In this document: piece after piece, positions 1 through 64,000 of the stretch
Layout of the letters: each line of letters begins with the position of its first letter
Position numbering within the stretch: the stretch's first letter is position 1
Assembly: GCA_041483715.1 (NCBI GenBank)
Contig: JBGPGG010000001.1
Coordinates: 8,936 to 72,935, forward strand
Length of the DNA: 64,000 nt
Direction: 5' to 3'
Source of the DNA: Thermoanaerobaculia bacterium
GTDB taxonomy: Bacteria > Acidobacteriota > Thermoanaerobaculia > UBA5066 > Gp7-AA6
Translations under genes and position numbers: made by a program
Notes under the pieces: generated by a model
What the model saw: the letters and a program-made list of their open reading frames with translations, nothing else
The model's database searches: none
Told to the model about the DNA's origin: nothing

Positions 1-199
1 CCATCGTGACGACCTCGGGCGCATCCACGATCTCGATGTCAGGCCCAGTGTGCCCGGACTCGCGGAGGAGCTTCTCCAGTTCCGCGGCCCTGCCGACGAG
101 GAGGCAGGAAATTCCGAACTCGCGGGCGGCCGCGATCGCGCCGTCGACGTTGACCTGGGGGGCGTGGTCTCCCCCCATCGCATCCACCGCGATCCGCAC
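1..199 (-). CDS. plsX: Phosphate acyltransferase PlsX, N-terminal part (3' end lies beyond window start)
   Basis: Minus-strand translation VRIAVDAMGGDHAPQVNVDGAIAAAREFGISCLLVGRAAELEKLL matches the PlsX N-terminus (ALDVMGGD..GP motif). GTG start at 197-199. Lies downstream of rpmF as in the conserved yceD-rpmF-plsX operon. Confidence 0.75.
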   Translation of the reverse strand, partial: MRIAVDAMGGDHAPQVNVDGAIAAAREFGISCLLVGRAAELEKLLRESGHTGPDIEIVDAPEVVTM

Positions 200-253
200 C
201 CTCAGCCTCTTTTCTCCTGAAGCCAACACGAGTGCGCGAAGTATACCGGGGCC

Positions 254-339
254 GGTAGACGGTAGACGGTAGACGGAAAACGGGAGACGAAAGACGAGTG
301 ACAGCCGTCGTCTACAGTTTCTCGTTTCCCGTCTCCCGA
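254..339. repeat. Heptad-repeat hairpin element in the rpmF-plsX intergenic region
   Basis: (GGTAGAC)x3 + AAACGGGAGACG-AAAGACGAG ... CCGTCGTCTAC ... CTCGTTTCCCGTCTCCCG: two repeat arms and their complements arranged A-B-A'-B'. Confidence 0.7.
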
Positions 340-513
340 CTAGGTGTTGATCGCCTGCTTGCCCTTGTAGTACCCGCAGCGCGGGCAGACGCGGTGCGGC
401 TGCTTTGCCTCATGGCAGTTCGGGCAGTCGGAAAGGGCCGGGGGCGTCAGCGCGTCGTGCGCGCGGCGCTTGTCGCGGCGGGCCTTGCTGTGGCGTCGCT
501 TTGGATTGGGCAT
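340..513 (-). CDS. rpmF: 50S ribosomal protein L32
   Basis: MPNPKRRHSKARRDKRRAHDALTPPALSDCPNCHEAKQPHRVCPRCGYYKGKQAINT is a typical L32 with Cys4 zinc ribbon. The internal ATG of the 340..588 ORF was chosen as start. Confidence 0.9.
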   Translation of the reverse strand: MPNPKRRHSKARRDKRRAHDALTPPALSDCPNCHEAKQPHRVCPRCGYYKGKQAINT

Positions 514-520
514 CGTTCTC

Positions 521-1048
521 CTACACTTTCTCCTCGAGGGCCCGGAGGGTCTCCCAACGGGGGTCGACGGCGTCGTGCGCGCCGGCACACGGACCGAGGT
601 TCAAGTCGTTGCCGCAGGCGGGACACAGACCCTTGCAGTCCGGTCGGCACAGCGGCTTCATGGGCATCGCCATCTGGACCCGCTCCTCCGCGATCGGCGC
701 GAGCGGGACCACGGGGTCGTCGTAGAACACGGCGTCGAGGTCTTCCTTGGCCAGCTCCGTTTCCTCTTCCGTCAGGACCCGCTTCGGGTAGAGGACGAGC
801 GAGAAGGCCTCTTCCTGCTGGAAGGGGTACGCGGCGAGGCAACGGCTGCACTCGAGCTCGCCCTCGTAGACGAGTCGGGCCGAGAGCGCGTATCCCCCTT
901 CGATGCGGATGACCTCGCCCGACATTTCCAGGGGGGAAATCGCGACGAGGGGCTCCCGGTCGATCGCTGCAACGGCGACCGGCAGGGCGCTCTCGAACCG
1001 CAGGGGCTCGTCGAGCACCGAGTCGAGGGAAACGGCGTCCAGCTTCAT
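521..1048 (-). CDS. yceD: YceD/DUF177 family protein (upstream partner of rpmF)
   Basis: 175 aa starting MKLDAVSLDS with CxxC...CxxC motifs (CLAAY...CRPDCKGLCPACG) typical of DUF177. Its position 5' of rpmF is conserved. Confidence 0.8.
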   Translation of the reverse strand: MKLDAVSLDSVLDEPLRFESALPVAVAAIDREPLVAISPLEMSGEVIRIEGGYALSARLVYEGELECSRCLAAYPFQQEEAFSLVLYPKRVLTEEETELAKEDLDAVFYDDPVVPLAPIAEERVQMAMPMKPLCRPDCKGLCPACGNDLNLGPCAGAHDAVDPRWETLRALEEKV

Positions 1049-1103
1049 GATCGAACCGCGCATTCTACCCGCGCAGTGGCAGTAGTCAACTCGGATGGGA
1101 GAA

Positions 1104-1193
1104 GTCGACAGTCGACAGTTCACAGTCGACAGTGAGCAAAGGCCACGGGCTCAAACTGTTGACTGTCAACTGTCAACTACTGTCGACTGTAGA
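1104..1193. repeat. Heptad-repeat hairpin element (GTCGACA family) between divergent yceD and GT genes
   Basis: GTCGACA GTCGACA GTTCACA GTCGACA GT - 22 nt spacer - ACTGTTG ACTGTCA ACTGTCA ACTACTGTCGACTGT. Confidence 0.75.
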
Positions 1194-1202
1194 CTCCCTC
1201 GC

Positions 1203-2321
1203 GTGCGGATCGCCATCGACAGCCGGGCCCTTCTGGCCGAGCGGACCGGCATCGGAACCTACACCTATGCCGTGGCACAGGGTCTAGCGGCCATGGGAGA
1301 TGCGGAGGTGGGGCTCTTTGCCCCCCGCCCGTTCCCAAAGACGCTCGATGGCACGGGCGCATTCTCCCTCCACACCGACCACCACCCCTTCGGGATCGTG
1401 TGGCTGCAGACGACGCTTCCCCGGCGGATCGCCCGCTGGGGAGCCGACGTCCTCCTCTCGGCCCTGACGATCGGCCCGGCCCGCGGGCGCGTCCCGTTCG
1501 TCTCCGTCGTGCACGACCTGACGCCCATCACGCACCCGGAATGGCACGCCGGCCGCACGCTCATCGGGTTCATTCCCATGTGGGAGCGGACGGTCGAGCG
1601 GGCCGCGCGCTTCCTCTGCGTTTCGAAGACCACGGCCGACGACCTCGTCGCGCGCTACCCCGAGACCGCGCCGCGCGTGCGCATCGCGCGCAATGGAGTC
1701 GACCGGGCGTTCTTCTGCCCCGTCGACGACCCTCCCGCCCGGCAGCGGACCCGGCAGCGGTACGCCAACGCCAGGCCGTACATCCTGTACCTGGGAACGC
1801 TCGAGCCGCGCAAGAACGTCGAGGCGCTCGTGGCCGCCTGCGAGCGGATGTGGGGACGGCGCCGCTCGCGCCCGGACCTCGTGCTCGCCGGCGGCGCGGG
1901 CTGGAAGACCGCGGGCCTCCATCGGAGGATCGTGCGGTCGCCGTACCGCGACAAGATCCACGTGGCCGGATACACTGCGCGCGAGGCGGCGCGCGAGCTC
2001 TACCGGGCGGCCGAGGCCTTTGTCTACCCGTCCCTCGCGGAGGGGTTCGGCCTCCCGCTGCTCGAGGCGATGGCGTGCGGCACGCCCGTCGTCTCCTCGA
2101 CCGCCGACGCGCTCGTCGAGGTCGGCGGCGACGCGGCGTTGTATGCCCCGGCGCGCGACATCGAGGCGCTCTCGCGGCAGATCGAGCGCGCGCTCGAAGA
2201 CGAGGACGCGCGCCTCGCCCTGCGCGCGGCGGGGCAGAAGCGCGCCGCCCAGTTTCGGTGGGAGGACGCGGCGCGGGACACCGCGGCGGCCCTCGCCGAG
2301 GCCGCCCGGGGAGAGCCATGA
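1203..2321 (+). CDS. Glycosyltransferase family 4 (GT-B)
   Basis: GTG start giving VRIAIDSRALL... C-terminal EGFGLPLLEAMACGTPVV motif of GT4 enzymes. The first 36 codons of the track ORF lie in the heptad-repeat element and were excluded. Confidence 0.8.
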   Translation: MRIAIDSRALLAERTGIGTYTYAVAQGLAAMGDAEVGLFAPRPFPKTLDGTGAFSLHTDHHPFGIVWLQTTLPRRIARWGADVLLSALTIGPARGRVPFVSVVHDLTPITHPEWHAGRTLIGFIPMWERTVERAARFLCVSKTTADDLVARYPETAPRVRIARNGVDRAFFCPVDDPPARQRTRQRYANARPYILYLGTLEPRKNVEALVAACERMWGRRRSRPDLVLAGGAGWKTAGLHRRIVRSPYRDKIHVAGYTAREAARELYRAAEAFVYPSLAEGFGLPLLEAMACGTPVVSSTADALVEVGGDAALYAPARDIEALSRQIERALEDEDARLALRAAGQKRAAQFRWEDAARDTAAALAEAARGEP

Positions 2322-3487
2322 CCCGCTCGGCAAGGCCCAAGATCGGCATCGACGCGCGCAAGGTCGCGGACTTCGGCATCGGCTCCTACATCCGCAACCT
2401 GATCGAAGGAATCGCTCGGCGCCCCGAGGCCGAGCAATACCTCTTTCGCGTGTACGTCCCGGGCGCGGACCGCGACGCGCTGCCGCCGCTGCCCTCCCAT
2501 TTCGAGATCGTCCAGGACGACTCCCCCGGCTACTCGATCTCCGAGCTCACGGGCTTCGCCTGGCGACTCCTGCGCGACCGGCTCGACCTCTTCCACGCAA
2601 CCCACTACGTGATCCCGCCGCTCGCCCGCGCGCGCGCGGTCGTTACGATCCACGACATCATCCACATCCTCTATCCGCAGTTCCTTCCCAACCGCGCGGC
2701 CCTTCTCTACGCGCGCGTGATGATCCGCCGGGCGCTCTCCCGCGCGGACCGGATCGTGACGGTGTCCCACAACAGCAAGCGCGACCTCGTGGACTACTTC
2801 GGCATCGCGCCGGCGCGGATCGAGGTCATCTACAACGGCGTCGCGGCCCGCTTCCGGCCCGACCTGCCGCGCGCCGAACGGGACCGCGTGGCGGCGAAGT
2901 ACGGACTTCCGCGCCCCTACCTTCTCTTCCTCGGCGGCGAAAAGCCGCACAAGAACGTGCGCAACGTCCTGCGGGCCTTCGCCGAGGCGCGGCGGGAGCG
3001 CGCCCTGCCGCACACGCTCGTCCTCGCCGGCCTGATGCCGCCCAATCGCAGTCGGGTCGAAGCGCTGATTTCCGCGCTCGACCTCGAGTCCCGCGTCCTG
3101 CGGACGGGCGTCGTCCCGGAAGAGGACCTCCCCGGCCTCTTCGCGGGCGCGGACGCCTTCCTCTATCCGACGCTCTACGAAGGCTTCGGGCTGCCGGTCG
3201 CCGAAGCGATGGCCTGCGGCACGCCGGTTCTGACGTCCTCGACCTCGGCGCTGCAGGAGATCGCGGGCGGTTACGCCTACCTGGTCGACCCGATGGACGT
3301 GGACGCGATCGCCCGCGGGATCGCGGATCTGGCGACCGACCCCTCCCGCCGCGCCGAGTTTGCCGACCTCGGCAAGCGCCGCGCCGCCGGGTTCTCCTGG
3401 GACCGCGCCGCCGAGCAGACGCTGCGCGTCTACGCGGATGCGCTCGGGTCCGGAAAACGGGAAGCGGGAAACGGGAAACGTCAATGA
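2318..3487 (+). CDS. Glycosyltransferase family 4
   Basis: ATG at 2318 overlaps the stop of the previous gene (ATGA). MTRSARPKIGIDARK... with YEGFGLPVAEAMACGTPVL. The C-terminal 13 aa (GSGKREAGNGKRQ) are encoded by the heptad-repeat element. Confidence 0.8.
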   Translation: MTRSARPKIGIDARKVADFGIGSYIRNLIEGIARRPEAEQYLFRVYVPGADRDALPPLPSHFEIVQDDSPGYSISELTGFAWRLLRDRLDLFHATHYVIPPLARARAVVTIHDIIHILYPQFLPNRAALLYARVMIRRALSRADRIVTVSHNSKRDLVDYFGIAPARIEVIYNGVAARFRPDLPRAERDRVAAKYGLPRPYLLFLGGEKPHKNVRNVLRAFAEARRERALPHTLVLAGLMPPNRSRVEALISALDLESRVLRTGVVPEEDLPGLFAGADAFLYPTLYEGFGLPVAEAMACGTPVLTSSTSALQEIAGGYAYLVDPMDVDAIARGIADLATDPSRRAEFADLGKRRAAGFSWDRAAEQTLRVYADALGSGKREAGNGKRQ

Positions 3488-3536
3488 TCGACGCTGGCCG
3501 CTTTGCGTTTTCCGTTTTCCGTTTTCCGTTTCCCGC
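3452..3536. repeat. Heptad-repeat hairpin element (GAAACGG family), overlaps the 3' end of GT gene 2
   Basis: GGAAAACGG GAAGCGG GAAACGG GAAACG - 26 nt - (C)GTTTTCC x3 GTTTCCC. Encodes ...GSGKREAGNGKRQ* of the glycosyltransferase. Confidence 0.8.
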
Positions 3537-3539
3537 CCG

Positions 3540-4628
3540 ATGAGAACCGCCGTCGTCCACGACTGGCTCAACGGAATGCGCGGCGGGGAAAAGGTGCTGG
3601 AGGCGATCCTGCCGCTCGTGCCGGAGCCGACCATCTTCACGCTCTTCCACGTGCCCGGGTCAGTCTCGCCGGCAATCGAGCGGTACCCGATCCGCGCGTC
3701 GTACCTGAATCGACTGCCGTTTTCCCGGCGCCACTATCGGAATTTCCTTCCCCTCTTTCCCTCGGCCGTCGAGTCCTTCGACCTATCGGGCTACGACCTC
3801 GTTGTGTCGTCCTCGCACTGCGTCGCCAAGGGCGCGATCGCTCCGCCCGGCGTCCCGCACCTCTGCTACTGCCACACACCCGTGCGGTACGCGTACGAGC
3901 AGTTCGACCTCTACTTTCCGCCCGGGCGGACCCGCCTGCGGGCGCTCAAGGCCGCCGCGGTCGCGCGCCTGCGGGCCTGGGACGTCGCCACGGCGCCGCG
4001 GCCGACCCGCTACCTCGCGAACTCCTCTGCCGTCGCCGCGCGGATCCAGCGGCACTACGGCCGGGAGGCACGGGTCCTCCATCCGCCGGTCGACGTCGAC
4101 TTCTTTCGTCCGGCGGACACGCCGGCGCCGCGCGGCGACTTCTTGCTCGCCGTGGGCGCACTCGTTGCCTACAAGCGCTTCGACGATGCGCTCGCGGCCG
4201 CCGGACTCCTCGGCCGCCGGCTCGTGCTCGTCGGCCGCGGGCCCGAAGGCGCGAGGCTGCGCGCGCTCGCCTCCGTCGCAGTGGAGATCCGCGAGGGCCT
4301 CGGCCCCGAGGAGCTGCGCGAGCTGTATCGCTCCTGCGCGCTGTACCTGCAGCCCGGAGAGGAGGACTTCGGCATCTCGACCGTGGAGGCTCTCTCGTGC
4401 GGCGCCCCGGTCGTCGCGCTCGGCCGCGGCGGCGCGCTTGACATCGTGCGGGACGGCGTCAACGGAATCCTCTGCGCGGCCGAGGGCCCCGAGGCACTGG
4501 CCTCCGCCATCGGGCGGGCGCAGACGGCCCGGTTCGACTACACTCGACTGCGAGCCTCGGCGCTGCCGTTTGGAGGGGAACGCTTTGCCGCGGAGTTTCG
4601 CGGCGCCATCGGAGAGCTGGTAGGGTGA
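3540..4628 (+). CDS. Glycosyltransferase family 4
   Basis: Begins MRTAVVHDWLNGMRGGEKVLE... and carries EEDFGISTVEALSCGAPVV. ATG lies immediately after the repeat element. Confidence 0.75.
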   Translation: MRTAVVHDWLNGMRGGEKVLEAILPLVPEPTIFTLFHVPGSVSPAIERYPIRASYLNRLPFSRRHYRNFLPLFPSAVESFDLSGYDLVVSSSHCVAKGAIAPPGVPHLCYCHTPVRYAYEQFDLYFPPGRTRLRALKAAAVARLRAWDVATAPRPTRYLANSSAVAARIQRHYGREARVLHPPVDVDFFRPADTPAPRGDFLLAVGALVAYKRFDDALAAAGLLGRRLVLVGRGPEGARLRALASVAVEIREGLGPEELRELYRSCALYLQPGEEDFGISTVEALSCGAPVVALGRGGALDIVRDGVNGILCAAEGPEALASAIGRAQTARFDYTRLRASALPFGGERFAAEFRGAIGELVG

Positions 4629-6028
4629 TTCGGAAATCGACGCGGCGCATCGCGATCCTGATGCTCGTCTCCGACGTCGGCGCGACGCTCTTCGCGCTCG
4701 CGGCGGCTTACCTGCTCCGCTTTCGTGCGGAGATCATCGCGGTCCCCCTCGGGATCCCCGACGTCTCGCTCTACTACCGGCTCTGCCCGCTCATCGCCGT
4801 GCTCTGGCCGGCCGTCTACTACTTCTACGGCCTATACCAGGTGCGCCGCAACCGCTCCCGCGTGGAGGAGGCGATCTCGGTGTTCGTCGCGACGGGCCTC
4901 GCCACGGTGCTGCTGGCGGGCCTGGCGACCTTCTACCGCGGCTTCTCGTACTCGCGGCTCGTGCTCCTCTTCTTCTTCGCGCTCGACGTCCTCTTCGTGT
5001 TCGCGGGCCGCACGGCCATCCGCCGCTACCTCGAGGAGGCGTGGCGCCACGGTGTGGGCGTCCGGCTCGTGCTCGTGGTCGGCGCCGGGCGCCTCGGGCG
5101 CGCGGTCGTCGAGAAGCTCGTCGAGCACCCCGAGGCGGGGATGCGCGCGGTCGGCTTCGTGGACGACGCCGCCGAAAAACGCGGGTCCGAATACCTCGGC
5201 GTCCCCGTCCTCGGCGCGACCGCGGAGGCCGCGCGGATCGTGGACGAGCGCGGCGTGGACACGGTCTTCCTCGCGCTGCCGCTCCAAGCGCACCACACCA
5301 TGCTCTCCGTCCTGCAGGAGGTCGGCCGCACGATCGCCGACGTGCGCGTCGTGCCGGACCTGCTGCAGCACATCACGTTCCGCGCCGGCGTGGAGGACAT
5401 GGACGGCCTGCCCGTCGTCCACCTCACGCAGGTCCCGCTCACGGGTTGGATGAGCCTCGTCAAGCGCACGCTCGACATCGGCATTTCCGCTTCCGCGCTG
5501 GTGGCTCTGTCGCCGTTCTTCGCCGCGATCGCCGCGGCGATCCGGCTCTCCGACGGCGGGCCGGTCTTCTACCGGCAGCGCCGGATGGGCCTCGACGGCC
5601 GCCCCTTCGACATCCTGAAGTTCCGCTCGATGATCGTCGACGCCGAGGAGCGCTCCGGTCCGACCTGGGCGAGCGTGGACGACGCCCGCCGCACCGGCGT
5701 CGGAGCGTTCCTGCGCCAGTGGAGCCTGGACGAGCTGCCACAGCTCTCCAACGTCTTCCGGGGCGAGATGTCGCTCGTCGGCCCGCGCCCGGAGCGGCCC
5801 GAGTTCGTGCGCGAGTTCAAGGAGAAGTTCCCGCAGTACATGCTGCGCCACCGCGTGCGCTCTGGGATCACGGGCTGGGCGCAGGTCCACGGCTGGCGGG
5901 GGAACACGAGCCTCTCCAAGCGGATCGAGTACGACCTGTACTACATCGGAAACTGGTCGCTCTCGCTCGACATCAAGATCCTCTGGATGACCTTGCGCCA
6001 CGGCTTCCGGCACCGGAACGCCTACTGA
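4625..6028 (+). CDS. Undecaprenyl-phosphate sugar phosphotransferase (WbaP/WcaJ/EpsB-type priming glycosyltransferase)
   Basis: GTG start overlaps the previous stop (GTGA). N-terminal TM helices followed by the C-terminal bacterial sugar transferase domain (PFDILKFRSM...DELPQL...GEMSLVGPRPERP). Confidence 0.85.
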   Translation: MIRKSTRRIAILMLVSDVGATLFALAAAYLLRFRAEIIAVPLGIPDVSLYYRLCPLIAVLWPAVYYFYGLYQVRRNRSRVEEAISVFVATGLATVLLAGLATFYRGFSYSRLVLLFFFALDVLFVFAGRTAIRRYLEEAWRHGVGVRLVLVVGAGRLGRAVVEKLVEHPEAGMRAVGFVDDAAEKRGSEYLGVPVLGATAEAARIVDERGVDTVFLALPLQAHHTMLSVLQEVGRTIADVRVVPDLLQHITFRAGVEDMDGLPVVHLTQVPLTGWMSLVKRTLDIGISASALVALSPFFAAIAAAIRLSDGGPVFYRQRRMGLDGRPFDILKFRSMIVDAEERSGPTWASVDDARRTGVGAFLRQWSLDELPQLSNVFRGEMSLVGPRPERPEFVREFKEKFPQYMLRHRVRSGITGWAQVHGWRGNTSLSKRIEYDLYYIGNWSLSLDIKILWMTLRHGFRHRNAY

Positions 6029-6032
6029 GAGA

Positions 6033-6120
6033 GGGTCAGGTCTGAAAACTTCTGACTTTGAGCCTCCGTTGGGTTTGAGCCCCATAGGTTCCCAAAGTCA
6101 GAAGTTTTCAGACCTGACCC
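6033..6120. repeat. Perfect 28-bp inverted repeat with 32-nt loop between convergent genes
   Basis: GGGTCAGGTCTGAAAACTTCTGACTTTG ... CAAAGTCAGAAGTTTTCAGACCTGACCC. Right arm contains the stop codon (TGA) of the tgpA-like gene. Confidence 0.9.
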
Positions 6121-8125
6121 TTTTCTTCAAGCGGCGCACGCGCTCGGAGAGCTGGCGCACGGTGTCGGGGCCGGGCTCGACGCCCCCGAAGGCGCTCGCG
6201 CAATAGACCGCGACGACGGCCCGCGCGTCCTCGCGCGATCCGGAGACCGTCTCGGCGAAGAGCCGCGCCACTTCCGCGGGCGGCGTCGACGGCAGGACGG
6301 CTCCCCTTTTCCGGGCGAGCAGATGCCGCAGCGCGAGGTAGGCCTGCGTCGCCGGCCCGTGCCGCCTGCGGGCCCGCGACAGGCCGCGCCAGATCATCCA
6401 GCCGAGAAGCCCCGCCCCGAGAACGGACGCCAGCGAGGCCGGCGAGACGTCCCGCGCCGACTCCCTCAGCGCGGCGAGGCTGCCCGCGGCCGCGGCCAGC
6501 GACTCGCGCGCGGTCTCGATGGCGCCGACCTGGTCGGCCGCGTCGAAACCGAGCACGCGCCGGTCGTAGAAGAACTCGATCTCGCGCCCGAGGGCCGCCA
6601 GGCGCGACAGCAGCGAGTAGGCCTGGAGGGCCGGCGGCAGCCCTCCCGGAGGCGTCGGATCGAACACCTGGAAACCCGTCGCGTCCAGCTCCACCTCGAC
6701 CCACGCATGGAGGTTCTGCGCCCGCACGACGATCGTCCGGGAGAACAGCCCCTCTTCCCCCCCGTACGAACCGGTCACCAGACGGGCCGGGATGCCGCGG
6801 GCGGTCAGCATCATGGCCGCGGCGGACGCGAAGTACTCGCAGTGGCCCGCCTTCGAGCGCAGCAGGAAGTGCACGAGCGGATCGCCCGCGCCGCGCGGGG
6901 GATCGAGCGTGTAGACGAAGTCCTTCGCGAAGTGCTCCGCGATGCCCCGCGCGATCGCGCGGGGCTCCGAGAGGCCGGCCGTCAGCTCGATGGCGTACTT
7001 CTGGATCTCGGCGGGCACGTCCGCCGGCGAGATGGCCCCGCGCCCCGCGCCCCGCGGCGCGACCCGGCGCAACTCGGTCTGGTAGCGCACCGGGCCGCGG
7101 GACGACGAGACCTGCATCACGCCGTCCGGCAGCTCGACCGCGCGCCCCCGCTCCACCTGCACTGTCGAGGACCCGTACGGCAGGAAGAGGAATCCCTGGC
7201 CGAAGACGTTCAGGTCCACGGAGATGACGGCCGCGCCCCCCGGGCGGCCCTCCGGGGCCTGCAAGGTGTGGGCGGCCCTTTCGCCGCGCCGCGGGCCGAG
7301 GCGCGGATCGCGCGTCCACACTCCGTCGAGGTAGTCCGTGAACACGGCCTCGCGCAGCCGCAGGGAGTCCTCGGGCGCGAGCTCCGATTCCGACGAGAGG
7401 CGGAGGATGACGCGGTCGCTTCTCTTGGCGGCGCCGAAGGACTCGAGGTCCACCCGGTCCGACACGAGCGCCTTGCCGAGGGCATCTTCCACGCGGAACG
7501 GCGTGAGCGCGAAGGGACCGTGCAGCCGTGGGAGCGCGAAGAAGAGCGGCGCCGTGCACAGCGCGCCGCCGAGGACGGCGACTGCCGTCAGCCCGCGCGT
7601 GGGTACGGCCGTGAGCACGCGGTCGGGCGGCGCGTCGTCGAAGTCCGCGAGCACGGCGAGAAGCCCCAGGGTCCGGAACCCGATCCAGGCCGCCGCCGCA
7701 AAGTACAGCGCCGAGGACACGTGCGTCGAGGAGGAGGCTGAAGCGAGCGTTACGAGAAAGATCACGAGGAGCGCCAGCCGCGCCTCGCTCGGCCGCTTCA
7801 GGGACGCCAGCTTGGCCAGGCCGGTGAAGAGAAGCAGGTGCGCGACCGTCAGCAGGAGCCCCGGCCGCAGCGTCGAGGCTGAGAAGCCGAGCCACGCGAG
7901 GTAGACGAGGCCGGCCACGTTCATCGCCGCGTCCGAGATGCGCACGGGGCGGCCTCTTCGCGCGCGCCACCAGAGAAACGCGAGCGCCAGCTCGTAGAGC
8001 AGGATCGCTTTGCGGCTCGCGCCCCCGGTCCACGCGAGCGGCAGCGGCGCGAGGAATGCCGCCGGCGCGAGCACCAGGAGGTAGGCGCGCGAAAGGCCCT
8101 CGGGCATCGGGCGGGCGCGCGTCAC
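6098..8125 (-). CDS. Transglutaminase-like membrane protein (TgpA-like: N-terminal polytopic DUF3488 + transglutaminase core)
   Basis: GHCEYFASAAAMMLTARGIPARLVTGSYGGE matches the Cys-protease-like transglutaminase core. Multiple N-terminal TM helices. GTG start overlaps the stop of the DUF58 gene (GTGA). Confidence 0.8.
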   Translation of the reverse strand: MTRARPMPEGLSRAYLLVLAPAAFLAPLPLAWTGGASRKAILLYELALAFLWWRARRGRPVRISDAAMNVAGLVYLAWLGFSASTLRPGLLLTVAHLLLFTGLAKLASLKRPSEARLALLVIFLVTLASASSSTHVSSALYFAAAAWIGFRTLGLLAVLADFDDAPPDRVLTAVPTRGLTAVAVLGGALCTAPLFFALPRLHGPFALTPFRVEDALGKALVSDRVDLESFGAAKRSDRVILRLSSESELAPEDSLRLREAVFTDYLDGVWTRDPRLGPRRGERAAHTLQAPEGRPGGAAVISVDLNVFGQGFLFLPYGSSTVQVERGRAVELPDGVMQVSSSRGPVRYQTELRRVAPRGAGRGAISPADVPAEIQKYAIELTAGLSEPRAIARGIAEHFAKDFVYTLDPPRGAGDPLVHFLLRSKAGHCEYFASAAAMMLTARGIPARLVTGSYGGEEGLFSRTIVVRAQNLHAWVEVELDATGFQVFDPTPPGGLPPALQAYSLLSRLAALGREIEFFYDRRVLGFDAADQVGAIETARESLAAAAGSLAALRESARDVSPASLASVLGAGLLGWMIWRGLSRARRRHGPATQAYLALRHLLARKRGAVLPSTPPAEVARLFAETVSGSREDARAVVAVYCASAFGGVEPGPDTVRQLSERVRRLKKRVRSENF

Positions 8126-9105
8126 GATACGAACCGCCGCAGGTCGCCTCGCCGCATGACCGGAAAGTCCGGCGCCGACTCGGGCGGCACGGGCTCGAGC
8201 CGTGCCAGCGCCTCGAGGATGCGCGCCCGCTGCGCCTTTCCCGACCGGGCAGCGACCTTGACGCCGCGCGCGTGAAAGCCGATCTCGGCGCCGCGCGAGA
8301 GCATCAGGAGCGCCGCCCCCGCGCAGCGCGCAATCGCCTTCTCGAACCGCGCGAGCGCGGCGGGGTCCGACGCGGGCAGGGCGTTGTCGACCGCGAGGAA
8401 GAGCACCCGGTCGCGCTCGGCCTCCCGCTCGCGAACGATCCAGCGGCGCATCCGCGCCGACTGCTTCCAGTGCAGGTCGCGCGGGTCGTCTCCCGGCGAA
8501 AAGTCGCGCAGGGTCCGGATGTCCGAGCCGCCGCCGCGCGAGCGGGGGTGCGGGCGGCCGCCGCGCGCGTCCTCGGGCACAGGCTCCGGGACGGGGCTCG
8601 ACTCCGGTAGCGGGTACACGACGATCTCGCGCGAGAGGCGCGCCTTCCGGTACTTGCGGAAGAGGCCCATCGGAAAACGCGACAACAGCCCCGCGTCGGC
8701 GTCGCGGTAGACCCCGCGCCGGGGAAACATACCCTCAACGACGAGCTCGCGCTTCTCTCCCGGCGCGAGCGGGTCCACCCAGAGGGGCCCCGGAAGCGAT
8801 TCGTGCAGGAAGAAGAGGGCCTGCGCCGTGGCCGTCTTCAAACGATTCTCGAGTCTAATCTTCAGCCACGCCGGCCGCGTCGCGATGACCTCGCCCGCCG
8901 TCTCGATCTCGCAGTCCACGCCCCGGACGTTGCGGCGCGACAGGACACCAGAAACGATCATCGCCGCCAGCATCCCCGCGAGCACGAGGTAGAGCCCGTT
9001 GTTGCCCGTGTTCATCGCCGCGATCGCAACGACGAGGCACATCAGGATGTAGCCGAGCCCGAAGTTGGTGACGCGGATCTCCCAGTCGGGAATGAGCCTT
9101 GTCAT
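8122..9105 (-). CDS. DUF58 family protein (MoxR-associated, VWA-like)
   Basis: MTRLIPDWEIRVTNFGLGY..., two N-terminal TM helices, DLHWK motif region. Conserved position between the MoxR ATPase and the transglutaminase gene. Confidence 0.75.
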   Translation of the reverse strand: MTRLIPDWEIRVTNFGLGYILMCLVVAIAAMNTGNNGLYLVLAGMLAAMIVSGVLSRRNVRGVDCEIETAGEVIATRPAWLKIRLENRLKTATAQALFFLHESLPGPLWVDPLAPGEKRELVVEGMFPRRGVYRDADAGLLSRFPMGLFRKYRKARLSREIVVYPLPESSPVPEPVPEDARGGRPHPRSRGGGSDIRTLRDFSPGDDPRDLHWKQSARMRRWIVREREAERDRVLFLAVDNALPASDPAALARFEKAIARCAGAALLMLSRGAEIGFHARGVKVAARSGKAQRARILEALARLEPVPPESAPDFPVMRRGDLRRFVS

Positions 9106-9112
9106 GGGATTT

Positions 9113-10051
9113 TCACAGCGGCACCGCCACCTGTCCAAGGATCTTCCTGACTATCTCTCTCTCCCGGCCGCCGGCGCCAAAGCCGTCCGAGGAGACGGAG
9201 AGGATCCGGTGCGCGAGGACGGCTTCCGCCACGGCCTGCGCGTCGTCCGGGGTCGCGTACGCGCGGCCCTGCAGGAGCGCGTAGGCCTGCACGGCGCGGA
9301 AGAGCGCCTGGGCGCCGCGCGTCGAGACCGGCAACCGCAGCTCCGCGGTATGGCGCGTCGCGCGCACGAGCGCGTGGAGGTAGTCGAGGAGCGCCTCCGA
9401 GACGGCAACCTTCTCCGTCTCCTCCTGGAGGGCGAGGAGCTGCTCGGGCCCGAGCACGGCGGGGATCGCGGCGAGCACGCGCTCGGTGCCGCCGCGGCGC
9501 AGCAGCATCTTCTCTTCCTCCACCTCCGGGTACCCGAGGGTCAGGCGCAGAAGAAAGCGGTCCATCTGCGACTCCGGCAGCGGGTACGTGCCGAGGTACT
9601 CGACCGGATTCTGCGTCGCAATCACCATGAAGGGCTGCGGCAGCGCCCGCCGCTCCGATTCGACGGTGACCGCGCCCTCGTTCATCGCCTCGAGCAGCGC
9701 CGACTGCGTCTTCGGCGTGGCGCGGTTGATCTCGTCGGCGAGGACGATGTTCGCGAAGATGGGCCCGGGATGGAACTCGAAGCGGTCCGACGACGCGTGA
9801 AAGACCGAGATCCCGAGGACGTCGGCCGGAAGCGTGTCGCTCGTGAACTGGATGCGCCGGAAGTCGAGCGAGAGGCTGCGGCCGAGCGCGCGGGCGAGCG
9901 TCGTCTTCCCGACGCCGGGCACGTCCTCGATCAGGACGTGGCCCCGGGAGAGCAGCGCCGTCAGGAGCAGGTCCACGCCGCGCGGTGCGCCGCGGTAGGC
10001 GAGCGCCACGTTTTCGCGCAGCTTCGAGAGCGAAACGGCGGAGTTGGTCAT
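9113..10051 (-). CDS. MoxR-family AAA+ ATPase
   Basis: Walker A GVGKTT, ADEINRATPKTQSALLEAM, and a QNPVE..GTYPLPE..DRF C-terminal region. Confidence 0.9.
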   Translation of the reverse strand: MTNSAVSLSKLRENVALAYRGAPRGVDLLLTALLSRGHVLIEDVPGVGKTTLARALGRSLSLDFRRIQFTSDTLPADVLGISVFHASSDRFEFHPGPIFANIVLADEINRATPKTQSALLEAMNEGAVTVESERRALPQPFMVIATQNPVEYLGTYPLPESQMDRFLLRLTLGYPEVEEEKMLLRRGGTERVLAAIPAVLGPEQLLALQEETEKVAVSEALLDYLHALVRATRHTAELRLPVSTRGAQALFRAVQAYALLQGRAYATPDDAQAVAEAVLAHRILSVSSDGFGAGGREREIVRKILGQVAVPL

Positions 10052-10069
10052 CGGGGTCTTTGCGCTCCT

Positions 10070-11038
10070 TCAGTCCTTACGGGGGCCGGTGGGCTCCTGT
10101 CGCCGCAGCGCTTCGACGGCAGGCTTCAGCTCCGTCTCCCGCTCGAACGGGAGCACCAGCACTCCCGCCTCGCCGACGACGATTGCCGCGTCCCGCACGC
10201 CGGGCGCCAGCACGGGCACGGGCGAAATGACGAGGTTGCCGGACGCGTCGCTCGGGCCCCTGAGCTCGCGCACCGAGCGCCACGTCCCGACGTCGCTCCA
10301 TCCGGCGGAAAGAGGCACCGCGCGCACGCCGGCGATCTTCTCCATCACGGCGAAATCGATCGAGATGTCGGGAAGCGCCTCGTAGTCCGCGTCCGCGCCC
10401 GTCCGAAGGAAGCGCTCGACGCCGGCGACGAGATCTCCGGCCACGCGGCGCGCTTCGGCCAGAAGCCGCGAGGGCCGGAAAACGAAGATGCCCGCGTTCC
10501 AGAGATGGCGGCCCGAGGTCGAGTACTCGCGCGCCTTGTCGGGCCCCGGCTTCTCCACGAACCGCTCCACCGCGTCGCCGCGCACCTCGGCGTAACCGTA
10601 GTCGGTCTCGGGCCGCGTCGGCGGCACGCCGAGAATGACGACGCTGGCGCGGTCCGCGAGGTCCGCGGCCGCCCGCAAAGCGCTCCGAAAGACGTCCGCG
10701 TCGCGGACCGTCTGGTCCGAAGGCACGGCCAGGGTCATCGGATCGCCGTCCCCGGCAAAGCGCAGCGCGGCGGCGAGAACCGCGGGCCCAGAGTTGCGGC
10801 GCGCGGGCTCTGGAAAGAGGCGCGCCAAGGGCAGATCCGGCAGCTCGCGCCGCACCAGTCCGGCATGGCGGGCCGACGTCGCGACAAAGACCTCTCGCGA
10901 GAGCGGCAGGAGCCGTTCGTACGTCTCGGCGAGCAGGCTCTTCTCCGAGAGGAGCGGGAGGAACTGCTTGGGCCTTTCCTCGGTCGAGAGCGGCCATAGC
11001 CGCGTTCCGCCCCCGCCGGCCAGCAGGAGGATTCTCAT
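10070..11038 (-). CDS. manC: Mannose-1-phosphate guanylyltransferase (nucleotidyltransferase domain only, no cupin PMI domain)
   Basis: MRILLLAGGGGTRLWPLSTEERPKQFLPL is the canonical NTP-transferase N-terminus of ManC/GMP. 322 aa. Confidence 0.8.
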   Translation of the reverse strand: MRILLLAGGGGTRLWPLSTEERPKQFLPLLSEKSLLAETYERLLPLSREVFVATSARHAGLVRRELPDLPLARLFPEPARRNSGPAVLAAALRFAGDGDPMTLAVPSDQTVRDADVFRSALRAAADLADRASVVILGVPPTRPETDYGYAEVRGDAVERFVEKPGPDKAREYSTSGRHLWNAGIFVFRPSRLLAEARRVAGDLVAGVERFLRTGADADYEALPDISIDFAVMEKIAGVRAVPLSAGWSDVGTWRSVRELRGPSDASGNLVISPVPVLAPGVRDAAIVVGEAGVLVLPFERETELKPAVEALRRQEPTGPRKD

Positions 11039-11048
11039 TGGTGAAGGG

Positions 11049-11088
11049 CGCCCCTCACCCCGCCCCTCTCCCGCCGGGTGAGGGGGGC
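11049..11088 (-). other. GC-rich stem-loop in the 62-nt murB-manC spacer
   Basis: CCCCTCACC-16 nt loop-GGTGAGGGGGG; no U-run. Possible attenuator or processing site inside the pgpA...tgpA co-directional string. Confidence 0.4.
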
Positions 11089-11099
11089 AAGCCCCCTTC

Positions 11100-11996
11100 T
11101 CAGTCCCACTTTAGCCCCAGCAATTCCACCTCGGGCATCAGGGTAACCCCGAACTTCTCTTGGACGGCATCCCGCATCCTCCGCATCAGGCTGAGGACGT
11201 CCGCGGCGCGCGCGGCTCCGGTGTTGACGATCACATTGGCGTGGCGAGGCGAGATCAGGGCGCCGCCCTGGCGCTCGCCCTTGAGGCCGCAGGCCTCGAT
11301 CAGGCGCCCCGCGAAGTCGCCCTCCGGGTTCTTGAAGACGCTGCCGGCGTTGGGCTCGGATGGCAGCGCGCCACGGCGCTTTTCCGACACCGCGCGGGTC
11401 TTCGCCTGGATGGCCTCGCGCGGCGCGGGCGCGAGCTTGAGCGTGGCCGCGCTGACGATGTCTTTCGTCTCGATCAATCCCGACCACCGGTAGCGATGCG
11501 GGATCTCCCCGGCCGCGACCGCACGGCGCTCTCCCGAGCGCGAGACCAGGCGCAAGGTCTCCAGGACCGCGAAGATCTCGCCGCCGTAGGCGCCGGCGTT
11601 GATGCGGACCGCGCCGCCGATGGACGACGGGATGCCCGAGAGCGCCTCGATGCCGGAAAGCCCCGCGCGCGCCGCTGCGGCGCAGACGCCGCCGAGGGCC
11701 GCTCCGCCGCCCGCCGTCACGCGCTCGCCCTCGACCGTCACCTCGAGAAACTCCCCATCCAGGCGCAGCACGTACCCCGGGAAGCCTTCGTCGGCGACGA
11801 GGACGTTCGAGCCCATGCCGAGGATTGCCAGCGGCAGCGCGTCCGCCGAGGCCGCCGAGAGCACGCCCGCGAGCCCGACCTCGGTTTTCACGCGGCAGAA
11901 GTACCGCGCCGGGCCGCCGATCCGCCAGGTCGTGAAGGCCGAGAGCGGCAGTCCGGGCTCGACCGCGCAGTCCTCGGGCGGGAGGTTCAGATCCAT
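11100..11996 (-). CDS. murB: UDP-N-acetylenolpyruvoylglucosamine reductase
   Basis: Start placed at the internal ATG giving MDLNLPP... (the upstream part of the track ORF is GC-shadow). FAD-binding and MurB C-terminal motifs present (GGAVRINAGAYGGEI, NAGSVFKNP). Confidence 0.85.
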   Translation of the reverse strand: MDLNLPPEDCAVEPGLPLSAFTTWRIGGPARYFCRVKTEVGLAGVLSAASADALPLAILGMGSNVLVADEGFPGYVLRLDGEFLEVTVEGERVTAGGGAALGGVCAAAARAGLSGIEALSGIPSSIGGAVRINAGAYGGEIFAVLETLRLVSRSGERRAVAAGEIPHRYRWSGLIETKDIVSAATLKLAPAPREAIQAKTRAVSEKRRGALPSEPNAGSVFKNPEGDFAGRLIEACGLKGERQGGALISPRHANVIVNTGAARAADVLSLMRRMRDAVQEKFGVTLMPEVELLGLKWD

Positions 11997-12535
11997 CGCG
12001 ACCGCGCCGCGAGCCAACCGATCCCGGCCAGGACCACTGCTGCCGCCAGACCTCCCAGCACGTCGTCGGCCACCACGCCCCATCCGCCCGGAAGCCGTTG
12101 GACGCGGCGGATCGGGCCGGGCTTCACGATGTCGAAGAAACGGAAGAGGAAAAACGACCCGATCCAGGCGCAGGCCTCCACGATGCGGGACGAGTACGGC
12201 CAGAAGAGCGGCACGGCGGCGCAGGCCAGCAACTGGCCGGCGATCTCGTCGATCACGATGCACCCCGGGTCCTCCGCGCCGAGCGCCCGACAGACCGGCC
12301 CGGATACGGCGACGCCGACGAATCCCGCGACCAGGCCGGACATCAATAGTCCGACCACCGGCCCGACACTGGCGGCGTGGATGGACGCGAACCAGAGAGA
12401 AAGCGGCCACGCGAGGGCGAGGCCGACGAGCGAGCCAGCGGTCCCCGGCATGACGGGCGAGAGACCGGAACCGAAGCCCGTTGCGAGAAACGCGGCAAGA
12501 GGATTTGCGGCAAACGCGCGGCGGGCGTCCGACAT
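11987..12535 (-). CDS. pgpA: Phosphatidylglycerophosphatase A
   Basis: FGSGLSP..PGTAGS..VIDEIAG..FRFFDIVKPGPI..LPGGWGVVADD are PgpA signatures. Overlaps the murB start by 10 nt. Confidence 0.8.
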   Translation of the reverse strand: MSDARRAFAANPLAAFLATGFGSGLSPVMPGTAGSLVGLALAWPLSLWFASIHAASVGPVVGLLMSGLVAGFVGVAVSGPVCRALGAEDPGCIVIDEIAGQLLACAAVPLFWPYSSRIVEACAWIGSFFLFRFFDIVKPGPIRRVQRLPGGWGVVADDVLGGLAAAVVLAGIGWLAARSRWI

Positions 12536-12605
12536 TGACACGGGATCGTGTCGGAGAGATGATCCCTTGGTCCTCATCGCGTCCTGCAGCGCCTCCTCCG
12601 AAGTC

Positions 12606-12626
12606 TATAATCGCGCAGAACGCGCG
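12606..12626 (+). promoter_or_regulatory. Putative recA promoter -10 (TATAAT) with adjacent inverted repeat CGCGC-N5-GCGCG (candidate operator)
   Basis: Perfect TATAAT at 12606-12611, 47 nt upstream of the recA ATG. Immediately followed by CGCGCAGAACGCGCG. No good -35. Not a classical CTGT-N8-ACAG or GAAC-N4-GTTC SOS box. Confidence 0.3.
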
Positions 12627-12658
12627 GAATTTTTCTCCAGATCGAGAAAGGTGAGGAC

Positions 12659-13738
12659 ATGTCCAGCGTGAAACCCAACGAAAAGTGGCGCGCCGTCGAG
12701 ACGGCGCTGACGCAGATCGAGCGCCAGTTCGGCAAGGGCTCGATCATGCGGCTCGGCGAGCGGCCCTCGGTGGCCATCGCCGTCATCCCGACCGGCTCGC
12801 TCGCGGTCGACGCCGCCCTCGGCGTCGGCGGCATCCCCCGCGGCCGCGTCGTCGAGATCTTCGGCCCGGAATCCTCGGGCAAGACGACGCTCTCCCTCCA
12901 GGTCATCGCCCAGGCGCAGAAAACCGGCGGCCTCGCGGCCTTCATCGACGCCGAGCACGCGCTCGACTCGGAGTACGCGAAGAAGCTCGGCGTCGACACG
13001 GACAACCTGCTCGTTTCCCAGCCCGACAACGGCGAGCAGGCCCTCGAGATCGCGGAGATGCTGATCCGCTCCGGGGCGATCGACGTCATCGTGATCGACT
13101 CGGTCGCGGCCCTCGTGCCGAAGGCCGAAATCGAGGGCGAGATGGGCGAGGCGCAGATGGGCCTCCAGGCGCGGTTGATGTCGCAGGCGCTGCGCAAGCT
13201 CACGGCAATCGTCTCCAAGTCCGGCACGAGCCTGATCTTCATCAACCAGATCCGCGAAAAGATCGGCGTGATGTTCGGCAATCCCGAGACGACGACGGGC
13301 GGCCGCGCCCTGAAGTTCTATGCGTCGATCCGCATCGACATCCGCCGCATCGCCTCGATCAAGGACGGCGACGTGGTCGTCGGATCGCGCACGAAGGTCA
13401 AGGTCGTGAAGAACAAGATGGCCGCCCCGTTCCGGCAGGCCGAGTTCGACATCAACTACGGCGAGGGCATCTCCCGGGTCGGCGAATTGATCGACATGGG
13501 CCTCGAAGCCAAGCTGGTCGAGAAATCGGGCGCGTGGCTCTCGTACGGGGACCTGCGCATCGGCCAGGGCCGCGAGAACGCGAAACAGTTCCTGAGGGAC
13601 AACCCCGAGCTCGCCGCCGAGATCGAGCGCAAGCTGCGCCAGAGCCTCGGCCTCGGTGTCGTCGAGGCCGGACCGGCGGTCGCGGTGCCCGCGGCCGTGG
13701 CGGAAGCGGAGAAAGAAAAGGAGAAGGCGCGGCGCTAG
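12659..13738 (+). CDS. recA: Recombinase RecA
   Basis: Full-length RecA ([10 protein letters not shown] Walker A, L2 loop, etc.). RBS AAGGTGAGG lies 5 nt upstream. Confidence 0.97.
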
Positions 13739-13792
13739 CGTTTCGGCAAGACCCGGTTATCCGGAACAACCTCTGCCACAATCGGGTTCCCG

Positions 13793-16558
13793 ATGGTGAT
13801 GACAGCATCCAGACGCGCCCGCAGCCTTGCGGGCGTTTTCCTTTTGGCTGCCTTCGCGGCTGCCGCCGCGAAGGGCGAGCGGCTGCGCCTGGCCGCCGAG
13901 CGGCCGGACGGCTCCTGCCCCGCCGACGCGAAGCTCCTCGGCATCGCGCGCCTCGGGGCCGAGCTTCCGGCGGGATCGAATCCGGCCGGTTGCCTTTTTC
14001 TCGTCGAGCTGAAGGGCCTCTCGGACGCCGAGATCGACGCCGCGGTCGAATCTCTCGCCCGACTGCAGTCGGCGGCGGGACTGGTCCTCACGCTTCCCGT
14101 CTCGGCCGACACCGAACGCTTCGCCTACGCCGCCAAGCGGCTGTCGTCCATCTTTCGCTCCGGATCGCCCGACGGGCAGATCGCCCTCGACACGGCCCAG
14201 CCGCTCGATGCGGCCATTGAGGAGGAGCTCGCGCCCTATGTCGACGCGCTCATCGTCCGGTCGGGCTCGACCGCGCCGACCGAGGCCACGCAGCGCATCT
14301 GGGTCCTGGCCGCGCCCACCGACACGCGGACGCCGGCCGCGACCGCGCTCGCCGCCTTCGGCGAATTTCCGCAGGCCGTCCTGGTCGGCGTGCTCGCCGG
14401 CGAGAAGCCCCTCGTGGCAGCACACGAGACCCTGTCCCGCCTGCAGCAGTACCTGACGGCGGACGCCTCGCGCGACCCGACCCCGACGCGCGTCGCGCGC
14501 AAGGACGGCACGACGGTGCAGGCGCTGCGCCTCTTCGACGCGAAGACCTTCACGCCGGTGCTGCTGTTGCCCGATTCCCCCGGCGGGCCGGTCGCCATCG
14601 ATCTCGAGGGCGGCCCCTTCGCGAAAGCGGCCGTCGAGAACCTCGCGAGCGGCGCCCGGCGGGACTTCGAGCTGAAAGGGGCGAAGACCCTCACGCTCGA
14701 TCTCTCGAAGGCGCCGCTGGCGGTCACCCTCACGCCCGTCGAGCGCGCCGGCGGGGACACGAAGGCGGCCGTCGAGGTCGGGGCGACCCGGGGGCTGACG
14801 GCCGATGAGATCATCGCCCGCGAGCGCGCCTGGGACGCGGGCCAGCGCGACCGGACCCGCACGTACGCGGCGGCGATGGACACCTCGCTGCGCTTCCGCG
14901 TGGCACAGCTCACGGGCAGCCTCGACCTGACGATCCGGGGCCCCTACTTCTTCCAGCAGGGAAAGCCCTCGGACTGGGCCTGGCAGGAGTTCTTTCTCAA
15001 CGGCGTGAAGTGGAAGGGCCGCACGATCCCGAAGCTTCCGATCCTGCAGCCGGACAAGGTCACGACCCTGCCGCTCGACATCCGCTTGACCGAGGAGTAT
15101 GCGTACGAGCTCGCCGGCGAGACCTCGATCGACGATCGGCCCGCCTACCGCGTGGACTTCCGACCGCGGTCGACCACGGGCGACAAGCCGATCTACCGCG
15201 GCACGGCCTGGATCGACCGCGAGACCTTCGCGCTCCTGCGCCGCGAGTCGATCCAGCTGAACCTGAAGAGCGACACGCTCTCGAACGTCCAGACCGAGTA
15301 CTACCGTGCGGTGCCCGGAGCCCCCGGCGTCGTGCTGCCGCTCGAGATCCGCGGCCAGCAGGTGTTCTCGACGGCCGGCCGGACGACCGCCATCGAGCGC
15401 AAGGTCGTGATGAGCGACGTCGTCATCAACCCGTCGGACTTCGAAGCGCGGCGCAAGGAAGCCTATGCGTCCAAGTCCCAGATGGTCCGGGATACGGACG
15501 AAGGGCTGCGGTACCTCGTGCCCGACCCGGGCAAGCCCGAGGAGCGCCTGGTCGAGAGCAAGCTCACTCGCAAGAGCCTCTTCGGCATCGCCGGCGCCTT
15601 CTACCAGCGGGGCCAGGACTACCCCTTCCCGCTGCTCGGCGTCCAGTACTTCAACTTCGACATGTGGGGAAAGAACAAGCAGCTATCCGTCTTCTTCGCG
15701 GGAGCGCTGGTGTTCGCCAACTACACCGACCCCGCGTTTCTGGGCAGCCGCTTCGACCTCGGGGCGGACGCCTTCGGCTTCGCGATTCCGCTCGTCGAGA
15801 CGAACTACCGCAACGGCGTCGATGTCCGCAGCGAGCGGATCAAGCACCTGCCGGAGTTCTTCCAGATCAACCTCGGCCACCCCTTCGGCCCGTACCTCAA
15901 GGCGTCCCTCCTGCTCTCCGCGCAGTGGGACAACTATCAGCGCGACCAGGACACCGGGCCCGAGTTCGTCACTCCCGTCGACACGTTCACCTACGGCGCC
16001 GGCCTGCGGCTGAACTGGAACCAGGACGGCTACAACATCGCGGCCAACGGCGGCTACTTCTCGCGCGCCGAGTGGCGGCCGTGGGGCGATCCGGACACCT
16101 CCGGCTACGACCCGCGGCAGAAGGACTACTGGAAATACTCGGTCGACGTCTCGAAGGGTTTCTATTTCGCCGAGTTCCGCAAGCTCCTCCTGAAAGTCGC
16201 CTACCTCGGAGGACAGGACCTCGACCGTTTCTCCCGGTGGGACTTCGGCCCGTTCGGGACGAACAGCATGATCGGCTTTCCGAGCGGCGCCGTGCTCGCC
16301 GACCGCGCCTATCAGGCCAACATCGCCTACGGTCTCAACATCGAGAGCATCGTGCGCTTCGAGCTCGAGTACAACCAGGCGGTGGTCACGAACCGACAGG
16401 CCGGATGGAAAAACACCTACTTTTCCGGCTTCGGAATCACGACCGCGTTCAACGGCCCGTGGGATGGCACGCGCATCCGGGCCGAGGTCGGCTACCCCGT
16501 CGTCGCCCAGGGCGTGAAGGGATTCACGATCAATGCGCAGATCCTGAAGCTGTTTTAG
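13793..16558 (+). CDS. Large outer-membrane protein: signal peptide, ~570-aa periplasmic region with a LolA-like segment, C-terminal ~350-aa beta-barrel ending ...AQILKLF
   Basis: Sec signal MVMTASRRARSLAGVFLLAAFAAAAA. C-terminal alternating aromatic/hydrophobic beta-strand pattern and terminal Phe typical of OM beta-barrels. Mid region YRVDFRP..YRGTAWIDRETF resembles LolA-like/DUF1329-type folds (unverified). Confidence 0.6.
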   Translation: MVMTASRRARSLAGVFLLAAFAAAAAKGERLRLAAERPDGSCPADAKLLGIARLGAELPAGSNPAGCLFLVELKGLSDAEIDAAVESLARLQSAAGLVLTLPVSADTERFAYAAKRLSSIFRSGSPDGQIALDTAQPLDAAIEEELAPYVDALIVRSGSTAPTEATQRIWVLAAPTDTRTPAATALAAFGEFPQAVLVGVLAGEKPLVAAHETLSRLQQYLTADASRDPTPTRVARKDGTTVQALRLFDAKTFTPVLLLPDSPGGPVAIDLEGGPFAKAAVENLASGARRDFELKGAKTLTLDLSKAPLAVTLTPVERAGGDTKAAVEVGATRGLTADEIIARERAWDAGQRDRTRTYAAAMDTSLRFRVAQLTGSLDLTIRGPYFFQQGKPSDWAWQEFFLNGVKWKGRTIPKLPILQPDKVTTLPLDIRLTEEYAYELAGETSIDDRPAYRVDFRPRSTTGDKPIYRGTAWIDRETFALLRRESIQLNLKSDTLSNVQTEYYRAVPGAPGVVLPLEIRGQQVFSTAGRTTAIERKVVMSDVVINPSDFEARRKEAYASKSQMVRDTDEGLRYLVPDPGKPEERLVESKLTRKSLFGIAGAFYQRGQDYPFPLLGVQYFNFDMWGKNKQLSVFFAGALVFANYTDPAFLGSRFDLGADAFGFAIPLVETNYRNGVDVRSERIKHLPEFFQINLGHPFGPYLKASLLLSAQWDNYQRDQDTGPEFVTPVDTFTYGAGLRLNWNQDGYNIAANGGYFSRAEWRPWGDPDTSGYDPRQKDYWKYSVDVSKGFYFAEFRKLLLKVAYLGGQDLDRFSRWDFGPFGTNSMIGFPSGAVLADRAYQANIAYGLNIESIVRFELEYNQAVVTNRQAGWKNTYFSGFGITTAFNGPWDGTRIRAEVGYPVVAQGVKGFTINAQILKLF

Positions 16559-16586
16559 AGGCTGACTCGGCTATATTCCCCTCCCT

Positions 16587-18161
16587 ATGCCCGACCCCAT
16601 CCCCATGCCCGCCGCGGTGACTCCCGTTCGCCGCGCGCTCATCTCCGTCCACGACAAGACGGGCATCGCCGAGCTCGGCCGCGCGCTGGTGGAGGCCGGA
16701 GTGCGCCTGGTGTCGACCGGCGGCACGGCCGCGCACCTCGAGGAAGCCGGGGTGGGGGTCTCCCTCGTCGAGGAGATGACGGGGTTTCCGGAGATCCTCG
16801 GCGGGCGGCTGAAGACGCTCCACCCGAAGGTCTTCGGCGGCATCCTCGGCGACGACTCCCGCGAGGAGCACGCCCGGGACATGCGGCAGGAGTCCATCGA
16901 GCCGTTCGACCTCGTCGTCGTCAACCTCTACCCTTTCGAGAAGACCGTCGCGGCGGGAAAGGGCCGGTCCGAGGTCATCGAGATGATCGACGTGGGCGGG
17001 CCCGCGATGATCCGGGCGGCCGCGAAGAACCACAAGCGGGTGGCGGTCATGGTGGATCCCGCCGACTACGCGGCCGTCCTCGAGGAGATCCGGACGACGG
17101 GCGGCACCGCCTTGGCCACCCGCGAGCGCCTCGCCGCGCGGGCGTTCTCGCGCACGGCCGCCTACGACGCCGCGATCGCGGGTTACTTCGCCGCCTCGGT
17201 CCGCGAGCCCTATGCCTTCCCGGAGAACCTCGTCTTCTCTTTCGACCGCGTCGGGGCCCTGCGCTACGGGGAGAACCCTCACCAGCGCGCCGCGCTCTAT
17301 GCCTTCCGCTCGGCGCCTCCCGACGCGTTCGTCCGCTTCGAGATGCTGCAGGGCAAGGAGCTGTCGTTCAACAACCTGCTCGATCTCGACTCGGCCGTGG
17401 CCCTGGCGCGCGACTTCGACGGCCCGGCGACAGTCATCGTCAAGCACAACAACCCCTGCGGCGTGGGTATCGGCGAGACGATCTCCGAGGCTTTCGGACG
17501 CGCGTTCGCCTGCGACCCGCTCGCGGCCTTCGGCGGAATCATCGCGATCCGCGGCAAGGTGGACGGGGCGCTCGCGTCCCTTGTGCTCCAGCACTTCGTC
17601 GAGGTCGTCGCGGCCGACGACTACACCGACGAGGCCCTTGCCTTCTTCGCGAAGAAGCCGAACATCCGGCTGCTGAAGCTCCCCGTTTCGCACCGCGCGG
17701 CCCCGGGCCTCGACTGGAAGCGCATCGAGGGCGGACTCCTGCTGCAGGACGCGGACGCGGAGCCCGGCCCCTCTTCGGCATGGAAGATCGCTTCGCAGAG
17801 AAAGCCCACCGCCGTCGAACGGGCCGCGTGCGAGCTGGCGTGGACGGTCGTGCGCCGCGTCAAATCGAACGCGATCGTGCTCGCCAACGCCCGCCAGACG
17901 ATCGGTATCGGCGCGGGCCAGATGAGCCGCGTGGACGCCTGCCGCCTCGCCGTGACGAAGCCCGTGCTGCCGATCGTCAACTGCGGCGCCGCTTCCGACG
18001 CCTTCTTTCCCTTCCGCGACGGCCTCGACGTGCTCGGGGACGCCGGCGTGACGGCCGTCGTGGCGCCCGGCGGCTCGATCCGGGACCCGGAGATCGTCGC
18101 CGCGGCCGACGAGCGCGCCATGGCCTTTCTCATCGCGCCCCGCCGGCACTTCCGGCATTAG
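16587..18161 (+). CDS. purH: Bifunctional AICAR transformylase / IMP cyclohydrolase
   Basis: RALISVHDKTGIAELGRAL... through the C-terminal AICARFT domain. An alternative ATG lies 18 nt downstream. Confidence 0.95.
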   Translation: MPDPIPMPAAVTPVRRALISVHDKTGIAELGRALVEAGVRLVSTGGTAAHLEEAGVGVSLVEEMTGFPEILGGRLKTLHPKVFGGILGDDSREEHARDMRQESIEPFDLVVVNLYPFEKTVAAGKGRSEVIEMIDVGGPAMIRAAAKNHKRVAVMVDPADYAAVLEEIRTTGGTALATRERLAARAFSRTAAYDAAIAGYFAASVREPYAFPENLVFSFDRVGALRYGENPHQRAALYAFRSAPPDAFVRFEMLQGKELSFNNLLDLDSAVALARDFDGPATVIVKHNNPCGVGIGETISEAFGRAFACDPLAAFGGIIAIRGKVDGALASLVLQHFVEVVAADDYTDEALAFFAKKPNIRLLKLPVSHRAAPGLDWKRIEGGLLLQDADAEPGPSSAWKIASQRKPTAVERAACELAWTVVRRVKSNAIVLANARQTIGIGAGQMSRVDACRLAVTKPVLPIVNCGAASDAFFPFRDGLDVLGDAGVTAVVAPGGSIRDPEIVAAADERAMAFLIAPRRHFRH

Positions 18162-18183
18162 CGCGAGGCCGAGGAACGGGGAA

Positions 18184-18204
18184 CGTGAATCGTGAATCGT
18201 GAAT
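18184..18204. repeat. (CGTGAAT)x3 direct tandem at the start of the LolA-like gene
   Basis: gtgaatcgtgaatcgtgaatgg; the GTG start codon is inside the tandem. Confidence 0.8.
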
Positions 18205-18818
18205 GGAGGCTGGCCGTAGCCGCCCTCCTTCTGAGCGTCGCCCATGCGTCCGCCCAGACGGACGCGATGGCCCTGCTGGCGAAAGCGGCGGCGGGGTACA
18301 GCCTCGGCGCGGCGGATGCGTCCCCGTTCACGCAGATCTACACGCCCGCGGGCTTCGCCACCTCGAAGCGCGAATCCGGAACGGTCTGGGTCCAGGCCCC
18401 GCAGCGGCTGCGCTTCGACTACACCGCGCCGGACAAGAAGGTCTTCACGTACGACGACGGCGAGGGGCGGTTCTTTTCTCCCGACGACAAGCAGCTCACG
18501 ATCCACAAGCTCTCGCCCGACGAGCAGGCCCGCCTGCCGATCGTCTTCCTCGAGAAGCCCGAGGAGCTTGCGCGCCGCTACGAGATCTCTCTCGAAGGGG
18601 GCAAGACCGTCGTCCTGAAACCCCGAGCCGCCGATTCCGAGCTCGCGTGGTTGAAGCTTGCGATCGGCGGCTCCGGGACGGTCGAGACCCTGAGCTACGA
18701 GGACACGTCCGGAAACCGCACCGAGTTCCGGTTCGACGGCTGGAAGACCGAAAAGGCCCGGCCCGCCGGCGACTACCGGGTCGCCGGACCGAAGGGGACC
18801 CGGGTGGTGCAGAATTAG
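18192..18818 (+). CDS. LolA-like periplasmic lipoprotein-carrier family protein
   Basis: GTG start, signal peptide (AVAALLLSVAHASAQ), ~190-aa mature domain. Size and pattern match the LolA/LolA-like fold. Start is preceded by a (CGTGAAT)x3 tandem. Confidence 0.6.
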   Translation: MNREWRLAVAALLLSVAHASAQTDAMALLAKAAAGYSLGAADASPFTQIYTPAGFATSKRESGTVWVQAPQRLRFDYTAPDKKVFTYDDGEGRFFSPDDKQLTIHKLSPDEQARLPIVFLEKPEELARRYEISLEGGKTVVLKPRAADSELAWLKLAIGGSGTVETLSYEDTSGNRTEFRFDGWKTEKARPAGDYRVAGPKGTRVVQN

Positions 18819-18825
18819 TCGGGAG

Positions 18826-18927
18826 TTGACAGTCAACAGTTAACAGTTAACAGTAAGCGGCTCGAGCATGAAGCTGAGAGCCGCTGCCATCCTGCTCTGT
18901 CGACTGTCGACTGTGAACTGTCGACCG
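18826..18927. repeat. Heptad-repeat hairpin element (ACAGT family) between LolA-like gene and yajQ
   Basis: GTTGACA GTCAACA GTTAACA GTTAACA GT - 40 nt spacer (itself a GCGGCTC/GAGCCGC hairpin) - CTGTCGA CTGTCGA CTGTGAA CTGTCGAC. Confidence 0.8.
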
Positions 18928-18944
18928 GCGCCGGAGGCGCGCTG

Positions 18945-19442
18945 ATGGCCCAAGAGTTCTCCTTCGACGTGGTGAGCAAGGTGGACCTGCAGGAGGTGTT
19001 GAACGCCGTCCAGCAGGCCTCCAAGGAGATCGCCACGCGTTTCGACTTCCGCGGCTCGAAGTCGAAGGTCGAGTGGAACGAGAAAGAGCTCGAGCTCACG
19101 CTGACCTCGGACGACGAGTACAAATTGAAGTCGGTCGTGGACATTCTCGAGACGCGCCTCGTCAAGCGCGGAATCGCAGTCAAGTCGCTCGATTTCCAGA
19201 AGATCGAGCCCGCCGCCAACACCACGGTCCGCCAGCTCGTGAAGATCCAGCAGGGGATCTCGTCCGAGAAGGCGAAGGAAATCGTCAAGGCGATCAAGGA
19301 CCGCAAGTTCAAGGTCCAGGCGTCGATCCAGGCCGACCAGGTGCGCGTGTCGGGGCGGGCCAAGGACGATCTGCAGGAGGTCATGACGCTCCTGCGCGGG
19401 CGCGACTTCGGCGTACCGCTGCAGTTCACGAACTACCGATGA
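18945..19442 (+). CDS. yajQ: YajQ family nucleotide-binding protein (UPF0234)
   Basis: MAQEFSFDVVSKVDLQEV...; 165 aa typical of YajQ. Confidence 0.85.
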   Translation: MAQEFSFDVVSKVDLQEVLNAVQQASKEIATRFDFRGSKSKVEWNEKELELTLTSDDEYKLKSVVDILETRLVKRGIAVKSLDFQKIEPAANTTVRQLVKIQQGISSEKAKEIVKAIKDRKFKVQASIQADQVRVSGRAKDDLQEVMTLLRGRDFGVPLQFTNYR

Positions 19443-20449
19443 CGCCTCAGCTGCTCGACAACCTGCGCCTGAAGCGGGCCTACGACCTGATCTCCGACAA
19501 GCTCGCGAAGGTCGAGGAGGAGTTGCTCCTCCACTTCCGCTCGCCGATCCCGACGATCGACCGCATCGGGACGTACCTCGCCCAGGGCGGCGGCAAGCGG
19601 ATCCGGCCGGCGCTGCTGCTACTCTCCGCGAAGCTGCTCGACTACGACGCGCGTGACGGCGACAAGGATGTCCGCTACGCCACGGTCATCGAGTTCCTCC
19701 ACACGGCGACCCTCGTCCACGACGACATCATCGACGACGCGCGGCTGCGCCGCGGCCGGACGTCGGCCAACGCGCGGTGGGGCAACAACCTCACGGTCCT
19801 CTTCGGCGACTACCTCTACACGATGTCCATGGGCATCGCGCTCGACGAGGGCGACCTCACGATCCTGAAGGTGCTCTCCGACACCACCCTCTCGATGATC
19901 GAGGGCGAGATCATCGGCATCGAGAAGGAGGGCGCGATCCAGGTCACGAAGGAGGAGGCGCTCGAGATCAATCGGCGCAAGACCGCAGACCTCTTCGCCG
20001 CGGCCTGCCGGCTGCCGGCCCACTTCGCGCCGCGGGGCGACCTCGTCGCCGCCGAACGCCTGGCCGAGTACGGCCGCTGCCTCGGCATGGCCTTCCAGCT
20101 CATCGACGATCTACTCGACTACACTGGGAGCGTCGCGGAAGTCGGCAAGCCGGTCCTGAACGACCTGCGCGAGGGCAAGCTCACGATGCCGCTGCTGCTC
20201 GCGTTGCCGAGGGCCAGCGCGGCAGAGCGCGAGAAGGTTGCCGCGGTCCTGCGCGAGCGGGACTTCAAGAGCGTCCAGACGTCTGACATCCTCTCGATCG
20301 TGGACCGCTACGACGGCATTCCCGAGACGCGGGCCCTCGCGCGCGACTATGCCGGCGCGGCGCGCGTGGCGCTCGGAGCTTTCCCGGACTCCGAGGCGAA
20401 GGAAGGCCTTCTGCTCGCCACCGAATCGGTCATCGACCGCATTCGCTGA
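19439..20449 (+). CDS. Polyprenyl diphosphate synthase (IspB-type trans-prenyltransferase)
   Basis: ATG overlaps the yajQ stop (ATGA). First and second aspartate-rich motifs LVHDDIIDD and FQLIDDLLD. Confidence 0.85.
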   Translation: MTPQLLDNLRLKRAYDLISDKLAKVEEELLLHFRSPIPTIDRIGTYLAQGGGKRIRPALLLLSAKLLDYDARDGDKDVRYATVIEFLHTATLVHDDIIDDARLRRGRTSANARWGNNLTVLFGDYLYTMSMGIALDEGDLTILKVLSDTTLSMIEGEIIGIEKEGAIQVTKEEALEINRRKTADLFAAACRLPAHFAPRGDLVAAERLAEYGRCLGMAFQLIDDLLDYTGSVAEVGKPVLNDLREGKLTMPLLLALPRASAAEREKVAAVLRERDFKSVQTSDILSIVDRYDGIPETRALARDYAGAARVALGAFPDSEAKEGLLLATESVIDRIR

Positions 20450-20454
20450 CCTTT

Positions 20455-20610
20455 CCCCGCGCGCCATAACTTATTCGGTTTTAGCTGTATTTTTCCTTAT
20501 TACATAAGGGGCACCGAATAGCCCTTTGGAGCCGTACAAAAGAAGGAAACCTGACGAATCCTTCTAAAGTTTTATTGCGATCTACTGAAGAAGTCGTACA
20601 CTATGCTTGG
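20455..20610. other. Local AT-rich island (~45% GC versus ~70% flanks) with nested small hairpins
   Basis: ataacttattcggttttagctgtatttttccttattacataaggggcaccgaatag...: outer stem ATTCGGT/ACCGAAT, inner stem CCTTAT-tac-ATAAGG. Precedes the hypothetical gene at 20611. Confidence 0.5.
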
Positions 20611-20991
20611 ATGTCAGCAATTCCAAACGGTTGGACCGCCCTCGCCGCCACCCTGAAGAATCTCTCTCAACTCCTTCCAGGACAATCAGATCCGTCCAGC
20701 GAGGCGGATCTCTACTACCGCCGGGCGCGACTGGCCGCGGCCGAGGAGCGCTTCGACGTCGCGCTGGTGTTCTGCGCGAAAGCCGTGCATGTGGCGCCCC
20801 GACATCTCGCCGCTCGTCTGCTGATCGCGAAGATCTACGACAAGGGCCTCGACAACCTCGAAGCGGCCGTCGCGGGCTACAAGAAAGTCATCGCGCTCGC
20901 CGGCTACGAAGGCACCGACCCCCACTGCATCGCCGCCCGCGAAGCGCTGGACGCACTGGTTCAGAAGGTCGGAGTAGTCGGAAGTCTGTAG
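20611..20991 (+). CDS. Hypothetical small protein with TPR-like helices
   Basis: Track ORF begins at a TTG inside a local AT-rich island. The first ATG (20611) gives 126 aa. The stop codon TAG lies inside the heptad-repeat element. No recognisable family. Confidence 0.4.
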   Translation: MSAIPNGWTALAATLKNLSQLLPGQSDPSSEADLYYRRARLAAAEERFDVALVFCAKAVHVAPRHLAARLLIAKIYDKGLDNLEAAVAGYKKVIALAGYEGTDPHCIAAREALDALVQKVGVVGSL

Positions 20992-21047
20992 TCTTGGTCT
21001 GTAGTCCGAGCCCACACCGACCACCGACCACAGACTACCGACTTCCT
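20971..21047. repeat. Heptad-repeat hairpin element (GTAGTC family) between convergent genes
   Basis: GGAGTAGTCGGAAGTCTGTAGTCTTGGTCTGTAGTCC ... CACCGACCACCGACCACAGACTACCGACTTCC. TAG stops of both flanking genes lie in GTAGTC units. Confidence 0.75.
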
Positions 21048-21631
21048 GGCGGATACCCCCACGGATACTGCGGCGGCCTGCCCCAGACCATAGGCCGGTA
21101 ACGCGCGCCGCCCGTCAGCGCGGCCGCATCCCGGTCCACGCGCCAGCGGCCGTCCGACACCAACAGTTCGCCGGCTGGGCCTGCGCCATCCATCCAGAAC
21201 AGGATCCCGCCAATGCCGGTCGAGCTCGCCGCCTCGATGGCAATCCGGTTTGCGCCCGAATGCAGAAAGCGCGCGACCTCGTAGACCGCGAGCGGGTCGC
21301 CCGGCCGCTGGGTCCCGGCGCCCGCCCGCTGCCCGTTGACGTAGAGGATGTGCTCCCGGTCGACGAAGACCCTGGCCGTGGCGCGCGCGGGCGACCCGGC
21401 CAGAGTGAACTCCCGCACAGCGTAGAAGCGCAGCGACACCGGTTTCGGAACGCGGCTCGAGTACCAGATCCATTCGGCCCGGCCGGTCGAGAGCAGGGGG
21501 CGGCCGGCATGAGCGCGGTATAGAGCGCGCACTGTTGCGGATCCGATCAGGGCCGCCGCGATCGCGAACAGCGCGGCGGGAGCGGGGCGCGACCAGAACG
21601 AGCGCGAGCGCGAAGGCGTTTCTTGACGCAA
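21035..21631 (-). CDS. Hypothetical membrane-anchored protein
   Basis: C-terminal 198 codons of the 21035..22180 track ORF. Upstream part is antisense to kdsB. Only an in-frame TTG (21631) precedes the signal-anchor RSRSFWSRPAPAALFAIAAALIGSATV; start uncertain. Stop TAG sits in the heptad-repeat element. Confidence 0.45.
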   Translation of the reverse strand: MRQETPSRSRSFWSRPAPAALFAIAAALIGSATVRALYRAHAGRPLLSTGRAEWIWYSSRVPKPVSLRFYAVREFTLAGSPARATARVFVDREHILYVNGQRAGAGTQRPGDPLAVYEVARFLHSGANRIAIEAASSTGIGGILFWMDGAGPAGELLVSDGRWRVDRDAAALTGGARYRPMVWGRPPQYPWGYPPGSR

Positions 21632-21652
21632 GTCGGAAGCGAGGATACTATC
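21624..21652 (+). promoter_or_regulatory. Putative sigma-70-like promoter for kdsB-pyrG-kdsA
   Basis: TTGACG (21624-21629), 17-nt spacer, TACTAT (21647-21652). Predicted TSS ~8 nt upstream of the kdsB ATG (near-leaderless). Overlaps the putative 5' end of the minus-strand gene 21035..21631. Confidence 0.35.
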
Positions 21653-21667
21653 GCCGCTGATGATTGC

Positions 21668-24883
<3,216 letters not shown>

Positions 24884-24884
<1 letters not shown>

Positions 24885-24914
24885 CAAGAAAAGGGCCGCG
24901 GCAAGCGCGGCCCC
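24884..24914 (-). terminator. Intrinsic terminator for minus-strand gene 24942..25400 (also a hairpin directly after kdsA)
   Basis: GGGCCGCG-GCAA-GCGCGGCCCC (GNRA loop). On the minus strand the stem is followed by TTTTCTTGTC. Confidence 0.6.
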
Positions 24915-24941
24915 GGAACGCGACCTGGGTCGGAGACCTCT

Positions 24942-25400
24942 TCAGGGCATCGGCCTGAGGTTGACCTCGCGCACGATGTCTGTCCCGACGAACTTCCTCA
25001 TCGCGAGCCTGCTGGAGGCCATATCGCGCTGCTTGTCTTCATCCGTCGTCTTCCAGTGCTTCGCCTGGATCGCCTTGATCTTGTCCGCGTCGCCCTGGTT
25101 GAAGTCCATCGCCTTTCCGAAGCTGGGCTGCAGCGTAGCGATCGCGACGTCCCAGTCTCCCGGATTTGAGGGAACTTTGACAAAGAACTTGAAGTCGAGG
25201 ATGAGCCCCTGCTTCTTCTCGTCAGCGAGGACTAGTACGGCATTGGCGCGGACGTATTTCATGTATTCGTCGAATTTACCCGGCTCCGTACGGTAGGAGC
25301 TCACTGTCCAAACCGGCCCCTCGGTCCAATGGTCCTGGGCAAGCGCGGCTCCGACGGTGAACAAGAGACCCATGGCAGCCATGACGAGAACGCGTTTCAT
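24942..25400 (-). CDS. Hypothetical secreted protein
   Basis: Sec signal MKRVLVMAAMGLLFTVGAALAQ; 152 aa; no family recognised. Intrinsic terminator downstream. Confidence 0.55.
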   Translation of the reverse strand: MKRVLVMAAMGLLFTVGAALAQDHWTEGPVWTVSSYRTEPGKFDEYMKYVRANAVLVLADEKKQGLILDFKFFVKVPSNPGDWDVAIATLQPSFGKAMDFNQGDADKIKAIQAKHWKTTDEDKQRDMASSRLAMRKFVGTDIVREVNLRPMP

Positions 25401-25472
25401 CGCGAGGCCCTCCTCATATTCCGGTGTGTTTGTTGGCCGCCGAAGTTTCCGGTGGCCCTTCCACAACGACTC

Positions 25473-25754
25473 CTACTTCTTCTTCGCCGCCTCCGCCTTC
25501 ACCTCGACCGCCGTCGCGGTCATCCGGTACTCGATCGTGACCTTCGAGCCGACCTTGAGGTCGCCAGTGATCTTGGTCGAGGCGTCCCGCGCGATTTCCC
25601 AGCGGTCCTTCCCCTTCTGGACCGCGATCATGGTGTCGCTGACCTCGAGAACCGGACCGGTGACCTGGTACGTCTTCGTCGCCGCCCCCGCCTCCGAGCA
25701 GACGAGGAGCCCGGCCAGAAGCAATCCCGCGATGCCCAACCGTCCTTGACGCAT
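25473..25754 (-). CDS. Hypothetical small secreted protein
   Basis: Signal peptide MRQGRLGIAGLLLAGLLVCSEAGAA; 93 aa; K-rich C-terminus. Confidence 0.5.
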   Translation of the reverse strand: MRQGRLGIAGLLLAGLLVCSEAGAATKTYQVTGPVLEVSDTMIAVQKGKDRWEIARDASTKITGDLKVGSKVTIEYRMTATAVEVKAEAAKKK

Positions 25755-25784
25755 GCTGTGTCCTCCCTTTTCCAAGCGAGGATA

Positions 25785-26795
25785 TTACCTCCGTGACTGG
25801 TCGATGGAGGCCCGGTCGTACGCTCCCGTCTCGCGGATCGCGATCAGCGGCTCGCCGTCGATCGCGTAGCCGGCCTTGACCCAGGCCTCGAGCCCTCCGG
25901 CGAGCGGTCTCACCAGCTTGAATCCCCTGTCCATCAGCATGCGGGCCACACGGGCCGCTGAGGCCTCGTTGGGTCAAGTGCAGTAGAGGATGATCTCCCG
26001 GCCGCGCGGCAGCTCCTTGAGCTCCGCGTCGAGGTTGTAGACATCGAGGACCGCAGCCCCCCGGATGCGCCGGGGGTCGACGGAGCGCCCCTTGACGGTC
26101 CGCACGTCCAGGACGAGCGGGCTCTGCCCTTCGTCCATCATCCGGCGCAGATCCTCGACCGAGATCCGCGCCATCCGGAGCAACTTGTAGAAACGGCGGC
26201 GCTGCCACCACTTGAAGGCGATGAAGAGGATGAGGCCCGCGCCGAGCAGGGCGAAGGCCGTGCTTCCGATCGACGCGAGGAAGGCCAGGGCCCGGTCGAT
26301 CGCCCGATGAAAGACCATTCCCCCGGCAATGCCCGCCCCCGCCCACAGCAGGGCTCCTCCGCCGTCGTACAGCAGGAACTGCCCGAGGCCCGCCCGCGTG
26401 GCGCCGGCCATGGGCGGAGCCACGGTCGAGAAACCGGGGATGAATTTCGCGACGAGCAGCGAGGGCATTCCCCAGCGTTCGAAGACCGACTCGGTCTGGC
26501 GCACGCAGGAGTCGGGCGAGAGCGAGATCTTGCAGAGGGTCTTCAGGATCCGGTGGCCCTGCGAGCGGCCGAGGGCAAACCAGAGCGAGTCGGCCAGCAG
26601 CGAGGCCGCCACCGCGACGAGGAGAACCTGCCAGGCCGAAAGATCGCCGCCCATCGACAGCGCTCCGGCGACGATGAGCACGGGAATCGCGGGAATCGGC
26701 AGGCCGAGCTGCTCGAGCAGCACGATCCCGAAGATGAGCGGCAGGCCGTAGGCGATGACGTACTGGGTGAGCTGGTCCATGGGAGAACGGATCAT
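25785..26795 (-). CDS. DedA-family membrane protein fused to a C-terminal rhodanese domain; interrupted by an in-frame TGA at 25974-25976 (track ORF 25974..26795 is the part before the TGA)
   Basis: DedA/SNARE-associated TM region (YGLPLIFGIVLLEQLGLPIP...), then rhodanese ...REIILYCT. After the TGA the same frame continues 62 codons (PNEASAARVARMLMDRGFKLVRPLAGGLEAWVKAGYAIDG...) that align with the remainder of single-domain rhodaneses (GlpE ...SSKGAAQYLLQQGY...). Confidence 0.6.
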
Positions 26796-26826
26796 AGAGG
26801 ATCCGGACCCGGCTTAAGATAGGCGG

Positions 26827-27783
26827 ATGACCCTCGAAGCCGCGCGGCGGGTGCTCGAGATCGAGGCGGACTCCGTGCGCCGCCAGATCGACAACCTCGG
26901 TCCGGAATTCCTGGCGGCGATCGAGGCCATCGAAGAGTCCCAGGGCCGGCTCTGCCTGACCGGGATCGGCAAGTCGGGCCTGATCGCGCAGAAGATCGCC
27001 GCCACCCTCGCCTCGACCGGGACGCCCGCCTACTTCCTCCACGCCGGCGAGGCGAGCCACGGCGACCTCGGAATGCTCATGCCAGGCGACGTCGTCCTGG
27101 CGCTGTCCTACTCGGGCGAGACCCCCGAGGTCGTGCGCCTGCTCGAGTTCTCCCGGCAGCGCCGCATCCGGACGATCGCCATGACCGGCGTGTCGGGCTC
27201 CTCGGTGGCGCGGGCGGCCGAGATCGCGATCTCGGTCGCGATCCCCCGCGAGGCCTGTCCCCTGAACCTCGCGCCCACGGCTTCGACGACGGCGATGCTC
27301 GCGATGGGCGACGCTCTGGCGCTCTCGATCTCGGAGCGGCGCGGATTCAAGGCCGAGGACTTCGCCGAGCTCCATCCGGCCGGAAGCCTCGGCCGGCGGT
27401 TTCTGAAGGTCCGGGACCTCATGCGCACCGGGGACCGGTTGCCGAGAGTGGCCTCGGCCGCGCCGATGACCGAGGCCCTCCACGAGATGTCCCGAAAGAT
27501 GATGGGCGTGACCGCCGTCGTCGATTCCGGCGGCCGCCTCGTCGGCGTGATCTCGGACGGCGACCTGCGCCGGCTCCTCGAGAAGGACCCGGCCGATCTC
27601 CAGAAGACGGCGGGCGACTGCGCCCGGCCGAACCCCCGCACGATCAGCGCCGACGAGTTCGCGTCCGCGGCGCTCGAGATGATGCGCTCGAACCGCATCA
27701 CCTCCGTGTTCATCCCCGGCGAGGATGGGCGCCTCGAGGGAGCCCTGCACATGCACGATCTGCTCGCTGCGGGCCTGGCGTAG
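26827..27783 (+). CDS. kdsD: Arabinose-5-phosphate isomerase (KpsF/GutQ/KdsD: SIS + tandem CBS)
   Basis: SIS domain GIGKSGLIAQKIAATLASTGTPAYFLHAGEASHGDLG and a C-terminal CBS pair. Confidence 0.9.
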   Translation: MTLEAARRVLEIEADSVRRQIDNLGPEFLAAIEAIEESQGRLCLTGIGKSGLIAQKIAATLASTGTPAYFLHAGEASHGDLGMLMPGDVVLALSYSGETPEVVRLLEFSRQRRIRTIAMTGVSGSSVARAAEIAISVAIPREACPLNLAPTASTTAMLAMGDALALSISERRGFKAEDFAELHPAGSLGRRFLKVRDLMRTGDRLPRVASAAPMTEALHEMSRKMMGVTAVVDSGGRLVGVISDGDLRRLLEKDPADLQKTAGDCARPNPRTISADEFASAALEMMRSNRITSVFIPGEDGRLEGALHMHDLLAAGLA

Positions 27784-28293
27784 GTGGCGGCCGGCAAGCC
27801 CGCGAGGGCAAAGATCCGCGCCCTCTTCCTCGACGTCGACGGCGTCCTGACCGACGGGCAGATCTACCTCGACGGACGCGGCCACGAGCTCAAGGTCTTC
27901 AACACCAAGGACGGCCATGGCATGCGCAAAGCGGCCGCCGCCGGGATCACGCTCTGCTGGATCTCCGGCCGCTCTTCGCCGGCCACGGCGCGGCGGGCCC
28001 GCGAACTCGGCGTGCGCCTCTGCTACCAGGGCGTCCGGGACAAGCGCGCCCGCCTCGAGTCGGTGCGCCGCAAGCTCGGGCTCTCCCGCGGGCAGACCGC
28101 CTCGATCGGGGACGACGAGCCCGACATCCCGATGTTCGAGGCGACGGGCCTTTCCGCCTGCCCCGCCGACGCCGTTCCCGCCGCCCGCCGCGCCGCCGCG
28201 GTCGTGCTCAAGAGCCCGGGGGGGCACGGGGCGGTCCGGGAGTTCGTCGAGCTGATCCTGAGGACAAACGGGGCCGTGAAACGTAAGACGTAG
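27784..28293 (+). CDS. kdsC: KDO-8-phosphate phosphatase (HAD superfamily, KdsC-type)
   Basis: GTG start directly after the kdsD stop. LFLDVDGVLTDG HAD motif I. 169 aa. Confidence 0.8.
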   Translation: MAAGKPARAKIRALFLDVDGVLTDGQIYLDGRGHELKVFNTKDGHGMRKAAAAGITLCWISGRSSPATARRARELGVRLCYQGVRDKRARLESVRRKLGLSRGQTASIGDDEPDIPMFEATGLSACPADAVPAARRAAAVVLKSPGGHGAVREFVELILRTNGAVKRKT

Positions 28294-28332
28294 GACCGGC
28301 GTTTACCGTTTTCCGTTTCCCGTTTCCCGCTT
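28270..28332. repeat. Heptad-repeat element (GAAACGG family, right arm well preserved), overlaps the tatC 3' end
   Basis: CGTTTAC CGTTTTC CGTTTCC CGTTTCC CG preceded by a degenerate GAAACG/TAAGACG arm. Encodes ...KRETGNGKR* of TatC on the minus strand. Confidence 0.7.
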
Positions 28333-29025
28333 GCGGAACACCCACGCCACCCCCACTCCAAGCAGGTACAGCCCGATCATCGGGAACGCGAACACGCACT
28401 GCGTGGCAATGTCCGGGGTGGGCGTGATCACGGCGGCGATGATGAAGATGATGAGGACGGCGTACTTGAACTTCGCGAGCAGCCACCGCTCGGACACGAT
28501 GCCGAGGCGCGCGAGGAAAAAGATGAGGATCGGCATCTCGAAGCAGAGCCCGAGACCGAGGATGAGCTTGGTCGCCAGGGACACGTACTCGTTGATGGTG
28601 ATGACGGGCTGGAAGTCTTTGCCCATGCCCACGAGAAAGCCCACGACGAGCGGGAAGGCCTCGTAGTACGCGAACGCGCAGCCCGAGAGGAAGAAGAGCG
28701 CCCCGAAGCCGACAAAGGGCAGGATCCACTTCTTCTCCCGCCGGTAAAGCGCGGGCGAGATGAAGAGCCAGACCTGCCAGAGAAGGATCGGGGACGCGAT
28801 GAGGGTTCCCGCGAGCAACGCCACGCGGAAGTACATCAGGAAGGGCTCGGTCAGCGTCGTGTAGGCCAGGTTCTGGCCGGGCGGGAGCGCGCGCCGGATC
28901 GGCCGCGCCAGGAACTCGAAGAGTTCGGGGGCCCAGGACCAGGCCGCGAGGAAGCTCGCGAAGACCGCGATGATCGACACGACGAGCCGCTTGCGCAGCT
29001 CCTCGAGGTGGTCGAAGAACCCCAT
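28303..29025 (-). CDS. tatC: Sec-independent protein translocase subunit TatC
   Basis: MGFFDHLEELRKRL... with six TM helices. C-terminal tail ...FRKRETGNGKR is encoded by the heptad-repeat element. Confidence 0.9.
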   Translation of the reverse strand: MGFFDHLEELRKRLVVSIIAVFASFLAAWSWAPELFEFLARPIRRALPPGQNLAYTTLTEPFLMYFRVALLAGTLIASPILLWQVWLFISPALYRREKKWILPFVGFGALFFLSGCAFAYYEAFPLVVGFLVGMGKDFQPVITINEYVSLATKLILGLGLCFEMPILIFFLARLGIVSERWLLAKFKYAVLIIFIIAAVITPTPDIATQCVFAFPMIGLYLLGVGVAWVFRKRETGNGKR

Positions 29026-29102
29026 CCGGGGAAGCTCGTCCTCCTCGGCCCCGGGCGGGTGGCCGGGCTTGCCGTCGAGGAGGTCGCGGGGATTGAAGCC
29101 GC

Positions 29103-29411
29103 TCAAGCGGGGCGGATCGGGGGCGCGGGGTCGGCCCTCGGCACGGAGGCCTCGGCGGAGCTTCCAGCCGCCGGCAAGCCCGCGATGGTGTTCTTGACCT
29201 CGGACACCTGCTCCTTGATCGACGCGGCCTCTTTCTTTCCCTGTTCGATCTCGTCCTCGATCGTCTTCTTCAGGTCCTCCGAGGCCCTCTTGAACTCTGC
29301 GAGGCCCTTGCCGAGCGACTTGCCGATCTCGGGGAGCTTCTTGGGACCGAAGACCAGAAGCGCCACGACGAAAATCAGGATCAATTCGGGCATTCCGATG
29401 GAGCCAAACAT
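29103..29411 (-). CDS. tatA: Sec-independent translocase TatA/TatB-type subunit
   Basis: [52 protein letters not shown] upstream. Confidence 0.85.
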
Positions 29412-29511
29412 GTTCTTTCCCCCGCGGAGGCGATTTTACGCCGCCTTTGCCGAAGTCCGGAGAGACATTCAACGACCGGCATGCCAGAATGTTGAGCCTG
29501 GGAGGGAGCCC

Positions 29512-31143
29512 TTGAGCCTACCGAAGTCCCGTTTTCTACTAGCGCTTGCGCTGATCGCCGGGGCGACCCTCGCCGGCGGCGTCTTCGCGGGCAAGCTCCA
29601 CGCCACCCCGGAGCGCGAGGCCCCCTCGCTCGACGAGTACGCGGACATCCTCACGACCCTCTCCGACTGGGCGCCCGAACCGGTGGCCCCGGACAAAATC
29701 GTCTACGCCTCGATCCACGGGATGCTCGCCCGGCTCGATCCGCACACGGCATTCCTCGAGCCCGACGAGTTCTCGGCGATGAAGGAAAAGCAGCACGGGT
29801 CCTTCTACGGCCTCGGCATCCAGATCCAGAAACGAATGGGCAAGATCACGGTCATCGCGCCGATGGAGGGCACCCCGGCCTACCGCATGGGCATCCGCTC
29901 CGGCGACGTCATCACGCACATCGGCGGCGAGGAGCTCAAGGAGGACATCACCACCGAGGAGGTCGTCCGCAAGCTCCGGGGCCCCAAGGGCACCACGGTC
30001 GCGATCACCATCCGGCGGGTGGGCTTCCCCGAGCCCATTCCCATGACGATCACGCGGGCCGAGATCCCGACGAAGTCGGTGCGCTACGCCTTCATGCTCG
30101 AGCCGGGCGTGGGCTACATCATGCTCTCCGACTTCACGCACACATCGAGCAAGGAGCTCTACGAGGCCATCGAGAAGCTCGAAAAGCAGGGCATGAAGAA
30201 GCTCCTGTTCGACCTGCGGGGCGATCCGGGCGGTGTCCTCGAACAGGCTGTGGACGTCACCGACGTCTTCGTCCCGAAGGGCTCGATGGTCGTCTACACC
30301 AAGGGCCGGACCGCTTCCTCGGCGCAGGAGTACTTCGCCCCGGGCGACGGCCCCCACTTCGACCAGCCCCTCGTCGTTTTGGTCAATCGCGGCTCGGCGT
30401 CGGCTTCCGAAATCGTGGCCGGGGCGATCCAGGACCACGACCGCGGGCTGATCGTGGGCCAGCGCACGTGGGGCAAGGGCCTCGTCCAGAGCGTCTACAC
30501 GCTCTCCTACGGCGCGGGCCTCGCGCTGACGACCGCACGCTACTACACCCCGTCCGGCCGCTGGATCCAGAGGGATTACAGCGATCTGCTCGCGTACGTG
30601 AACCCGGGCGATCCCGACTCCGCCGCCGGGGCCGAAACCGGCGATGAAGCGCCCCATACGACGGCCGATGGCGCCGTTTTCTACACGGACGCCGGCCGCG
30701 TCGTGTATGCCCAGGGCGGCATCACTCCCGACGTCATCGTGAAGAACGACCGGGACTCCAAGCTCCTCCAGCAGCTGCTCGCCCGCTACGCGTTCTTCAA
30801 CTTCGCCGTGGACTGGCTCGCGCGCCACCCGAATGTCTCGGCCGACTTCGAGATCACGCCGGAGATCCGCGAAGACTTCTTCCAGTTCGTCGAAAAGTCT
30901 GCCAAGTACTCGACGGCCGAGGAGTTGAAGAAGGCCTACGCCGACGACCCGAACCGCAGCCTCGTCGATCTGGCGATGCGCATCGAGGTCGTCAGCGCGA
31001 AGCTCGGGCCGGAAGCGGGACGCCGGGTCTTCGTCTCGGGCGATCCGCAGATCCAGAAGGCGATGACGCAGTTCGGCGAGGCCTCGCGGATCGCTTCGCT
31101 CCCGAAGAAGAAGCGGGAAATGGCCGTCAAGGCCAGCAAGTAG
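29512..31143 (+). CDS. Carboxyl-terminal processing protease (S41, Ctp/Prc)
   Basis: TTG start after GGGAGGGAG gives signal peptide MSLPKSRFLLALALIAGATLAGGVFA. PDZ + S41 core (RGDPGG, GSASASEIVAGA, TWGKGLVQ). Confidence 0.85.
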   Translation: MSLPKSRFLLALALIAGATLAGGVFAGKLHATPEREAPSLDEYADILTTLSDWAPEPVAPDKIVYASIHGMLARLDPHTAFLEPDEFSAMKEKQHGSFYGLGIQIQKRMGKITVIAPMEGTPAYRMGIRSGDVITHIGGEELKEDITTEEVVRKLRGPKGTTVAITIRRVGFPEPIPMTITRAEIPTKSVRYAFMLEPGVGYIMLSDFTHTSSKELYEAIEKLEKQGMKKLLFDLRGDPGGVLEQAVDVTDVFVPKGSMVVYTKGRTASSAQEYFAPGDGPHFDQPLVVLVNRGSASASEIVAGAIQDHDRGLIVGQRTWGKGLVQSVYTLSYGAGLALTTARYYTPSGRWIQRDYSDLLAYVNPGDPDSAAGAETGDEAPHTTADGAVFYTDAGRVVYAQGGITPDVIVKNDRDSKLLQQLLARYAFFNFAVDWLARHPNVSADFEITPEIREDFFQFVEKSAKYSTAEELKKAYADDPNRSLVDLAMRIEVVSAKLGPEAGRRVFVSGDPQIQKAMTQFGEASRIASLPKKKREMAVKASK

Positions 31144-31183
31144 ACGACGCGGTCGAGCAACCGCTGACGGGAGGAGGGGTCCG

Positions 31184-31471
31184 TCACCTCGAAACCGGCC
31201 GCGCCGCGTCCTTCCAGTTCCACCACTTGAGCAGTTCGGGGTCGTGCCGCGTTCGGCCGGCGTAGTAGACCGCGCAGCGAAACACGTAAAGGAGGCAGCG
31301 GTCCTGTGGGCCCCGTTTTGCGCAGAGGGAGTCGTAGAGGGCTTCCGGGCTCCTCCCCCGAAGTTGCGAGACCCGCCGCACCCCGAGGACTGCGAGGTCG
31401 CGCGCGATGCTCGGGCCCACGCCAGGAATCGACTGCAGGTCCCCTTCGCTCGGGCCGGCCGCCTTCTTCAC
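31184..31471 (-). CDS. Helix-hairpin-helix DNA-binding domain protein (Cdd1-like)
   Basis: DLQSIPGVGPSIARDLAVLG HhH motif. GTG at 31471 chosen because the track TTG at 31504 would sit inside the terminator hairpin of the upstream gene. Confidence 0.5.
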   Translation of the reverse strand: MKKAAGPSEGDLQSIPGVGPSIARDLAVLGVRRVSQLRGRSPEALYDSLCAKRGPQDRCLLYVFRCAVYYAGRTRHDPELLKWWNWKDAARPVSR

Positions 31472-31496
31472 GCCACCTCCCTTGCCCCTCTCTCCC

Positions 31497-31527
31497 AAGA
31501 ACAAAATGCCCCGCCTCGCGGCGGGGC
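31497..31527 (-). terminator. Intrinsic terminator for the four-repeat secreted protein gene
   Basis: GCCCCGCC-TCGC-GGCGGGGC. On the minus strand it is followed by ATTTTGTTCTT. Confidence 0.55.
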
Positions 31528-31559
31528 AATGGTTTCTCGGGGCGCTCCCCGCGTATCGC

Positions 31560-33239
31560 CTAGTTGTTGTCCACGACGCACTTGCGGCGCCCGATCTCCG
31601 TGCGGTTGCCCGCGCTATCCCTCACGTAGATGACGAGGTCGTGCGCCGAGTTGGACAGCCGGGTCGTGTCGAGCACGTAGGAGAATCCGACGTACGGGAA
31701 CGGGACCCGCGGATCGTTGACCGGGACGTCGGGGCGGTAGAGGCCGTAGTTCGCGTTGCCCACGACCTGCCCGTCCACGTCCATCTGGACGGAACTCACG
31801 CCCTGGAGGTCGTACGCCCATCCGAAGACCTCGAAGACGCCGTTGATGAACTGGTAGTTCGAAGGCGTGTCGATGTAGCCGAACGCCGGCTGGTCGCCGC
31901 CGGTCTGGTCGCAGAGGATGTCCACCGACATCGCACCGAACTGCGAGACCGTCTCCTCTTCGTCGCCGGCGCGGATGGCGAGGGTGTGCTTGCCGGGGTT
32001 GGTGAAGCCGACGAGCACCGAGTCCGAGGCGTTGCCGGTCGGGATGTAGATCGCGATGACGCCCGACGGGTCCGCGGACAGGCGAAGCAGGGCGAAGGAG
32101 AACCCGAATCCGGCGTTGTCCGCGTTGACGTAGCCCGAATAGCTCCGCGCCACGTCCGGCCGGTTGATCCCGTAGCAGTTGGTCAGGGCCTGGCCGAGCT
32201 GGACGCAGTCGCTCCTCGTGTTCGCGATGATCTGGCCGTCCAGCAGCAGCTCGACGTACGAAACCTGGCCGGCGTCCAGGCGCGAGCCGACATCGAGCGC
32301 CCAGCCAGCCACCACGTTGTAGAGGAGCTGTGGGACGCAGGTTTCCGGCGTGCAGGGGGACGGGAACCCGCCCGTGTTGTTGAGCGTCGCGCAGAAGAGC
32401 GAGGCCTTGTCGAGCGGGAAGTCCACGACGCCGAACGGCGCCAGGTTCTGGCCGTTGTTGATCACCTGGACCGTCCGGGTCCCGAGCTCCCGGGATGCCC
32501 CCTGGTTGTCCCAGGCGCGGACGGAGAGCTGGTGGATCCCGTTGACGAGGGCCGTCGTGTCGATGTTGGCCGAAAAGCCCGTGTAGAGGGAATCCGGAAC
32601 GTCGGGAAACGCCGCCTGCACGTCCGGGCGCGTCGAGCCGTAGGAGGCGGTGGACGGCTCGCCGCGGCCGACGGCCCCGGCGACGATCTGCCCGTCCACG
32701 AGGAAGTCGATGCGCGCGACCGCGACGTCGTCGATCGCCCAGCCCACGACCGGGAAGGACCCGTTGGCGCCCTCCGTGCCGGCCGGGCCCGGGATGTCGA
32801 TGTAACCAAAGGGCGCCTGGTTGATGTGGTTGTCGACGACGACGTTGACCGTGCCGATGATGGTCTGGGCCTGGCTGTCGGACTCCGTCACGCGGATCGA
32901 CACGCTGTGGGGCCCGCCGCTGAAGTTTCCGGCCAGGAACGACGTGAGGTAGCCGGGCTGGGCCGTCGGGCTCCCGTAGTAGGTGGGGAAGATCTCGAGA
33001 ACGTCCACCCGAGGCAGGTTCATCTGCGCGTGGTTGACGACGGCGCCGTCGACGAGCAGGTCGATGTTGCTCACCGAGTGCAGGTCGAGCACGAACCCGG
33101 AGACCCGAACGACGCCGGACACCGTCTGGCCATCGGTCGGGGAATCGATCGCTCCAAACGGCTGGGCGCTGGCGCCACGAGCCAAGAAACAAGCCGCTGC
33201 TGCCACGAGCGCCACAATCCGGAGCGCTTTCCTGTCCAT
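31560..33239 (-). CDS. Secreted protein with four tandem ~130-aa Ig-like repeats
   Basis: Signal peptide MDRKALRIVALVAAAACFLARGASAQ. Each repeat starts PFG(x)ID(x)P...VxGWAxD...VDGxxV...RPDV..FP. RBS GGGGGAGGA upstream; intrinsic terminator downstream. Confidence 0.6.
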   Translation of the reverse strand: MDRKALRIVALVAAAACFLARGASAQPFGAIDSPTDGQTVSGVVRVSGFVLDLHSVSNIDLLVDGAVVNHAQMNLPRVDVLEIFPTYYGSPTAQPGYLTSFLAGNFSGGPHSVSIRVTESDSQAQTIIGTVNVVVDNHINQAPFGYIDIPGPAGTEGANGSFPVVGWAIDDVAVARIDFLVDGQIVAGAVGRGEPSTASYGSTRPDVQAAFPDVPDSLYTGFSANIDTTALVNGIHQLSVRAWDNQGASRELGTRTVQVINNGQNLAPFGVVDFPLDKASLFCATLNNTGGFPSPCTPETCVPQLLYNVVAGWALDVGSRLDAGQVSYVELLLDGQIIANTRSDCVQLGQALTNCYGINRPDVARSYSGYVNADNAGFGFSFALLRLSADPSGVIAIYIPTGNASDSVLVGFTNPGKHTLAIRAGDEEETVSQFGAMSVDILCDQTGGDQPAFGYIDTPSNYQFINGVFEVFGWAYDLQGVSSVQMDVDGQVVGNANYGLYRPDVPVNDPRVPFPYVGFSYVLDTTRLSNSAHDLVIYVRDSAGNRTEIGRRKCVVDNN

Positions 33240-33448
33240 GCGCGTTCCTCCCCCGAAAATTTAAGAAAAGAATGTGAAAATTGGGCCAAAAAGTCAAGCG
33301 ATATCAAGGCTTCGCCTCATTTTTTTAGGCAAACAGCGCATGAAATGCTAAAACCGAGCCGTGATCCTCGCGACCAAATGCGGCCATCTCGGGCCGGCTC
33401 TGCCCGCCGCCGGGCCGCCCGACCGGGCCGCGTGACGCTGGTCACGCC

Positions 33449-34495
33449 ATGAGGGCGCTCCTTTCGTCGCGGCGCTTCCAGGCAGTCGCTTCGATCGTCC
33501 TTGCCCTCGGTCTCTTCGCCTTCTTCCTCTCCCGCGTCCCGCTCGGCGACATCGCCCGGCAGATCACCGCGGCTTCCCCCGCGTGGCTCGCGGCCACCGT
33601 TCTCATCTCGCTTTCGACGTTCGTCCTGCGCGCCGTGCGCTGGGTCTGGATCCTGCGGCCGCTCGCCCGTGTGCCCTTCTTCCCCGCTTTCCGCGCCACC
33701 GCCATCGGCTTCGCCGCCAACACGGTGCTACCGGCCCGGGCCGGAGAGATCCTGCGCCCGGCCATCCTGGCGCGCGAGCGCGCCCTGCCCTTCCCCGCCC
33801 TGCTCGCCTCGATCGTGTTCGAGCGCATCCTCGACGCCATGTCGCAGCTCTTCTTCCTCGGGCTGGCCCTCGCCACGGGTCCCTCCGGCGGGGCGATGGG
33901 GTCTTTTGCCTCGGGCCGCATCCGATGGGTCGTCGCCGCGATCGCCGCGGCCGCGATCGGCGTGGCCCTGTTCGCGGTCCTGTGGCGCGCGGCGACCGAG
34001 CGCTTTCTCGAACGGCTCTTCCGCCCGCTGCCCGAACGGTTCCGGGACGTCGCGCGCCGGATCGCGCACACGTTTCTGGACGGATTCGCCTCCCTGAAAA
34101 CGCCGCGCCTCGCACTCGCCGTCGGAGCGAGCTCGCTCTTCATGTGGTTCGTGATCAACGTCCAGATCTATTGCACCATACGCGCCTTCGGCCTCGACCT
34201 TCCGCTCTCGGCCGCCTACGTGGTGACCACCGCGGCGGTGCTCGGGCTCGCGGTCCCGACCCCGGGAGGGGTCGGCGGCTACCACGCCGCCGTGCAGTTC
34301 GCCCTGACCAACATCTTCCTCGTGCCGCTCGCCGCGGCGACCGGCGTGGCGCTGCTCGCGCACGCCATCTCCTTCGTGCCGATCTCGCTGATCGGCTTCG
34401 TGCTCTTCGCCGCGAGCCCCTCGAGGAAGAAGGGGCTGAAGGAACTGCAAGGAGAGACGGTAAACGGGAGGCGGGAGACGGGAGACGGGTCGTGA
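33449..34495 (+). CDS. UPF0104/YbhN-type membrane protein (lysylphosphatidylglycerol-synthase-like TM domain)
   Basis: 8 TM helices with the GxxxNxxLPxRxGE motif (GFAANTVLPARAGE). Last 8 aa and the stop lie in the heptad-repeat element. Confidence 0.7.
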   Translation: MRALLSSRRFQAVASIVLALGLFAFFLSRVPLGDIARQITAASPAWLAATVLISLSTFVLRAVRWVWILRPLARVPFFPAFRATAIGFAANTVLPARAGEILRPAILARERALPFPALLASIVFERILDAMSQLFFLGLALATGPSGGAMGSFASGRIRWVVAAIAAAAIGVALFAVLWRAATERFLERLFRPLPERFRDVARRIAHTFLDGFASLKTPRLALAVGASSLFMWFVINVQIYCTIRAFGLDLPLSAAYVVTTAAVLGLAVPTPGGVGGYHAAVQFALTNIFLVPLAAATGVALLAHAISFVPISLIGFVLFAASPSRKKGLKELQGETVNGRRETGDGS

Positions 34496-34518
34496 GCGGG
34501 TTTCGTCTTCCGTCTCAA
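34456..34518. repeat. Heptad-repeat hairpin element (GAGACGG family), overlaps the 3' end of the UPF0104 gene
   Basis: GTAAACGGG AGGCGGG AGACGGG AGACGGG - TCGTGAGCGGG - TTTCGTC TTCCGTC TC. Encodes ...NGRRETGDGS*. Confidence 0.7.
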
Positions 34519-34555
34519 GATGGCAACCGGGTCAAAACGGCGATAGTCTGACTCC

Positions 34556-35026
34556 GTGAAATGCCCCTTCTGCGAGGCCGTGGACGACCGGGTCGTGGAC
34601 TCGCGCGAGAGCCGCGAGGGGGAAGTCATCCGGCGGCGGCGGGAGTGCACCGGGTGCGGGCGCCGGTTCACCTCGTACGAGACGATCGAAGAGATCCCGT
34701 ACATGGTGGTCAAGAACGACGGCCGCCGCGAGCGCTTCGACCGCAACAAGCTGCGGACGGGACTCGCCAAGGCCTGCGAGAAGCGCCCGGTCCCGCCCGT
34801 GGAGCTCGACCGGATCGTCGACGAGGTCGAATCCCTCCTCCACGACTCCGAGGAGCGCGAGATCGCGACGTCCCGGATCGGCACGATCGTGATGGAACGA
34901 ATCCGCGAGCTCGACAAGGTCGCCTACGTGCGCTTCGCCTCGGTGTATCGGAAGTTCGAGGACGTGGACGAATTCCTGCACGAGCTGAAGAACCTCATCG
35001 GCCGCGGAGAAAAAGTGTCGTCGTGA
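34556..35026 (+). CDS. nrdR: Transcriptional repressor NrdR
   Basis: GTG start; MKCPFCEAVDDRVVDSRES...CTGCGRRFTSYE zinc ribbon + ATP-cone. Confidence 0.9.
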   Translation: MKCPFCEAVDDRVVDSRESREGEVIRRRRECTGCGRRFTSYETIEEIPYMVVKNDGRRERFDRNKLRTGLAKACEKRPVPPVELDRIVDEVESLLHDSEEREIATSRIGTIVMERIRELDKVAYVRFASVYRKFEDVDEFLHELKNLIGRGEKVSS

Positions 35027-35033
35027 GAGAGGA

Positions 35034-35107
35034 GTCGACAGTTCACAGTTCACAGCTGACAGGCCAGATGAGGGCGGCTGTCGACTGTCGACTGTCGACT
35101 GTCGACT
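35034..35107. repeat. Heptad-repeat hairpin element (ACAGT family) between nrdR and hsp20
   Basis: GTCGACA GTTCACA GTTCACA GCTGACA GG - 14 nt - (CTGTCGA)x4 CTGTTCCCG; ends 8 nt before the hsp20 ATG. Confidence 0.8.
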
Positions 35108-35114
35108 GTTCCCG

Positions 35115-35585
35115 ATGGTGAAGCGCACCGCTCGGTTCTACGGCCCGATCATCGAGCTCTCGCGGCTCCAGAGCGAGTTGAACCGCCTGTTCGCGGCCTT
35201 CGTCGAGACCAACGACAAGGGCGGCACGCCGGCGTCGTCCTGGGACCCCAACGTGGACGTGGTCGACGACGGGGAAATGATCCGCATCCTCGTCGAGCTG
35301 CCCGGGGTCGAGGCCGGCGACGTCAAGGTCTCGATCCGCGGCCGTGTCGTGATGATCCGCGGGACCAAGAAGGGGCGCATCCGGGCCAAGGAGGGGATGC
35401 GGTTCTTCTGCATGGAGCGCTACTTCGGGGTCTTCCTGAAGTCGATCGCGATCCCGCGCCCGGTCAACTCGCACCATGCGAAAACGCGCATGAAGAACGG
35501 CCTCCTCGAGGTGGTCCTGCCGCGCGTCCCGGACCTGCGCGAGAAGGAGATCGAGATCCCCGTGCAGCCCGAGCCCGAGGAGTAG
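35115..35585 (+). CDS. Hsp20/alpha-crystallin family small heat-shock protein
   Basis: Alpha-crystallin domain WDPNVDVVDDGEMIRILVELPGV...GLLEVVLPR. Confidence 0.9.
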   Translation: MVKRTARFYGPIIELSRLQSELNRLFAAFVETNDKGGTPASSWDPNVDVVDDGEMIRILVELPGVEAGDVKVSIRGRVVMIRGTKKGRIRAKEGMRFFCMERYFGVFLKSIAIPRPVNSHHAKTRMKNGLLEVVLPRVPDLREKEIEIPVQPEPEE

Positions 35586-35591
35586 CGAGGA

Positions 35592-38084
35592 ATGACCATG
35601 GGCGAGCTCGAAGAAAAAGACGTCGCCGCGGATCGCGACACCGATCTGCCGATCCCGGACATCCTCCCCGTCCTGCCGCTCAAGGACGTGGTGGTCTTCC
35701 CGTACATCATCCTGCCCCTCTCGGTCTCGCGGGAAAAGTCCATCAACGCGGTGGATGCCGCGCTCGCGGAGCAGCGCATCATCATGCTCGTCGCGCAGAA
35801 GGACGGGCAGAACGACACGCCGCGCCCGGACGAGCTCTACACCGTCGGAACCGTCGCCGCGATCATGCGGATGCTCAAGCTCCCCGACGGGCGCATCCGC
35901 CTGCTGGTGCAGGGGCTCTCTCGCGCGCGGCTGGATTCCGTCCTCGCCGAAGAGCCGTATCTCAAGGCCAAGATCACGCGCCTCGAGGAGTCGCCGTCGC
36001 CCGAGGAGCTGCCGCCCGAGCACGAGGCGTTACTGCGGAGCGTGAAGCAGAACCTCGAAAAGTCCGTGTCGCTCGGCAAGAACATTTCGCCCGAGGTAAT
36101 GGTCATCGCGAGCAACCTCGACGACCCCGCGCGGCTGGCCGACCTCGCTGCCTCGAACCTGGATCTGAAGCTCGACGACGCGCAGAAGATCCTGGAGTCG
36201 ACCGACGCGATGGAGCGCCTGCGCCTCGTCAACGACAGCCTCGCGAAGGAAATCACCGTGCTGACGATGCAGCAGGAGATCTCCACGCAGGCGCGCGGCG
36301 AAATGGACAAGTCGCAGCGCGAGTACTACCTGCGCCAGCAGCTGCGCGCGATCCAGCAGGAGCTCGGAGAGGGCGAAGAGATCTCCGAGGAGCTCGACGC
36401 CTACCGCAAGATCATCGCGGACAAGAAGATCACGCAGGAGGCCGCGACCGAGATCGAGAAGCAGATCAAGCGGCTCGAGCGGAGCCACCCCGACTCCGCC
36501 GAGACGGCGATCATCCGGACGTACCTCGACTGGATGACGGGGCTGCCGTGGAGCCTCACCTCTGAGGACTCGAAGGACATCGAGCGCGCGCGCGCGATCC
36601 TCGACGAAGACCACTACGACATCGAGAAGGTGAAGGAACGCATCCTCGAGTTCCTGGCCGTCCACGCCCTGAAGCAGAGCCTCAAGGGCCCGATCCTCTG
36701 CTTCGTCGGGCCGCCGGGCGTCGGCAAGACCTCGCTCGGGCGCTCGATCGCCCGCGCCCTCGACCGCAAGTTCGTCCGGCTCTCGCTCGGCGGCGTCCGG
36801 GACGAGGCGGAGATCCGCGGCCACCGGCGCACGTACGTCGGGGCGATGCCCGGACGCATCATCCAGGGGATCCACCAGGCGGGGATGTCGAACCCGGTGT
36901 TCATGATGGACGAGATCGACAAGATCGGAGCGGACTACCGCGGCGACCCCTCGGCGGCGCTGCTCGAAGTGTTCGACCCCGAGCAGAACTTCTCCTTCCG
37001 CGACCACTACCTCTCGGTGCCGTACGACCTCTCGAGAGTCCTCTTCATCGCGACGGCCAACGTGCTCGACCCGATCCAGCCGGCATTCCTCGACCGCATG
37101 GAAGTCATCCGCCTCTCGGGCTACACGGCTGAGGAGAAAAGAGCGATCGCGCGCCGCCACCTCATCCCCAAGCAGATGGAGGAGAACGGGGTCACCGAGG
37201 CGAACATCGAGTTCACCGACAGCGGGATCGAGCGGGTCATCGAGGGGTACACGCGGGAGGCCGGGCTGCGCAACCTCGAGCGCGAGATCGGCGCGCTGTG
37301 CCGCAAGGTCGCCGTCTCCGTCGCCAAGGGCAAGCAGCGGCGTTACCGCGTGAGCGCCGCGTCCCTCGAGAAGATGCTCGGCCCGATCAAGCATTTCCGC
37401 GACGAGCAGCTCAAGAAAGACGAGGTCGGCGTGTCCACCGGGCTCGCCTGGACCTCGGTCGGCGGCGACATCCTCTTCATCGAGGCGCTCGCCGTGCGCG
37501 GCAAGGGCGGCCTGCGCCTGACCGGGCAGCTCGGCGACGTGATGAAGGAGTCGGCGCAGGCGGCGATGTCCTACGCGCGGGCGCACGCCGGCGAGCTCAA
37601 GATCCCCCACGACTATTTCGAGACCCACGACGTGCACGTGCACGTCCCCGAGGGCGCGATTCCGAAGGACGGGCCGTCGGCCGGAATCACGATCGCGACG
37701 GCGATGATCTCGGCCTTCACGCAGCGCAAGGCGCGCCGCGACGTGGCCATGACGGGCGAGATCACCCTGCGGGGCGAGGTGCTGCCGATCGGGGGCGTCA
37801 AGGAAAAGGTGCTGGCGGCGCGCGCGGCGAAGATCACCACGATCGTGCTGCCGAAGATGAACCGCCGCGACGTCACGCAGATCTCGCCCCGGATCCTCCA
37901 CGGGCTGACGTTCCGCTACGTCGAGAGCATGGACGAAGTCCTTTCCATCGGCCTGCTGCTGCCGGAGCCCGACGCCGGCACCGTGCCGGAGGCGGCCGAC
38001 GCCAGGCCTGCCGAGACGCCCGGCCGCGAGATCCCCGTCACGGCCCCCGGCCCCCGGAAAGCGCTGCCCGCGCCGCGCGCGTGA
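35592..38084 (+). CDS. lon: ATP-dependent Lon protease (LonA)
   Basis: Lon N-terminal domain, AAA+ module GPPGVGKTS, protease domain with catalytic DGPSAGIT...K. Confidence 0.97.
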   Translation: MTMGELEEKDVAADRDTDLPIPDILPVLPLKDVVVFPYIILPLSVSREKSINAVDAALAEQRIIMLVAQKDGQNDTPRPDELYTVGTVAAIMRMLKLPDGRIRLLVQGLSRARLDSVLAEEPYLKAKITRLEESPSPEELPPEHEALLRSVKQNLEKSVSLGKNISPEVMVIASNLDDPARLADLAASNLDLKLDDAQKILESTDAMERLRLVNDSLAKEITVLTMQQEISTQARGEMDKSQREYYLRQQLRAIQQELGEGEEISEELDAYRKIIADKKITQEAATEIEKQIKRLERSHPDSAETAIIRTYLDWMTGLPWSLTSEDSKDIERARAILDEDHYDIEKVKERILEFLAVHALKQSLKGPILCFVGPPGVGKTSLGRSIARALDRKFVRLSLGGVRDEAEIRGHRRTYVGAMPGRIIQGIHQAGMSNPVFMMDEIDKIGADYRGDPSAALLEVFDPEQNFSFRDHYLSVPYDLSRVLFIATANVLDPIQPAFLDRMEVIRLSGYTAEEKRAIARRHLIPKQMEENGVTEANIEFTDSGIERVIEGYTREAGLRNLEREIGALCRKVAVSVAKGKQRRYRVSAASLEKMLGPIKHFRDEQLKKDEVGVSTGLAWTSVGGDILFIEALAVRGKGGLRLTGQLGDVMKESAQAAMSYARAHAGELKIPHDYFETHDVHVHVPEGAIPKDGPSAGITIATAMISAFTQRKARRDVAMTGEITLRGEVLPIGGVKEKVLAARAAKITTIVLPKMNRRDVTQISPRILHGLTFRYVESMDEVLSIGLLLPEPDAGTVPEAADARPAETPGREIPVTAPGPRKALPAPRA

Positions 38085-39061
38085 AGCCCGAAGACCGGTT
38101 CGTCGAGAAGCTCCGCGCGCTCCTGCCCGACAGCGACGCCGTTCTCGGTCTGGGAGACGACGCGGCCCTCGTCCACCGCGACGCGGGCCTGCTGGCCGCG
38201 ACGACGGACCTGCTCGTCGAGGGCGTGGACTTTCTCCCCGGCGAGGACCCGGAGCGGCTCGGCCGGCGCGCGGCCGCCGTGAATCTCTCGGACCTCGCGG
38301 CGATGGGAGCGTGCCCCGAGTTCTTCCTGCTCTCCATCGGCTTCCCGCCGGACAAGGGCGAGGACTATCCGCTTTCGATCGCCCGGGGCGCCATCGCCCG
38401 CGCGGGCGAATTCGGCGCGCAACTCGTGGGCGGCGACCTCTCGGCGGCGCCGCAGACGGTGGTGTCGGTGGCGCTCTGGGGAAGGCCGGCGGGGCCGCCC
38501 CTCACCCGCGCGGGCGCTTCGCCGGGCGACGTCCTCTACGTCTCGGGCCATCCCGGCGAGGCGGCCGCGGGCTTGCGGCTCGCCCGCCAGCGCGTCGCGG
38601 GGCTGACGCCCGAGCAGGAGCGCCGGCTGCTCGACGCCTTCCACGATCCCCTGCCCCGCATCGCGCTCGGCGCGGAGTTGTCGCGGCAGCGGCTGGCCAC
38701 CTCCGCGATCGACGTCTCCGACGGGCTCGGCGTGGACGCCGCGCGGCTCTCCCGCGCTTCGGGAGTGCGTCTCGTGCTCGAGAGAAGCCTACTCCCGGCA
38801 TCGGAGGCGCTGCTCTGCTTCGCGTCGAGGGCAGAGCTCGACCCTCTCGAGCTCATGCTGTCCGGGGGCGACGACTACGAGCTGCTGTTCACGGTCCCCG
38901 CGGCGGAGCAGGTGCGCCTCGGGGAGCGGGCCGCCGATTTCGGCGTCCCGGTGGCGCGCATCGGCCGCGCCGAGGAGGGCTCCGGCGCGGTGCTGTCGGA
39001 CGGCGGGGCCGAGCGCGACATCGCCGGCCTCGGATACGATCACCTCGAGGCGGCCCGATGA
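38081..39061 (+). CDS. thiL: Thiamine-monophosphate kinase (AIR synthase-related fold)
   Basis: GTG overlaps the lon stop (GTGA). GDDAALV, DLLVEGVDF, NLSDLAAMGA signature motifs. Confidence 0.8.
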   Translation: MKPEDRFVEKLRALLPDSDAVLGLGDDAALVHRDAGLLAATTDLLVEGVDFLPGEDPERLGRRAAAVNLSDLAAMGACPEFFLLSIGFPPDKGEDYPLSIARGAIARAGEFGAQLVGGDLSAAPQTVVSVALWGRPAGPPLTRAGASPGDVLYVSGHPGEAAAGLRLARQRVAGLTPEQERRLLDAFHDPLPRIALGAELSRQRLATSAIDVSDGLGVDAARLSRASGVRLVLERSLLPASEALLCFASRAELDPLELMLSGGDDYELLFTVPAAEQVRLGERAADFGVPVARIGRAEEGSGAVLSDGGAERDIAGLGYDHLEAAR

Positions 39062-39666
39062 GTGAACCGCAGACGCCCGGTACCGGCGCGACGACCCGCA
39101 AGCGGCACAAGTCGCTCAAGCGCCGCAGGCTACAGTTCCTTCTCGAGCTAATGGGGCGCGCCGAGGCGCCCGAGCGCGTCGCCGCCGCGGTCGCCCTCGG
39201 AGTCGGCGTGGGGTTCTCGCCCTTCATGGGGTTCCACTTCTTCGTCGCGATCCTCCTCGCCTTCCTCTTTCGGCTGAACAAGTTCGACGCCGTGCTCGGC
39301 TCCTTCGCGGGGAACCCGTGGACGCTGCCTCCCGTCTACGCCATGGGCTACCGGCTCGGGCGCGCCGTGCTCGGCTATCCGCCGGCCGGCGTTGCGCCGC
39401 TCCAGTGGCAGCGGATCCTCCACCACGACTTCTGGCTATCGTTCCGCGGCCCCGCCCTCGGGCCGCGCCTGGCGTCGTTCCTCGTCGGGACAACGATCCT
39501 CGCCGTGGCGGCGGGGCTGGGAACGTACCTGCTCGCACGGGGGTTCCTGAAGCTCTACCACCGGCGCCATCCGCGTGTGGGCGCGCGCGCGGCCCGCCGG
39601 CGCGAGCGGGTCGCCGGGCGTCCGCCGGAGGAAGTCGAGATCCGACCCGACGAGCGGGTGCACTAG
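39058..39666 (+). CDS. DUF2062-type small membrane protein
   Basis: ATG overlaps the thiL stop (ATGA). Basic N-terminus then 3-4 TM helices (GFSPFMGFHFFVAILLAFLF...). Confidence 0.6.
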   Translation: MSEPQTPGTGATTRKRHKSLKRRRLQFLLELMGRAEAPERVAAAVALGVGVGFSPFMGFHFFVAILLAFLFRLNKFDAVLGSFAGNPWTLPPVYAMGYRLGRAVLGYPPAGVAPLQWQRILHHDFWLSFRGPALGPRLASFLVGTTILAVAAGLGTYLLARGFLKLYHRRHPRVGARAARRRERVAGRPPEEVEIRPDERVH

Positions 39667-39678
39667 CTAGAGCAACGG

Positions 39679-41529
39679 CTATCGGGGCGGTCCCGAGGGT
39701 TGCAGCTCCTTCATTTTCTCGAGCGCGGGCTTGTAGCGGGGAGCAAGACGCAGGAGTTCGCGCACCTGCGCGCGGGCGTCCTCGCGCAAGCCGCTCGCGG
39801 CAAGCCAGTCCGAGTACCCGAGACGCGAAGGCAGCGAGCCCGGATCGATCGCGAGCGCCCGTCGCCAAGCGTGGAGCGCTGCCGGCCGCTTCTCGGCCGC
39901 GAGGAGCAGGGCCATGCGGTACGCCAGCGGAAGCGACTGCGGGTTGTGGTGCAGGCCCTGCCGGTACGCCTCTCCGGCGCCGGCGCGGTTGCCCAGCTCT
40001 TCGCGCGCAAGCCCGACGCCGTACCAGCCGTTCTCGTAGGTGGGCACGAGCCGCAGCGACTCGGCGTACGAGCGTTCGGAGGCCCCGAGGTTGCCGAGCG
40101 TCCTCTCCACGCGGCCCTTCCCCGCCCAGGCGTCCCAATAGCCGGGGTAAATCTCAGTGGCCCGCGTGTAGTGCTCGAGGGCAAGCCGCGCATTGCCCGC
40201 CTCCGCCGACATGTAGGCGAAATCGTAGTGGGCCTTCGCGCTCGCGGGAGATACGCGCACCATGTTCGTGAAGAGCGCCGCGTCGCTCGCCCACACGGGG
40301 TTGCGGACGAGCGTCCGCGCCGCGAGCAGAAGAGCGAGGGCCGCGAGCAAACCAGCGCGCCGCGGGCCGAGGGCCGCGAGGTCCGGGGCGCGGCCGGCGA
40401 TCCAGGAGGCGACGATCAGGCAAAAGCCCGCCGACGGAAGGTAGGCCAGGCGCTCCGCGAAAATCGTCCCCGTCGGAAAGAGCAGGTTCGACGTCGACAG
40501 GGCTGCGAGGCACAGAAATAGGAAGCCCAACGCAGTCACCGAGCGGGATCGCAGCCGCGCGAGCGACGCAACGACGAGCACTGCAAGCAGGACCGGCGCC
40601 AACCAGAAGAGAACGTCGCGCAGGCAAAGCATGTGGATGGACCACGCCGATTCGTCGGAGGAAAGACGCAGCGGCAGCGCCATCCTCCCAAGGGAGCGGA
40701 AAAAGAGCGCGGAGGCATTCGCGGCGCGGGGCAGCAGCGCGAGTGGCGCCAGAGGGTTCTCGAGCTCGAAGATGCCCGTGCCGCCCGCCCTGATCGCGCC
40801 GCCGAGCACCAGGGAGCGCAGACGAAAGACGGCGAGGAGAACGGCGGCCGCGCCGGCGTAGACCGGCAAACCCCGGTCGAGCGCCGCGCGAAGCCGCGCC
40901 GCAAGGCTACCGTCGGCGCGCCACGCGAGCAGCAGGAAGAGAAGCCCGGGCGCGACGGCCGCACTCTCCTTGGTCAGGTTGGCCAGCAGGTAGAGAACAA
41001 GGGCCACGCCGACCGCAAGCACGCGCCGCCCGATTCGGTCGATGAAGCGCAGGGAAAGAAGGAGGAAGCCGAGAACCAGCGCCGCCGCCTGCGTCTCTCC
41101 TCGTCCCACGACGCTCGTGACGGCCTCGACGTGGATCGGATGCACCGCGAAGAGAAGGGCGGCCCCGATCGCCACGGGGGGCGGCAGATCGATCCGCAGC
41201 AAGAGCCGCGCGTAGAGCAGCGTGACCAGGACGTGGAAGAGCAGGTTGACGGCGTGGTACGCGACGGGGTTGCCGCCGTGAACCCACCATTGGGCGGCGT
41301 AAGAGAGCAGCAGCGCCGGCCGGTAGGCGGTGCCCGTGCCCCGCTTGCCGCCGAAGTACTGCGTCGTGAGGACCTCGTCGATGCGCTGCGGGCTCCGGAT
41401 CCTCGGATTGTCGCGGACGATCGCCTTGTCGTCGTAGGCGAAGGCGCCGGTCAGGCCGTTGGCGTAGGAAAGAAGACACGCGCCCGAGAGCAGGAGCGCG
41501 GAGGCGAGCCGGAGGCGTCCCGAGCTCAC
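39679..41529 (-). CDS. Polytopic membrane glycosyltransferase-like protein with C-terminal TPR repeats (PMT_2/TMTC-like)
   Basis: ~11 TM helices over ~400 aa, then TPR repeats ([36 protein letters not shown]...). GTG start overlaps the stop of the mini-SdaA ORF (GTGA). Confidence 0.65.
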
Positions 41530-41825
41530 CGGATCTGGTAGAGATCGTTCCGGATGCGGCAGCCTGTCGGGGTCATCGCCAGGCCGCCGTCGGCGGTCTC
41601 CTTCAGGGAGCGTGGCATCGCCTCCCCGATCTTCACCATCGCCTCGACGACTTCGTCCATCGGGATCACGCTCTCGACGCCCGCGAGCGCGGTCTGCGCC
41701 CCCGTCAGCGCGAGCATCGCCGTGAAGCCGTTACGCGCCACGCGCGACAGGCGGCATGCCCCCGCCGTGTGCGACGAAGAGGGGCCGACCATGACCGGAC
41801 CGACGATGTCGAGCAGCGAAATCAC
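41526..41825 (-). CDS. Miniature L-serine dehydratase-like protein (99 aa)
   Basis: [23 protein letters not shown] matches the SdaA N-terminus (E. coli [23 protein letters not shown]). C-terminal part ...[10 protein letters not shown] resembles the SdaA C-terminal KETSxGGLA segment. The ~350 intervening residues are absent. GTG start with no obvious RBS. Confidence 0.45.
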
Positions 41826-41845
41826 GGGGGGAGTATAGGGTGGCT

Positions 41846-41965
41846 TTAGAGTCGAGAGGTCGAGAGTCGAGAGAGACGTACCGTCGCAAGAGTCTCCCGG
41901 TGCCCTTCGTCCCGACCCTTGACCCCTACCCCTGACCCTCGACCCTAAACCCTCGACCCTCCACC
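41846..41965. repeat. Heptad-repeat hairpin element (GTCGAGA / CCCTCGA family) at the 3' end of the sigma-54 activator gene
   Basis: AGAGTCGAGAGGTCGAGAGTCGAGAGAGACG - 40 nt - eight CCCTNNA(C) heptads (CCCTTGA CCCCTAC CCCTGAC CCTCGAC CCTAAAC CCTCGAC CCTCCAC). Encodes ...GGGSRV* of the activator. Confidence 0.75.
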
Positions 41966-44900
41966 CTTGCGCCGATCCGGCACCTTCAGTTCCCGGATCA
42001 GGTACAGCAGCGCCTGTCGGGACAGGCCGAGATCGCGCGCGGCGCGGCTGCGGTTGCCGCCGGTCCGGTCCAGGGCGTCGGCAATCAGGTCGCGGCGGTG
42101 CGCGTCAACCCGGGACCGGTAGTCGCCTGCGCGCGCCTCGGCGCGGCGCGCCCCGCGCACGGGCTCGGGCAGCAGCGCGAGCGTGACGAGGCCGTCCCCC
42201 TCGCAGAGAGCGGCGGCCTGGGCCATCGCGTTCTGCAGCTCGCGAACGTTGCCGGGCCACGCATGGGCGGCGATCGCCGCGCCCGCCTCGGGCGTCAGGC
42301 GAAGCGGCTCTCGGCCATACTCGCGCGCGTAGCGATCGAGAAAGTGCCTCGCGAGCAGCAGCGCATCCCGCCCCCGTTCGCGCAGGGCCGGAAGCCGCAC
42401 CAGCGCCACGTGGAGACGGTAGTAGAGGTCCTCGCGAAAGCGCCCGGCCTCGACGTCTTTCGCGAGATCCCGGGATGTGGCCGACACCACCCGGACGTCG
42501 ATCGGGCGCGCCCGGTTCTCGCCCACACGCCGGATTTCCCGCTCCTGCAAGGCGCGCAGGAGCTTCGGCTGGAGCGGCGCCGAGAGATCGCCGATCTCGT
42601 CGAAGAAGATCGTTCCTCCGTTCGCCTCCTCGAAGAGCCCCCGGCGTTCGCGTTCGGCGCCCGTGAACGCTCCCCGCGCGTGCCCGAAGAGCTCGCTCTC
42701 GAGCAGCGCCGCGGGAATCGCAGGAATGTTGACCGGCACGAAGAGCCCGGACGCCCGCGGCGAGAGCCGGTGGATGGCGCGGGCAACCGCCTCCTTGCCC
42801 GACCCCGACTCGCCGAGGACGAGCACCGTGACCGGCTGCGGCGCGAAGAGGGAGAGCCGTCGGTACGGCTCCCCCATCGCCGCATCCGAGGTCACGATGC
42901 CGAGCCGCCGCCATCCCTCGGAAGAGTCGGAGGGAGCGGCGTCGGCGGCCGGGCGGTACATCAGCGTCTCGAGCAGGAGCGCGACCGCGGCGCAGGCCTC
43001 GGTCGGAGGACCCGGTGAGAGCGAGAGCGCGAACCGGGCGCCTCCCGCCTCGAGCGGGCGCCACTCTTCGTCGCCATTTGGCGGCTCCCCGAGGCGCACG
43101 AGCTCGCGCCCCTCGCCGTCGCGCACGGCCAGGCGCGAAAGACCGAGCGCCCGGAGGGCGGGCCCGGCGTCGCCGCCTTCGCCGCCGAGCCGCGCGACCA
43201 CGGCCTGCCGAAGGTCGCGGAGCGCGTCCTCGGAAATCCTGGCGCCGGAGGATTCGACGACGAGGCTCGCCAGCGCCGGGGCGCCCGCCTCGCGGAAAAC
43301 CGCGGCCGCGCGCTCCCGCAGCTCCCGGGGAACCCGCGTCAATCCGCCGAGGCCGCACCAGCGCGCGACCGCTTCGGCCGCCCGGAAGGGATCGCGCGCG
43401 AAAAGCGCGTCCATCTCGGCGAGGAGCCCGGCGGGCGTCTCCCCCTCGGGCGCCCGATCGAGCTCGGCCAGCCGCTCTCGCGCGACGCGGTCGCTGTCGC
43501 AGCGATCGGGCGGATCCGCCGCCGCCATCTCCCACGCGCGCCGCGCGCCGTCGCGGCCCCCCTCGTACGCGCAGCGGTCCCCCTCCTCGAGCCAGAGCTC
43601 CCCGATCTCGAGCCGGTCCCCGACGGACGCGGCGAGCCGGCGAGCTTCCGAGTTGTCGCGGGACGAGGCGGAGAGATCGCCCCGGCGCAGGGCCAGCCGC
43701 GATCGCTGGTGGAGCGCGACGAGCAGGCGCGGCAGGTCCTTCTCCTCGCGGGCACTCTTCTCGAGCGCCGCGATCTCGGGAGCGGCGCACGCGAAGGAGC
43801 ACCGGTCGAGCAGAAGCTCGATCCGATTGCTCCGCGCGATCCGCGAAAGGTCTTCCCGTCCGGCCGCGGCTGCGGCGACGATGGCGTCGCCGAGCGCCGC
43901 CTCGCTCCGGTCCGCTTGCCCGGAGTGGTAGAGCGTCGCCGCAAGATCGATCGAGAGCGCCGCGCGCTCCGCCGGTTCGTCCGCGGCCGCGGCAACCGCC
44001 TCTTCGAGCCGCACGAGCGCGCGCCCGTACTCCCGGCGGTCGAGGAGCCCCCGCGCCTCCTGGGCGAGGAAGCGCGCCGCCAGCCGGTCGTCGCCGGCGC
44101 CGAGCGCTTCCGGCCGCAGCGCCGCGTAGACGTCGGCCTCCTCGTCGAACCGTCCCGAGAGCGCGTAGACCTGCGCGCGCACGAGCGCCGTCTCCAGGCG
44201 CTCGCCAACGCCCGACTCCGCGCACGCGCGGTCCGCTTCCTCGAGCAGTCCGAGCGCGCAATCGGTCCGGCCCTCCCGCGCGAGGCCGATCGCTCCGAGA
44301 CGCAGCGCCCGGGTCGCCTCCCCGGCCGGGGCGTCGGGGTACTCCCTTCGCCACAGAGCGGCGCGCCGCGGAGCCTGTCCGGCCTCGCCCAGCAGAACGG
44401 CGACCTCGGCCAAACGCAGCTTCGCCCGGCGCCTCGTGTCCGCGTCCGACGCGCCGTCCCGAACGATCCGATCCAGCCGCGCCTTGGCCTCGGCGAGCCG
44501 CCCGCCCGCGATCTCCCGCTCGGCCTCCAGAGCGGCGAGCCACGGCACGAAGGCTTTGCCGACCTCGGCCGCAAGGCGCGCCGACAGTGAGAACCACGCC
44601 TCCGTGCGGGCCTGCGGAACGCTCTGGATCCAGAGCTGTGCCTCCTCGAGCGCCCTGTCCCGGCGTCCGGAGGCGAGGAGCAGCTCGATGCGGGCGCCAG
44701 GATCGTCGGCGCGGTCGGCCGAGTGCTTGCGTGTTCGGCCCGCACGCATGTGCGCCGCGCCCGCCGCCGCCTCGCCGGTCCGGGCCGGCAGCGGCGCGTC
44801 GCCCGTCGCGTCGGCGACGAAGGGGGCGAACCCGGGCGAGGAGAGGATCTCCCGCGCGCGCCCGACCGCGCCGCGCGGATCGGCCTGCGAGACTTCCGCG

Positions 44901-45877
44901 AACCACTCGCAGAATCGCACCGAGGCCGTGATCGTGCCGCACGGAACCCAGAGCGCACGGCGCCAGCCGTCGGGACCCGACGGGGCGGGCAGTTCCTCCG
45001 GAATCGCGACCACCTCGACGCGCTCTGCCAAGGCCAGCCGCGCCGCGTCGAAGCCGCGCCGCGAGAGCGAGTCCCACCGCTCGGGCGCAACGGCGATCCA
45101 GACCGGACGCCGGCCACCCGGAACGCGCGCAGCCTCCTCGCGCAGGCGGCGGCTCGCTTCGGCGGCCCCCCGCGGCGGCGGGCGGAGACCGAGAGCCGAG
45201 CCGGGACTCACGGGCGAACCCGCGACCTCGAAGATCCGGGGCTCCAACCCGAAAAGCAGGGCACGCGCCTTTTCGGACAATGCCCGGGCGCGAGCCGAGC
45301 GCAGGGCACGGTCGGAAAGGCCGAGGCAGCGCTGCCGCGCCCCCGCCGCTGCCGGAAGGCCGAGCTCCGGAAAGGCCCGGAAGGCGCCGGCCACCCAGAA
45401 CTCGGCGCGGCGCGCAGCCGCATCGGCGGCGTGGAGATGCTGCAGAAGCGTCCGGACCGCGGGCGACGTGATACGCCCGCCGCGCTCGAAGAGCCGATGG
45501 AGCAACGCTGCCAGCGCCTCCGCCGGATTGCCCGGCGTCGAGGGACAGCCGACGGCCTCGGGCGTCCGCGCGAGCCACAACCGGGCCGTGCCCGAGCAGA
45601 GCTCCCACCGCGCCTGCCCGAAGTCACCCGGGGCGAGGATGAATCCGCGAGCCGCAAAGAATGCCGCGGCCGCGGCCCCCTGCAGGAAGAGTTGCGCCGC
45701 CAGAGAGCGCGGAACGCGCCCGTCCGCGATGCGTCTTCCCGCGGCCGGCCCCCTCCATACGACGAGGTCGTCGCCATCGCGCCCGAAGTCGCGCACCGGG
45801 TCAAGCGTCTCGTGCTCGAGCTCGAGAAACTCGAGCCAACGTTCGCGGCTGGCGGCGATCGGGAATCGCTCGGGCAC
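41945..45877 (-). CDS. Sigma-54-dependent transcriptional activator (EBP) with ~950-aa N-terminal Ala/Arg-rich TPR-like region
   Basis: C-terminal sigma-54 interaction AAA+ domain (GESGSGKE Walker A, GAFTGA motif, GNVREL) and Fis-type HTH ([24 protein letters not shown]). No receiver, GAF, PAS or FHA domain recognised N-terminally. Stop TAG lies in the heptad-repeat element. Confidence 0.75.
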
Positions 45878-45958
45878 ACCCGTGGCGCTGTGCGTATCGA
45901 TGGGGCCCTCCGTGTCTCTGCCTCTGTATTGTCGCGAGACCAGACGGCCGGCAGGAGG

Positions 45959-47239
45959 TCAACGGATCGCGAGCGCCTCGAGGTCCCGGAAGAAGCCGGG
46001 ATAGGACTTCGCCACGCAGCCGGGGTCCTCGATGAGAAGATTCGGCAGGCGCAGCGACAGCAGGCCGGCCGCCATGGCGATGCGGTGGTCGCGAAAGGTC
46101 GAGAGGCGTGTCACCGCGCCCGCACCGCCGGTCGCCGGTCCCGTGATCACGAGCGCGTCCTCGTCCGCTTCGGCCTTCGCGCCGACCGCGCGAACGAGCG
46201 CCGCCAGGGCCGCCAGCCGGTCGCTCTCCTTCAGGCGCAGGTGCCCGACCCCCGAAAAGACGCTCTGCCCCTGCGCCAGAGCGGCAAGGGCGGCGAGCGA
46301 GGGCACGGCGTCGGGAAAGTCGGTGGCCTCGACGGACACCGCCCGCAGGTCATCGCGTCGGGCCGAGGCCGTCAGGCGGCCGGGCCCGGAGGCGATACGG
46401 ATCCCCATTTTCTCGAGCACCGGGACAGCGCCCGCATCCGCGTCGGCCGAGGGCCAGCGCAGGTCCTCGAGAGTCACCTCTCCGCCCGCGGCTCCCACGG
46501 CCGCCACGAGCGGCACGGCGGAGGAGTAGTCACCGGGCGTTTCGTATCTCCCGGCCAGCCGCGCGCCCCGCCTCACGGCAAAATCCCGGCCCGCCTCCAC
46601 GTCATGCCCGAACTCGCGGAGGACCTCGAGCGTCGTCGCGACGTACGGGCCGGATGCGATCCTCCCGGCGGGCCGCACGCGGAGACCGCCGTCCACGGCG
46701 ACCGCGGCGAGAAGGAGGGCGGAAAGAAACTGGCTCGAGCGCGCGGCGTCCACCACGACTTCTCCGGATCGCAGCGTGCCGCCCTCGATCGCAAGCGGAA
46801 GGCATCCTTCCATTCCCCGATACTCGATTCGCGCTCCCGCCGAGCGCAGCGCGGCGACCAGCTCCGCGATCGGCCGCTCGCAGAGCCGCGGTGAGCCGCC
46901 CAGCACGAAGCGCCCCGGCACCACCGCAGCCGCCGCCGTTAGGAACCGCGCGGCCGTTCCCGAGTCCGCGGCATCGAGCGCGATCTCCCGGTCCGGCGCG
47001 CCCCGAAGCGGCCCGGATACGCGCAGCCCCTCCCGCGTCGGAACGATCGCCGCCCCCAAGGACTCGAGGCAGCGCCACAGGGCGGCCGTGTCGTCGCTCT
47101 CGAGCGGTCGCGCGATCTCGACGGGGACCTCCGTGAGCGCCGCGAGCAGCAGCGCGCGGTTGGTCGCGCTCTTGGAGGGAGGAACATGGAGGGTGCCTCG
47201 AAGAGAACGTGCGGGCGGGAACGCGAGGAAGTCGCTCAC
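45959..47239 (-). CDS. aroA: 3-phosphoshikimate 1-carboxyvinyltransferase (EPSP synthase)
   Basis: GTG start gives MSDFLAFPPARSLRGTLHVPPSKSATNRALLLAAL... Canonical AroA motifs throughout. Confidence 0.9.
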   Translation of the reverse strand: MSDFLAFPPARSLRGTLHVPPSKSATNRALLLAALTEVPVEIARPLESDDTAALWRCLESLGAAIVPTREGLRVSGPLRGAPDREIALDAADSGTAARFLTAAAAVVPGRFVLGGSPRLCERPIAELVAALRSAGARIEYRGMEGCLPLAIEGGTLRSGEVVVDAARSSQFLSALLLAAVAVDGGLRVRPAGRIASGPYVATTLEVLREFGHDVEAGRDFAVRRGARLAGRYETPGDYSSAVPLVAAVGAAGGEVTLEDLRWPSADADAGAVPVLEKMGIRIASGPGRLTASARRDDLRAVSVEATDFPDAVPSLAALAALAQGQSVFSGVGHLRLKESDRLAALAALVRAVGAKAEADEDALVITGPATGGAGAVTRLSTFRDHRIAMAAGLLSLRLPNLLIEDPGCVAKSYPGFFRDLEALAIR

Positions 47240-47252
47240 GATGTCCGAAATC

Positions 47253-47957
47253 TCACAGCCCAACGAGCTTCGTCGTCCCGTCCTCCCCGATCTCCATCCA
47301 CCTGCGCTCCTCCACGAAGGCGGGCAGGATTTCCACGCGGCCGCCTTCGAAGTCGTCCGTCCAAACCTTGTGAAAGTGGCCGAGCAGGAGGACGTCGACG
47401 CCGCCGCGGAAGCGCTTGCCCGCAAAGGCCCGGATCATTTCGACCGGCAGCCGGGACTTGTGCTTGAAGTTCGAACGGCCCAGGCGCCCCTCGACCCTCG
47501 ACACGAGGCGGTTGCCCATGCCCTTCGGCACGAAGTCGAGCGCGGCGCGGGAGAGCGCGTTCTTCGAGAGGAACCGCCAGAAGCGGTAGGGCCGGTCCCG
47601 CTCGTTCAAGAGGTCGCCGTGCGTGGCGAGAAACCGACGGCCGCCCGCTTCGAACGTCTCCTCGTCGCACACGGACCGGAAAGCGCTTTCGGCGTACGAA
47701 CCGCGCAGGAAGAAGTCCCGGTTGCCCTCGACGTACGTCACGGCGACGCCCGCCTCCTTGAGGCGGCGCGCGGCGTCGAGGAACCGCCGGATCGCGGCCG
47801 TTTCGAACTTGGGGTGCGCGATGAAGAAATGGAAGATGTCGCCGAGCAGCGTGATCGCCCGGGCCCCCCGCTTCTGCGCGGCCTCGAGCGCGGCGAGGAA
47901 CGGCTCCTCGTCTCCGGGGCGGCGCCCCACGTGGCAATCGGCAAAGACCGCGCGCAT
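47253..47957 (-). CDS. lpxH: UDP-2,3-diacylglucosamine diphosphatase (LpxH-type metallophosphoesterase)
   Basis: Aligns with E. coli LpxH: FADCHVG/IADLHL, LGDIFHF/LGDLFEAW, EGNRDFFL/HGNRDFLL, THGD/MHGD, GHFH/GHTH. Confidence 0.8.
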   Translation of the reverse strand: MRAVFADCHVGRRPGDEEPFLAALEAAQKRGARAITLLGDIFHFFIAHPKFETAAIRRFLDAARRLKEAGVAVTYVEGNRDFFLRGSYAESAFRSVCDEETFEAGGRRFLATHGDLLNERDRPYRFWRFLSKNALSRAALDFVPKGMGNRLVSRVEGRLGRSNFKHKSRLPVEMIRAFAGKRFRGGVDVLLLGHFHKVWTDDFEGGRVEILPAFVEERRWMEIGEDGTTKLVGL

Positions 47958-48025
47958 CGGCGCTACGATAGCCGAGATCGAGGGTGGGCGGGAGCGCGGC
48001 TGCCCCGCACTAGAATACGGCCTTC

Positions 48026-50800
48026 ATGCCCGTGAACGACTCGCCGCCCGTGCGGCCCGCCGGCGTCCTGCAGCCCTGGCAGCGGCGCCTCTACCGGCTC
48101 CTGCTCATCCCCCTGGGACTGATCGCGGCCAACTCGATCTACATCTCGGCCTTCACGCGCGACACCAGCTTTTTCTACGCGATGCTGCTGATGCACCTCG
48201 CGCTCGGACTGCTGATCGCGGTCCCCTTTTTCATCTTCGCGGTCACGCACGCCAAACGCATGATCCGGATGTGGAACAAGCGCGCGAAGTACGCGGGTCT
48301 GGCGATCTTCACGCTCGCAATCGTGTGCGTCGCGACCGGCGTGTTCATGACCCTCCGGGGGGCCACCCTCAACAACCGGGCCGTCTGGCTGGCGCACGTC
48401 AGTGCCGTGCCGCTCGCCCTCGTGGCGTTCATCCTCCACCGCCGCGCGCACGTCCACAAGCTCCAGTTCCGCCGCCTTTTCGCCTGGGGCGGCGCGGTCG
48501 CCGTCTTCCTCGGCGCGATGGCGGTCGTGGGCCGCCTCGAGAAGCCGCCCCGGCGCATCGCCAACGTCAATGGCGACACCGTCTTCTATCCCTCCTCGAG
48601 CGAGACGTTCGACCAGGGGCTCCTCGACGGGAAGAAGCTCGCGGCCAATGCCTACTGCAAGGAGTGCCACCCCGACTCCTTCCACCAGTGGGAGCGCTCG
48701 GCGCACCGCTTCTCGTCCTTCAACAATCCCTTCTACCGCAAGAGCGTCGAGCTCATGGCCGACCGCGTCGGCCGCGAGCGGACGAAATGGTGCTCGGGTT
48801 GCCACGACCCCGTCGTTCTTTTCACGGGCCAGATGGGCAAGGCGACGCAGGCGTCCTTCTCCTACGACTCGTGGGAGGCGCAGCAGGGCCTGACCTGCAT
48901 GTCCTGCCACTCGATCGCCGAGGTCAAGGACGTCAAGGGCAACGGCGCCTACGTCATCGAGGAATCGAAGCAGTACCCGTTCGCCTTCTCGGGCAGCAGC
49001 ACCCTGCGCGCCGTCAACCGCCTGCTCATCCGGATGGAGCCCTCGCTCCACCGCAAGACCTTCCTGAAGCCGTTCATGCGCACGCCCGAGTTCTGCTCCA
49101 CCTGCCACAAGGTGGGCCTGATTCCGGCGTTGAACGACTATCGCTGGCTGCGGGGCCAGAACCACTACGACACCTGGTACGACTCGGGCGTGTCGGGGCG
49201 TGCCGTGCGCTCCTTCTATGATCCTCCGAAGCCCAAGGCCTGCCGGGATTGCCACCTGCCGGGCTATCGCTCGGACGAGTTCGGCAACAAGAAGGGCTTC
49301 CTGCACGACCACGTCTTCCCCGCGGCCAACACGGCGCTCCCGTTCGTCCGCGGCGACAAGGAGACGGAGAAAAAGATCCGGGACTTTCTCGAAAACAACG
49401 TCCTGACGGTCGATCTCTTCGCCATCCGGCGCGGCGACGAGCTCTGGGTCCTCGGCGACACGCCCCCGGAAGTCCGGCCGGGCGAGACGCTCGACGTCGA
49501 GGTGGTCGTGCGCACGCGCGGCGTCGGGCACCCGTACACGAACGGGACGGCGGATTCGAACGAGACGTGGGTCTCGCTCGAGGCGGCCGGGGATTCCGGA
49601 AAGTTCTTCGAGAGCGGCGTGCTCGACGAGACGGGCCGGCTCGACGCCGCCGCGGACCGGCTCGCGACGCTCGTCATCGACGAGGAGGGCGGGCACATGG
49701 ACCGGCGCCAGCCCCAGGACATCCGGGTGCCGCTCTACAACAACGGCATCGGCCCCGGCGCCGCGCGCACCGTGCACTACCGCGTCACCGTGCCGAAGAA
49801 TGCGAAGGGTCCGATCACGCTTTCGGCGGGCACGCACTACCGCAAGTTCTCGCGCGACTTCACGACCTTCACGCTCGGCGCAGCACACCCTTCCCTGCCC
49901 GTGACGACGCTCGCGCGCGACACGGTGCGGTTGCCAGTCGCGCCCCTCACCCCCGACCCCTCTCCCGCCGGGAGAGGGGAGAACGCCGGGACAGCCCGCG
50001 GCAACCCGGACCCCCTCTGGCTGCGCTGGAACGACTACGGCATCGGGCTCTTCCTGCAGGGGGATCTCAAGGGTGCGGCGCGCGCGTGGACGAAGGTGGC
50101 ACAGCTCGCTCCCGACAAGCCGGACGGGCCGTTGAACCGCGCGCGGGCCGAGATCGCGGAAGGCCGGCTGGCCGACGCGAAGGCCTCGCTCGCCGAGGCC
50201 GAGCAGCGCCGGCCTGGCTGGGGCAAGACCGCCTTCTTCCGCGCGACGGTGGCCAAGGACGAGGGCCGCCTTGCCGACGCCGAAACGGACCTGAAAGCCG
50301 TGCTCGAGAAGTTCTCGCTCGACCGCGTGGCCTGGAACAACCTCGGGCTCGTCTACTGGCTGGACGGAAAGTTCCCCGAGGCCGTCGCCGCGTACGGGAA
50401 GACGCTCGCGATCGACCCGGAGGACGTCAACGCGCACTACAACCTGATGCGCGTCTACCGCGCGATGGGCGACCGCAAGAACGCCGACATCCAGGACGCC
50501 GCGTACCGCAAGTACAAGGAGGACGAGCCCATCCGAGCGATTGCGGGCGGCTTCCGCCTCGATCACCCCTGGGCGAACCGCGAGTCCCTGCCAGTCCACG
50601 TCCACGCGGAGTGCGAGCCGCCTGCCGCGGCCGTTCCGGCATGGGTGGCCACGATCGGACCTCACGGCTACGAAACGGACCGCGGCTACCTGACGAAGTC
50701 GCACCCTCCGGTGCCAAGCGAAGCCGCGCAGTGGCTGTATGCCACCGCGCACCCCCCCACCGCGCCCGTTGCGGTCCCTCGGGTGTCCTCGGTCCCCTGA
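48026..50800 (+). CDS. Membrane-anchored pentaheme c-type cytochrome with C-terminal TPR domain
   Basis: N-terminal ~170 aa with 4-5 TM helices. Five CxxCH motifs (CKECH, CSGCH, CMSCH, CSTCH, CRDCH). C-terminal TPR repeats (AWNNLGLVYWLDGKFPEAVAAYGKTLAIDP...). Confidence 0.75.
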   Translation: MPVNDSPPVRPAGVLQPWQRRLYRLLLIPLGLIAANSIYISAFTRDTSFFYAMLLMHLALGLLIAVPFFIFAVTHAKRMIRMWNKRAKYAGLAIFTLAIVCVATGVFMTLRGATLNNRAVWLAHVSAVPLALVAFILHRRAHVHKLQFRRLFAWGGAVAVFLGAMAVVGRLEKPPRRIANVNGDTVFYPSSSETFDQGLLDGKKLAANAYCKECHPDSFHQWERSAHRFSSFNNPFYRKSVELMADRVGRERTKWCSGCHDPVVLFTGQMGKATQASFSYDSWEAQQGLTCMSCHSIAEVKDVKGNGAYVIEESKQYPFAFSGSSTLRAVNRLLIRMEPSLHRKTFLKPFMRTPEFCSTCHKVGLIPALNDYRWLRGQNHYDTWYDSGVSGRAVRSFYDPPKPKACRDCHLPGYRSDEFGNKKGFLHDHVFPAANTALPFVRGDKETEKKIRDFLENNVLTVDLFAIRRGDELWVLGDTPPEVRPGETLDVEVVVRTRGVGHPYTNGTADSNETWVSLEAAGDSGKFFESGVLDETGRLDAAADRLATLVIDEEGGHMDRRQPQDIRVPLYNNGIGPGAARTVHYRVTVPKNAKGPITLSAGTHYRKFSRDFTTFTLGAAHPSLPVTTLARDTVRLPVAPLTPDPSPAGRGENAGTARGNPDPLWLRWNDYGIGLFLQGDLKGAARAWTKVAQLAPDKPDGPLNRARAEIAEGRLADAKASLAEAEQRRPGWGKTAFFRATVAKDEGRLADAETDLKAVLEKFSLDRVAWNNLGLVYWLDGKFPEAVAAYGKTLAIDPEDVNAHYNLMRVYRAMGDRKNADIQDAAYRKYKEDEPIRAIAGGFRLDHPWANRESLPVHVHAECEPPAAAVPAWVATIGPHGYETDRGYLTKSHPPVPSEAAQWLYATAHPPTAPVAVPRVSSVP

Positions 50801-50925
50801 TGCAGACACCGTCGGCTCGAGAGCGAAGGGCCCTCCTGCATCCCGTGGGCCGCAGGCCGCTCGTCATCCCGAGCGCCTCCGGCCCCTTGTCACGCAGGCC
50901 CCAGGGATCTCCTTCTCGTCACCCC

Positions 50926-52653
50926 GTGACTTCAAAGGGATCCCTCGCTGCGCTCGGGATGACAATCGCGGTCTGCCTCGCGCTCGGCTGCCGCCGCACG
51001 GCGAACGAGGCGCAGGCCCCCGTTCCGACTCCCGCGCCAACGCCGCCGCCCGCGATCGCATTCGCCGAGAAGGCTGCGGCGATGGGGATCGACTTCACCC
51101 ACGTGACCGGCGCGCAGGGCAAGAAGTGGATGCCGGAGACGATGGGAGGCGGCGTGGCCGTTCTCGACTACGACGGCGACGGCCGGCCCGATCTTCTCTT
51201 CGTGTCGGGCGCCTACTGGCCCGGGGACCAGCGCGCAGCAACGCAGAAGTCCTCGCTCGCCCTCTACCGCAACACAGGCTACGACGCGACGGGCCTGCCG
51301 CGCTTCGAGAACGTCACGCGTGCGGCCGGTCTCGAAAGGGTCTTCTATGGCATGGGCGCCTCGGTCGCCGACTACGACAACGACGGCCGGGACGACGTCT
51401 ACGTCACGGGCCTCGACGGGAACTTTCTCTTCCACAACCGCGGCGGCCGCTTCGAGGAGATTGCCGCGCGTGCCGGGCTCCGGGACTCGGGATGGGGAAC
51501 TTCGTCCGCGTGGCTCGACTACGACGGCGACGGGCTGCTCGACCTTTACGTCGGCCGCTACGTGGACTGGAGCCCGGAAAAGGACCTCTTCTGCACGCTC
51601 GATGGCAAGACGAAGTCCTACTGCACGCCCGAGCGCTACCCCGGCGGCTCCTCGCGCCTCTATCGCAACCTCGGCGACGGCCGCTTCGAGGACGTAACGA
51701 AGAAAGCGGGCGTCTACAACGACAACCAGAAGGCGCTCGGCGTCGCGCCCTGGGACTTCGACGGCGACGGAAGGATCGACCTGCTCGTCGCCAACGACAC
51801 GGCGCCGAACAATCTCTTCCGCAACAAGGGCGACGGCACGTTCGAGGACGTCGGGATCCCGGCGGGTGTGGCCGTCGACGAGGCCGGCCGCGCGCGAGGC
51901 GCGATGGGCGCGGCCTGGGCGGATACGAAGAACGGCAAGGGGCAGTCGGTGGCGATCGGCAACTTTTCGAATGAGCTCAAGTCGCTCTACTGGACGGACT
52001 CGGGCGAAGTCTTCCTCGACGAATCCCCGCGCAGCGGTGTGGGCCCCACGTCGTTGCTCGACCTCACCTTCGGCGTCCTCTTCTTCGACGCCGACCTCGA
52101 CGGGAAGATGGACCTGCTTCTCGCCAATGGCCACGTCGAGCCGACGGTGCAGGAGGTCCAGAAAGACGTCTCGTACCGCCAGCCCCCGGTTCTCTACCGC
52201 AACGCGGGCGACGGCCATTTCACGCCGCTCGGCGAGCGATCCGGCGACCTCGCGAAACCCCTCGTCGCGCGCGGGGCCGCGTACGCCGACCTCGACGGCG
52301 ACGGCGACCTCGACGTCATCCTGGTGGAAAACGGAGGGCCCGCGCGCGTGTACCTGAACCCGACGAACGCGCCGGCGAAAAGCGTCCGCGTGCATCTGAC
52401 GGGCGCCGGGAAGTCCAACCGCGACGCCATCGGCGCCCGCGTCACCGCCACCGTCGGACCGCGGACGCTCACCCAGCAGGTCTCCGGCGGCCAGTCCTAC
52501 CTCTCCGCCTCGGAAAAGACGCTGACCTTCGGCCTCGGCGGGGCGTCGAAGATCGACATGCTAGAAATCCGCTGGCCCGACGGCCAGACGCAAACGCTCA
52601 CGGACATTCCCGCCGGCGCGCGCCTGACGGTGCGACAGTCCCCGATCCCCTGA
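50926..52653 (+). CDS. CRTAC1-family lipoprotein (FG-GAP/VCBS repeats + ASPIC/UnbV C-terminal domain)
   Basis: GTG start gives lipoprotein signal MTSKGSLAALGMTIAVCLALGC. Repeated DYDGDGRPDL / DYDNDGRDD calcium-binding FG-GAP repeats. C-terminal NRDAIGARV...GGQSYLS...TFGLG UnbV_ASPIC. Confidence 0.7.
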   Translation: MTSKGSLAALGMTIAVCLALGCRRTANEAQAPVPTPAPTPPPAIAFAEKAAAMGIDFTHVTGAQGKKWMPETMGGGVAVLDYDGDGRPDLLFVSGAYWPGDQRAATQKSSLALYRNTGYDATGLPRFENVTRAAGLERVFYGMGASVADYDNDGRDDVYVTGLDGNFLFHNRGGRFEEIAARAGLRDSGWGTSSAWLDYDGDGLLDLYVGRYVDWSPEKDLFCTLDGKTKSYCTPERYPGGSSRLYRNLGDGRFEDVTKKAGVYNDNQKALGVAPWDFDGDGRIDLLVANDTAPNNLFRNKGDGTFEDVGIPAGVAVDEAGRARGAMGAAWADTKNGKGQSVAIGNFSNELKSLYWTDSGEVFLDESPRSGVGPTSLLDLTFGVLFFDADLDGKMDLLLANGHVEPTVQEVQKDVSYRQPPVLYRNAGDGHFTPLGERSGDLAKPLVARGAAYADLDGDGDLDVILVENGGPARVYLNPTNAPAKSVRVHLTGAGKSNRDAIGARVTATVGPRTLTQQVSGGQSYLSASEKTLTFGLGGASKIDMLEIRWPDGQTQTLTDIPAGARLTVRQSPIP

Positions 52654-52762
52654 GCCAGGTTCCCCCTCTGCCCGTGCCGATCGGGTGTACGATGCGGCGC
52701 ACCGGATTTCCGGCCGCGTAATCCCACCAACGCTTCGCATTCGCAGAAAAGGAGGAGAAGTC

Positions 52763-53227
52763 ATGATCCGAGGAACCCGCATCCTGATCGTCGCGCTCTC
52801 GCTCGCGGTGCTCGCGGGCGGCTCGCCCGGGACGGCCACCCCCGCCGACAGCCCGGAGCAGGCGATCGCGCAAATGGAGAGGGAATGGACCGAAACCGCG
52901 ATGAAGCACGACGCCGCGCCCCTCGAGCGGATCGTCGCGGACGATTGGACCGGGATCAACTGGGACGGAGCGAAGGGGACCAAGGCACAGCTCATCGCGG
53001 ACGTCAAATCGGGCAACTACAAGATCGAATCCGTCACGTTCGATCCCATCAAGGTGCGCGTGTTCGGGGACACGGCCGTCGCGACGGGCGGCGATACGGA
53101 AAAGAGTCAATACAACGGGAAAGACGCGAGCGGCCACTACATGTGGACTGACGTCTACGTCAAACGCAACGGGCGCTGGCAGGCCGTCGCCAGCCAGAAC
53201 ACGCGCTTTGAGACAGGAAAACCCTAG
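52763..53227 (+). CDS. Secreted SnoaL-like/DUF4440 (NTF2 fold) protein
   Basis: Strong RBS AAGGAGGA 7 nt upstream. Signal peptide MIRGTRILIVALSLAVLAGG. NTF2-like pattern ...YVKRNGRWQAVASQNTRF. Confidence 0.65.
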   Translation: MIRGTRILIVALSLAVLAGGSPGTATPADSPEQAIAQMEREWTETAMKHDAAPLERIVADDWTGINWDGAKGTKAQLIADVKSGNYKIESVTFDPIKVRVFGDTAVATGGDTEKSQYNGKDASGHYMWTDVYVKRNGRWQAVASQNTRFETGKP

Positions 53228-53378
53228 ATTCGCGAAGTGAGCGCCGCCGCGAAGGTCCAGGGCCAGGTCGTATTCGAGGACGGATGCGCCTTGGTTCCTG
53301 CGACGACGCGGCAGCGTTCCAAACCGAGCGCCGCCGGCCCGCCCGCGGGTAAGGTGCCCGGACGCGAAAGGCCCCGTT

Positions 53379-54119
53379 TCAGGCCCGGCCGAGCGCCGGG
53401 CGGCGGTCCCCGCCGAAGAGCTTGACGAGCACGAGCCCGGCGACGAAGCCGCCGATGTGCGCGCCGTACGCCACGCCGCCCATGTCGCCTCCCAGGATCC
53501 CGGCGCCGCTGACGAGCTGGAACACGAACCAGAAGCCGATCGCGACGAGCGCCGGCACCTCCATCACCGAATAGAGCCACAGGACGCGCACTCGCCGGTG
53601 CGGAAAGAGAACGATGTATCCCCCGAGCACGCCCGAGATCGCGCCCGAAGCGCCGAGACACGGGATGAGCGGATTGGCGCCGAGGGCCGCCGTCACAAGG
53701 ACGTGCGCGAGCCCCGCCAGGACGCCGGTCGCGAGGTAGAAGACGAGATACCGCGCGTGGCCGAGCGCGTCCTCCAGGTTGTCGCCGAAGATCCAGAGGT
53801 AGAGCATGTTTCCGAAGATGTGCGCGAAGCCGCCGTGCATGAACATCGCCGTGATGAGCGTGAGATAAACCGGGATCGGCGTCGGAAAGAGCTCGAGCGT
53901 CCCGACCGAGCGCCCATAGTCGTCCCGGATCGGGATCGGCTGCGCGATGTCCCGGCCGCTCAGGATCTCGGCAGGCACCGTGGCGAAGGCCATCGTGAAG
54001 CGCTCGTTCGACCCCATGCCCTGGAGGGCGACGAACACGAAGACGTTCGCCGCGATCAGCAGCCACGTCACGAACGGAGTCGTCCTTCGGTCGGAGTCGT
54101 CGTCGCCAATGGGGATCAT
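53379..54119 (-). CDS. Rhomboid-family intramembrane serine protease
   Basis: GASGAISGV (catalytic Ser) and HIGGFVAG (catalytic His); 6-7 TM helices. Confidence 0.85.
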   Translation of the reverse strand: MIPIGDDDSDRRTTPFVTWLLIAANVFVFVALQGMGSNERFTMAFATVPAEILSGRDIAQPIPIRDDYGRSVGTLELFPTPIPVYLTLITAMFMHGGFAHIFGNMLYLWIFGDNLEDALGHARYLVFYLATGVLAGLAHVLVTAALGANPLIPCLGASGAISGVLGGYIVLFPHRRVRVLWLYSVMEVPALVAIGFWFVFQLVSGAGILGGDMGGVAYGAHIGGFVAGLVLVKLFGGDRRPALGRA

Positions 54120-54147
54120 GCGGAGCTCGAGCCGAGTCTACCGCCCC

Positions 54148-55839
54148 TCATCGCGGAGCCGGCGCGACGTCGAGCTCGCCGCCCGGCCTCAGAACGTAGG
54201 ACTTTCTTGCAGGCACGTCGCGAAAGGTCTGCATCTGCCCGTCCGGCCAGCGGACCTCGATCCGCTCCGCCTTCTCCGCGGTCCCGAGGCCGAAGTGGAG
54301 CGGCACGAGGGAACCGGATGCGTACGATGGCGAAACCCTGTGCGTCTGGACCTGCGTGCGGCCGCCCGCGGTGACGGCGACATGCGTCTCGAGGACCGTG
54401 CGTCCGTCCGTGCCCTGCCGCGGCTCGATCGCGATCCAGTTCTGGCGGGCGCCGATCTCGTTCTCGAAGATCCGCACGGGACCGTCGATGTCCACCACCA
54501 CGAGATCGAGATCGCCGTCGCCGTCGAGGTCGGCCACCGCGCTGCCCCGGGCCACCATGCGCTCCTTCCCGAGATCGCCCGGACCCGCCCACTCCACGAA
54601 GAGCCCTTCGCCGAGGTTCTTGAGGAGGACAGTGAGCTGAGCGAACGCACGGTCGCCGGCCTCGACGTACTCCGCTCCCGCGCTCCGGTAGTGGAAAAGC
54701 ATCCGCGGCAATCGCGGCGCGAGGTGTCCCCCAACCGCGTAGAGATCGGGCCACCCGTCGTTGTCGAAATCGGCGAAGTGCGTTCCCCAGCGAACGGATG
54801 GCATGCCGATCCTTCCCGCCCCGGAGACTGCCCCCGCGTCCTCGAAGAGCGCTCCTTCCACGTTGCGGTAGAGGCTGTTCTCCTCTGCGCCGAAGTTGGT
54901 CACGAAAAGGCTATCGCGCCCGCCGCCGAAAGGATCGCCGACCGCGACACCCATCCCCGCTCGCGGCCGCTCTCCCAGTACTCCCGCCCCGGTCTCGGCG
55001 GTCACCTCCTCGAACCGGCCGTCGGCGCGGTTGCGGAACAGGCGGTTGGAGACGCGGTCGTTGACGAAGTAGAGGTCGGGCCTCCCATCGCCGTCGTAGT
55101 CGAGGACGGCGATTCCGAGCGTCTTCGTCTCCGTCGGCGGAATGAAAAGGCCGGCCTCTGTCGTCACGTCCCGGAACTTCCGTCCGCCGAGGTTGCGAAA
55201 GAGGTGAGAGGGCTGGCCGACGTAGTCCTCCGGCACCCGCAGCTGAAACTGGGGCTGCGCGGCTTCCCACTCGGGCGTCGAGTCGAGGTAGTTCGCGACG
55301 GCAACGTCGAGCTTTCCGTCTCCGTCGTAGTCGAGAAACGCCGCCCCGACGGAGAAGAGAGGGTCCTCGAGGCCCGTGTCCTTTCCTTGCTCGAACGTGC
55401 CGTCGCCGCGGTTCCACCAGGCCGCGTTCGGGCCCACGTTGGTCAGGTAGAGGTCGAGCCGGCCGTCCCCGTCGAGGTCGGCCCAGAAGGCGCCCATCCC
55501 GAGGCCGCAGGCCCGAATGCCGGACTTGTCCGTCACGTCCTGGAAACGGCCGCCGCCGACGTTGCGGAAGAGGCGCCCGCAGTGATCGGTATTGGGTTTG
55601 CCCCAGCGCGGAATCGAATTGGTGACGTAGAGGTCGGGGCGGCCGTCCCCGTCGTAGTCGCCCACCGCGCAGCCGCCGATCATCGTGGCGATGAGCTTCA
55701 GGCGCATCAGGTCCGAGCGGACCTGCATCTTCACGCCGGCGGACCGGGTCACGTCTTCGAAGACGCCGAGCTTCTTTGCCGGCCCCGTCGCACAAAGCAA
55801 AACCGCGCCGAGCGCCACACCGACGAACGACCTCTTCAC
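54148..55839 (-). CDS. CRTAC1-family secreted protein (FG-GAP/VCBS + ASPIC/UnbV)
   Basis: GTG start overlaps the stop of the upstream paralogue (GTGA). Signal peptide MKRSFVGVALGAVLLCA. DYDGDGRPDLY repeats. C-terminal RTQVQTHRV..SGSLVPLHFGLG UnbV_ASPIC. Confidence 0.75.
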   Translation of the reverse strand: MKRSFVGVALGAVLLCATGPAKKLGVFEDVTRSAGVKMQVRSDLMRLKLIATMIGGCAVGDYDGDGRPDLYVTNSIPRWGKPNTDHCGRLFRNVGGGRFQDVTDKSGIRACGLGMGAFWADLDGDGRLDLYLTNVGPNAAWWNRGDGTFEQGKDTGLEDPLFSVGAAFLDYDGDGKLDVAVANYLDSTPEWEAAQPQFQLRVPEDYVGQPSHLFRNLGGRKFRDVTTEAGLFIPPTETKTLGIAVLDYDGDGRPDLYFVNDRVSNRLFRNRADGRFEEVTAETGAGVLGERPRAGMGVAVGDPFGGGRDSLFVTNFGAEENSLYRNVEGALFEDAGAVSGAGRIGMPSVRWGTHFADFDNDGWPDLYAVGGHLAPRLPRMLFHYRSAGAEYVEAGDRAFAQLTVLLKNLGEGLFVEWAGPGDLGKERMVARGSAVADLDGDGDLDLVVVDIDGPVRIFENEIGARQNWIAIEPRQGTDGRTVLETHVAVTAGGRTQVQTHRVSPSYASGSLVPLHFGLGTAEKAERIEVRWPDGQMQTFRDVPARKSYVLRPGGELDVAPAPR

Positions 55840-58800
55840 TGCTGACTGCTCACCGCCGACTTCATCGCGTCCACGAACTCCCCCGGCCCCCCCCGCCGCG
55901 TCAGGTAGTCCCGAACGAACTCGCGGTGCGCGTCGGTTTCCGGGAAGGAGAGCTCGCCGTAGAGCGCGTCGTCCATGCCGTGAAACGGGAACGGCGCGAC
56001 GGTCTGGCCGGCCACCGTGTTCTTGTCCGCGTCCTTGTCCCAGCCGTCGAGCACGAGGACGTAGTCGCGCACCCAGCCCTCGGGCACGGCTGCAAGCGCC
56101 CCCGCATCGAAGCGCAGCCGCACCGCGTCGCCGCCCTTCATCACCACGTAACGGTCGTCCGCGGCGTGCAGGAGCTCGCGCACGTCCCCGAAGCGCGTGT
56201 AGAGACCCGCCATGTCGGCCCAGCGCCGCTCCTTCGAGACGTCGTCGTGAACGAACACCTGCGGACCGTCGGGAGACTCCCGCCGCATCCGCGAGAATCC
56301 GCGAAAGGAGAGCTCGGCGCCTGAGAGCGGGATCGCGGTCATCCGCAGCGGGGCGGGCGCCTCGTCCACCGTGTAGGCGATCCGGTCCCAGAAGATCGCG
56401 AGGTTCGTCCGGATCCGCACCCGCGGATCGCCGCGATCGAGCACATCGGACAGATCCACGGGCATGGTCTTGGTCTTGCCTGCGGGATACCCCATCGAGG
56501 TGATCGCCGTCTTCCAGCCCCCCCGCCCGTCCGGAACTTCCAGCAGCGGGGCGGAGGCCGCGATGTCCTTGCGCTGAGCGAGAGACACGTTGATCGAGGT
56601 GTCTGCATAGAAGATCCAGCCGGTCAGGTAGAGCATGACCCTTCCGCCCGCGCGCGCCTCCGACAGGTCGAGCACGAGCTCGTGCGGCTCGACCAGGCCC
56701 TGGTATCGCGTCGGCGCGAAGCCCGCGAGGAAGACGCCATCCTCGGCGGCGATCTCAACCGTGCGGTCGCGCCCGTCGCCGTCCACCGCCCGCGGCGTGA
56801 AGGGCCGGGAGACCGTGAAGATCTCCTTCGGCGGAAACGGCGGCGGCACCATCTTCTCGTTCGAGACGAGGGCGACGCCGGCCAGGTGGTCCACGGCGTA
56901 AAGCTCGGCCAGATCGAAGTACGCCGTCTCCCAGAGCTCCTCGGTGAAGTCCAGAGTGAGCGTTGCGCCCGACGGCTCGAGCCAGTCACCGGGAACGACG
57001 AGCCACTCACGCGTGTCGGCGGCCGCCTGGTGGACGCCGTCGAACAGCAGTCCGGCCGGGGCGCGCCCGAGGACGTCGGTCACGAAGTGCCAGCGCGCGC
57101 CGTCGAAGGCGTAGAGGAAGGGACAGGAGCCCTTCAACTGCTGCACCTCGCGCAGCACCGTTTTCACCGGCGGATCGAGCGCGTTCTGCGGCACGCCGTT
57201 GGTCCAGACGATACGGAGCACATCTGCTTTGCGGCGCGCGCCGAGGCCGAGCCGCGTGACCGGGCGCGACGCAACGCGATACACGTAAAGATCCTGCGCC
57301 CGGGCCTCGACCTCGGAACCGAAGCCGAAGCGATTGACCTTGGCCGAGCCCGTGGGAAGGCCTTCCAGCGCGACGTCGATCCAGCCGTTCGCGTTGCCGC
57401 CCCGGTTCTCGAAGAGAGCGACCGAGCCGTCGGGCAGGACGAGCGCCAGGTCGAGGTCGCCGTCCCCGTCGAAATCCACCGCCTCGGCGTCGCGCGCCGC
57501 GGGCAGCGTCCCGACGCTTGCCGCAGCGAAGTTTCCGGTCCCGTCGTTGCGGTACAGCGCCGAGGGCCCAAGCGGGCTCCCGAGGAAGAGGTCCAGAAAT
57601 CCGTCGTTGTCGTAGTCGAAAAGGATCGGCGCCGCCCCGGCGCCGACGGGCAGGGCCGCGCCGAAAGTCCCGTCGCCGCGGTTCAACGCCACGAAAGCAC
57701 CCGCGTCGCTCGTCCAGACGAGGTCGACGCGGCCGTCGCCGTTCAGGTCGCCGGCCGCGCCGGCGAGGATCGCGCCCGTCTTCGGGAGCCCGGCGTCGCG
57801 CGCAGTCAGGCGCCCGCCCCGCAGGTTGTCATAGAGGATGAAGCCGCCCTCCCGGCGCGCGAGCAGGAGGTCCACGTCCCCATCGCGGTCGAAGTCGGCA
57901 GCGACGGCGAATCGCGACGTGGTGCCCGGGGCAATGCCCGACGCCGAAGCGATGTCGGTCCACGTTCCGTCGAGATTGTTGCGCAGCAGGTGGTCGCCCG
58001 CCTTCGACGACACGTACAGGTCGAGGTCGCCGTCCGCGTCCACGTCGAACGGGACGATGCGTTCCCCCGCGGCGATCGCGACTCGGGCGTAGCCCTCGCC
58101 GTCGTGGATCCAGAGCGAGCCCGGCGTGACGAGATCGAGCGAGCCCGAGTTGGTGACGTCGGCGACGGCGACGTCGGCGGCGCCGGACCCAGGGATGGGC
58201 ACTCCGGGCCGGTATCCCGCCGCCGAAGCCGCGGCGACACGCAGGCCGGCCTCCCCAGCCAGGACGAGGTCGCGGGCGTCTCTTCCCGCCGCGCGGACCA
58301 TGGCGGCCCCGACGACGCCCTCGAGCCCCGCGTCCGCCTTCGGCGCAAAGGAGACCGGAATCGGGCTCGGGGCACGGGCGCGAAGGACCCCGGAAAGGAC
58401 GGGACCCCAGTTCTCGAGCGGCAGACCGAGGACGCCGGGCTCGACGTCGCGGCGGGCCTGCTGGTAGCGCGGCGTCGCGCGCAGGATGTTCTCGGCAATG
58501 CGGTACTTGAGCGAGGCTCCGCGCGCGTCGCCGGCCTCGAGCGCCTGCCTTCCGTCCGCGAGGGCCTGGTCGAGCTTCGCCTCGCCGGCGACGAGGGCCG
58601 CGAGCCGGTCCGATGCCGCGATGGCCCCAGTCGTCTCCCCCTCGGCGCGCAGGAGCTCACCGAGGCGGACGAGCAGGAATGCGTTGGCGGGAGCCTGCGC
58701 GAGAGCGGCCTCCACGTCGCGGATCGCGGCGCGGCGGGACGCGTCTCCCATCTCCGCCAGGAGGCGGGACGCGTTCCACAGAGAGGCGACGTCCCGCGGC

Positions 58801-59171
58801 GAGGCCGCGGCGGCCTTTTCGTAGATCTCGATCGCGCCTGCCCGATCGCCGGCGAGCTCGCGCCGCGCGGCTTCCAGCGCGAGCACAGCCGCATCGTCGG
58901 GAGTGAGAAGCAGCGCCTGCGCCATCAGGCGTGCGGCAAGGGCGGCGTCCTTCGCCCGTAGGGCGGCGACGGCGCCGTTGGACCAGCCGAGCGGTTCCGA
59001 CGGCGCGAGCCGCCGGATCGTCTCGAACTGCGCCGCGGCCTCCGCAAGGTTGCCCTCCTCGAGCGCCGCCAGGCCGACGTTCCTGGCCGCCTGGAGCTTC
59101 AGCGCATCGGACGGCGACAGCGGGGCCGCGGAAACCGCGAGGGCGAGGATCAGGCCGAGCAGCGCTGTCAC
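55836..59171 (-). CDS. Large TPR + FG-GAP/VCBS + ASPIC/UnbV protein with extra C-terminal domain (CRTAC1-family, ~1110 aa)
   Basis: N-terminal TPR region, central DVDADGDLDLY / DFDRDGDVDLL / DYDNDGFLDLF repeats, UnbV-like segment, then ~380 aa more. The track start (59285) overlaps the macro-domain gene; GTG at 59171 gives signal-like MTALLGLILALAVSAAP. Start uncertain. Confidence 0.65.
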   Translation of the reverse strand: MTALLGLILALAVSAAPLSPSDALKLQAARNVGLAALEEGNLAEAAAQFETIRRLAPSEPLGWSNGAVAALRAKDAALAARLMAQALLLTPDDAAVLALEAARRELAGDRAGAIEIYEKAAAASPRDVASLWNASRLLAEMGDASRRAAIRDVEAALAQAPANAFLLVRLGELLRAEGETTGAIAASDRLAALVAGEAKLDQALADGRQALEAGDARGASLKYRIAENILRATPRYQQARRDVEPGVLGLPLENWGPVLSGVLRARAPSPIPVSFAPKADAGLEGVVGAAMVRAAGRDARDLVLAGEAGLRVAAASAAGYRPGVPIPGSGAADVAVADVTNSGSLDLVTPGSLWIHDGEGYARVAIAAGERIVPFDVDADGDLDLYVSSKAGDHLLRNNLDGTWTDIASASGIAPGTTSRFAVAADFDRDGDVDLLLARREGGFILYDNLRGGRLTARDAGLPKTGAILAGAAGDLNGDGRVDLVWTSDAGAFVALNRGDGTFGAALPVGAGAAPILFDYDNDGFLDLFLGSPLGPSALYRNDGTGNFAAASVGTLPAARDAEAVDFDGDGDLDLALVLPDGSVALFENRGGNANGWIDVALEGLPTGSAKVNRFGFGSEVEARAQDLYVYRVASRPVTRLGLGARRKADVLRIVWTNGVPQNALDPPVKTVLREVQQLKGSCPFLYAFDGARWHFVTDVLGRAPAGLLFDGVHQAAADTREWLVVPGDWLEPSGATLTLDFTEELWETAYFDLAELYAVDHLAGVALVSNEKMVPPPFPPKEIFTVSRPFTPRAVDGDGRDRTVEIAAEDGVFLAGFAPTRYQGLVEPHELVLDLSEARAGGRVMLYLTGWIFYADTSINVSLAQRKDIAASAPLLEVPDGRGGWKTAITSMGYPAGKTKTMPVDLSDVLDRGDPRVRIRTNLAIFWDRIAYTVDEAPAPLRMTAIPLSGAELSFRGFSRMRRESPDGPQVFVHDDVSKERRWADMAGLYTRFGDVRELLHAADDRYVVMKGGDAVRLRFDAGALAAVPEGWVRDYVLVLDGWDKDADKNTVAGQTVAPFPFHGMDDALYGELSFPETDAHREFVRDYLTRRGGPGEFVDAMKSAVSSQQ

Positions 59172-59202
59172 CGGGGCCCGGTTAAGCCTTCGCGGCGCCG
59201 GC

Positions 59203-59721
59203 TCACGCCTTCTCGACGCCGAGGGCTGTCTCGAAGGCCCCGTAGGTTTCGTCGTCGAGCACGCAGAACACGATCTTCTGGACATACTCGGAACCCGGCG
59301 CGAAGGACCGGGCAGCGGCGACGCTGATCTCGGCGGCCATCGCCAGCGGAAAGCCGAAGGCGCCGGTCGAGAGGGCGGGCAGGGCGACGGAGGCCGCGCC
59401 GATGTCCTCGCCCCGCCGCAGCGCCTGGAGGACCGCGGAGGCGAGCAGCATCTCCTCGCCGAAACTGCCGCCCTTCCAGACCGGACCGACCGCGTGGATC
59501 ACCCACTTCGCGGGGAGCTTGCCCGCCTTCGTCACGACCGCCTGCCCGACGGCGCACGTGCCGATGTGGTCGCACTCCTCCTGGATCGTGGGACCGCCGT
59601 TCTGGCGGATTGCCCCGGCGACTCCGGAGCCGAGCTGCAGGGCTTCGTTGGCGGCGTTGACGACGGCGTCCACGTGGATCCGCGTGATGTCGGTCTTCGC
59701 GAGCTCGATGACGGCGGGCAT
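59203..59721 (-). CDS. Macro-domain protein (O-acetyl-ADP-ribose deacetylase, YmdB-like)
   Basis: HVDAVVNAANEALQLGSGVAGAI...; 172 aa macro domain. Confidence 0.85.
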   Translation of the reverse strand: MPAVIELAKTDITRIHVDAVVNAANEALQLGSGVAGAIRQNGGPTIQEECDHIGTCAVGQAVVTKAGKLPAKWVIHAVGPVWKGGSFGEEMLLASAVLQALRRGEDIGAASVALPALSTGAFGFPLAMAAEISVAAARSFAPGSEYVQKIVFCVLDDETYGAFETALGVEKA

Positions 59722-59739
59722 GGCGATCGAGGTCCGGCC

Positions 59740-60807
59740 TCAGGCCGAGAGCGTCTTCACGATTGCTTCCGCGATCCGCATGTACGCTTCGGTGACCGGC
59801 GACTTGGGCTCGCCCGCGACGATTGGAAGGCCGGAGTCGCCGCCAATCACGATCTTCGGGTCGAGGGGGATCTCGCCTAGGAACGGCACCTTGAGCTCTT
59901 CGGCCGTGCGCTTGCCCCCGCCATGCTTGAAGATCTCCTCGCGGTGGCCGCACTTCGGGCAGAGGTAGTAGGACATGTTCTCCACGATGCCGAGCAGGGG
60001 CACGTTCACCTTCTGGAACATCGCCAGCCCCTTGCGCGCGTCGATGAGCGACACGTCCTGCGGCGTCGTCACGATGACCGCCCCGGAGAGATGGATCTTC
60101 TGGGTCAGCGTCAGGTGCGCGTCCCCCGTTCCGGGCGGCAGGTCGATCACGAGGAAATCGAGCGCGCCCCAGGCCACGTCCTGCAGGAACTGCTCGACCG
60201 CCTTCATGACCATCGGGCCGCGCCAGATCACGGGCTGGTCGACGTCCATCAGGAAACCGAGCGACATCACCTTCACGCCGTGGCGCTCGATCGGGACGAT
60301 CTGGTTTGCCTCGTTGATGTAGGGCTTCTCGTCGATGCCCATCATCATCTGCTGCGACGGGCCGTAGATGTCCGAGTCCATGAGGCCGACCCGGTGGCCC
60401 ACGCGCTCGAGCGCGAGCGCGAGGTTGGCCGCGACGGTAGACTTGCCCACGCCGCCCTTGCCGGAAGCCACGGCGATCTTGAAGCGCACGTCCTTCAGGA
60501 TCGCGGCGTCGGCCGGGGCTCCGGAGGGCCGGGGGGCAGCGGCCGAGGGCGGTTTGACGTCGAGGCGGATCGTCACCGCGTGGACGCCGGGCACGCCGCG
60601 CAGCTTCTCGGTGGCGTCGCGCCGAATTTCCTCGGCGGCCGCGGAGGATTCCGTCATGATCTCGAGGCGCATCGACACGTTGCCGCCGCCAACGGCGAGG
60701 TCCTTGACGAAACCGAAGGACACGATGTCGCGCGAGAGCCCCGGGAACCGCACGGTCCGCAGGATCTCCAGCACCTTCTCTTCGGTCAGCTCTGCCGTGG
60801 CGCTCAT
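59740..60807 (-). CDS. mrp: Fe-S cluster carrier ATPase Mrp/ApbC (NBP35 family)
   Basis: Internal ATG of the long shadow-extended track ORF. N-terminal DUF59-like, P-loop IAVASGKGGVGKST, CPKCG. Confidence 0.9.
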   Translation of the reverse strand: MSATAELTEEKVLEILRTVRFPGLSRDIVSFGFVKDLAVGGGNVSMRLEIMTESSAAAEEIRRDATEKLRGVPGVHAVTIRLDVKPPSAAAPRPSGAPADAAILKDVRFKIAVASGKGGVGKSTVAANLALALERVGHRVGLMDSDIYGPSQQMMMGIDEKPYINEANQIVPIERHGVKVMSLGFLMDVDQPVIWRGPMVMKAVEQFLQDVAWGALDFLVIDLPPGTGDAHLTLTQKIHLSGAVIVTTPQDVSLIDARKGLAMFQKVNVPLLGIVENMSYYLCPKCGHREEIFKHGGGKRTAEELKVPFLGEIPLDPKIVIGGDSGLPIVAGEPKSPVTEAYMRIAEAIVKTLSA

Positions 60808-61547
60808 GCGTCCTCCCCGGCCGATTCTATGTCGGCTCTCGCCTCCGCGCGCAGGAGCGCCACGCTCTCCCGCAGCTGGCCGGTCAGGGCGGCGCGGTCG
60901 CGCGGCGCCCGTCCGGCCGACGCCGTCGGCTCGCCGACCGCGAGGCAGACCCGCGACGGCAGGATCGTGAAGCCGCCGCGGCGCTGGATCTGGAAGGTCC
61001 CCGCGATCCCGAGGGGCAAGAGCGGCAGCCCCGATCGGAGCGCCAGAAGCGCCGCGCCCCCCTTGAACGGCGAGAGCTCCCCCGTCCGCGTGCGGGTCTC
61101 CTCGGGAAAGACGATGAGCGAACGCCCGCCCTCGAGGCGCGACAGCGCGGCGTCGACCAGCGCGAAACTGCGCGAGCGCGTCTGGCGGTCGACCGGGATG
61201 AAGCCTGCGGCCGCCATGGACCAGCCGAGGATGGGAAGGCGGAAGAGGTTGCGCTTGGCCAGAAAGCGCACCGACATGGGAAGCACCGCGAGGAGCACCA
61301 GGATGTCGTAGAAGCTCTCGTGGTTGGGCGCGATCACGAAGCTCGCCTGGGTCTCGAGCCGCTCGCCATGCCGCACACGGACGGTGACTCCCGAAACGGC
61401 GAGGATGAGGCGCGCCCATCCGCGCGCCACCTTCAGGAACCACTCGCCGCGCGGGGGCACGAACGCGAGCGGGATCGCGGGGAGGCCGAACAGGACCGTG
61501 GCGACGGAGATGACGATCCAGACGCCCAGGGAGCGCAGAAAACGCAC
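60804..61547 (-). CDS. plsC: 1-acyl-sn-glycerol-3-phosphate acyltransferase
   Basis: NHESFYD (HX4D) and FPEETR motifs. Stop overlaps the mrp start (ATGA). Confidence 0.85.
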   Translation of the reverse strand: MRFLRSLGVWIVISVATVLFGLPAIPLAFVPPRGEWFLKVARGWARLILAVSGVTVRVRHGERLETQASFVIAPNHESFYDILVLLAVLPMSVRFLAKRNLFRLPILGWSMAAAGFIPVDRQTRSRSFALVDAALSRLEGGRSLIVFPEETRTRTGELSPFKGGAALLALRSGLPLLPLGIAGTFQIQRRGGFTILPSRVCLAVGEPTASAGRAPRDRAALTGQLRESVALLRAEARADIESAGEDA

Positions 61548-61596
61548 GGCGGCGGATGGTAACAGAGGCGCAAGTCCCGGTAAGTCCGGCGTTTAC

Positions 61597-62460
61597 ATGG
61601 CGGGAAGCGAGGGCGTAGAATGCGCCGTCCCCATGGCTCCACCCGAACCGTCCGCAACGGCGATCTTCTATCGCAACCTCGCCTGGCTGCGGTTTGTCGA
61701 CCGTTTCGGCCGCAAGGGCTCGCATATCGTCGAGTACGTCGGAGGCCTGTCGCAGCTCGTGGGCCAGGCGCTCACCGGGTGCGTGAGCCGGCCGTTCTAC
61801 TCCTCGGAACTCCTGCACCAGATGGACGAGCTCGGCGTCAAGTCGCTCTCGATCACCGGCATCACGGCGTTCGTCACCGGCGGTGTGCTCGCTCTGCAAA
61901 CGGCCTACTCTCTCGAGGCCTTCGGCGGCAAGACCTTCATCGGGCGCATCGTGTCGCTCTCGCTCGTGCGCGAGCTCGGCCCGATCCTGACGGCGCTCAT
62001 GGTCGCCGGCCGCGTCGGCTCGGGCATCACCGCCGAGATCGGCTCGATGACCGTGACCGAGCAGGTGGACGCGCTGCGCGCGATGGCGATCTCTCCCGTC
62101 CGCCGCCTCGTCGTGCCGCGCCTGCTGGCGATCCTGCTCATGATGCCGGTCCTGACGGCGATCGCCGACGTGCTCGGCATCCTCGGCGGACTCGGGATCG
62201 CGGTGCTGGAGATCCGGATGACCTTCCAAGACTACTTCACGAGCATCCTGCAACAGCTGCAGATCTCCGACATCTGCAGCGGGCTTTCGAAGACCTTCTT
62301 CTTCGGGTTCGAGATCGCAGCGATCGGATGCTACAACGGGCTCCAGGTCGAAGGCGGCGCCACCGCCGTCGGCCGGGCGACGACGCGGACGGTGGTGCTC
62401 GCATCGATCTGCATCCTGATCTCCGACTTCCTCCTGACGAAGCTCTTCCTGGCGATCTAA
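61597..62460 (+). CDS. mlaE: Mla/Ttg2-type ABC transporter permease
   Basis: Aligns with E. coli MlaE (SLVRELGPILTALMVAGRVGSGITAEIGSM..., GRATTRTVV). First ATG chosen; an alternative ATG lies at 61633. Confidence 0.85.
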   Translation: MAGSEGVECAVPMAPPEPSATAIFYRNLAWLRFVDRFGRKGSHIVEYVGGLSQLVGQALTGCVSRPFYSSELLHQMDELGVKSLSITGITAFVTGGVLALQTAYSLEAFGGKTFIGRIVSLSLVRELGPILTALMVAGRVGSGITAEIGSMTVTEQVDALRAMAISPVRRLVVPRLLAILLMMPVLTAIADVLGILGGLGIAVLEIRMTFQDYFTSILQQLQISDICSGLSKTFFFGFEIAAIGCYNGLQVEGGATAVGRATTRTVVLASICILISDFLLTKLFLAI

Positions 62461-63290
62461 TGAGCGCCGCCGCCCCTGCGACCGACCGCCTACCCGCCGC
62501 CCTGCCGCGCGGCGAGACGATCGTCGAGTTCCGGAACGTCTGGAAGCGCTACTCGGGCCGGGACGTGCTCGCCGGGGTCAACCTCCAGATCCGGCGGGGC
62601 GAAGTCCTCTGCATCCTCGGGCCCTCGGGCACGGGAAAGAGCGTGGCGCTGCGCCACATCAACGGCCTGACGCACCCCGACGACGGGGACGTGCTCGTCT
62701 TCGGAGAATCGGTCGTCGGCCTCTCGGAGGAGGAGCTCTCTCCCGTGCGCCGGCGCGTGGCCATGCTCTTCCAGGGCGGGGCCCTCTTCGACTCGATGAG
62801 CGTCGAGGAGAATATCGCCTTTCCGGTCCGCGAGCACACGCCGAAGGCGGAGGACGAAGTCGCCGCGATCGTCGCGGAGAAGCTCACGCTGGTGGGCCTG
62901 CCCGGCATCCAGAAGAAGATGCCGTCCGAGCTCTCGGGCGGCATGCGCAAGCGGGTCGCCCTCGCCCGCTCGATCGCCCTCGAGCCCGAGATCATCCTCT
63001 ACGACGAGCCGACGACGGGCCTCGATCCCGTCTCGTCGGAAAAGATCGCGCAGTTGATCGTGGACGTCAACGAGCGGCTCCGGACGACCTCGGTCGTCGT
63101 GACGCACGACATCGTCACGGCTCGCACCGTTTCCGACCGCGTGGTGTTCCTGCACCAGGGCCGGTTCCAGTTCGTCGGCACGTTCGAGGAGGCCGCGAGC
63201 AACGGCCACCCCGTCCTCATGGACTATTTCCGGGCGATGGGCTTCCCCTGTGGAACGGGGGTCTTCCGGGCGATACCGAAGGGAGAGTGA
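62460..63290 (+). CDS. mlaF: Mla-type ABC transporter ATP-binding protein
   Basis: Walker A GPSGTGKS, signature LSGGMRKRVALAR, Walker B ILYDEPT. ATG overlaps the mlaE stop (TAATG). Confidence 0.9.
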   Translation: MSAAAPATDRLPAALPRGETIVEFRNVWKRYSGRDVLAGVNLQIRRGEVLCILGPSGTGKSVALRHINGLTHPDDGDVLVFGESVVGLSEEELSPVRRRVAMLFQGGALFDSMSVEENIAFPVREHTPKAEDEVAAIVAEKLTLVGLPGIQKKMPSELSGGMRKRVALARSIALEPEIILYDEPTTGLDPVSSEKIAQLIVDVNERLRTTSVVVTHDIVTARTVSDRVVFLHQGRFQFVGTFEEAASNGHPVLMDYFRAMGFPCGTGVFRAIPKGE

Positions 63291-63293
63291 GGC

Positions 63294-64000
63294 GTGGTCG
63301 CAGAGCAACAGGTCGGACGCCGATTCCGCGTGGGCCTCGTGGTCCTCGTCGCGCTGACCGCGACGACGGTCGGGATCTTCATGATCGGGCAGCGCGCGAA
63401 CCTCTTTCGCAGCAAGTTCCCGTACGAAACGCACTTCGAGTCGGCCTCGGGCCTGATCTCGGGCAACAACGTCTCGTTGAACGGCGTGGTCGTCGGCAGC
63501 GTCATCGAGGTCCGGCTCTCGGGCGACCCGGCCGACCGGACCGTGCGTGTCGTCTACGACGTCGTCAAGCGCTGGGCGCCGATGATCCGCAAGGGCACGC
63601 ACGCCTCGATCAAGACGCGCGGCCTCCTCGGCGACAAGTACATCGAGCTCGAGGGCGGCAAGCCCGGCGAGCCCGAGGTGCCGATCGGCGGCGAGATTCC
63701 GCCAGCGGCCGGCGCCGGCCTCGAAAAGTTCCTCGAGGGCAGCGGCGACCTCATGGCGGACCTCTCGGGGATCGCCAAGTCCTTGAAGAACATCCTCGGG
63801 CGCACCGAGAAGGGCGAGGGCTTTCTCGGCGCGATCACGTCCAACAGCGAGGAAAGCGAGCGTCTCGGCAACAACCTGAATGCCACCCTCCACTCCCTGA
63901 ACGCGATCCTCGCGAAGGTCGAGAACGGCCAGGGCCTCGCGGGCAGGCTCCTGATCGACGAGAAGTACGGCCGCGAGACCAGCGAGTCGCTCGCCGGCGC
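63294..64000 (+). CDS. mlaD: MCE-domain protein MlaD (3' end beyond window)
   Basis: GTG start 5 nt after RBS AAGGGAGAG. N-terminal TM helix then MCE domain (GLISGNNVSLNGVVVGSV...); runs to the window end without a stop. Confidence 0.7.
   Translation, partial: MVAEQQVGRRFRVGLVVLVALTATTVGIFMIGQRANLFRSKFPYETHFESASGLISGNNVSLNGVVVGSVIEVRLSGDPADRTVRVVYDVVKRWAPMIRKGTHASIKTRGLLGDKYIELEGGKPGEPEVPIGGEIPPAAGAGLEKFLEGSGDLMADLSGIAKSLKNILGRTEKGEGFLGAITSNSEESERLGNNLNATLHSLNAILAKVENGQGLAGRLLIDEKYGRETSESLAG

Follow-up and report, generated by a model that had tools for sequence, protein, structure and literature searches.

The window considered here, a 64,000-nt stretch from the MAG of an uncultured soil Acidobacteriota, carries about nine long hairpins, lying between genes, whose arms are tandem arrays of 7-base repeats. 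These elements (E1 to E9) and a one-armed run are as follows; fold energies are in kcal/mol.

253–342 (E1): heptad hairpin between rpmF (minus strand, stop at 340–342, Pfam L32 match) and plsX (minus strand, start at ~199). Left arm of ~6 units (CGGTAGA x3, CGGAAAA, CGGGAGA, CGAAAGA), loop of ~10 nt, right arm of ~4 units of CGTTTCC/CGTCTCC type; TRF call at the locus; TATACT box after it on the minus strand; fold -44.6/-39, z -4.6/-3.0.
1103–1195 (E2): heptad hairpin between yceD (minus strand, start at 1051) and a glycosyltransferase gene (plus strand, GTG at 1203), the sole element within a divergent spacer. GTCGACA/GTTCACA x4 left, 21-nt loop, CTGTTGA/CTGTCAA/CTGTCGA/CTGTAGA right; promoter-like TTGACT-16-TAGAAT for yceD 14 nt away; fold -49/-51, z about -6.
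3451–3536 (E3): heptad hairpin between two co-directional glycosyltransferase genes. CGGAAAA/CGGGAAA x4 left, 18-nt loop holding the upstream ORF's stop (3485–3487), CGTTTTC x4–5 right; next ATG 4 nt past the right arm; fold -47.1/-38.9.
18170–18204: one-armed heptad run (CGAGGAA, CGGGGAA, CGTGAAT x3; TRF and scan) in the 30-nt purH-lolA spacer.
18824–18927 (E4): heptad hairpin between the co-directional lolA (stop at 18818) and DUF520 (ATG at 18945) genes. GTTGACA/GTCAACA/GTTAACA x4 left, CTGTCGA/CTGTGAA x4 right, 42-nt loop containing a small hairpin of its own; fold -51.7/-49.5, z -5.2.
20971–21047 (E5): heptad hairpin at convergent gene ends. Left arm of GTAGTCT type, containing the upstream ORF's stop (20989–20991), right arm of CACCGAC/CACAGAC type; fold -38.9/-44, z -4.4/-5.1.
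28270–28332 (E6): weak member within the 3' coding ends of the convergent HAD-hydrolase gene (stop at 28293) and tatC (stop at 28303). GTGAAAC/GTAAGAC/GTAGGAC against CGTTTAC/CGTTTTC/CGTTTCC x2, 3-nt loop.
34456–34518 (E7): heptad hairpin between an LPG-synthase-TM gene (stop at 34495, inside E7) and nrdR (GTG at 34556). Left arm of 5 units (GAGACGG/TAAACGG/GAGGCGG), right arm of 2 only (CGTCTTC, CGTCTCA); conserved TAGTCT box directly downstream; fold -30.1/-18.
35033–35109 (E8): heptad hairpin 6 nt past the nrdR stop and 5 nt short of the hsp20 ATG. GTCGACA, GTTCACA x2, GCTGACA left, 15-nt loop, perfect CTGTCGA x4 right; fold -43 on either strand, z -5 to -5.6.
41842–41967 (E9): heptad hairpin between a sigma-54 activator gene (minus strand, stop at 41945–41947, in the right arm) and a minus-strand gene (GTG at 41825). 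AGAGTCG x3–4 left, loop of ~35 nt, CGACCCT/TGACCCC type x7–8 right; adjoined by a conserved GAGTATAG box; fold -40/-60.7.

The original prediction had announced a non-random family defined by its architecture, with tandem 7-nt inverted arms, a unique loop and several pairing registers, and both shuffling and folding bear it out. Period-7 tandem arrays were found at all listed loci by TRF and a custom scan. Depending on the threshold, the window holds 16–19 period-7 runs, against 0.6–1.6 in dinucleotide-preserving shuffles, and 11 of its arms are matched by an inverted array no more than 110 nt away, where 100 dinucleotide shuffles give 0.03 (at most 1). Scanning the window for periods 5, 6 and 8–11 yielded no paired arrays, and no heptad element was found in its 42–64 kb portion. 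An inverted partner accompanies 51% of the heptad runs in 2.0 Mb of window and relatives combined, compared with 2% in the null. Single-strand folding turns eight of the nine paired loci into imperfect stem-loops of 25–35 bp, whose energies run from -30 to -61 kcal/mol and whose z lies between -3 and -6 for one strand or both; the loci at 3452 (E3) and 35034 (E8) each have several alternative registers. The exception is E6, predicted as a hairpin locus: its heptad arms are there, but it folds no better than shuffles (z -0.5/-0.4) and lies inside coding ends. The predicted one-armed run is likewise real, but extends beyond the 18184–18204 first assigned to it, and no inverted partner for it was found. 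Equal copy numbers on the two arms, also predicted, are contradicted by E7 (5 versus 2) and E1 (~6 versus 4). The inverted repeat at 6033–6120, initially placed in the set, was removed from it: it is perfect over 29–31 bp, has no 7-nt periodicity, and was not found again in 2 Mb of related DNA.

Could such regular structures be due to chance, or to an artefact of assembly or synthesis? The Logan short-read contig does break off within the right arm of E8, so assemblers have difficulty with heptad repeats. Against this stand the shuffle controls, which lack paired heptad arrays at the window's level, and the two elements flanking nrdR (E7 and E8), which are base-for-base identical across three independent assemblies, the other two being NCBI GCA_041492305.1 and the Logan assembly of SRR35959912. 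With related elements also present in dozens of independent metagenomes and MAGs, an artefact or chance origin retains practically no likelihood.

The elements are, as predicted, sited at gene ends and in intergenic DNA. Among 47 non-redundant elements, ~35 lie between co-directional genes, 6 between convergent and 1 between divergent ones (1 of ~41); the medians are 2.5 nt between stop codon and element, and 16.5 nt between element and next start. ORFs extend into the arms at five loci, and promoter-like boxes directly follow elements. At 80 syntenic loci the spacers fall into two size classes, short (mostly 0–30 nt) or filled (mostly 85–125 nt).

Presence/absence polymorphism, proposed earlier as a check, was found between close relatives. 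Four elements (E3, E4, E5 and E9) are missing at the orthologous site in relatives. Compared with relative L005, whose two glycosyltransferase genes overlap by ATGA, E3 is a clean extra block of ~89 nt; L005 also has an unrelated 66-nt spacer instead of E4, a shorter, non-heptadic segment at E5 and, at the purH-lolA site, a heptad run of another kind (CCGTCCG type); the JGI contig L001 has the window's run there. E9 is missing from five syntenic relatives, with spacers of 24–65 nt, and a full heptad hairpin occupies the E6 site in L108. E7 is common to the near-identical relatives L085 and L086, with 5+2 units in the window and in L085, and 2+4 in L086. The nrdR-hsp20 spacer is trimorphic at 96.6–99.4% flanking identity: heptad hairpin in the window, empty in L086, REP-like in L085. 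REP-like hairpins occupy this spacer in other lineages too; their stem includes the nrdR stop codon and covaries with synonymous codon changes. On the gene tree, filled and empty states are interspersed. The density of paired arms falls from ~170 per Mb in the window to 114 in the nrdR clade, 18 in the remaining Acidobacteriota and 1.5 in Actinomycetota with a similar G+C, and none occur in 20 kb of the sister lineages L101, L152 and L154, which have the same G+C and gene order. The earlier estimate of hundreds of elements in the whole genome is a plausible extrapolation. Comparison of these relatives shows that the elements come and go as discrete blocks in the narrow gap that separates a stop codon from the following start or promoter, that the arms vary independently in unit number, and that the unit sequences drift with the two arms remaining complementary.

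More than 40 unit types occur among the elements, and the units differ so widely that heptad hairpins are a structural class rather than a single sequence family, in keeping with the earlier observation of a shared layout. The class consists of two tandem arrays, typically of 4–5 units, inverted around a unique loop of 3–45 nt (60–125 nt in total), and this Acidobacteriota clade is strongly enriched in it. Depending on the lineage, the left/right units of one site read CGGGACT/AGTCCCG, CGGGAGA/CGTCTCC, CGGGAGG/CTGCCGC or CGGAAAA/CGTTTCC, both arms thus changing together. Perfect unit runs are confined to one arm (E8, E1), and some arrays stand alone or face an array that is not complementary (hsp20-lon spacers). 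Unrelated sites, and different genomes, share the unit types GTCGACA, GAGACGG, GGTAGGT and GGGACTC. Variation within units is concentrated at one or two heptad positions, which suggests a constrained 5-nt core, as in a binding motif. No second copy of any loop or whole element was found in 2 Mb. GTAG/CGTC tags show no specific enrichment and no Rfam family matches the elements, which supports the earlier statement that they are neither CRISPR nor classical REP. Of the co-directional cases, 19 fold better on the sense strand and 15 on the antisense, and the asymmetry between G-U and A-C mismatches reveals no sense-strand preference.

These features are tentatively explained, at a little under an even chance, as slippage-prone, insertion/deletion-polymorphic repeat hairpins that would act like REP/BIME 3'-end stem-loops, a function that we infer from position and anatomy. 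Slipped-strand mispairing, with the 7-nt unit as its step, would lengthen and shorten the arrays; template switching within a strand or between the arms, of the kind known from quasipalindrome correction, may generate the second arm and maintain its match, with selection for pairing as an additional or alternative cause. The elements would form the 3' end of the upstream gene's transcript, since they start within a few nucleotides of its stop codon and lie mostly between co-directional genes. The RNA would then fold into stems of 25–35 bp with a mismatch at about every seventh base. For REPs, roles in termination and mRNA stabilization have been hypothesized (PMC3733652); similarly, the stems could block 3'-to-5' exonucleases and serve as U-tract-independent pauses or partial terminators, thereby uncoupling neighbouring genes, and some might mask the following start until the stem is melted by the upstream ribosome. 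Several observations count against this explanation. Unbalanced (E7), single or mispaired arrays are more readily explained by slippage than by structural selection. Nothing in the mismatch types points to selection on the sense transcript, and there is no U-tract at any element. Any function is dispensable, because many close relatives have an empty spacer of 4–25 nt at the same sites. The recurrence of unit types at unrelated sites and genomes is not predicted by pure in-situ growth, and the suggested 5-nt core resembles a binding motif.

That recurrence would fit selfish, non-autonomous mobile elements (REPIN- or MITE-like) with no host function. An enzyme whose gene lies elsewhere in the genome, such as a RAYT/TIRYT-type HUH tyrosine transposase, would insert them into gaps next to stop codons, either as complete hairpins or as single arrays, and would bind or cleave at each of the 7-nt repeats. 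Exactly the same sites have or lack blocks of 60–100 nt, with flanking identity as high as 97–99%; the distribution of the elements on the gene tree is patchy, and their density varies strongly by lineage. Two L138 elements have in common an idiosyncratic 21-nt start (GGAAGGTGGTAGGTCGTAGGT), lone GTCGACT-type arrays lie beside unrelated arrays, REP-like elements compete for the same sites, and Acidobacteria encode a distinct TIRYT group (PMC3733652). Mobility is nevertheless unlikely, if still worth serious consideration: the loops are unique, the junctions of filled and empty sites display neither a visible target-site duplication nor a conserved terminus, more than 40 unit types would demand many specificities, and the REP-type tags are not specifically enriched. 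The suggested search for a transposase found none among the ~40 ORFs of the window, although a stretch of 64 kb is a poor guide to a whole genome. Slightly less probable is a neutral mutational by-product, without function, of hairpin-templated strand switching and heptanucleotide slippage, the latter a known bias in how bacteria replicate their DNA; the two would act together in unconstrained sequence, and the position of the arrays would just mark what non-coding DNA there is. In many bacteria no long SSR class is commoner than heptanucleotide repeats, for which polymerase slippage has been proposed as the cause (Mrazek, 2007, as summarized elsewhere). Unit numbers differ between near-identical relatives with the arms varying independently, one-armed runs occur at the same sites, and pairing quality has no strand bias; as weak hints, the E8 loop and innermost unit resemble the empty-allele spacer (AGCATGAC...GCTGG versus AGCTGAC...GGCTG), and the E9 unit resembles the relatives' local AGGTCG. 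Neutral growth leaves unexplained, however, the inverted partner of half the runs, the clustering of arm length at 4–5 units, the avoidance of divergent spacers, the recurrence of units at many sites, the conservation of the core within arrays, and the absence of elements from the three sister lineages.

The conserved core, with its one or two variable positions per unit, could alternatively mark phased arrays in which each 7-nt unit is one binding step of an oligomeric or multi-domain protein, the hairpin and the protein-coated form being alternative states. The ligand might be double-stranded DNA, for a nucleoid protein such as IHF/HU, or single-stranded RNA or DNA, for a cold-shock/S1-type OB-fold or a HutP/TRAP-like ring protein. 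Cold-shock domains bind ~7 nt, and HutP binds UAG-N4 repeats, whose period is 7; E1 has (GGUAGAC)x3. Units containing CAGT/ACTG recur across phyla, with TAACTGA in L138, and S1, Csp and CsrA have been proposed for TAACTGA repeats. IHF/HU binding has been proposed for paired sites in Geobacter (PMC2700814). Yet dozens of unrelated cores cannot all be the motif of one protein, no candidate protein was identified, and the arrays are dispensable and variable in number; such a role is putative and quite improbable.

The heptad hairpins have counterparts elsewhere, and the original claim that their architecture was undescribed does not stand. In Xanthomonas, each genome has 70–75 inverted pairs of GGGAATC heptamer arrays, 89–93% of them intergenic, ~28 nt from the upstream ORF, mostly of 4 units, transcribed, and under-represented between divergent genes (Rehm et al., 2015; PMC4692102). 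These arrays provide a precedent for the placement and unit number of the window's elements, and their GGGANTN consensus has the same make-up of core and variable positions. In Geobacter metallireducens, classes of paired sites on opposite strands consist of 3–5 tandem 7–9-nt repeats each, at variable pair distance (Aklujkar et al., 2009; PMC2700814). In both cases the function was given as unknown. Since the same layout was already noted in these two genera, the window adds a new, well-resolved case to a repeat class that was known but unexplained, and does not introduce a novel type of element.

The window holds nine paired loci in which a tandem array of 7-nt units is followed, after a loop, by an inverted array, and in addition a single one-armed run.

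Heptad hairpins (E1 to E9) and one-armed run of the window, with their gene setting
253-342: E1, between the rpmF stop and the plsX start
1103-1195: E2, between divergent yceD and glycosyltransferase genes, 14 nt from a promoter-like TTGACT-16-TAGAAT site
3451-3536: E3, co-directional neighbours
18170-18204: one-armed run
18824-18927: E4, co-directional neighbours
20971-21047: E5, convergent gene ends
28270-28332: E6, convergent gene ends
34456-34518: E7, co-directional neighbours, upstream of nrdR
35033-35109: E8, co-directional neighbours, in the nrdR-hsp20 spacer
41842-41967: E9, co-directional neighbours

At each listed locus the sequence matches the description in the original prediction, and period-7 arrays are recovered by Tandem Repeats Finder. 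A position-independent scan yields 16 period-7 runs against 0.6 expected (30 dinucleotide-preserving shuffles), while periods 5, 8, 9, 10 and 11 give no run in the window at the stricter threshold. At a laxer threshold the window has 19 period-7 runs (mean of 1.57 in 100 shuffles), 11 of which possess an inverted partner within 110 nt; the same 100 shuffles give a mean of 0.03 paired arms and never more than 1, so that pairing is far above the dinucleotide-shuffled frequency, the control that had been proposed. Paired arrays at any other period from 5 to 11 are absent from the window. Over 2 Mb, 88 of 173 heptad runs have an inverted partner at 110 nt or less, as opposed to 2% in the null. Single-strand folding gives long imperfect hairpins (-30 to -61 kcal/mol) for eight of the nine paired loci, and z-scores between -3 and -6 for one strand at the least, in most cases for both; the comparison with shuffled controls thus comes out favourably for these eight and fails for E6, which lies within the last codons of two convergent genes and folds no better than shuffles (z about -0.4). 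The stems had been called register-slippable, correctly so, since at 3452 the repeat finder returns three alternative pairings and at 35034 two. Equal copy numbers on both arms had also been claimed, but the counts are often unequal (5 versus 2 units at 34456), and the one-armed run, first placed at 18184-18204, is present with a larger extent of 18170-18204. Heptad hairpins are therefore a non-random class of period-7 inverted arrays.

The G+C content of the window is 66-75%, and its RecA assigns it to Acidobacteriota. Its closest genome locus, L005, comes from an uncultured Acidobacteriota MAG (CAVXOX010000005.1) with a RecA 93% identical to that of the window, and its DNA is collinear with positions 2612-23780 at 77-81% identity. 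An assembly or synthetic artefact, which the original prediction named as a possible refutation, is excluded: the nrdR region and both flanking elements have the same bases in GCA_041492305.1 and in the Logan assembly of SRR35959912, the copies differing solely by a synonymous SNP in the NCBI one. The contig from Logan stops within the right arm of E8. Scanned with Pfam, about 40 window ORFs proved to be ordinary housekeeping genes, among them rpmF, plsX, yceD, recA, purH, lolA, pyrG (CTP synthase), tatC, nrdR, hsp20, lon, aroA (EPSP synthase) and glycosyltransferases, with no transposase or nuclease among those scanned in the 64-kb window; recA was assigned via Pfam families on the called genes of the JGI contig L001, and plsX via its first codons. 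A 921-aa ORF (13793-16558) stands between recA and purH. Neither the scan nor the precomputed record assigns it a Pfam family; L005 has it conserved in the same gene order, and several independent assemblies contain it.

Position statistics were obtained from 47 non-redundant paired elements pooled from the window and related loci. The elements adjoin stop codons: between stop codon and element the median gap is 2.5 nt, a median of 16.5 nt separates the element from the next start, and the neighbouring genes are co-directional in about 35 cases, convergent in 6 and divergent in 1. At five window loci the upstream ORF runs into the arm or the loop and gains a short C-terminal tail, missing from the proteins of relatives.

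C-terminal tails derived from elements, each read up to its stop codon
3451-3487: ...GSGKREAGNGKRQ, the translated E3 arm
20971-20991: ...QKVGVVGSL
28303-28332, minus strand: ...FRKRETGNGKR, tail of tatC
34456-34495: ...NGRRETGDGS
41945-41967, minus strand: tail of 10 residues

On the start-codon side, nrdR and the gene that starts at 41825 each have a conserved TAnnnT box 6-8 nt 5' of the start codon. The nrdR box (34540-34545, with the GTG at 34556) reads TAGTCT in the window and TAAGCT, TACTCT or TAATCT in relatives, GAGTATAG at 41830-41837, 5' of the minus-strand GTG at 41825, is kept in six loci, and a TATACT occurs after E1 at about 243-248 (minus strand). This suggests that promoters are present directly behind some heptad elements, with the boxes as -10 elements of mRNAs that have a very short leader or none.

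More than 40 canonical heptamers are used, and the elements therefore constitute a structural class rather than a sequence family. A limited set of units does recur at unrelated sites and in different genomes (GTCGACA, GAGACGG/GAAACGG, GGTAGGT, GGGACTC and CAGTTCT/CAGCTNT). Differences from unit to unit are concentrated in one or two positions, the top two holding 0.89 of them versus 0.74 expected (p about 1e-6; the 0.89 is somewhat inflated by duplication of variant units), and an array can therefore be described as a 5-nt core plus variable positions; several arrays have three different bases at one unit position. With 3-6 units per arm, loops of 3-45 nt and one stem mismatch per ~7 bases, the elements fall into several unit classes both in the window and in L138, a related locus. 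They are more A+T-rich than their surroundings, and CAGT/ACTG is the most enriched abundant word (5.4x). A sense-strand preference, sought through G-U versus A-C asymmetry, gave no signal (19 vs 15).

A right arm in L138 (766-859) contains TAACTGA, a heptamer reported in Beggiatoaceae, cyanobacteria and Bacteroidetes, and (CTGATCA)x8 is carried by another locus (L015, 13078-13138). The window unit CAACAGT equals the cyanobacterial STRR3, the STRR units of cyanobacteria being CCCCAGT and CAACAGT. A cross-phylum bias in which heptamers get amplified is possible. The hsp20-lon spacers of L159, L164, L130, L123, L141 and L129 carry single arrays or two non-complementary ones, for example (GTGATTT)n then (CGACTGT)n, and arrays can therefore behave as separate modules. 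A GTCGACT-type array in these spacers always sits just 5' of the downstream start codon, in one orientation.

Several familiar identities were tried and rejected. GTAG (2.7x) and CGTC (0.95x) stay within the general enrichment of A+T-rich words, and nothing is shared beyond the unit; having neither specific tag enrichment nor a conserved family sequence, the elements are not REP, BIME or REPIN, just as classical REP had been dismissed in the original prediction. Its dismissal of CRISPR was equally sound: the units are 7 nt long and contiguous and the arms inverted, versus 24-48-nt repeats with unique spacers. Integron attC sites and coding repeats are ruled out on anatomy together with CRISPR, because the flanks are conserved and syntenic, the units contiguous, and 7 is not a multiple of 3. 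G-quadruplexes do not provide a general explanation because most units lack G tracts. A consensus scan for intrinsic (Rho-independent) terminators flags no whole element and no excess over shuffles, its lone match inside E1 being a 5-bp stem with a T-poor tail; no U-tract is found on any heptad element, and TTTTCTT follows only the repeat at 6033-6120, which is not heptadic. No Rfam 15 covariance model matches anywhere in the window at gathering score. Finally, the marks of a MITE are missing. No second copy of the tested loops or whole elements exists in 2 Mb, and such single-copy loops, like the single-copy 6033 repeat, argue against copy-and-paste of whole elements; nor do the filled/empty junctions of E3, E4 and E9 (three or four junctions only) show any convincing target-site duplication, CCGGA...CCCGA around E3 being too weak for one.

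How stable are the elements among relatives? BLAST breakpoints between the window and L005 coincide exactly with them. E3 is a clean extra block of ~89 nt relative to L005, whose glycosyltransferase genes overlap by ATGA; at the E4 site L005 has 66 unrelated nt instead, and its segment corresponding to E5 is shorter and not heptadic. E9 is missing in five syntenic relatives, in which the spacers measure 24-65 nt. An NrdR metagenome scan supplied 80 loci with the conserved order lpg-nrdR-hsp20-lon, and their three spacers come in two size classes, short (mostly 0-30 nt, a few intermediate) and filled (mostly 85-125 nt, some REP-like fills reaching 256 nt). What fills them is a heptad hairpin (4-5 units in each arm), a run with one arm only, or else an unrelated hairpin of REP-like type. 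The nrdR-hsp20 spacer is trimorphic among three relatives that share 96.6-99.4% identity in the flanking genes: it holds the 88-nt GTCGACA hairpin in the window, is empty (25 nt) in L086, and holds a 109-nt REP-like element in L085. On a neighbour-joining tree of nrdR and hsp20, filled and empty states are interspersed. These comparisons show discrete gain and loss of elements, down to the within-species level. Likenesses of E8 to the L086 spacer and of E9 to the AGGTCG of relatives are suggestive of in-situ seeding, and not significant at these lengths.

The arms vary as well. E7 is common to the window, L085 and L086 at ~97% flanking identity, with 5+2, 5+2 and 2+4 units, so the number of units changes independently in the two arms; no variation in unit number is seen among three assemblies of the same strain. 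In the nrdR-hsp20 spacer, the left/right units are by lineage CGGGACT/AGTCCCG, CGGGAGA/CGTCTCC, CGGGAGG/CTGCCGC and CGGAAAA/CGTTTCC, with a similar 3' flank, and in the hsp20-lon spacer TCAGTTT/AAACTGA in L138 corresponds to TCAGCTN/NAGCTGA in L153. Complementarity is thus kept while units differ between lineages. If these arm pairs are orthologous, both arms changed together; otherwise the site was refilled repeatedly. Heptad load is itself uneven, with no run in 20 kb of the syntenic L101, L152 and L154 as against 19 in L138.

Density of paired arms per Mb
Window: about 170
nrdR clade: 114
Other Acidobacteriota (RecA loci): 18
Actinomycetota of similar G+C: 1.5

Other hairpins are found in the same settings. 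The REP-like hairpin GTCATCCCGAGG...CCTCGGGAT, of a second family written GTCATCCCGAGG[G/C]CCGCAGGCCCGAGGGATCCC..., fills spacers that are held by heptad hairpins in other lineages; it occupies the nrdR-hsp20 spacer of L085, L088-L090, L092, L093, L095, L101 and L103-L108, sometimes occurs in several tandem copies (L096, L101), and has a relative in the window, a 26-nt tandem at 50827-50892. In L085, L089, L092, L093, L095, L101 and L108, the last 12 nt of nrdR, including the stop codon, pair with an inverted copy within ~30 nt downstream, and this copy follows synonymous changes of a Thr codon (ACA, ACT, ACC, ACG versus TGT, AGT, GGT, CGT). Either the stop-codon stem is under selection, or the copy was templated locally on arrival of the REP-like element. 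The inverted repeat at 6033-6120, which the original prediction counted within the family, has to be removed from it, since it lacks 7-nt periodicity and is not repeated anywhere in 2 Mb of related DNA. It is a perfect repeat of 29-31 bp around a 26-32-nt loop (6032-6121), folds at -65 kcal/mol (z -12), and lies between a sugar transferase gene (plus strand) and a convergent transglutaminase-like gene (minus strand), a place taken in L005 by a GC-rich hairpin of no relation to it. The repeat probably serves as a bidirectional terminator, or else is a solitary foldback element.

As a mechanism, slippage of 7-nt units would drive the growth and shrinkage of the arrays, and the arms would be kept matched by selection, by quasipalindrome correction (intra-hairpin template switching, as known from E. 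coli genetics), or by both. A transcribed element would then behave like a REP/BIME 3' stem-loop, causing transcription to pause or end and protecting the upstream message, and it might also gate the next start codon. Support for such a role is circumstantial: in other lineages the same spacer holds unrelated hairpins, and the nrdR-stop stem found there tracks the synonymous Thr codon changes. A strong functional claim is countered by the frequency of empty alleles, by the absence of strand bias and by arms that are sometimes unbalanced or unpaired. The chief rival, a selfish mobile element of the REPIN or MITE type, would explain why sites are polymorphic, why lineages show bursts and why units recur, but it fails to account for unique loops, missing target duplications and so large a number of unit types. 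A purely neutral origin of the arrays fails in turn, given how frequently arms pair, how uniform their length is and how divergent spacers are avoided.

A bolder idea, to which we give little credence, is that the 7-nt step is the footprint of a conserved machine and not a replication quirk. Each unit, with its 5-nt core and one or two free positions, would correspond to one binding step of a multi-domain or oligomeric single-strand-binding protein (a cold-shock/S1 OB-fold or a HutP/TRAP-like ring), and the element would be a hairpin-or-coated switch that decides, where one gene meets the next, on termination, mRNA decay or translational re-initiation. Alternatively, and in a similar vein, a dedicated activity that adds repeats from a template would write the arrays. 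If true, the protein-step or the repeat-writing reading would unite the heptamer arrays of Acidobacteriota, Xanthomonas, Geobacter, cyanobacteria and Beggiatoaceae.

Why 7 nt, and for what function? The question is an old one, for in many bacteria no long simple repeats are as over-represented as heptamers. The present clade offers an unusually clean natural experiment, with gene order conserved over about 80 metagenomic relatives, sites that are empty, heptad-filled or REP-like-filled even within one species, and arms that appear to change in concert. Such a comparative record allows insertion to be separated from slippage, structural selection to be tested and load-linked gene content to be sought, with within-species trimorphism, concerted arm change and core-plus-variable units as new handles. 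There are practical consequences too: heptad hairpins break short-read assemblies, and protein tails such as ...GKREAGNGKRQ, ending at the stop codon, get carried along by annotation pipelines.

The architecture had been thought undescribed, but it was already reported in Xanthomonas (PMC4692102) and Geobacter metallireducens (PMC2700814); no description in Acidobacteria was found in the literature. Among related repeats, heptanucleotides are reportedly the commonest class of long SSR, with polymerase slippage proposed as the cause (Mrazek et al., 2007). Period-7 tandems beyond chance and unit-number variation between close relatives, the marks of such LSSRs, are both found here. TAACTGA direct repeats were described in Beggiatoa as 169 direct sets versus one indirect set, often just 5' of start codons, with S1, Csp or CsrA proposed as binders (MacGregor, 2015, PMC4679880). 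LSSR, STRR and TAACTGA repeats share with the window class the 7-nt excess, the intergenic bias, the patchy phylogeny, the proposed slippage and CAGT/ACTG units, but they are direct arrays, whereas half of the present ones are inverted pairs just after stop codons. REP, BIME and REPIN sequences, for which roles in termination and mRNA stability have been proposed, are likewise intergenic hairpins 3' of co-directional or convergent ORFs that sometimes enter ORF ends, the hairpin size being similar to that of a REPIN doublet and the abundance lineage-specific as for REP; REPs are however 20-40-nt palindromes of conserved family sequence with a GTAG or CGTC tag, unlike arms made of tandem 7-mers of many sequences, and no accompanying RAYT (IS200/IS605-like Y1 transposase) gene was seen among the roughly 40 ORFs scanned in the 64 kb.

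The paired sites of Geobacter metallireducens, termed "global regulator binding sites" and drawn as fold-back structures, form several classes, mostly as opposite-strand pairs at variable spacing, each site having 3-5 tandem units of 7-9 nt (class 3 being five heptanucleotides MTYCTGA); their authors guessed at IHF/HU sites on double-stranded DNA, and the sites are limited to one species of the genus, some of them having an insertion sequence a fixed distance away (Aklujkar et al., 2009, BMC Microbiol, PMC2700814). The window class has the same opposite-strand pairs, with 3-6 units per arm, variable spacing and several classes per genome, but its units are strictly 7 nt, and it comes with the comparative and positional analysis that the Geobacter sites lack.

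The closest likeness in placement is found in Xanthomonas campestris and X. axonopodis, whose genomes each contain 183-186 GGGAATC-type heptamer arrays, 89-93% of them intergenic, at a mean of 28 nt from the upstream ORF, mostly between co-directional and rarely between divergent genes, and most commonly four units long; in 70-75 cases per genome two convergent arrays make an inverted repeat capable of forming a stem-loop. These arrays are transcribed and variable between species, and no function was found (Rehm et al., 2015, PLoS One, PMC4692102), nor was any functional follow-up in the literature. The window class shows the same convergent inverted pairs of 7-nt tandems folding as stem-loops, with about four (4-5) units per arm, next to stop codons, between co-directional and rarely divergent genes, the same conserved core with variable positions as in GGGANTN, and the same variation of length and sequence between close species. 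Xanthomonas, a host from a different phylum, has essentially one G-rich unit with proven G-quadruplex potential, whereas dozens of units are used here, GTCGACA, CAGTTCT, GGTAGGT and others having no G3 tract; most cannot form a G4, and only the GGGAAAC, GGGAGAC and GGGACTC subtypes could. Thus, the heptad hairpins of the window are a real and well-delimited class, an already reported kind of bacterial repeat now met in a new phylum, and they extend the Xanthomonas report with direct within-species presence/absence and what appears to be concerted change of the two arms.

Follow-up and report, generated by a model that had tools for sequence, protein, structure and literature searches.

A probable selenocysteine codon in the rhodanese domain of a DedA-family membrane protein from soil Acidobacteriota

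The window, that is, the whole 64-kb stretch of Thermoanaerobaculia DNA analysed here, carries on its minus strand a gene that joins a DedA membrane domain to a rhodanese-like domain and is interrupted by an in-frame TGA. A screen of the entire window for in-frame TGA codons with coding-like composition on both sides returned four sites: this one and three others, each of which is simply the junction of two neighbouring genes. Translated from the first ATG at 26795, the product up to the TGA has 273 aa and ends in ...PRGREIILYCT; past the TGA the frame continues as PNEASAARVARMLMDRGFKLVRPLAGGLEAWVKAGYAIDG... for 62 sense codons and closes with a TAA at 25787..25785. An earlier sequence-only reading had described this arrangement (TGA after REIILYCT, 62 further sense codons, TAA at 25785), and reading of the open reading frames bears it out in full. 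The same holds for the DedA-rhodanese fusion that it had proposed, in which Pfam recognises both VTT/DedA and Rhodanese, the latter across the read-through, and for its two small downstream genes of the same orientation (25473..25754 and 24942..25400). The read-through product would comprise 336 aa with selenocysteine (Sec) as codon 274, or 331 aa from an alternative ATG at 26780 (codon 6), the start used by most homologues. The features of the locus are as follows.

25785..26795, minus strand: full candidate selenoprotein gene (Pfam, reading of the open reading frame)
26505..26534, minus strand: C-x8-C motif (C88-KISLSPDS-C97) in a positively charged loop between membrane helices
26424..26447, minus strand: tip of the second re-entrant helix, KFIPGFST (alignment with E. 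coli YghB)
26337..26696, minus strand: DedA/VTT membrane domain, aa 34-153 (Pfam PF09335)
26166..26261, minus strand: last transmembrane helix (aa 179-194) and basic linker KWWQRRRFYKLLRMAR (aa 195-210), from the sequence
25875..26162, minus strand: rhodanese-like domain, aa 212-307, across the TGA (Pfam PF00581, NF041203, Foldseek)
25974..25982, minus strand: predicted active-site triplet Cys272-Thr273-Sec274, with the putative Sec codon TGA at 25976..25974
25938..25960, minus strand: SECIS-like hairpin (covariation, RNAalifold, frozen synonymous sites)
25473..25754, minus strand: small secreted protein of 93 aa directly downstream, a conserved neighbour
24942..25400, minus strand: second small downstream gene, on the same strand as the DedA-rhodanese gene

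Public gene callers return a 273-aa product and a spurious 51-aa product instead of one gene, and essentially all public records examined carry a 268-273-aa 'VTT domain-containing protein' or 'DedA' together with the spurious 51-aa ORF. On the reading developed below, one membrane protein has probably been split in two because its in-frame TGA is a Sec codon.

Pfam assigns the N-terminal part of the protein to the DedA family (PF09335; 45.7 bits, cut-off 33.9), and in an AlphaFold2 (AF2) model of a Cys-containing orthologue, P0027, this region is predicted to be all-helical, with pLDDT mostly above 90. It shares with the COG0586 flippases (E. coli YghB and YqjA, B. subtilis UptA) the VTT/DedA fold, two re-entrant helices and the equivalent of Glu39, which is kept here as Glu28. 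It differs from them at three other residues aligned with YghB, since Asp51 is replaced by Ile37, Arg130 by Lys117 and Arg136 by Ser123, and in carrying the added C-x8-C loop and rhodanese domain. These replacements extend well beyond the window. In a census of 73 loci, Lys occupies the Arg130 position in 72 and Arg occurs at neither position, and the position equivalent to Asp51 is hydrophobic throughout the subfamily. The C-x8-C pair occurs in all 120 of the closest protein clusters and in at least 73 of 80 loci and is absent from E. coli YghB; judged by this distribution, the motif is specific to the DedA-rhodanese subfamily. We infer that its positively charged loop faces the cytoplasm. 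The rhodanese domain can likewise be placed in the cytoplasm, on account of the basic linker that follows the last transmembrane helix and the positive-inside rule; in the model of P0027 a long helix (158-204) is predicted to join the two domains.

The genomic setting bears on an alternative for the function of this protein, namely that it is an ordinary COG0586 undecaprenyl-phosphate flippase working near Kdo/LPS genes, with the rhodanese domain as a regulatory appendage. DedA-rhodanese fusions (PF09335 plus PF00581) are indeed placed within COG0586, where the role of the rhodanese connection is called 'unclear' (PMC10127716), and the protein has weak NCBIfam matches to UptA models. The gene also has kdsA on one side and kdsD-kdsC on the other in nearly all loci from Acidobacteriota, and its position between pyrG-kdsA and kdsD-kdsC is conserved across the clade. 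Against this, the acidobacterial neighbours kdsD-kdsC, kdsA-pyrG and tatC are all on the opposite strand, so that the gene is not co-transcribed with the kds genes, and proteobacterial homologues lack the kds neighbourhood altogether. The UptA/DedA models score 31-43 bits against cut-offs of 236-300. A role as a standard flippase is moreover unlikely because two of the four YghB residues reported to be essential, Asp51 and Arg136, have become Ile and Ser throughout the subfamily, and we regard this alternative as improbable.

Other neighbours say less about function. The 93-aa secreted protein is encoded downstream of the gene in 23 of the 29 related loci from Acidobacteriota and shares its strand in 21, and its sole Pfam match is a weak one to KfrB (E 0.004). 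Around the proteobacterial Cys forms, an ORF-based neighbourhood analysis found no recurrent partner in more than 11 of 51 loci, a result that is uninformative on function because the ORF filter passed many shadow ORFs in GC-rich DNA.

The C-terminal domain is recognised as a rhodanese when the frame is read through the TGA. The read-through product scores 40.4 bits against Pfam PF00581 (gathering threshold 22.2), an AF2 model (pLDDT 89.5) gives the predicted rhodanese fold and domain order, and Foldseek matches single-domain rhodaneses with a probability of 1.00 and target TM-scores up to 0.87. The TGA falls within the active site. The sequence-only reading had placed it in a C-x-x-G-x-R loop, two residues after the conserved Cys. 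The motif is instead C-T-U-P-N-E, in which a conserved Cys precedes the Sec position by two residues, and in an ungapped alignment the TGA itself falls on the catalytic Cys of PDB 6mxv, although an alternative alignment, to 6pfz, puts Cys272 on the catalytic position instead. The active-site loop, U-P-N-E-A-S, has no basic residue, unlike rhodanese loops such as CRxGx[R/T], whose cationic residues bind anionic sulfur donors, and in the AF2 model the active-site helix is predicted to begin immediately after the Cys/Sec position.

The nearest curated family of this domain is itself a family of selenoproteins. Among NCBIfam models, NF041203 ('rhodanese-related (seleno)protein', 'rhodanese_LYCAU') matches best by a wide margin (E 1.5e-22, profile positions 19-124 of 126), with the next rhodanese model at 5e-8; the score of 79.6 bits lies below the curated cut-off of 115 bits, so that the domain is to be taken as a relative of NF041203 and not as a member. 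Both have the same fold, both occur as Sec/Cys pairs and both place Cys-x-Sec after the L-Y of the central strand (LYCAU there, LYCTU at aa 270-274 here). They differ in that NF041203 proteins are free-standing and about 126 aa long, whereas here the domain forms the C-terminus of a 336-aa DedA membrane protein. Selenoprotein reviews list NF041203 as a CxU selenoprotein family, in keeping with the earlier statement that rhodanese-like families occur among bacterial selenoproteins.

The TGA is a widely shared feature of this gene. Among 80 species-level genomes, the identical codon is TGA in 29, most of them Thermoanaerobaculia: 27 are labelled Acidobacteriota or Thermoanaerobaculia, one is a Methylomirabilota bin and one a Burkholderiales bin. 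The carriers fall into a single clade of Acidobacteriota and two deep branches, L029 and L036, and TGA forms extend down to 57% protein identity; among the 120 closest protein clusters, 116 end in ...YCT. In the remaining 51 genomes this codon is TGC or TGT, within an invariant Y-C-x-C-P-[NS]-E, which answers the question raised at the outset of whether orthologues carry Cys at the TGA position. These Cys-containing DedA-rhodanese fusions, orthologues or paralogues of the present protein, share its architecture, the C-x8-C pair, the KF[IV]PG re-entrant tip and Y-C-x-C-P-[NS]-E; they differ in having TGC or TGT where Sec is predicted here, and 50 of the 51 lack the hairpin described next. The sole acidobacterial Cys form, L020, occupies the same genomic place and has an identical hairpin.

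Downstream of the TGA, the mRNA of the Sec forms can fold into a conserved hairpin. Its core stem of 6 bp, GCGGCC / GGCC(C)GC, pairs 25958..25953 with 25947..25941 and has a bulged C at 25943; the apical loop, CGUGU (25952..25948), is invariant in 30 of 30 Sec sequences. The core stem begins 15 nt after the UGA, the hairpin spans 15-33 nt downstream and an optional two-pair lower stem begins at 13 nt. RNAalifold predicts the same structure. A stem-loop at this place had been proposed, and its existence stands, but its register and distance do not: the conserved loop is CGUGU and not GUGU, and the stem starts 13 or 15 nt after the UGA, not 12. The proposed register, with a GUGU tetraloop and an internal mismatch, breaks in L036 and wherever column 21 is C; the CGUGU loop with a 3' bulge is kept in 30 of 30.

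Several lines of comparative evidence point to selection on this structure. Across the alignment, no slid register exceeds 45% pairing, whereas in the conserved register 97.4% of cells pair and none of 500 shuffles reaches that level, a control that overstates the significance because related sequences share ancestry. Pair 21:33 varies in a compensatory manner (G-C in 12, C-G in 10-11 and G-U in 3 cases), pair 24:30 changes from C-G to G-C in L036, again compensatory, and the four G·G cases can refold with the bulge shifted by one position. Only a few hairpin positions are free to covary because the conserved peptide AARVAR constrains most of the sequence. Synonymous sites are frozen: Arg +8 is encoded by the otherwise rare CGT, and Arg +11 by CGC, in 30 of 30. 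All six pairs can form in 25 of 29 Sec loci, against just two to four of six in 50 of 51 Cys loci. Folded as a single sequence, the 45 nt after the UGA are no more stable than shuffled ones (z = -0.02), and the minimum free energy (MFE) structure is in a different register; the hairpin has an energy of -7.5 kcal/mol in the window, and relatives evaluated with the structure fixed range from -1.7 to -9.0. Support for the hairpin comes from the comparative analysis alone, and thermodynamics by itself gives none.

The hairpin resembles bacterial SECIS elements, as had been suggested. The bSECIS model (PMC13188914, Fig. 2A) has an apical loop of 3-9 nt, an upper stem of 4-16 bp, a G in the first two loop positions that is usually followed by G or U, 16-37 nt from the UGA to the apical loop and an MFE of -7.5 kcal/mol or lower. 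Here the loop has 5 nt, the stem 6 bp and the second loop position a G followed by U (30 of 30), the distance from UGA to loop is 21 nt, and the energy in the window lies exactly at the threshold, which some relatives do not reach. As in the E. coli fdhF-type element, the hairpin lies within the coding sequence directly after the UGA, with a bulged stem nucleotide and a small loop with G then U on its 5' side. It differs from the fdhF-type in its short stem (6 bp, rising to 8 if the lower stem is counted) and its marginal stability, and it has neither sequence similarity to characterised SECIS elements nor an Rfam match. No SECIS or other family was returned by Rfam for the whole window at gathering thresholds or around the site at E <= 10, a null of little weight, given the poor coverage of bacterial SECIS elements.

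No machinery for Sec decoding was detected in the DNA surveyed. Searches by tblastn with E. coli SelA, SelB and SelD gave no match in the 64-kb window and 80 loci, and ARAGORN called no tRNA-Sec; neither the three sel genes nor the tRNA turned up in the window or in some 600 kb of DNA from related loci. An in-frame TGA screen of the window and 30 related loci yielded ordinary gene boundaries besides this gene, and no second selenoprotein gene. A 'tRNA-Phe' called by ARAGORN at 2630-2716, considered as a possible unusual tRNA, proved a false positive. The Sec-decoding trait of the host is thus an assumption of this work. Acidobacteriota are documented Sec users (PMC12013277, PMC13582414, PMC1794560). 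The code has not been reassigned genome-wide, because TGA is the commonest ordinary stop in the window, where it terminates 19 of 32 other confident genes.

If the UGA is recoded, it might still be read as something other than Sec, either as Cys, in a SelB-dependent manner through a non-canonical tRNA(Cys), or as Trp or Cys by near-cognate read-through. The failure to find Sec machinery in the window and related loci fits this alternative, and Vargas-Rodriguez and colleagues reportedly described in 2018 the recoding of Sec-UGA codons by Cys with SelB. Such Cys-inserting systems are rare, however, and the phylum is known to use Sec. It would also be hard to explain why a costly UGA and its hairpin were kept across the clade in place of TGC if the product were Cys, as the switch from TGA to Cys is easy, having been made in the L020 lineage. 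The nearest curated family, NF041203, is in addition a bona fide Sec/Cys family, and we give non-Sec decoding a low probability.

The pattern of substitution after the TGA indicates that the downstream frame is translated as part of the same protein. Over the 36 codons that follow the TGA the dN/dS ratio is 0.14, or 0.15 if the hairpin codons are left out, against 0.36 over the 36 that precede it, and synonymous variation sets in with the very first codon past the TGA (P-N-E-A-S-A-A-R). These data leave little room for a true stop at the TGA, in which case a 273-aa DedA/half-rhodanese would be complemented by a separate protein of about 51-54 aa to make a split domain. Gene callers do predict a 51-aa downstream ORF, and a GTG/ATG-initiated frame exists at 25785..25949, but amino-acid conservation begins right after the TGA, ahead of every candidate start. 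Neither a ribosome-binding site nor a conserved start was noted, the break would hit the catalytic residue exactly and the Cys homologues are all continuous, which makes a split domain very improbable.

The two explanations that had been offered besides Sec fare worst. A recent pseudogene, in which a TGC or TGT became TGA and truncated a rhodanese domain whose downstream frame is as yet undecayed, would be only one base from a Cys codon and would accord with public annotation that ends the gene at the TGA; it is next to impossible to reconcile with a TGA common to the whole clade (29 species-level genomes, down to 57% identity, and 116 of 120 clusters), with the low downstream dN/dS amid abundant synonymous change and with the syntenic position held throughout. 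A false stop from sequencing or assembly error, a prior possibility for any single read-derived sequence, can be set aside with similar assurance, as eight independent public contigs (JGI, NCBI, several Logan runs) encode an identical 273-aa product and short-read and long-read MAGs of different studies all have the TGA.

Taken at the comparative level, these sequence data show that the UGA is recoded. The Sec candidate proposed from the window alone is thus borne out by the same TGA in 29 genomes, by Cys orthologues, by purifying selection downstream and by a covarying hairpin, and the relationship to a known CxU rhodanese selenoprotein family (NF041203) backs it further. We conclude that the locus is very probably one intact gene for a membrane selenoprotein in which UGA 274 specifies selenocysteine. 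During translation, the UGA at codon 274 would be decoded as Sec upon a signal from the mRNA hairpin 15-33 nt downstream, which, by analogy with bacterial SECIS elements, may recruit SelB carrying Sec-tRNA(Sec); its loss in 50 of 51 Cys forms is indirect support for such a role. The product would begin with a DedA domain and continue through the last transmembrane helix and its basic linker into a presumably cytoplasmic rhodanese domain, with Sec at the canonical catalytic-cysteine position where the active-site helix starts.

What such a protein would do can be stated with less assurance. In a scheme to which we give roughly even chances, Cys-x-Sec is a redox-active or chalcogen-carrying centre that may be coupled to the DedA domain by exchange with C-x8-C. 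The Cys-x-Sec pair would act as a selenenylsulfide or as the carrier of one atom of sulfane sulfur or selenium, and may exchange with the C-x8-C pair on the cytoplasmic DedA loop; the exchange would couple chalcogen or redox chemistry to the ligand or cargo of the DedA domain. A parallel is offered by TsoB (rhodanese/DsbD fusion-like, NF045694; rhodanese form 5 in PMC13188914), likewise a rhodanese selenoprotein whose membrane module carries cysteines, an arrangement suggestive of a redox or chalcogen relay at the membrane. The two differ in that TsoB has a DsbD-like partner and UxxxxU, with two Sec, whereas the present protein has DedA and a single Sec in CxU, and NF045694 is not among its NCBIfam matches at E <= 0.01.

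A bolder proposal, which we consider a long shot, is that the protein imports or senses sulfur or selenium species such as selenite, thiosulfate or polysulfide, captured reductively at the membrane, and would be the first DedA/VTT selenoprotein. Its membrane module would have lost the flippase residues, acquired the C-x8-C pair and become connected to a Cys-x-Sec rhodanese centre. Ledgham and colleagues reportedly found a genetic link between DedA and selenite in 2005, and the proposal, if true, would give this old link a biochemical basis. It would be relevant, too, to the statement that a dedicated selenium transporter is not known from prokaryotes (PMC13188914).

The understanding of selenocysteine decoding is unchanged by this locus, and for the specialist the surprise is moderate because new selenoprotein families are found regularly. 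A literature search that included selenoprotein reviews found no DedA, VTT or Thermoanaerobaculia selenoprotein. A clade of soil Acidobacteriota thus very probably carries a selenoprotein that has been missed by catalogues, NCBIfam rules and selenoproteome counts because the gene is mis-annotated in public records. DedA-rhodanese fusions are widespread, and the DedA literature calls the role of their rhodanese domain unclear. The predicted Sec at the catalytic position, the second conserved Cys pair and the loss of two flippase residues together argue that the rhodanese domain may do real redox or chalcogen-transfer chemistry, and Sec, C-x8-C and the lost flippase residues are concrete targets for mutation and assay.

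The DedA-rhodanese fusion gene appears, from comparison across genomes, to be a genuine and conserved selenoprotein gene that is at present mis-annotated, with its truncated products named 'VTT domain-containing protein' or 'DedA' at NCBI and JGI.

Features of the DedA-rhodanese locus, in window coordinates or amino acids (aa) of the TGA-read-through product
26795 (start ATG) to the TGA at 25976..25974, minus strand: DedA-rhodanese open reading frame, 273 codons up to the TGA
aa 34-153: VTT/DedA domain (Pfam)
aa 212-307: complete rhodanese domain, lying across the TGA (Pfam)
26505-26534 and 26424-26447, minus strand: DedA-domain sites compared with YghB
25958..25953 and 25947..25941, minus strand: stem arms of the predicted hairpin, with the loop at 25952..25948
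25473-25754, minus strand: small secreted protein, 93 aa, directly downstream of the DedA-rhodanese gene
24942-25400, minus strand: secreted protein, 152 aa, between the conserved 93-aa gene and kdsA

The residues before the TGA read ...PRGREIILYCT, and the same frame runs on as PNEASAARVARMLMDRGFKLVRPLAGGLEAWVKAGYAIDG... for 62 codons to a TAA at 25787..25785; an alternative ATG at 26780 is the start used by most homologues. A whole-window screen for in-frame TGA codons flanked on both sides by coding-like base composition returned four sites, the other three being ordinary boundaries of adjacent genes. The in-frame TGA proposed by the sequence-only reading is therefore borne out by the open reading frame, its 62-codon continuation, the Pfam rhodanese domain across the TGA and the screen. 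Its description of the gene also stands, except that the hairpin register and the active-site motif needed minor corrections.

A search over 5.8 billion proteins gave a best 120 matches at 62-98% identity, 116 of which end in ...YCT. At the nucleotide level, a scan with one genome per species, from which the best 80 loci were kept, divides cleanly at the aligned codon into TGA (29) and TGC or TGT (51). The TGA carriers comprise 27 Acidobacteriota/Thermoanaerobaculia MAGs, one Methylomirabilota-labelled bin and one Burkholderiales-labelled bin, while the Cys forms come mostly from Beta- and Gammaproteobacteria and share an invariant Y-C-x-C-P-[NS]-E motif. Synonymous variation is present from the very first codons 3' of the TGA, which indicates that translation goes on through it, and dN/dS is 0.14 for the 36 codons after the TGA versus 0.36 for the 36 before. 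The fresh nonsense mutation or pseudogene offered as an alternative is thus refuted by the downstream dN/dS and a TGA at the same codon in 29 genomes, and so is a sequencing error, since eight independent public contigs encode the exact 273-aa product (on these contigs, a spurious 51-aa ORF is also called further downstream). A changed genetic code is ruled out because more of the window's other genes end in TGA than in any other stop (19 of 32), which points to local recoding. Comparison across these loci shows the UGA to be decoded and a single 336-aa protein to be made.

An 18-nt hairpin beginning 15 nt 3' of the UGA is possible in all 30 TGA sequences, with a CGUGU loop on a 6-bp stem that has a single base bulged out of its 3' arm, and unguided RNAalifold predicts the same structure. 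In this register 97.4% of alignment cells pair, compared with 21-45% when it is slid by 1-3 columns, and none of 500 shuffles matches the observed pairing or covariation. Both sides change at pair 21:33 (alignment columns), where 12 sequences have G-C, 10-11 have C-G and 3 have G-U; four further sequences with G·G refold with the bulge moved by one base. Similarly, pair 24:30 is G-C in the distant Burkholderiales-labelled locus and C-G in all others. Synonymous sites are frozen where the hairpin needs them (the otherwise rare CGT for Arg +8 and CGC for Arg +11, each in 30/30), and the codons of Ala +7 and Val +9 vary only jointly. As a negative control, all six core pairs are possible in 25 of 29 TGA loci, and only two to four in 50 of 51 Cys loci, the exception being L020, an acidobacterial Cys form. 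The sequence-only reading was right that a stem-loop follows the UGA, although its register details were not retained. The likeness to bacterial SECIS elements holds on loop, stem, G-U and spacing: the published consensus has a loop of 3-9 nt with G then U near its 5' end, an upper stem of 4-16 bp and 16-37 nt from the UGA (PMC13188914), and the distance here is 21 nt. Stability, at -7.5 kcal/mol, is only at threshold, folding of the single sequence does not outperform shuffles, and Rfam gives no match to the hairpin. Support for this putative element rests on comparison, not energy.

The hairpin and the pairing of Cys and Sec forms suggest that the UGA would be decoded via SelB and a SECIS, with insertion of Sec. 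No selA, selB, selD or tRNA-Sec was found within the window or ~600 kb of related loci, and no second selenoprotein gene was found there either. Acidobacteriota are documented Sec users (PMC12013277, PMC13582414, PMC1794560), which makes the trait plausible in this lineage. Since the trait is assumed for this organism, we give non-Sec recoding, for example SelB-dependent Cys insertion, a low probability beside Sec insertion.

A neighbour-joining tree groups the TGA forms into one acidobacterial clade with L020 nested within, and near the base of this clade lie two TGA loci (L029 and the Burkholderiales-labelled L036) and a Thermithiobacillus Cys locus (L028). Among the best 80 loci, L020 (position 10814, CAVULG010000003.1) alone is an acidobacterial Cys form (TGC); it has the syntenic position of the Sec forms and carries a hairpin identical to theirs (GCCGCCCGTGTGGCGCGC), and thus looks like a recent Sec-to-Cys switch. 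L036 (7315-8300, DASYSI010000431.1) branches deep, maintains the hairpin by compensatory change and lies amid proteobacterial-style genes (RND efflux pump, pirin, YceI, fumarylacetoacetase), so that the Sec form would span more than one phylum unless this contig is mis-binned. The nesting of the Methylomirabilota-labelled L019 (JBKPCB010000137.1) among the acidobacterial forms suggests either mis-binning or a recent transfer. Two long-read MAG loci show apparent frameshifts in or after the gene, likely from assembly indels: L065 (10821 onward) ends ...AWVRRRVPDRR, with its N-terminal portion aligned in a segment of its own, and L009 loses its protein match after query residue 314 and has 167 open codons, instead of 62, past the TGA.

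Among curated families, NCBIfam NF041203 (motif LYCAU), named 'rhodanese-related (seleno)protein', matches best, at E 1.5e-22. Membership is rejected because the match reaches 79.6 bits where the cut-off is 115 bits, and because the family is a stand-alone domain of ~126 aa, whereas here the rhodanese lies within a DedA fusion. In reviews, NF041203 appears among the rhodanese selenoproteins as their CxU form, along with the rhodanese/DsbD fusion TsoB; a DedA or VTT selenoprotein is unmentioned in a 2022 review, a 2026 review and the deep-Sep paper. We file the protein as a rhodanese-type CxU selenoprotein with a DedA-fusion architecture, which is already known in Cys form.

In an AlphaFold model of a 70% identical Cys orthologue (P0027; pLDDT 89.5), a helical DedA domain is followed by a long helix out of the membrane and an α/β rhodanese domain whose fold Foldseek confirmed. 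The last membrane helix leads into the basic stretch KWWQRRRFYKLLRMAR, which by the positive-inside rule would place the rhodanese domain in the cytoplasm. Ungapped alignment to rhodanese 6mxv matches the TGA position to the canonical catalytic Cys (in YFYCGGGFRS), and the second conserved Cys then falls two positions earlier, at the strand end; an alternative alignment to 6pfz moves the correspondence by two residues. The active-site helix of the model starts directly after the Cys/Sec position, and the loop U-P-N-E-A-S, unlike that of thiosulfate-using rhodaneses, holds no basic residue. From position and motif, there is an even chance that Cys272 together with Sec274 makes up a centre that is redox-active or carries a chalcogen, as a selenenylsulfide or with bound sulfane S/Se. 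A few full-length homologues of another lineage (P0100, P0114, P0115) have degenerate sites, with Tyr in place of both Cys (IFYYTYSDE) or with one residue inserted (LYCSMCLDE), and some of these copies may have lost catalysis.

Aligned to E. coli YghB, with the result checked over 73 loci, the DedA domain retains Glu39 and has Lys at Arg130, a hydrophobic residue (Ile/Val/Leu) at Asp51 and Ser or Ala at Arg136, in Cys and Sec forms alike. Undecaprenyl-phosphate flipping reportedly depends on four essential residues, of which Asp51 and Arg136 are replaced here, and the standard flippase role is thus disfavoured on sequence grounds. The subfamily has instead gained an invariant C-x8-C (C88..C97; C[RKQ][ILV]S[LI]xPDSC), which lies in a basic loop between membrane helices in 120/120 closest clusters, and the Cys272/Sec274 centre may communicate with this pair.

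The 93-aa protein holds the same position in 23 of 29 related Acidobacteriota loci (same strand in 21), and its only Pfam match is a weak sub-threshold KfrB (E 0.004). The 152-aa protein has no Pfam match and no counterpart in the best 80 species-level loci; it occurs only on contigs encoding the identical DedA-rhodanese product, and its gene seems to be a very recent insertion. Elsewhere in the window, an 87-nt ARAGORN 'tRNA-Phe (gaa)' with an odd anticodon position (2630-2716, minus strand) is a false positive, with no Rfam tRNA even at E <= 10 and a resemblance to coding sequence. Kdo/LPS precursor genes occupy 22276-24884 and 26827-28293 on the plus strand, with tatA/B-tatC beyond. The DedA-rhodanese gene, on the opposite strand, is flanked by pyrG-kdsA and kdsD-kdsC, an arrangement conserved across the clade, and this constant position beside Kdo genes makes a link to the cell envelope possible.
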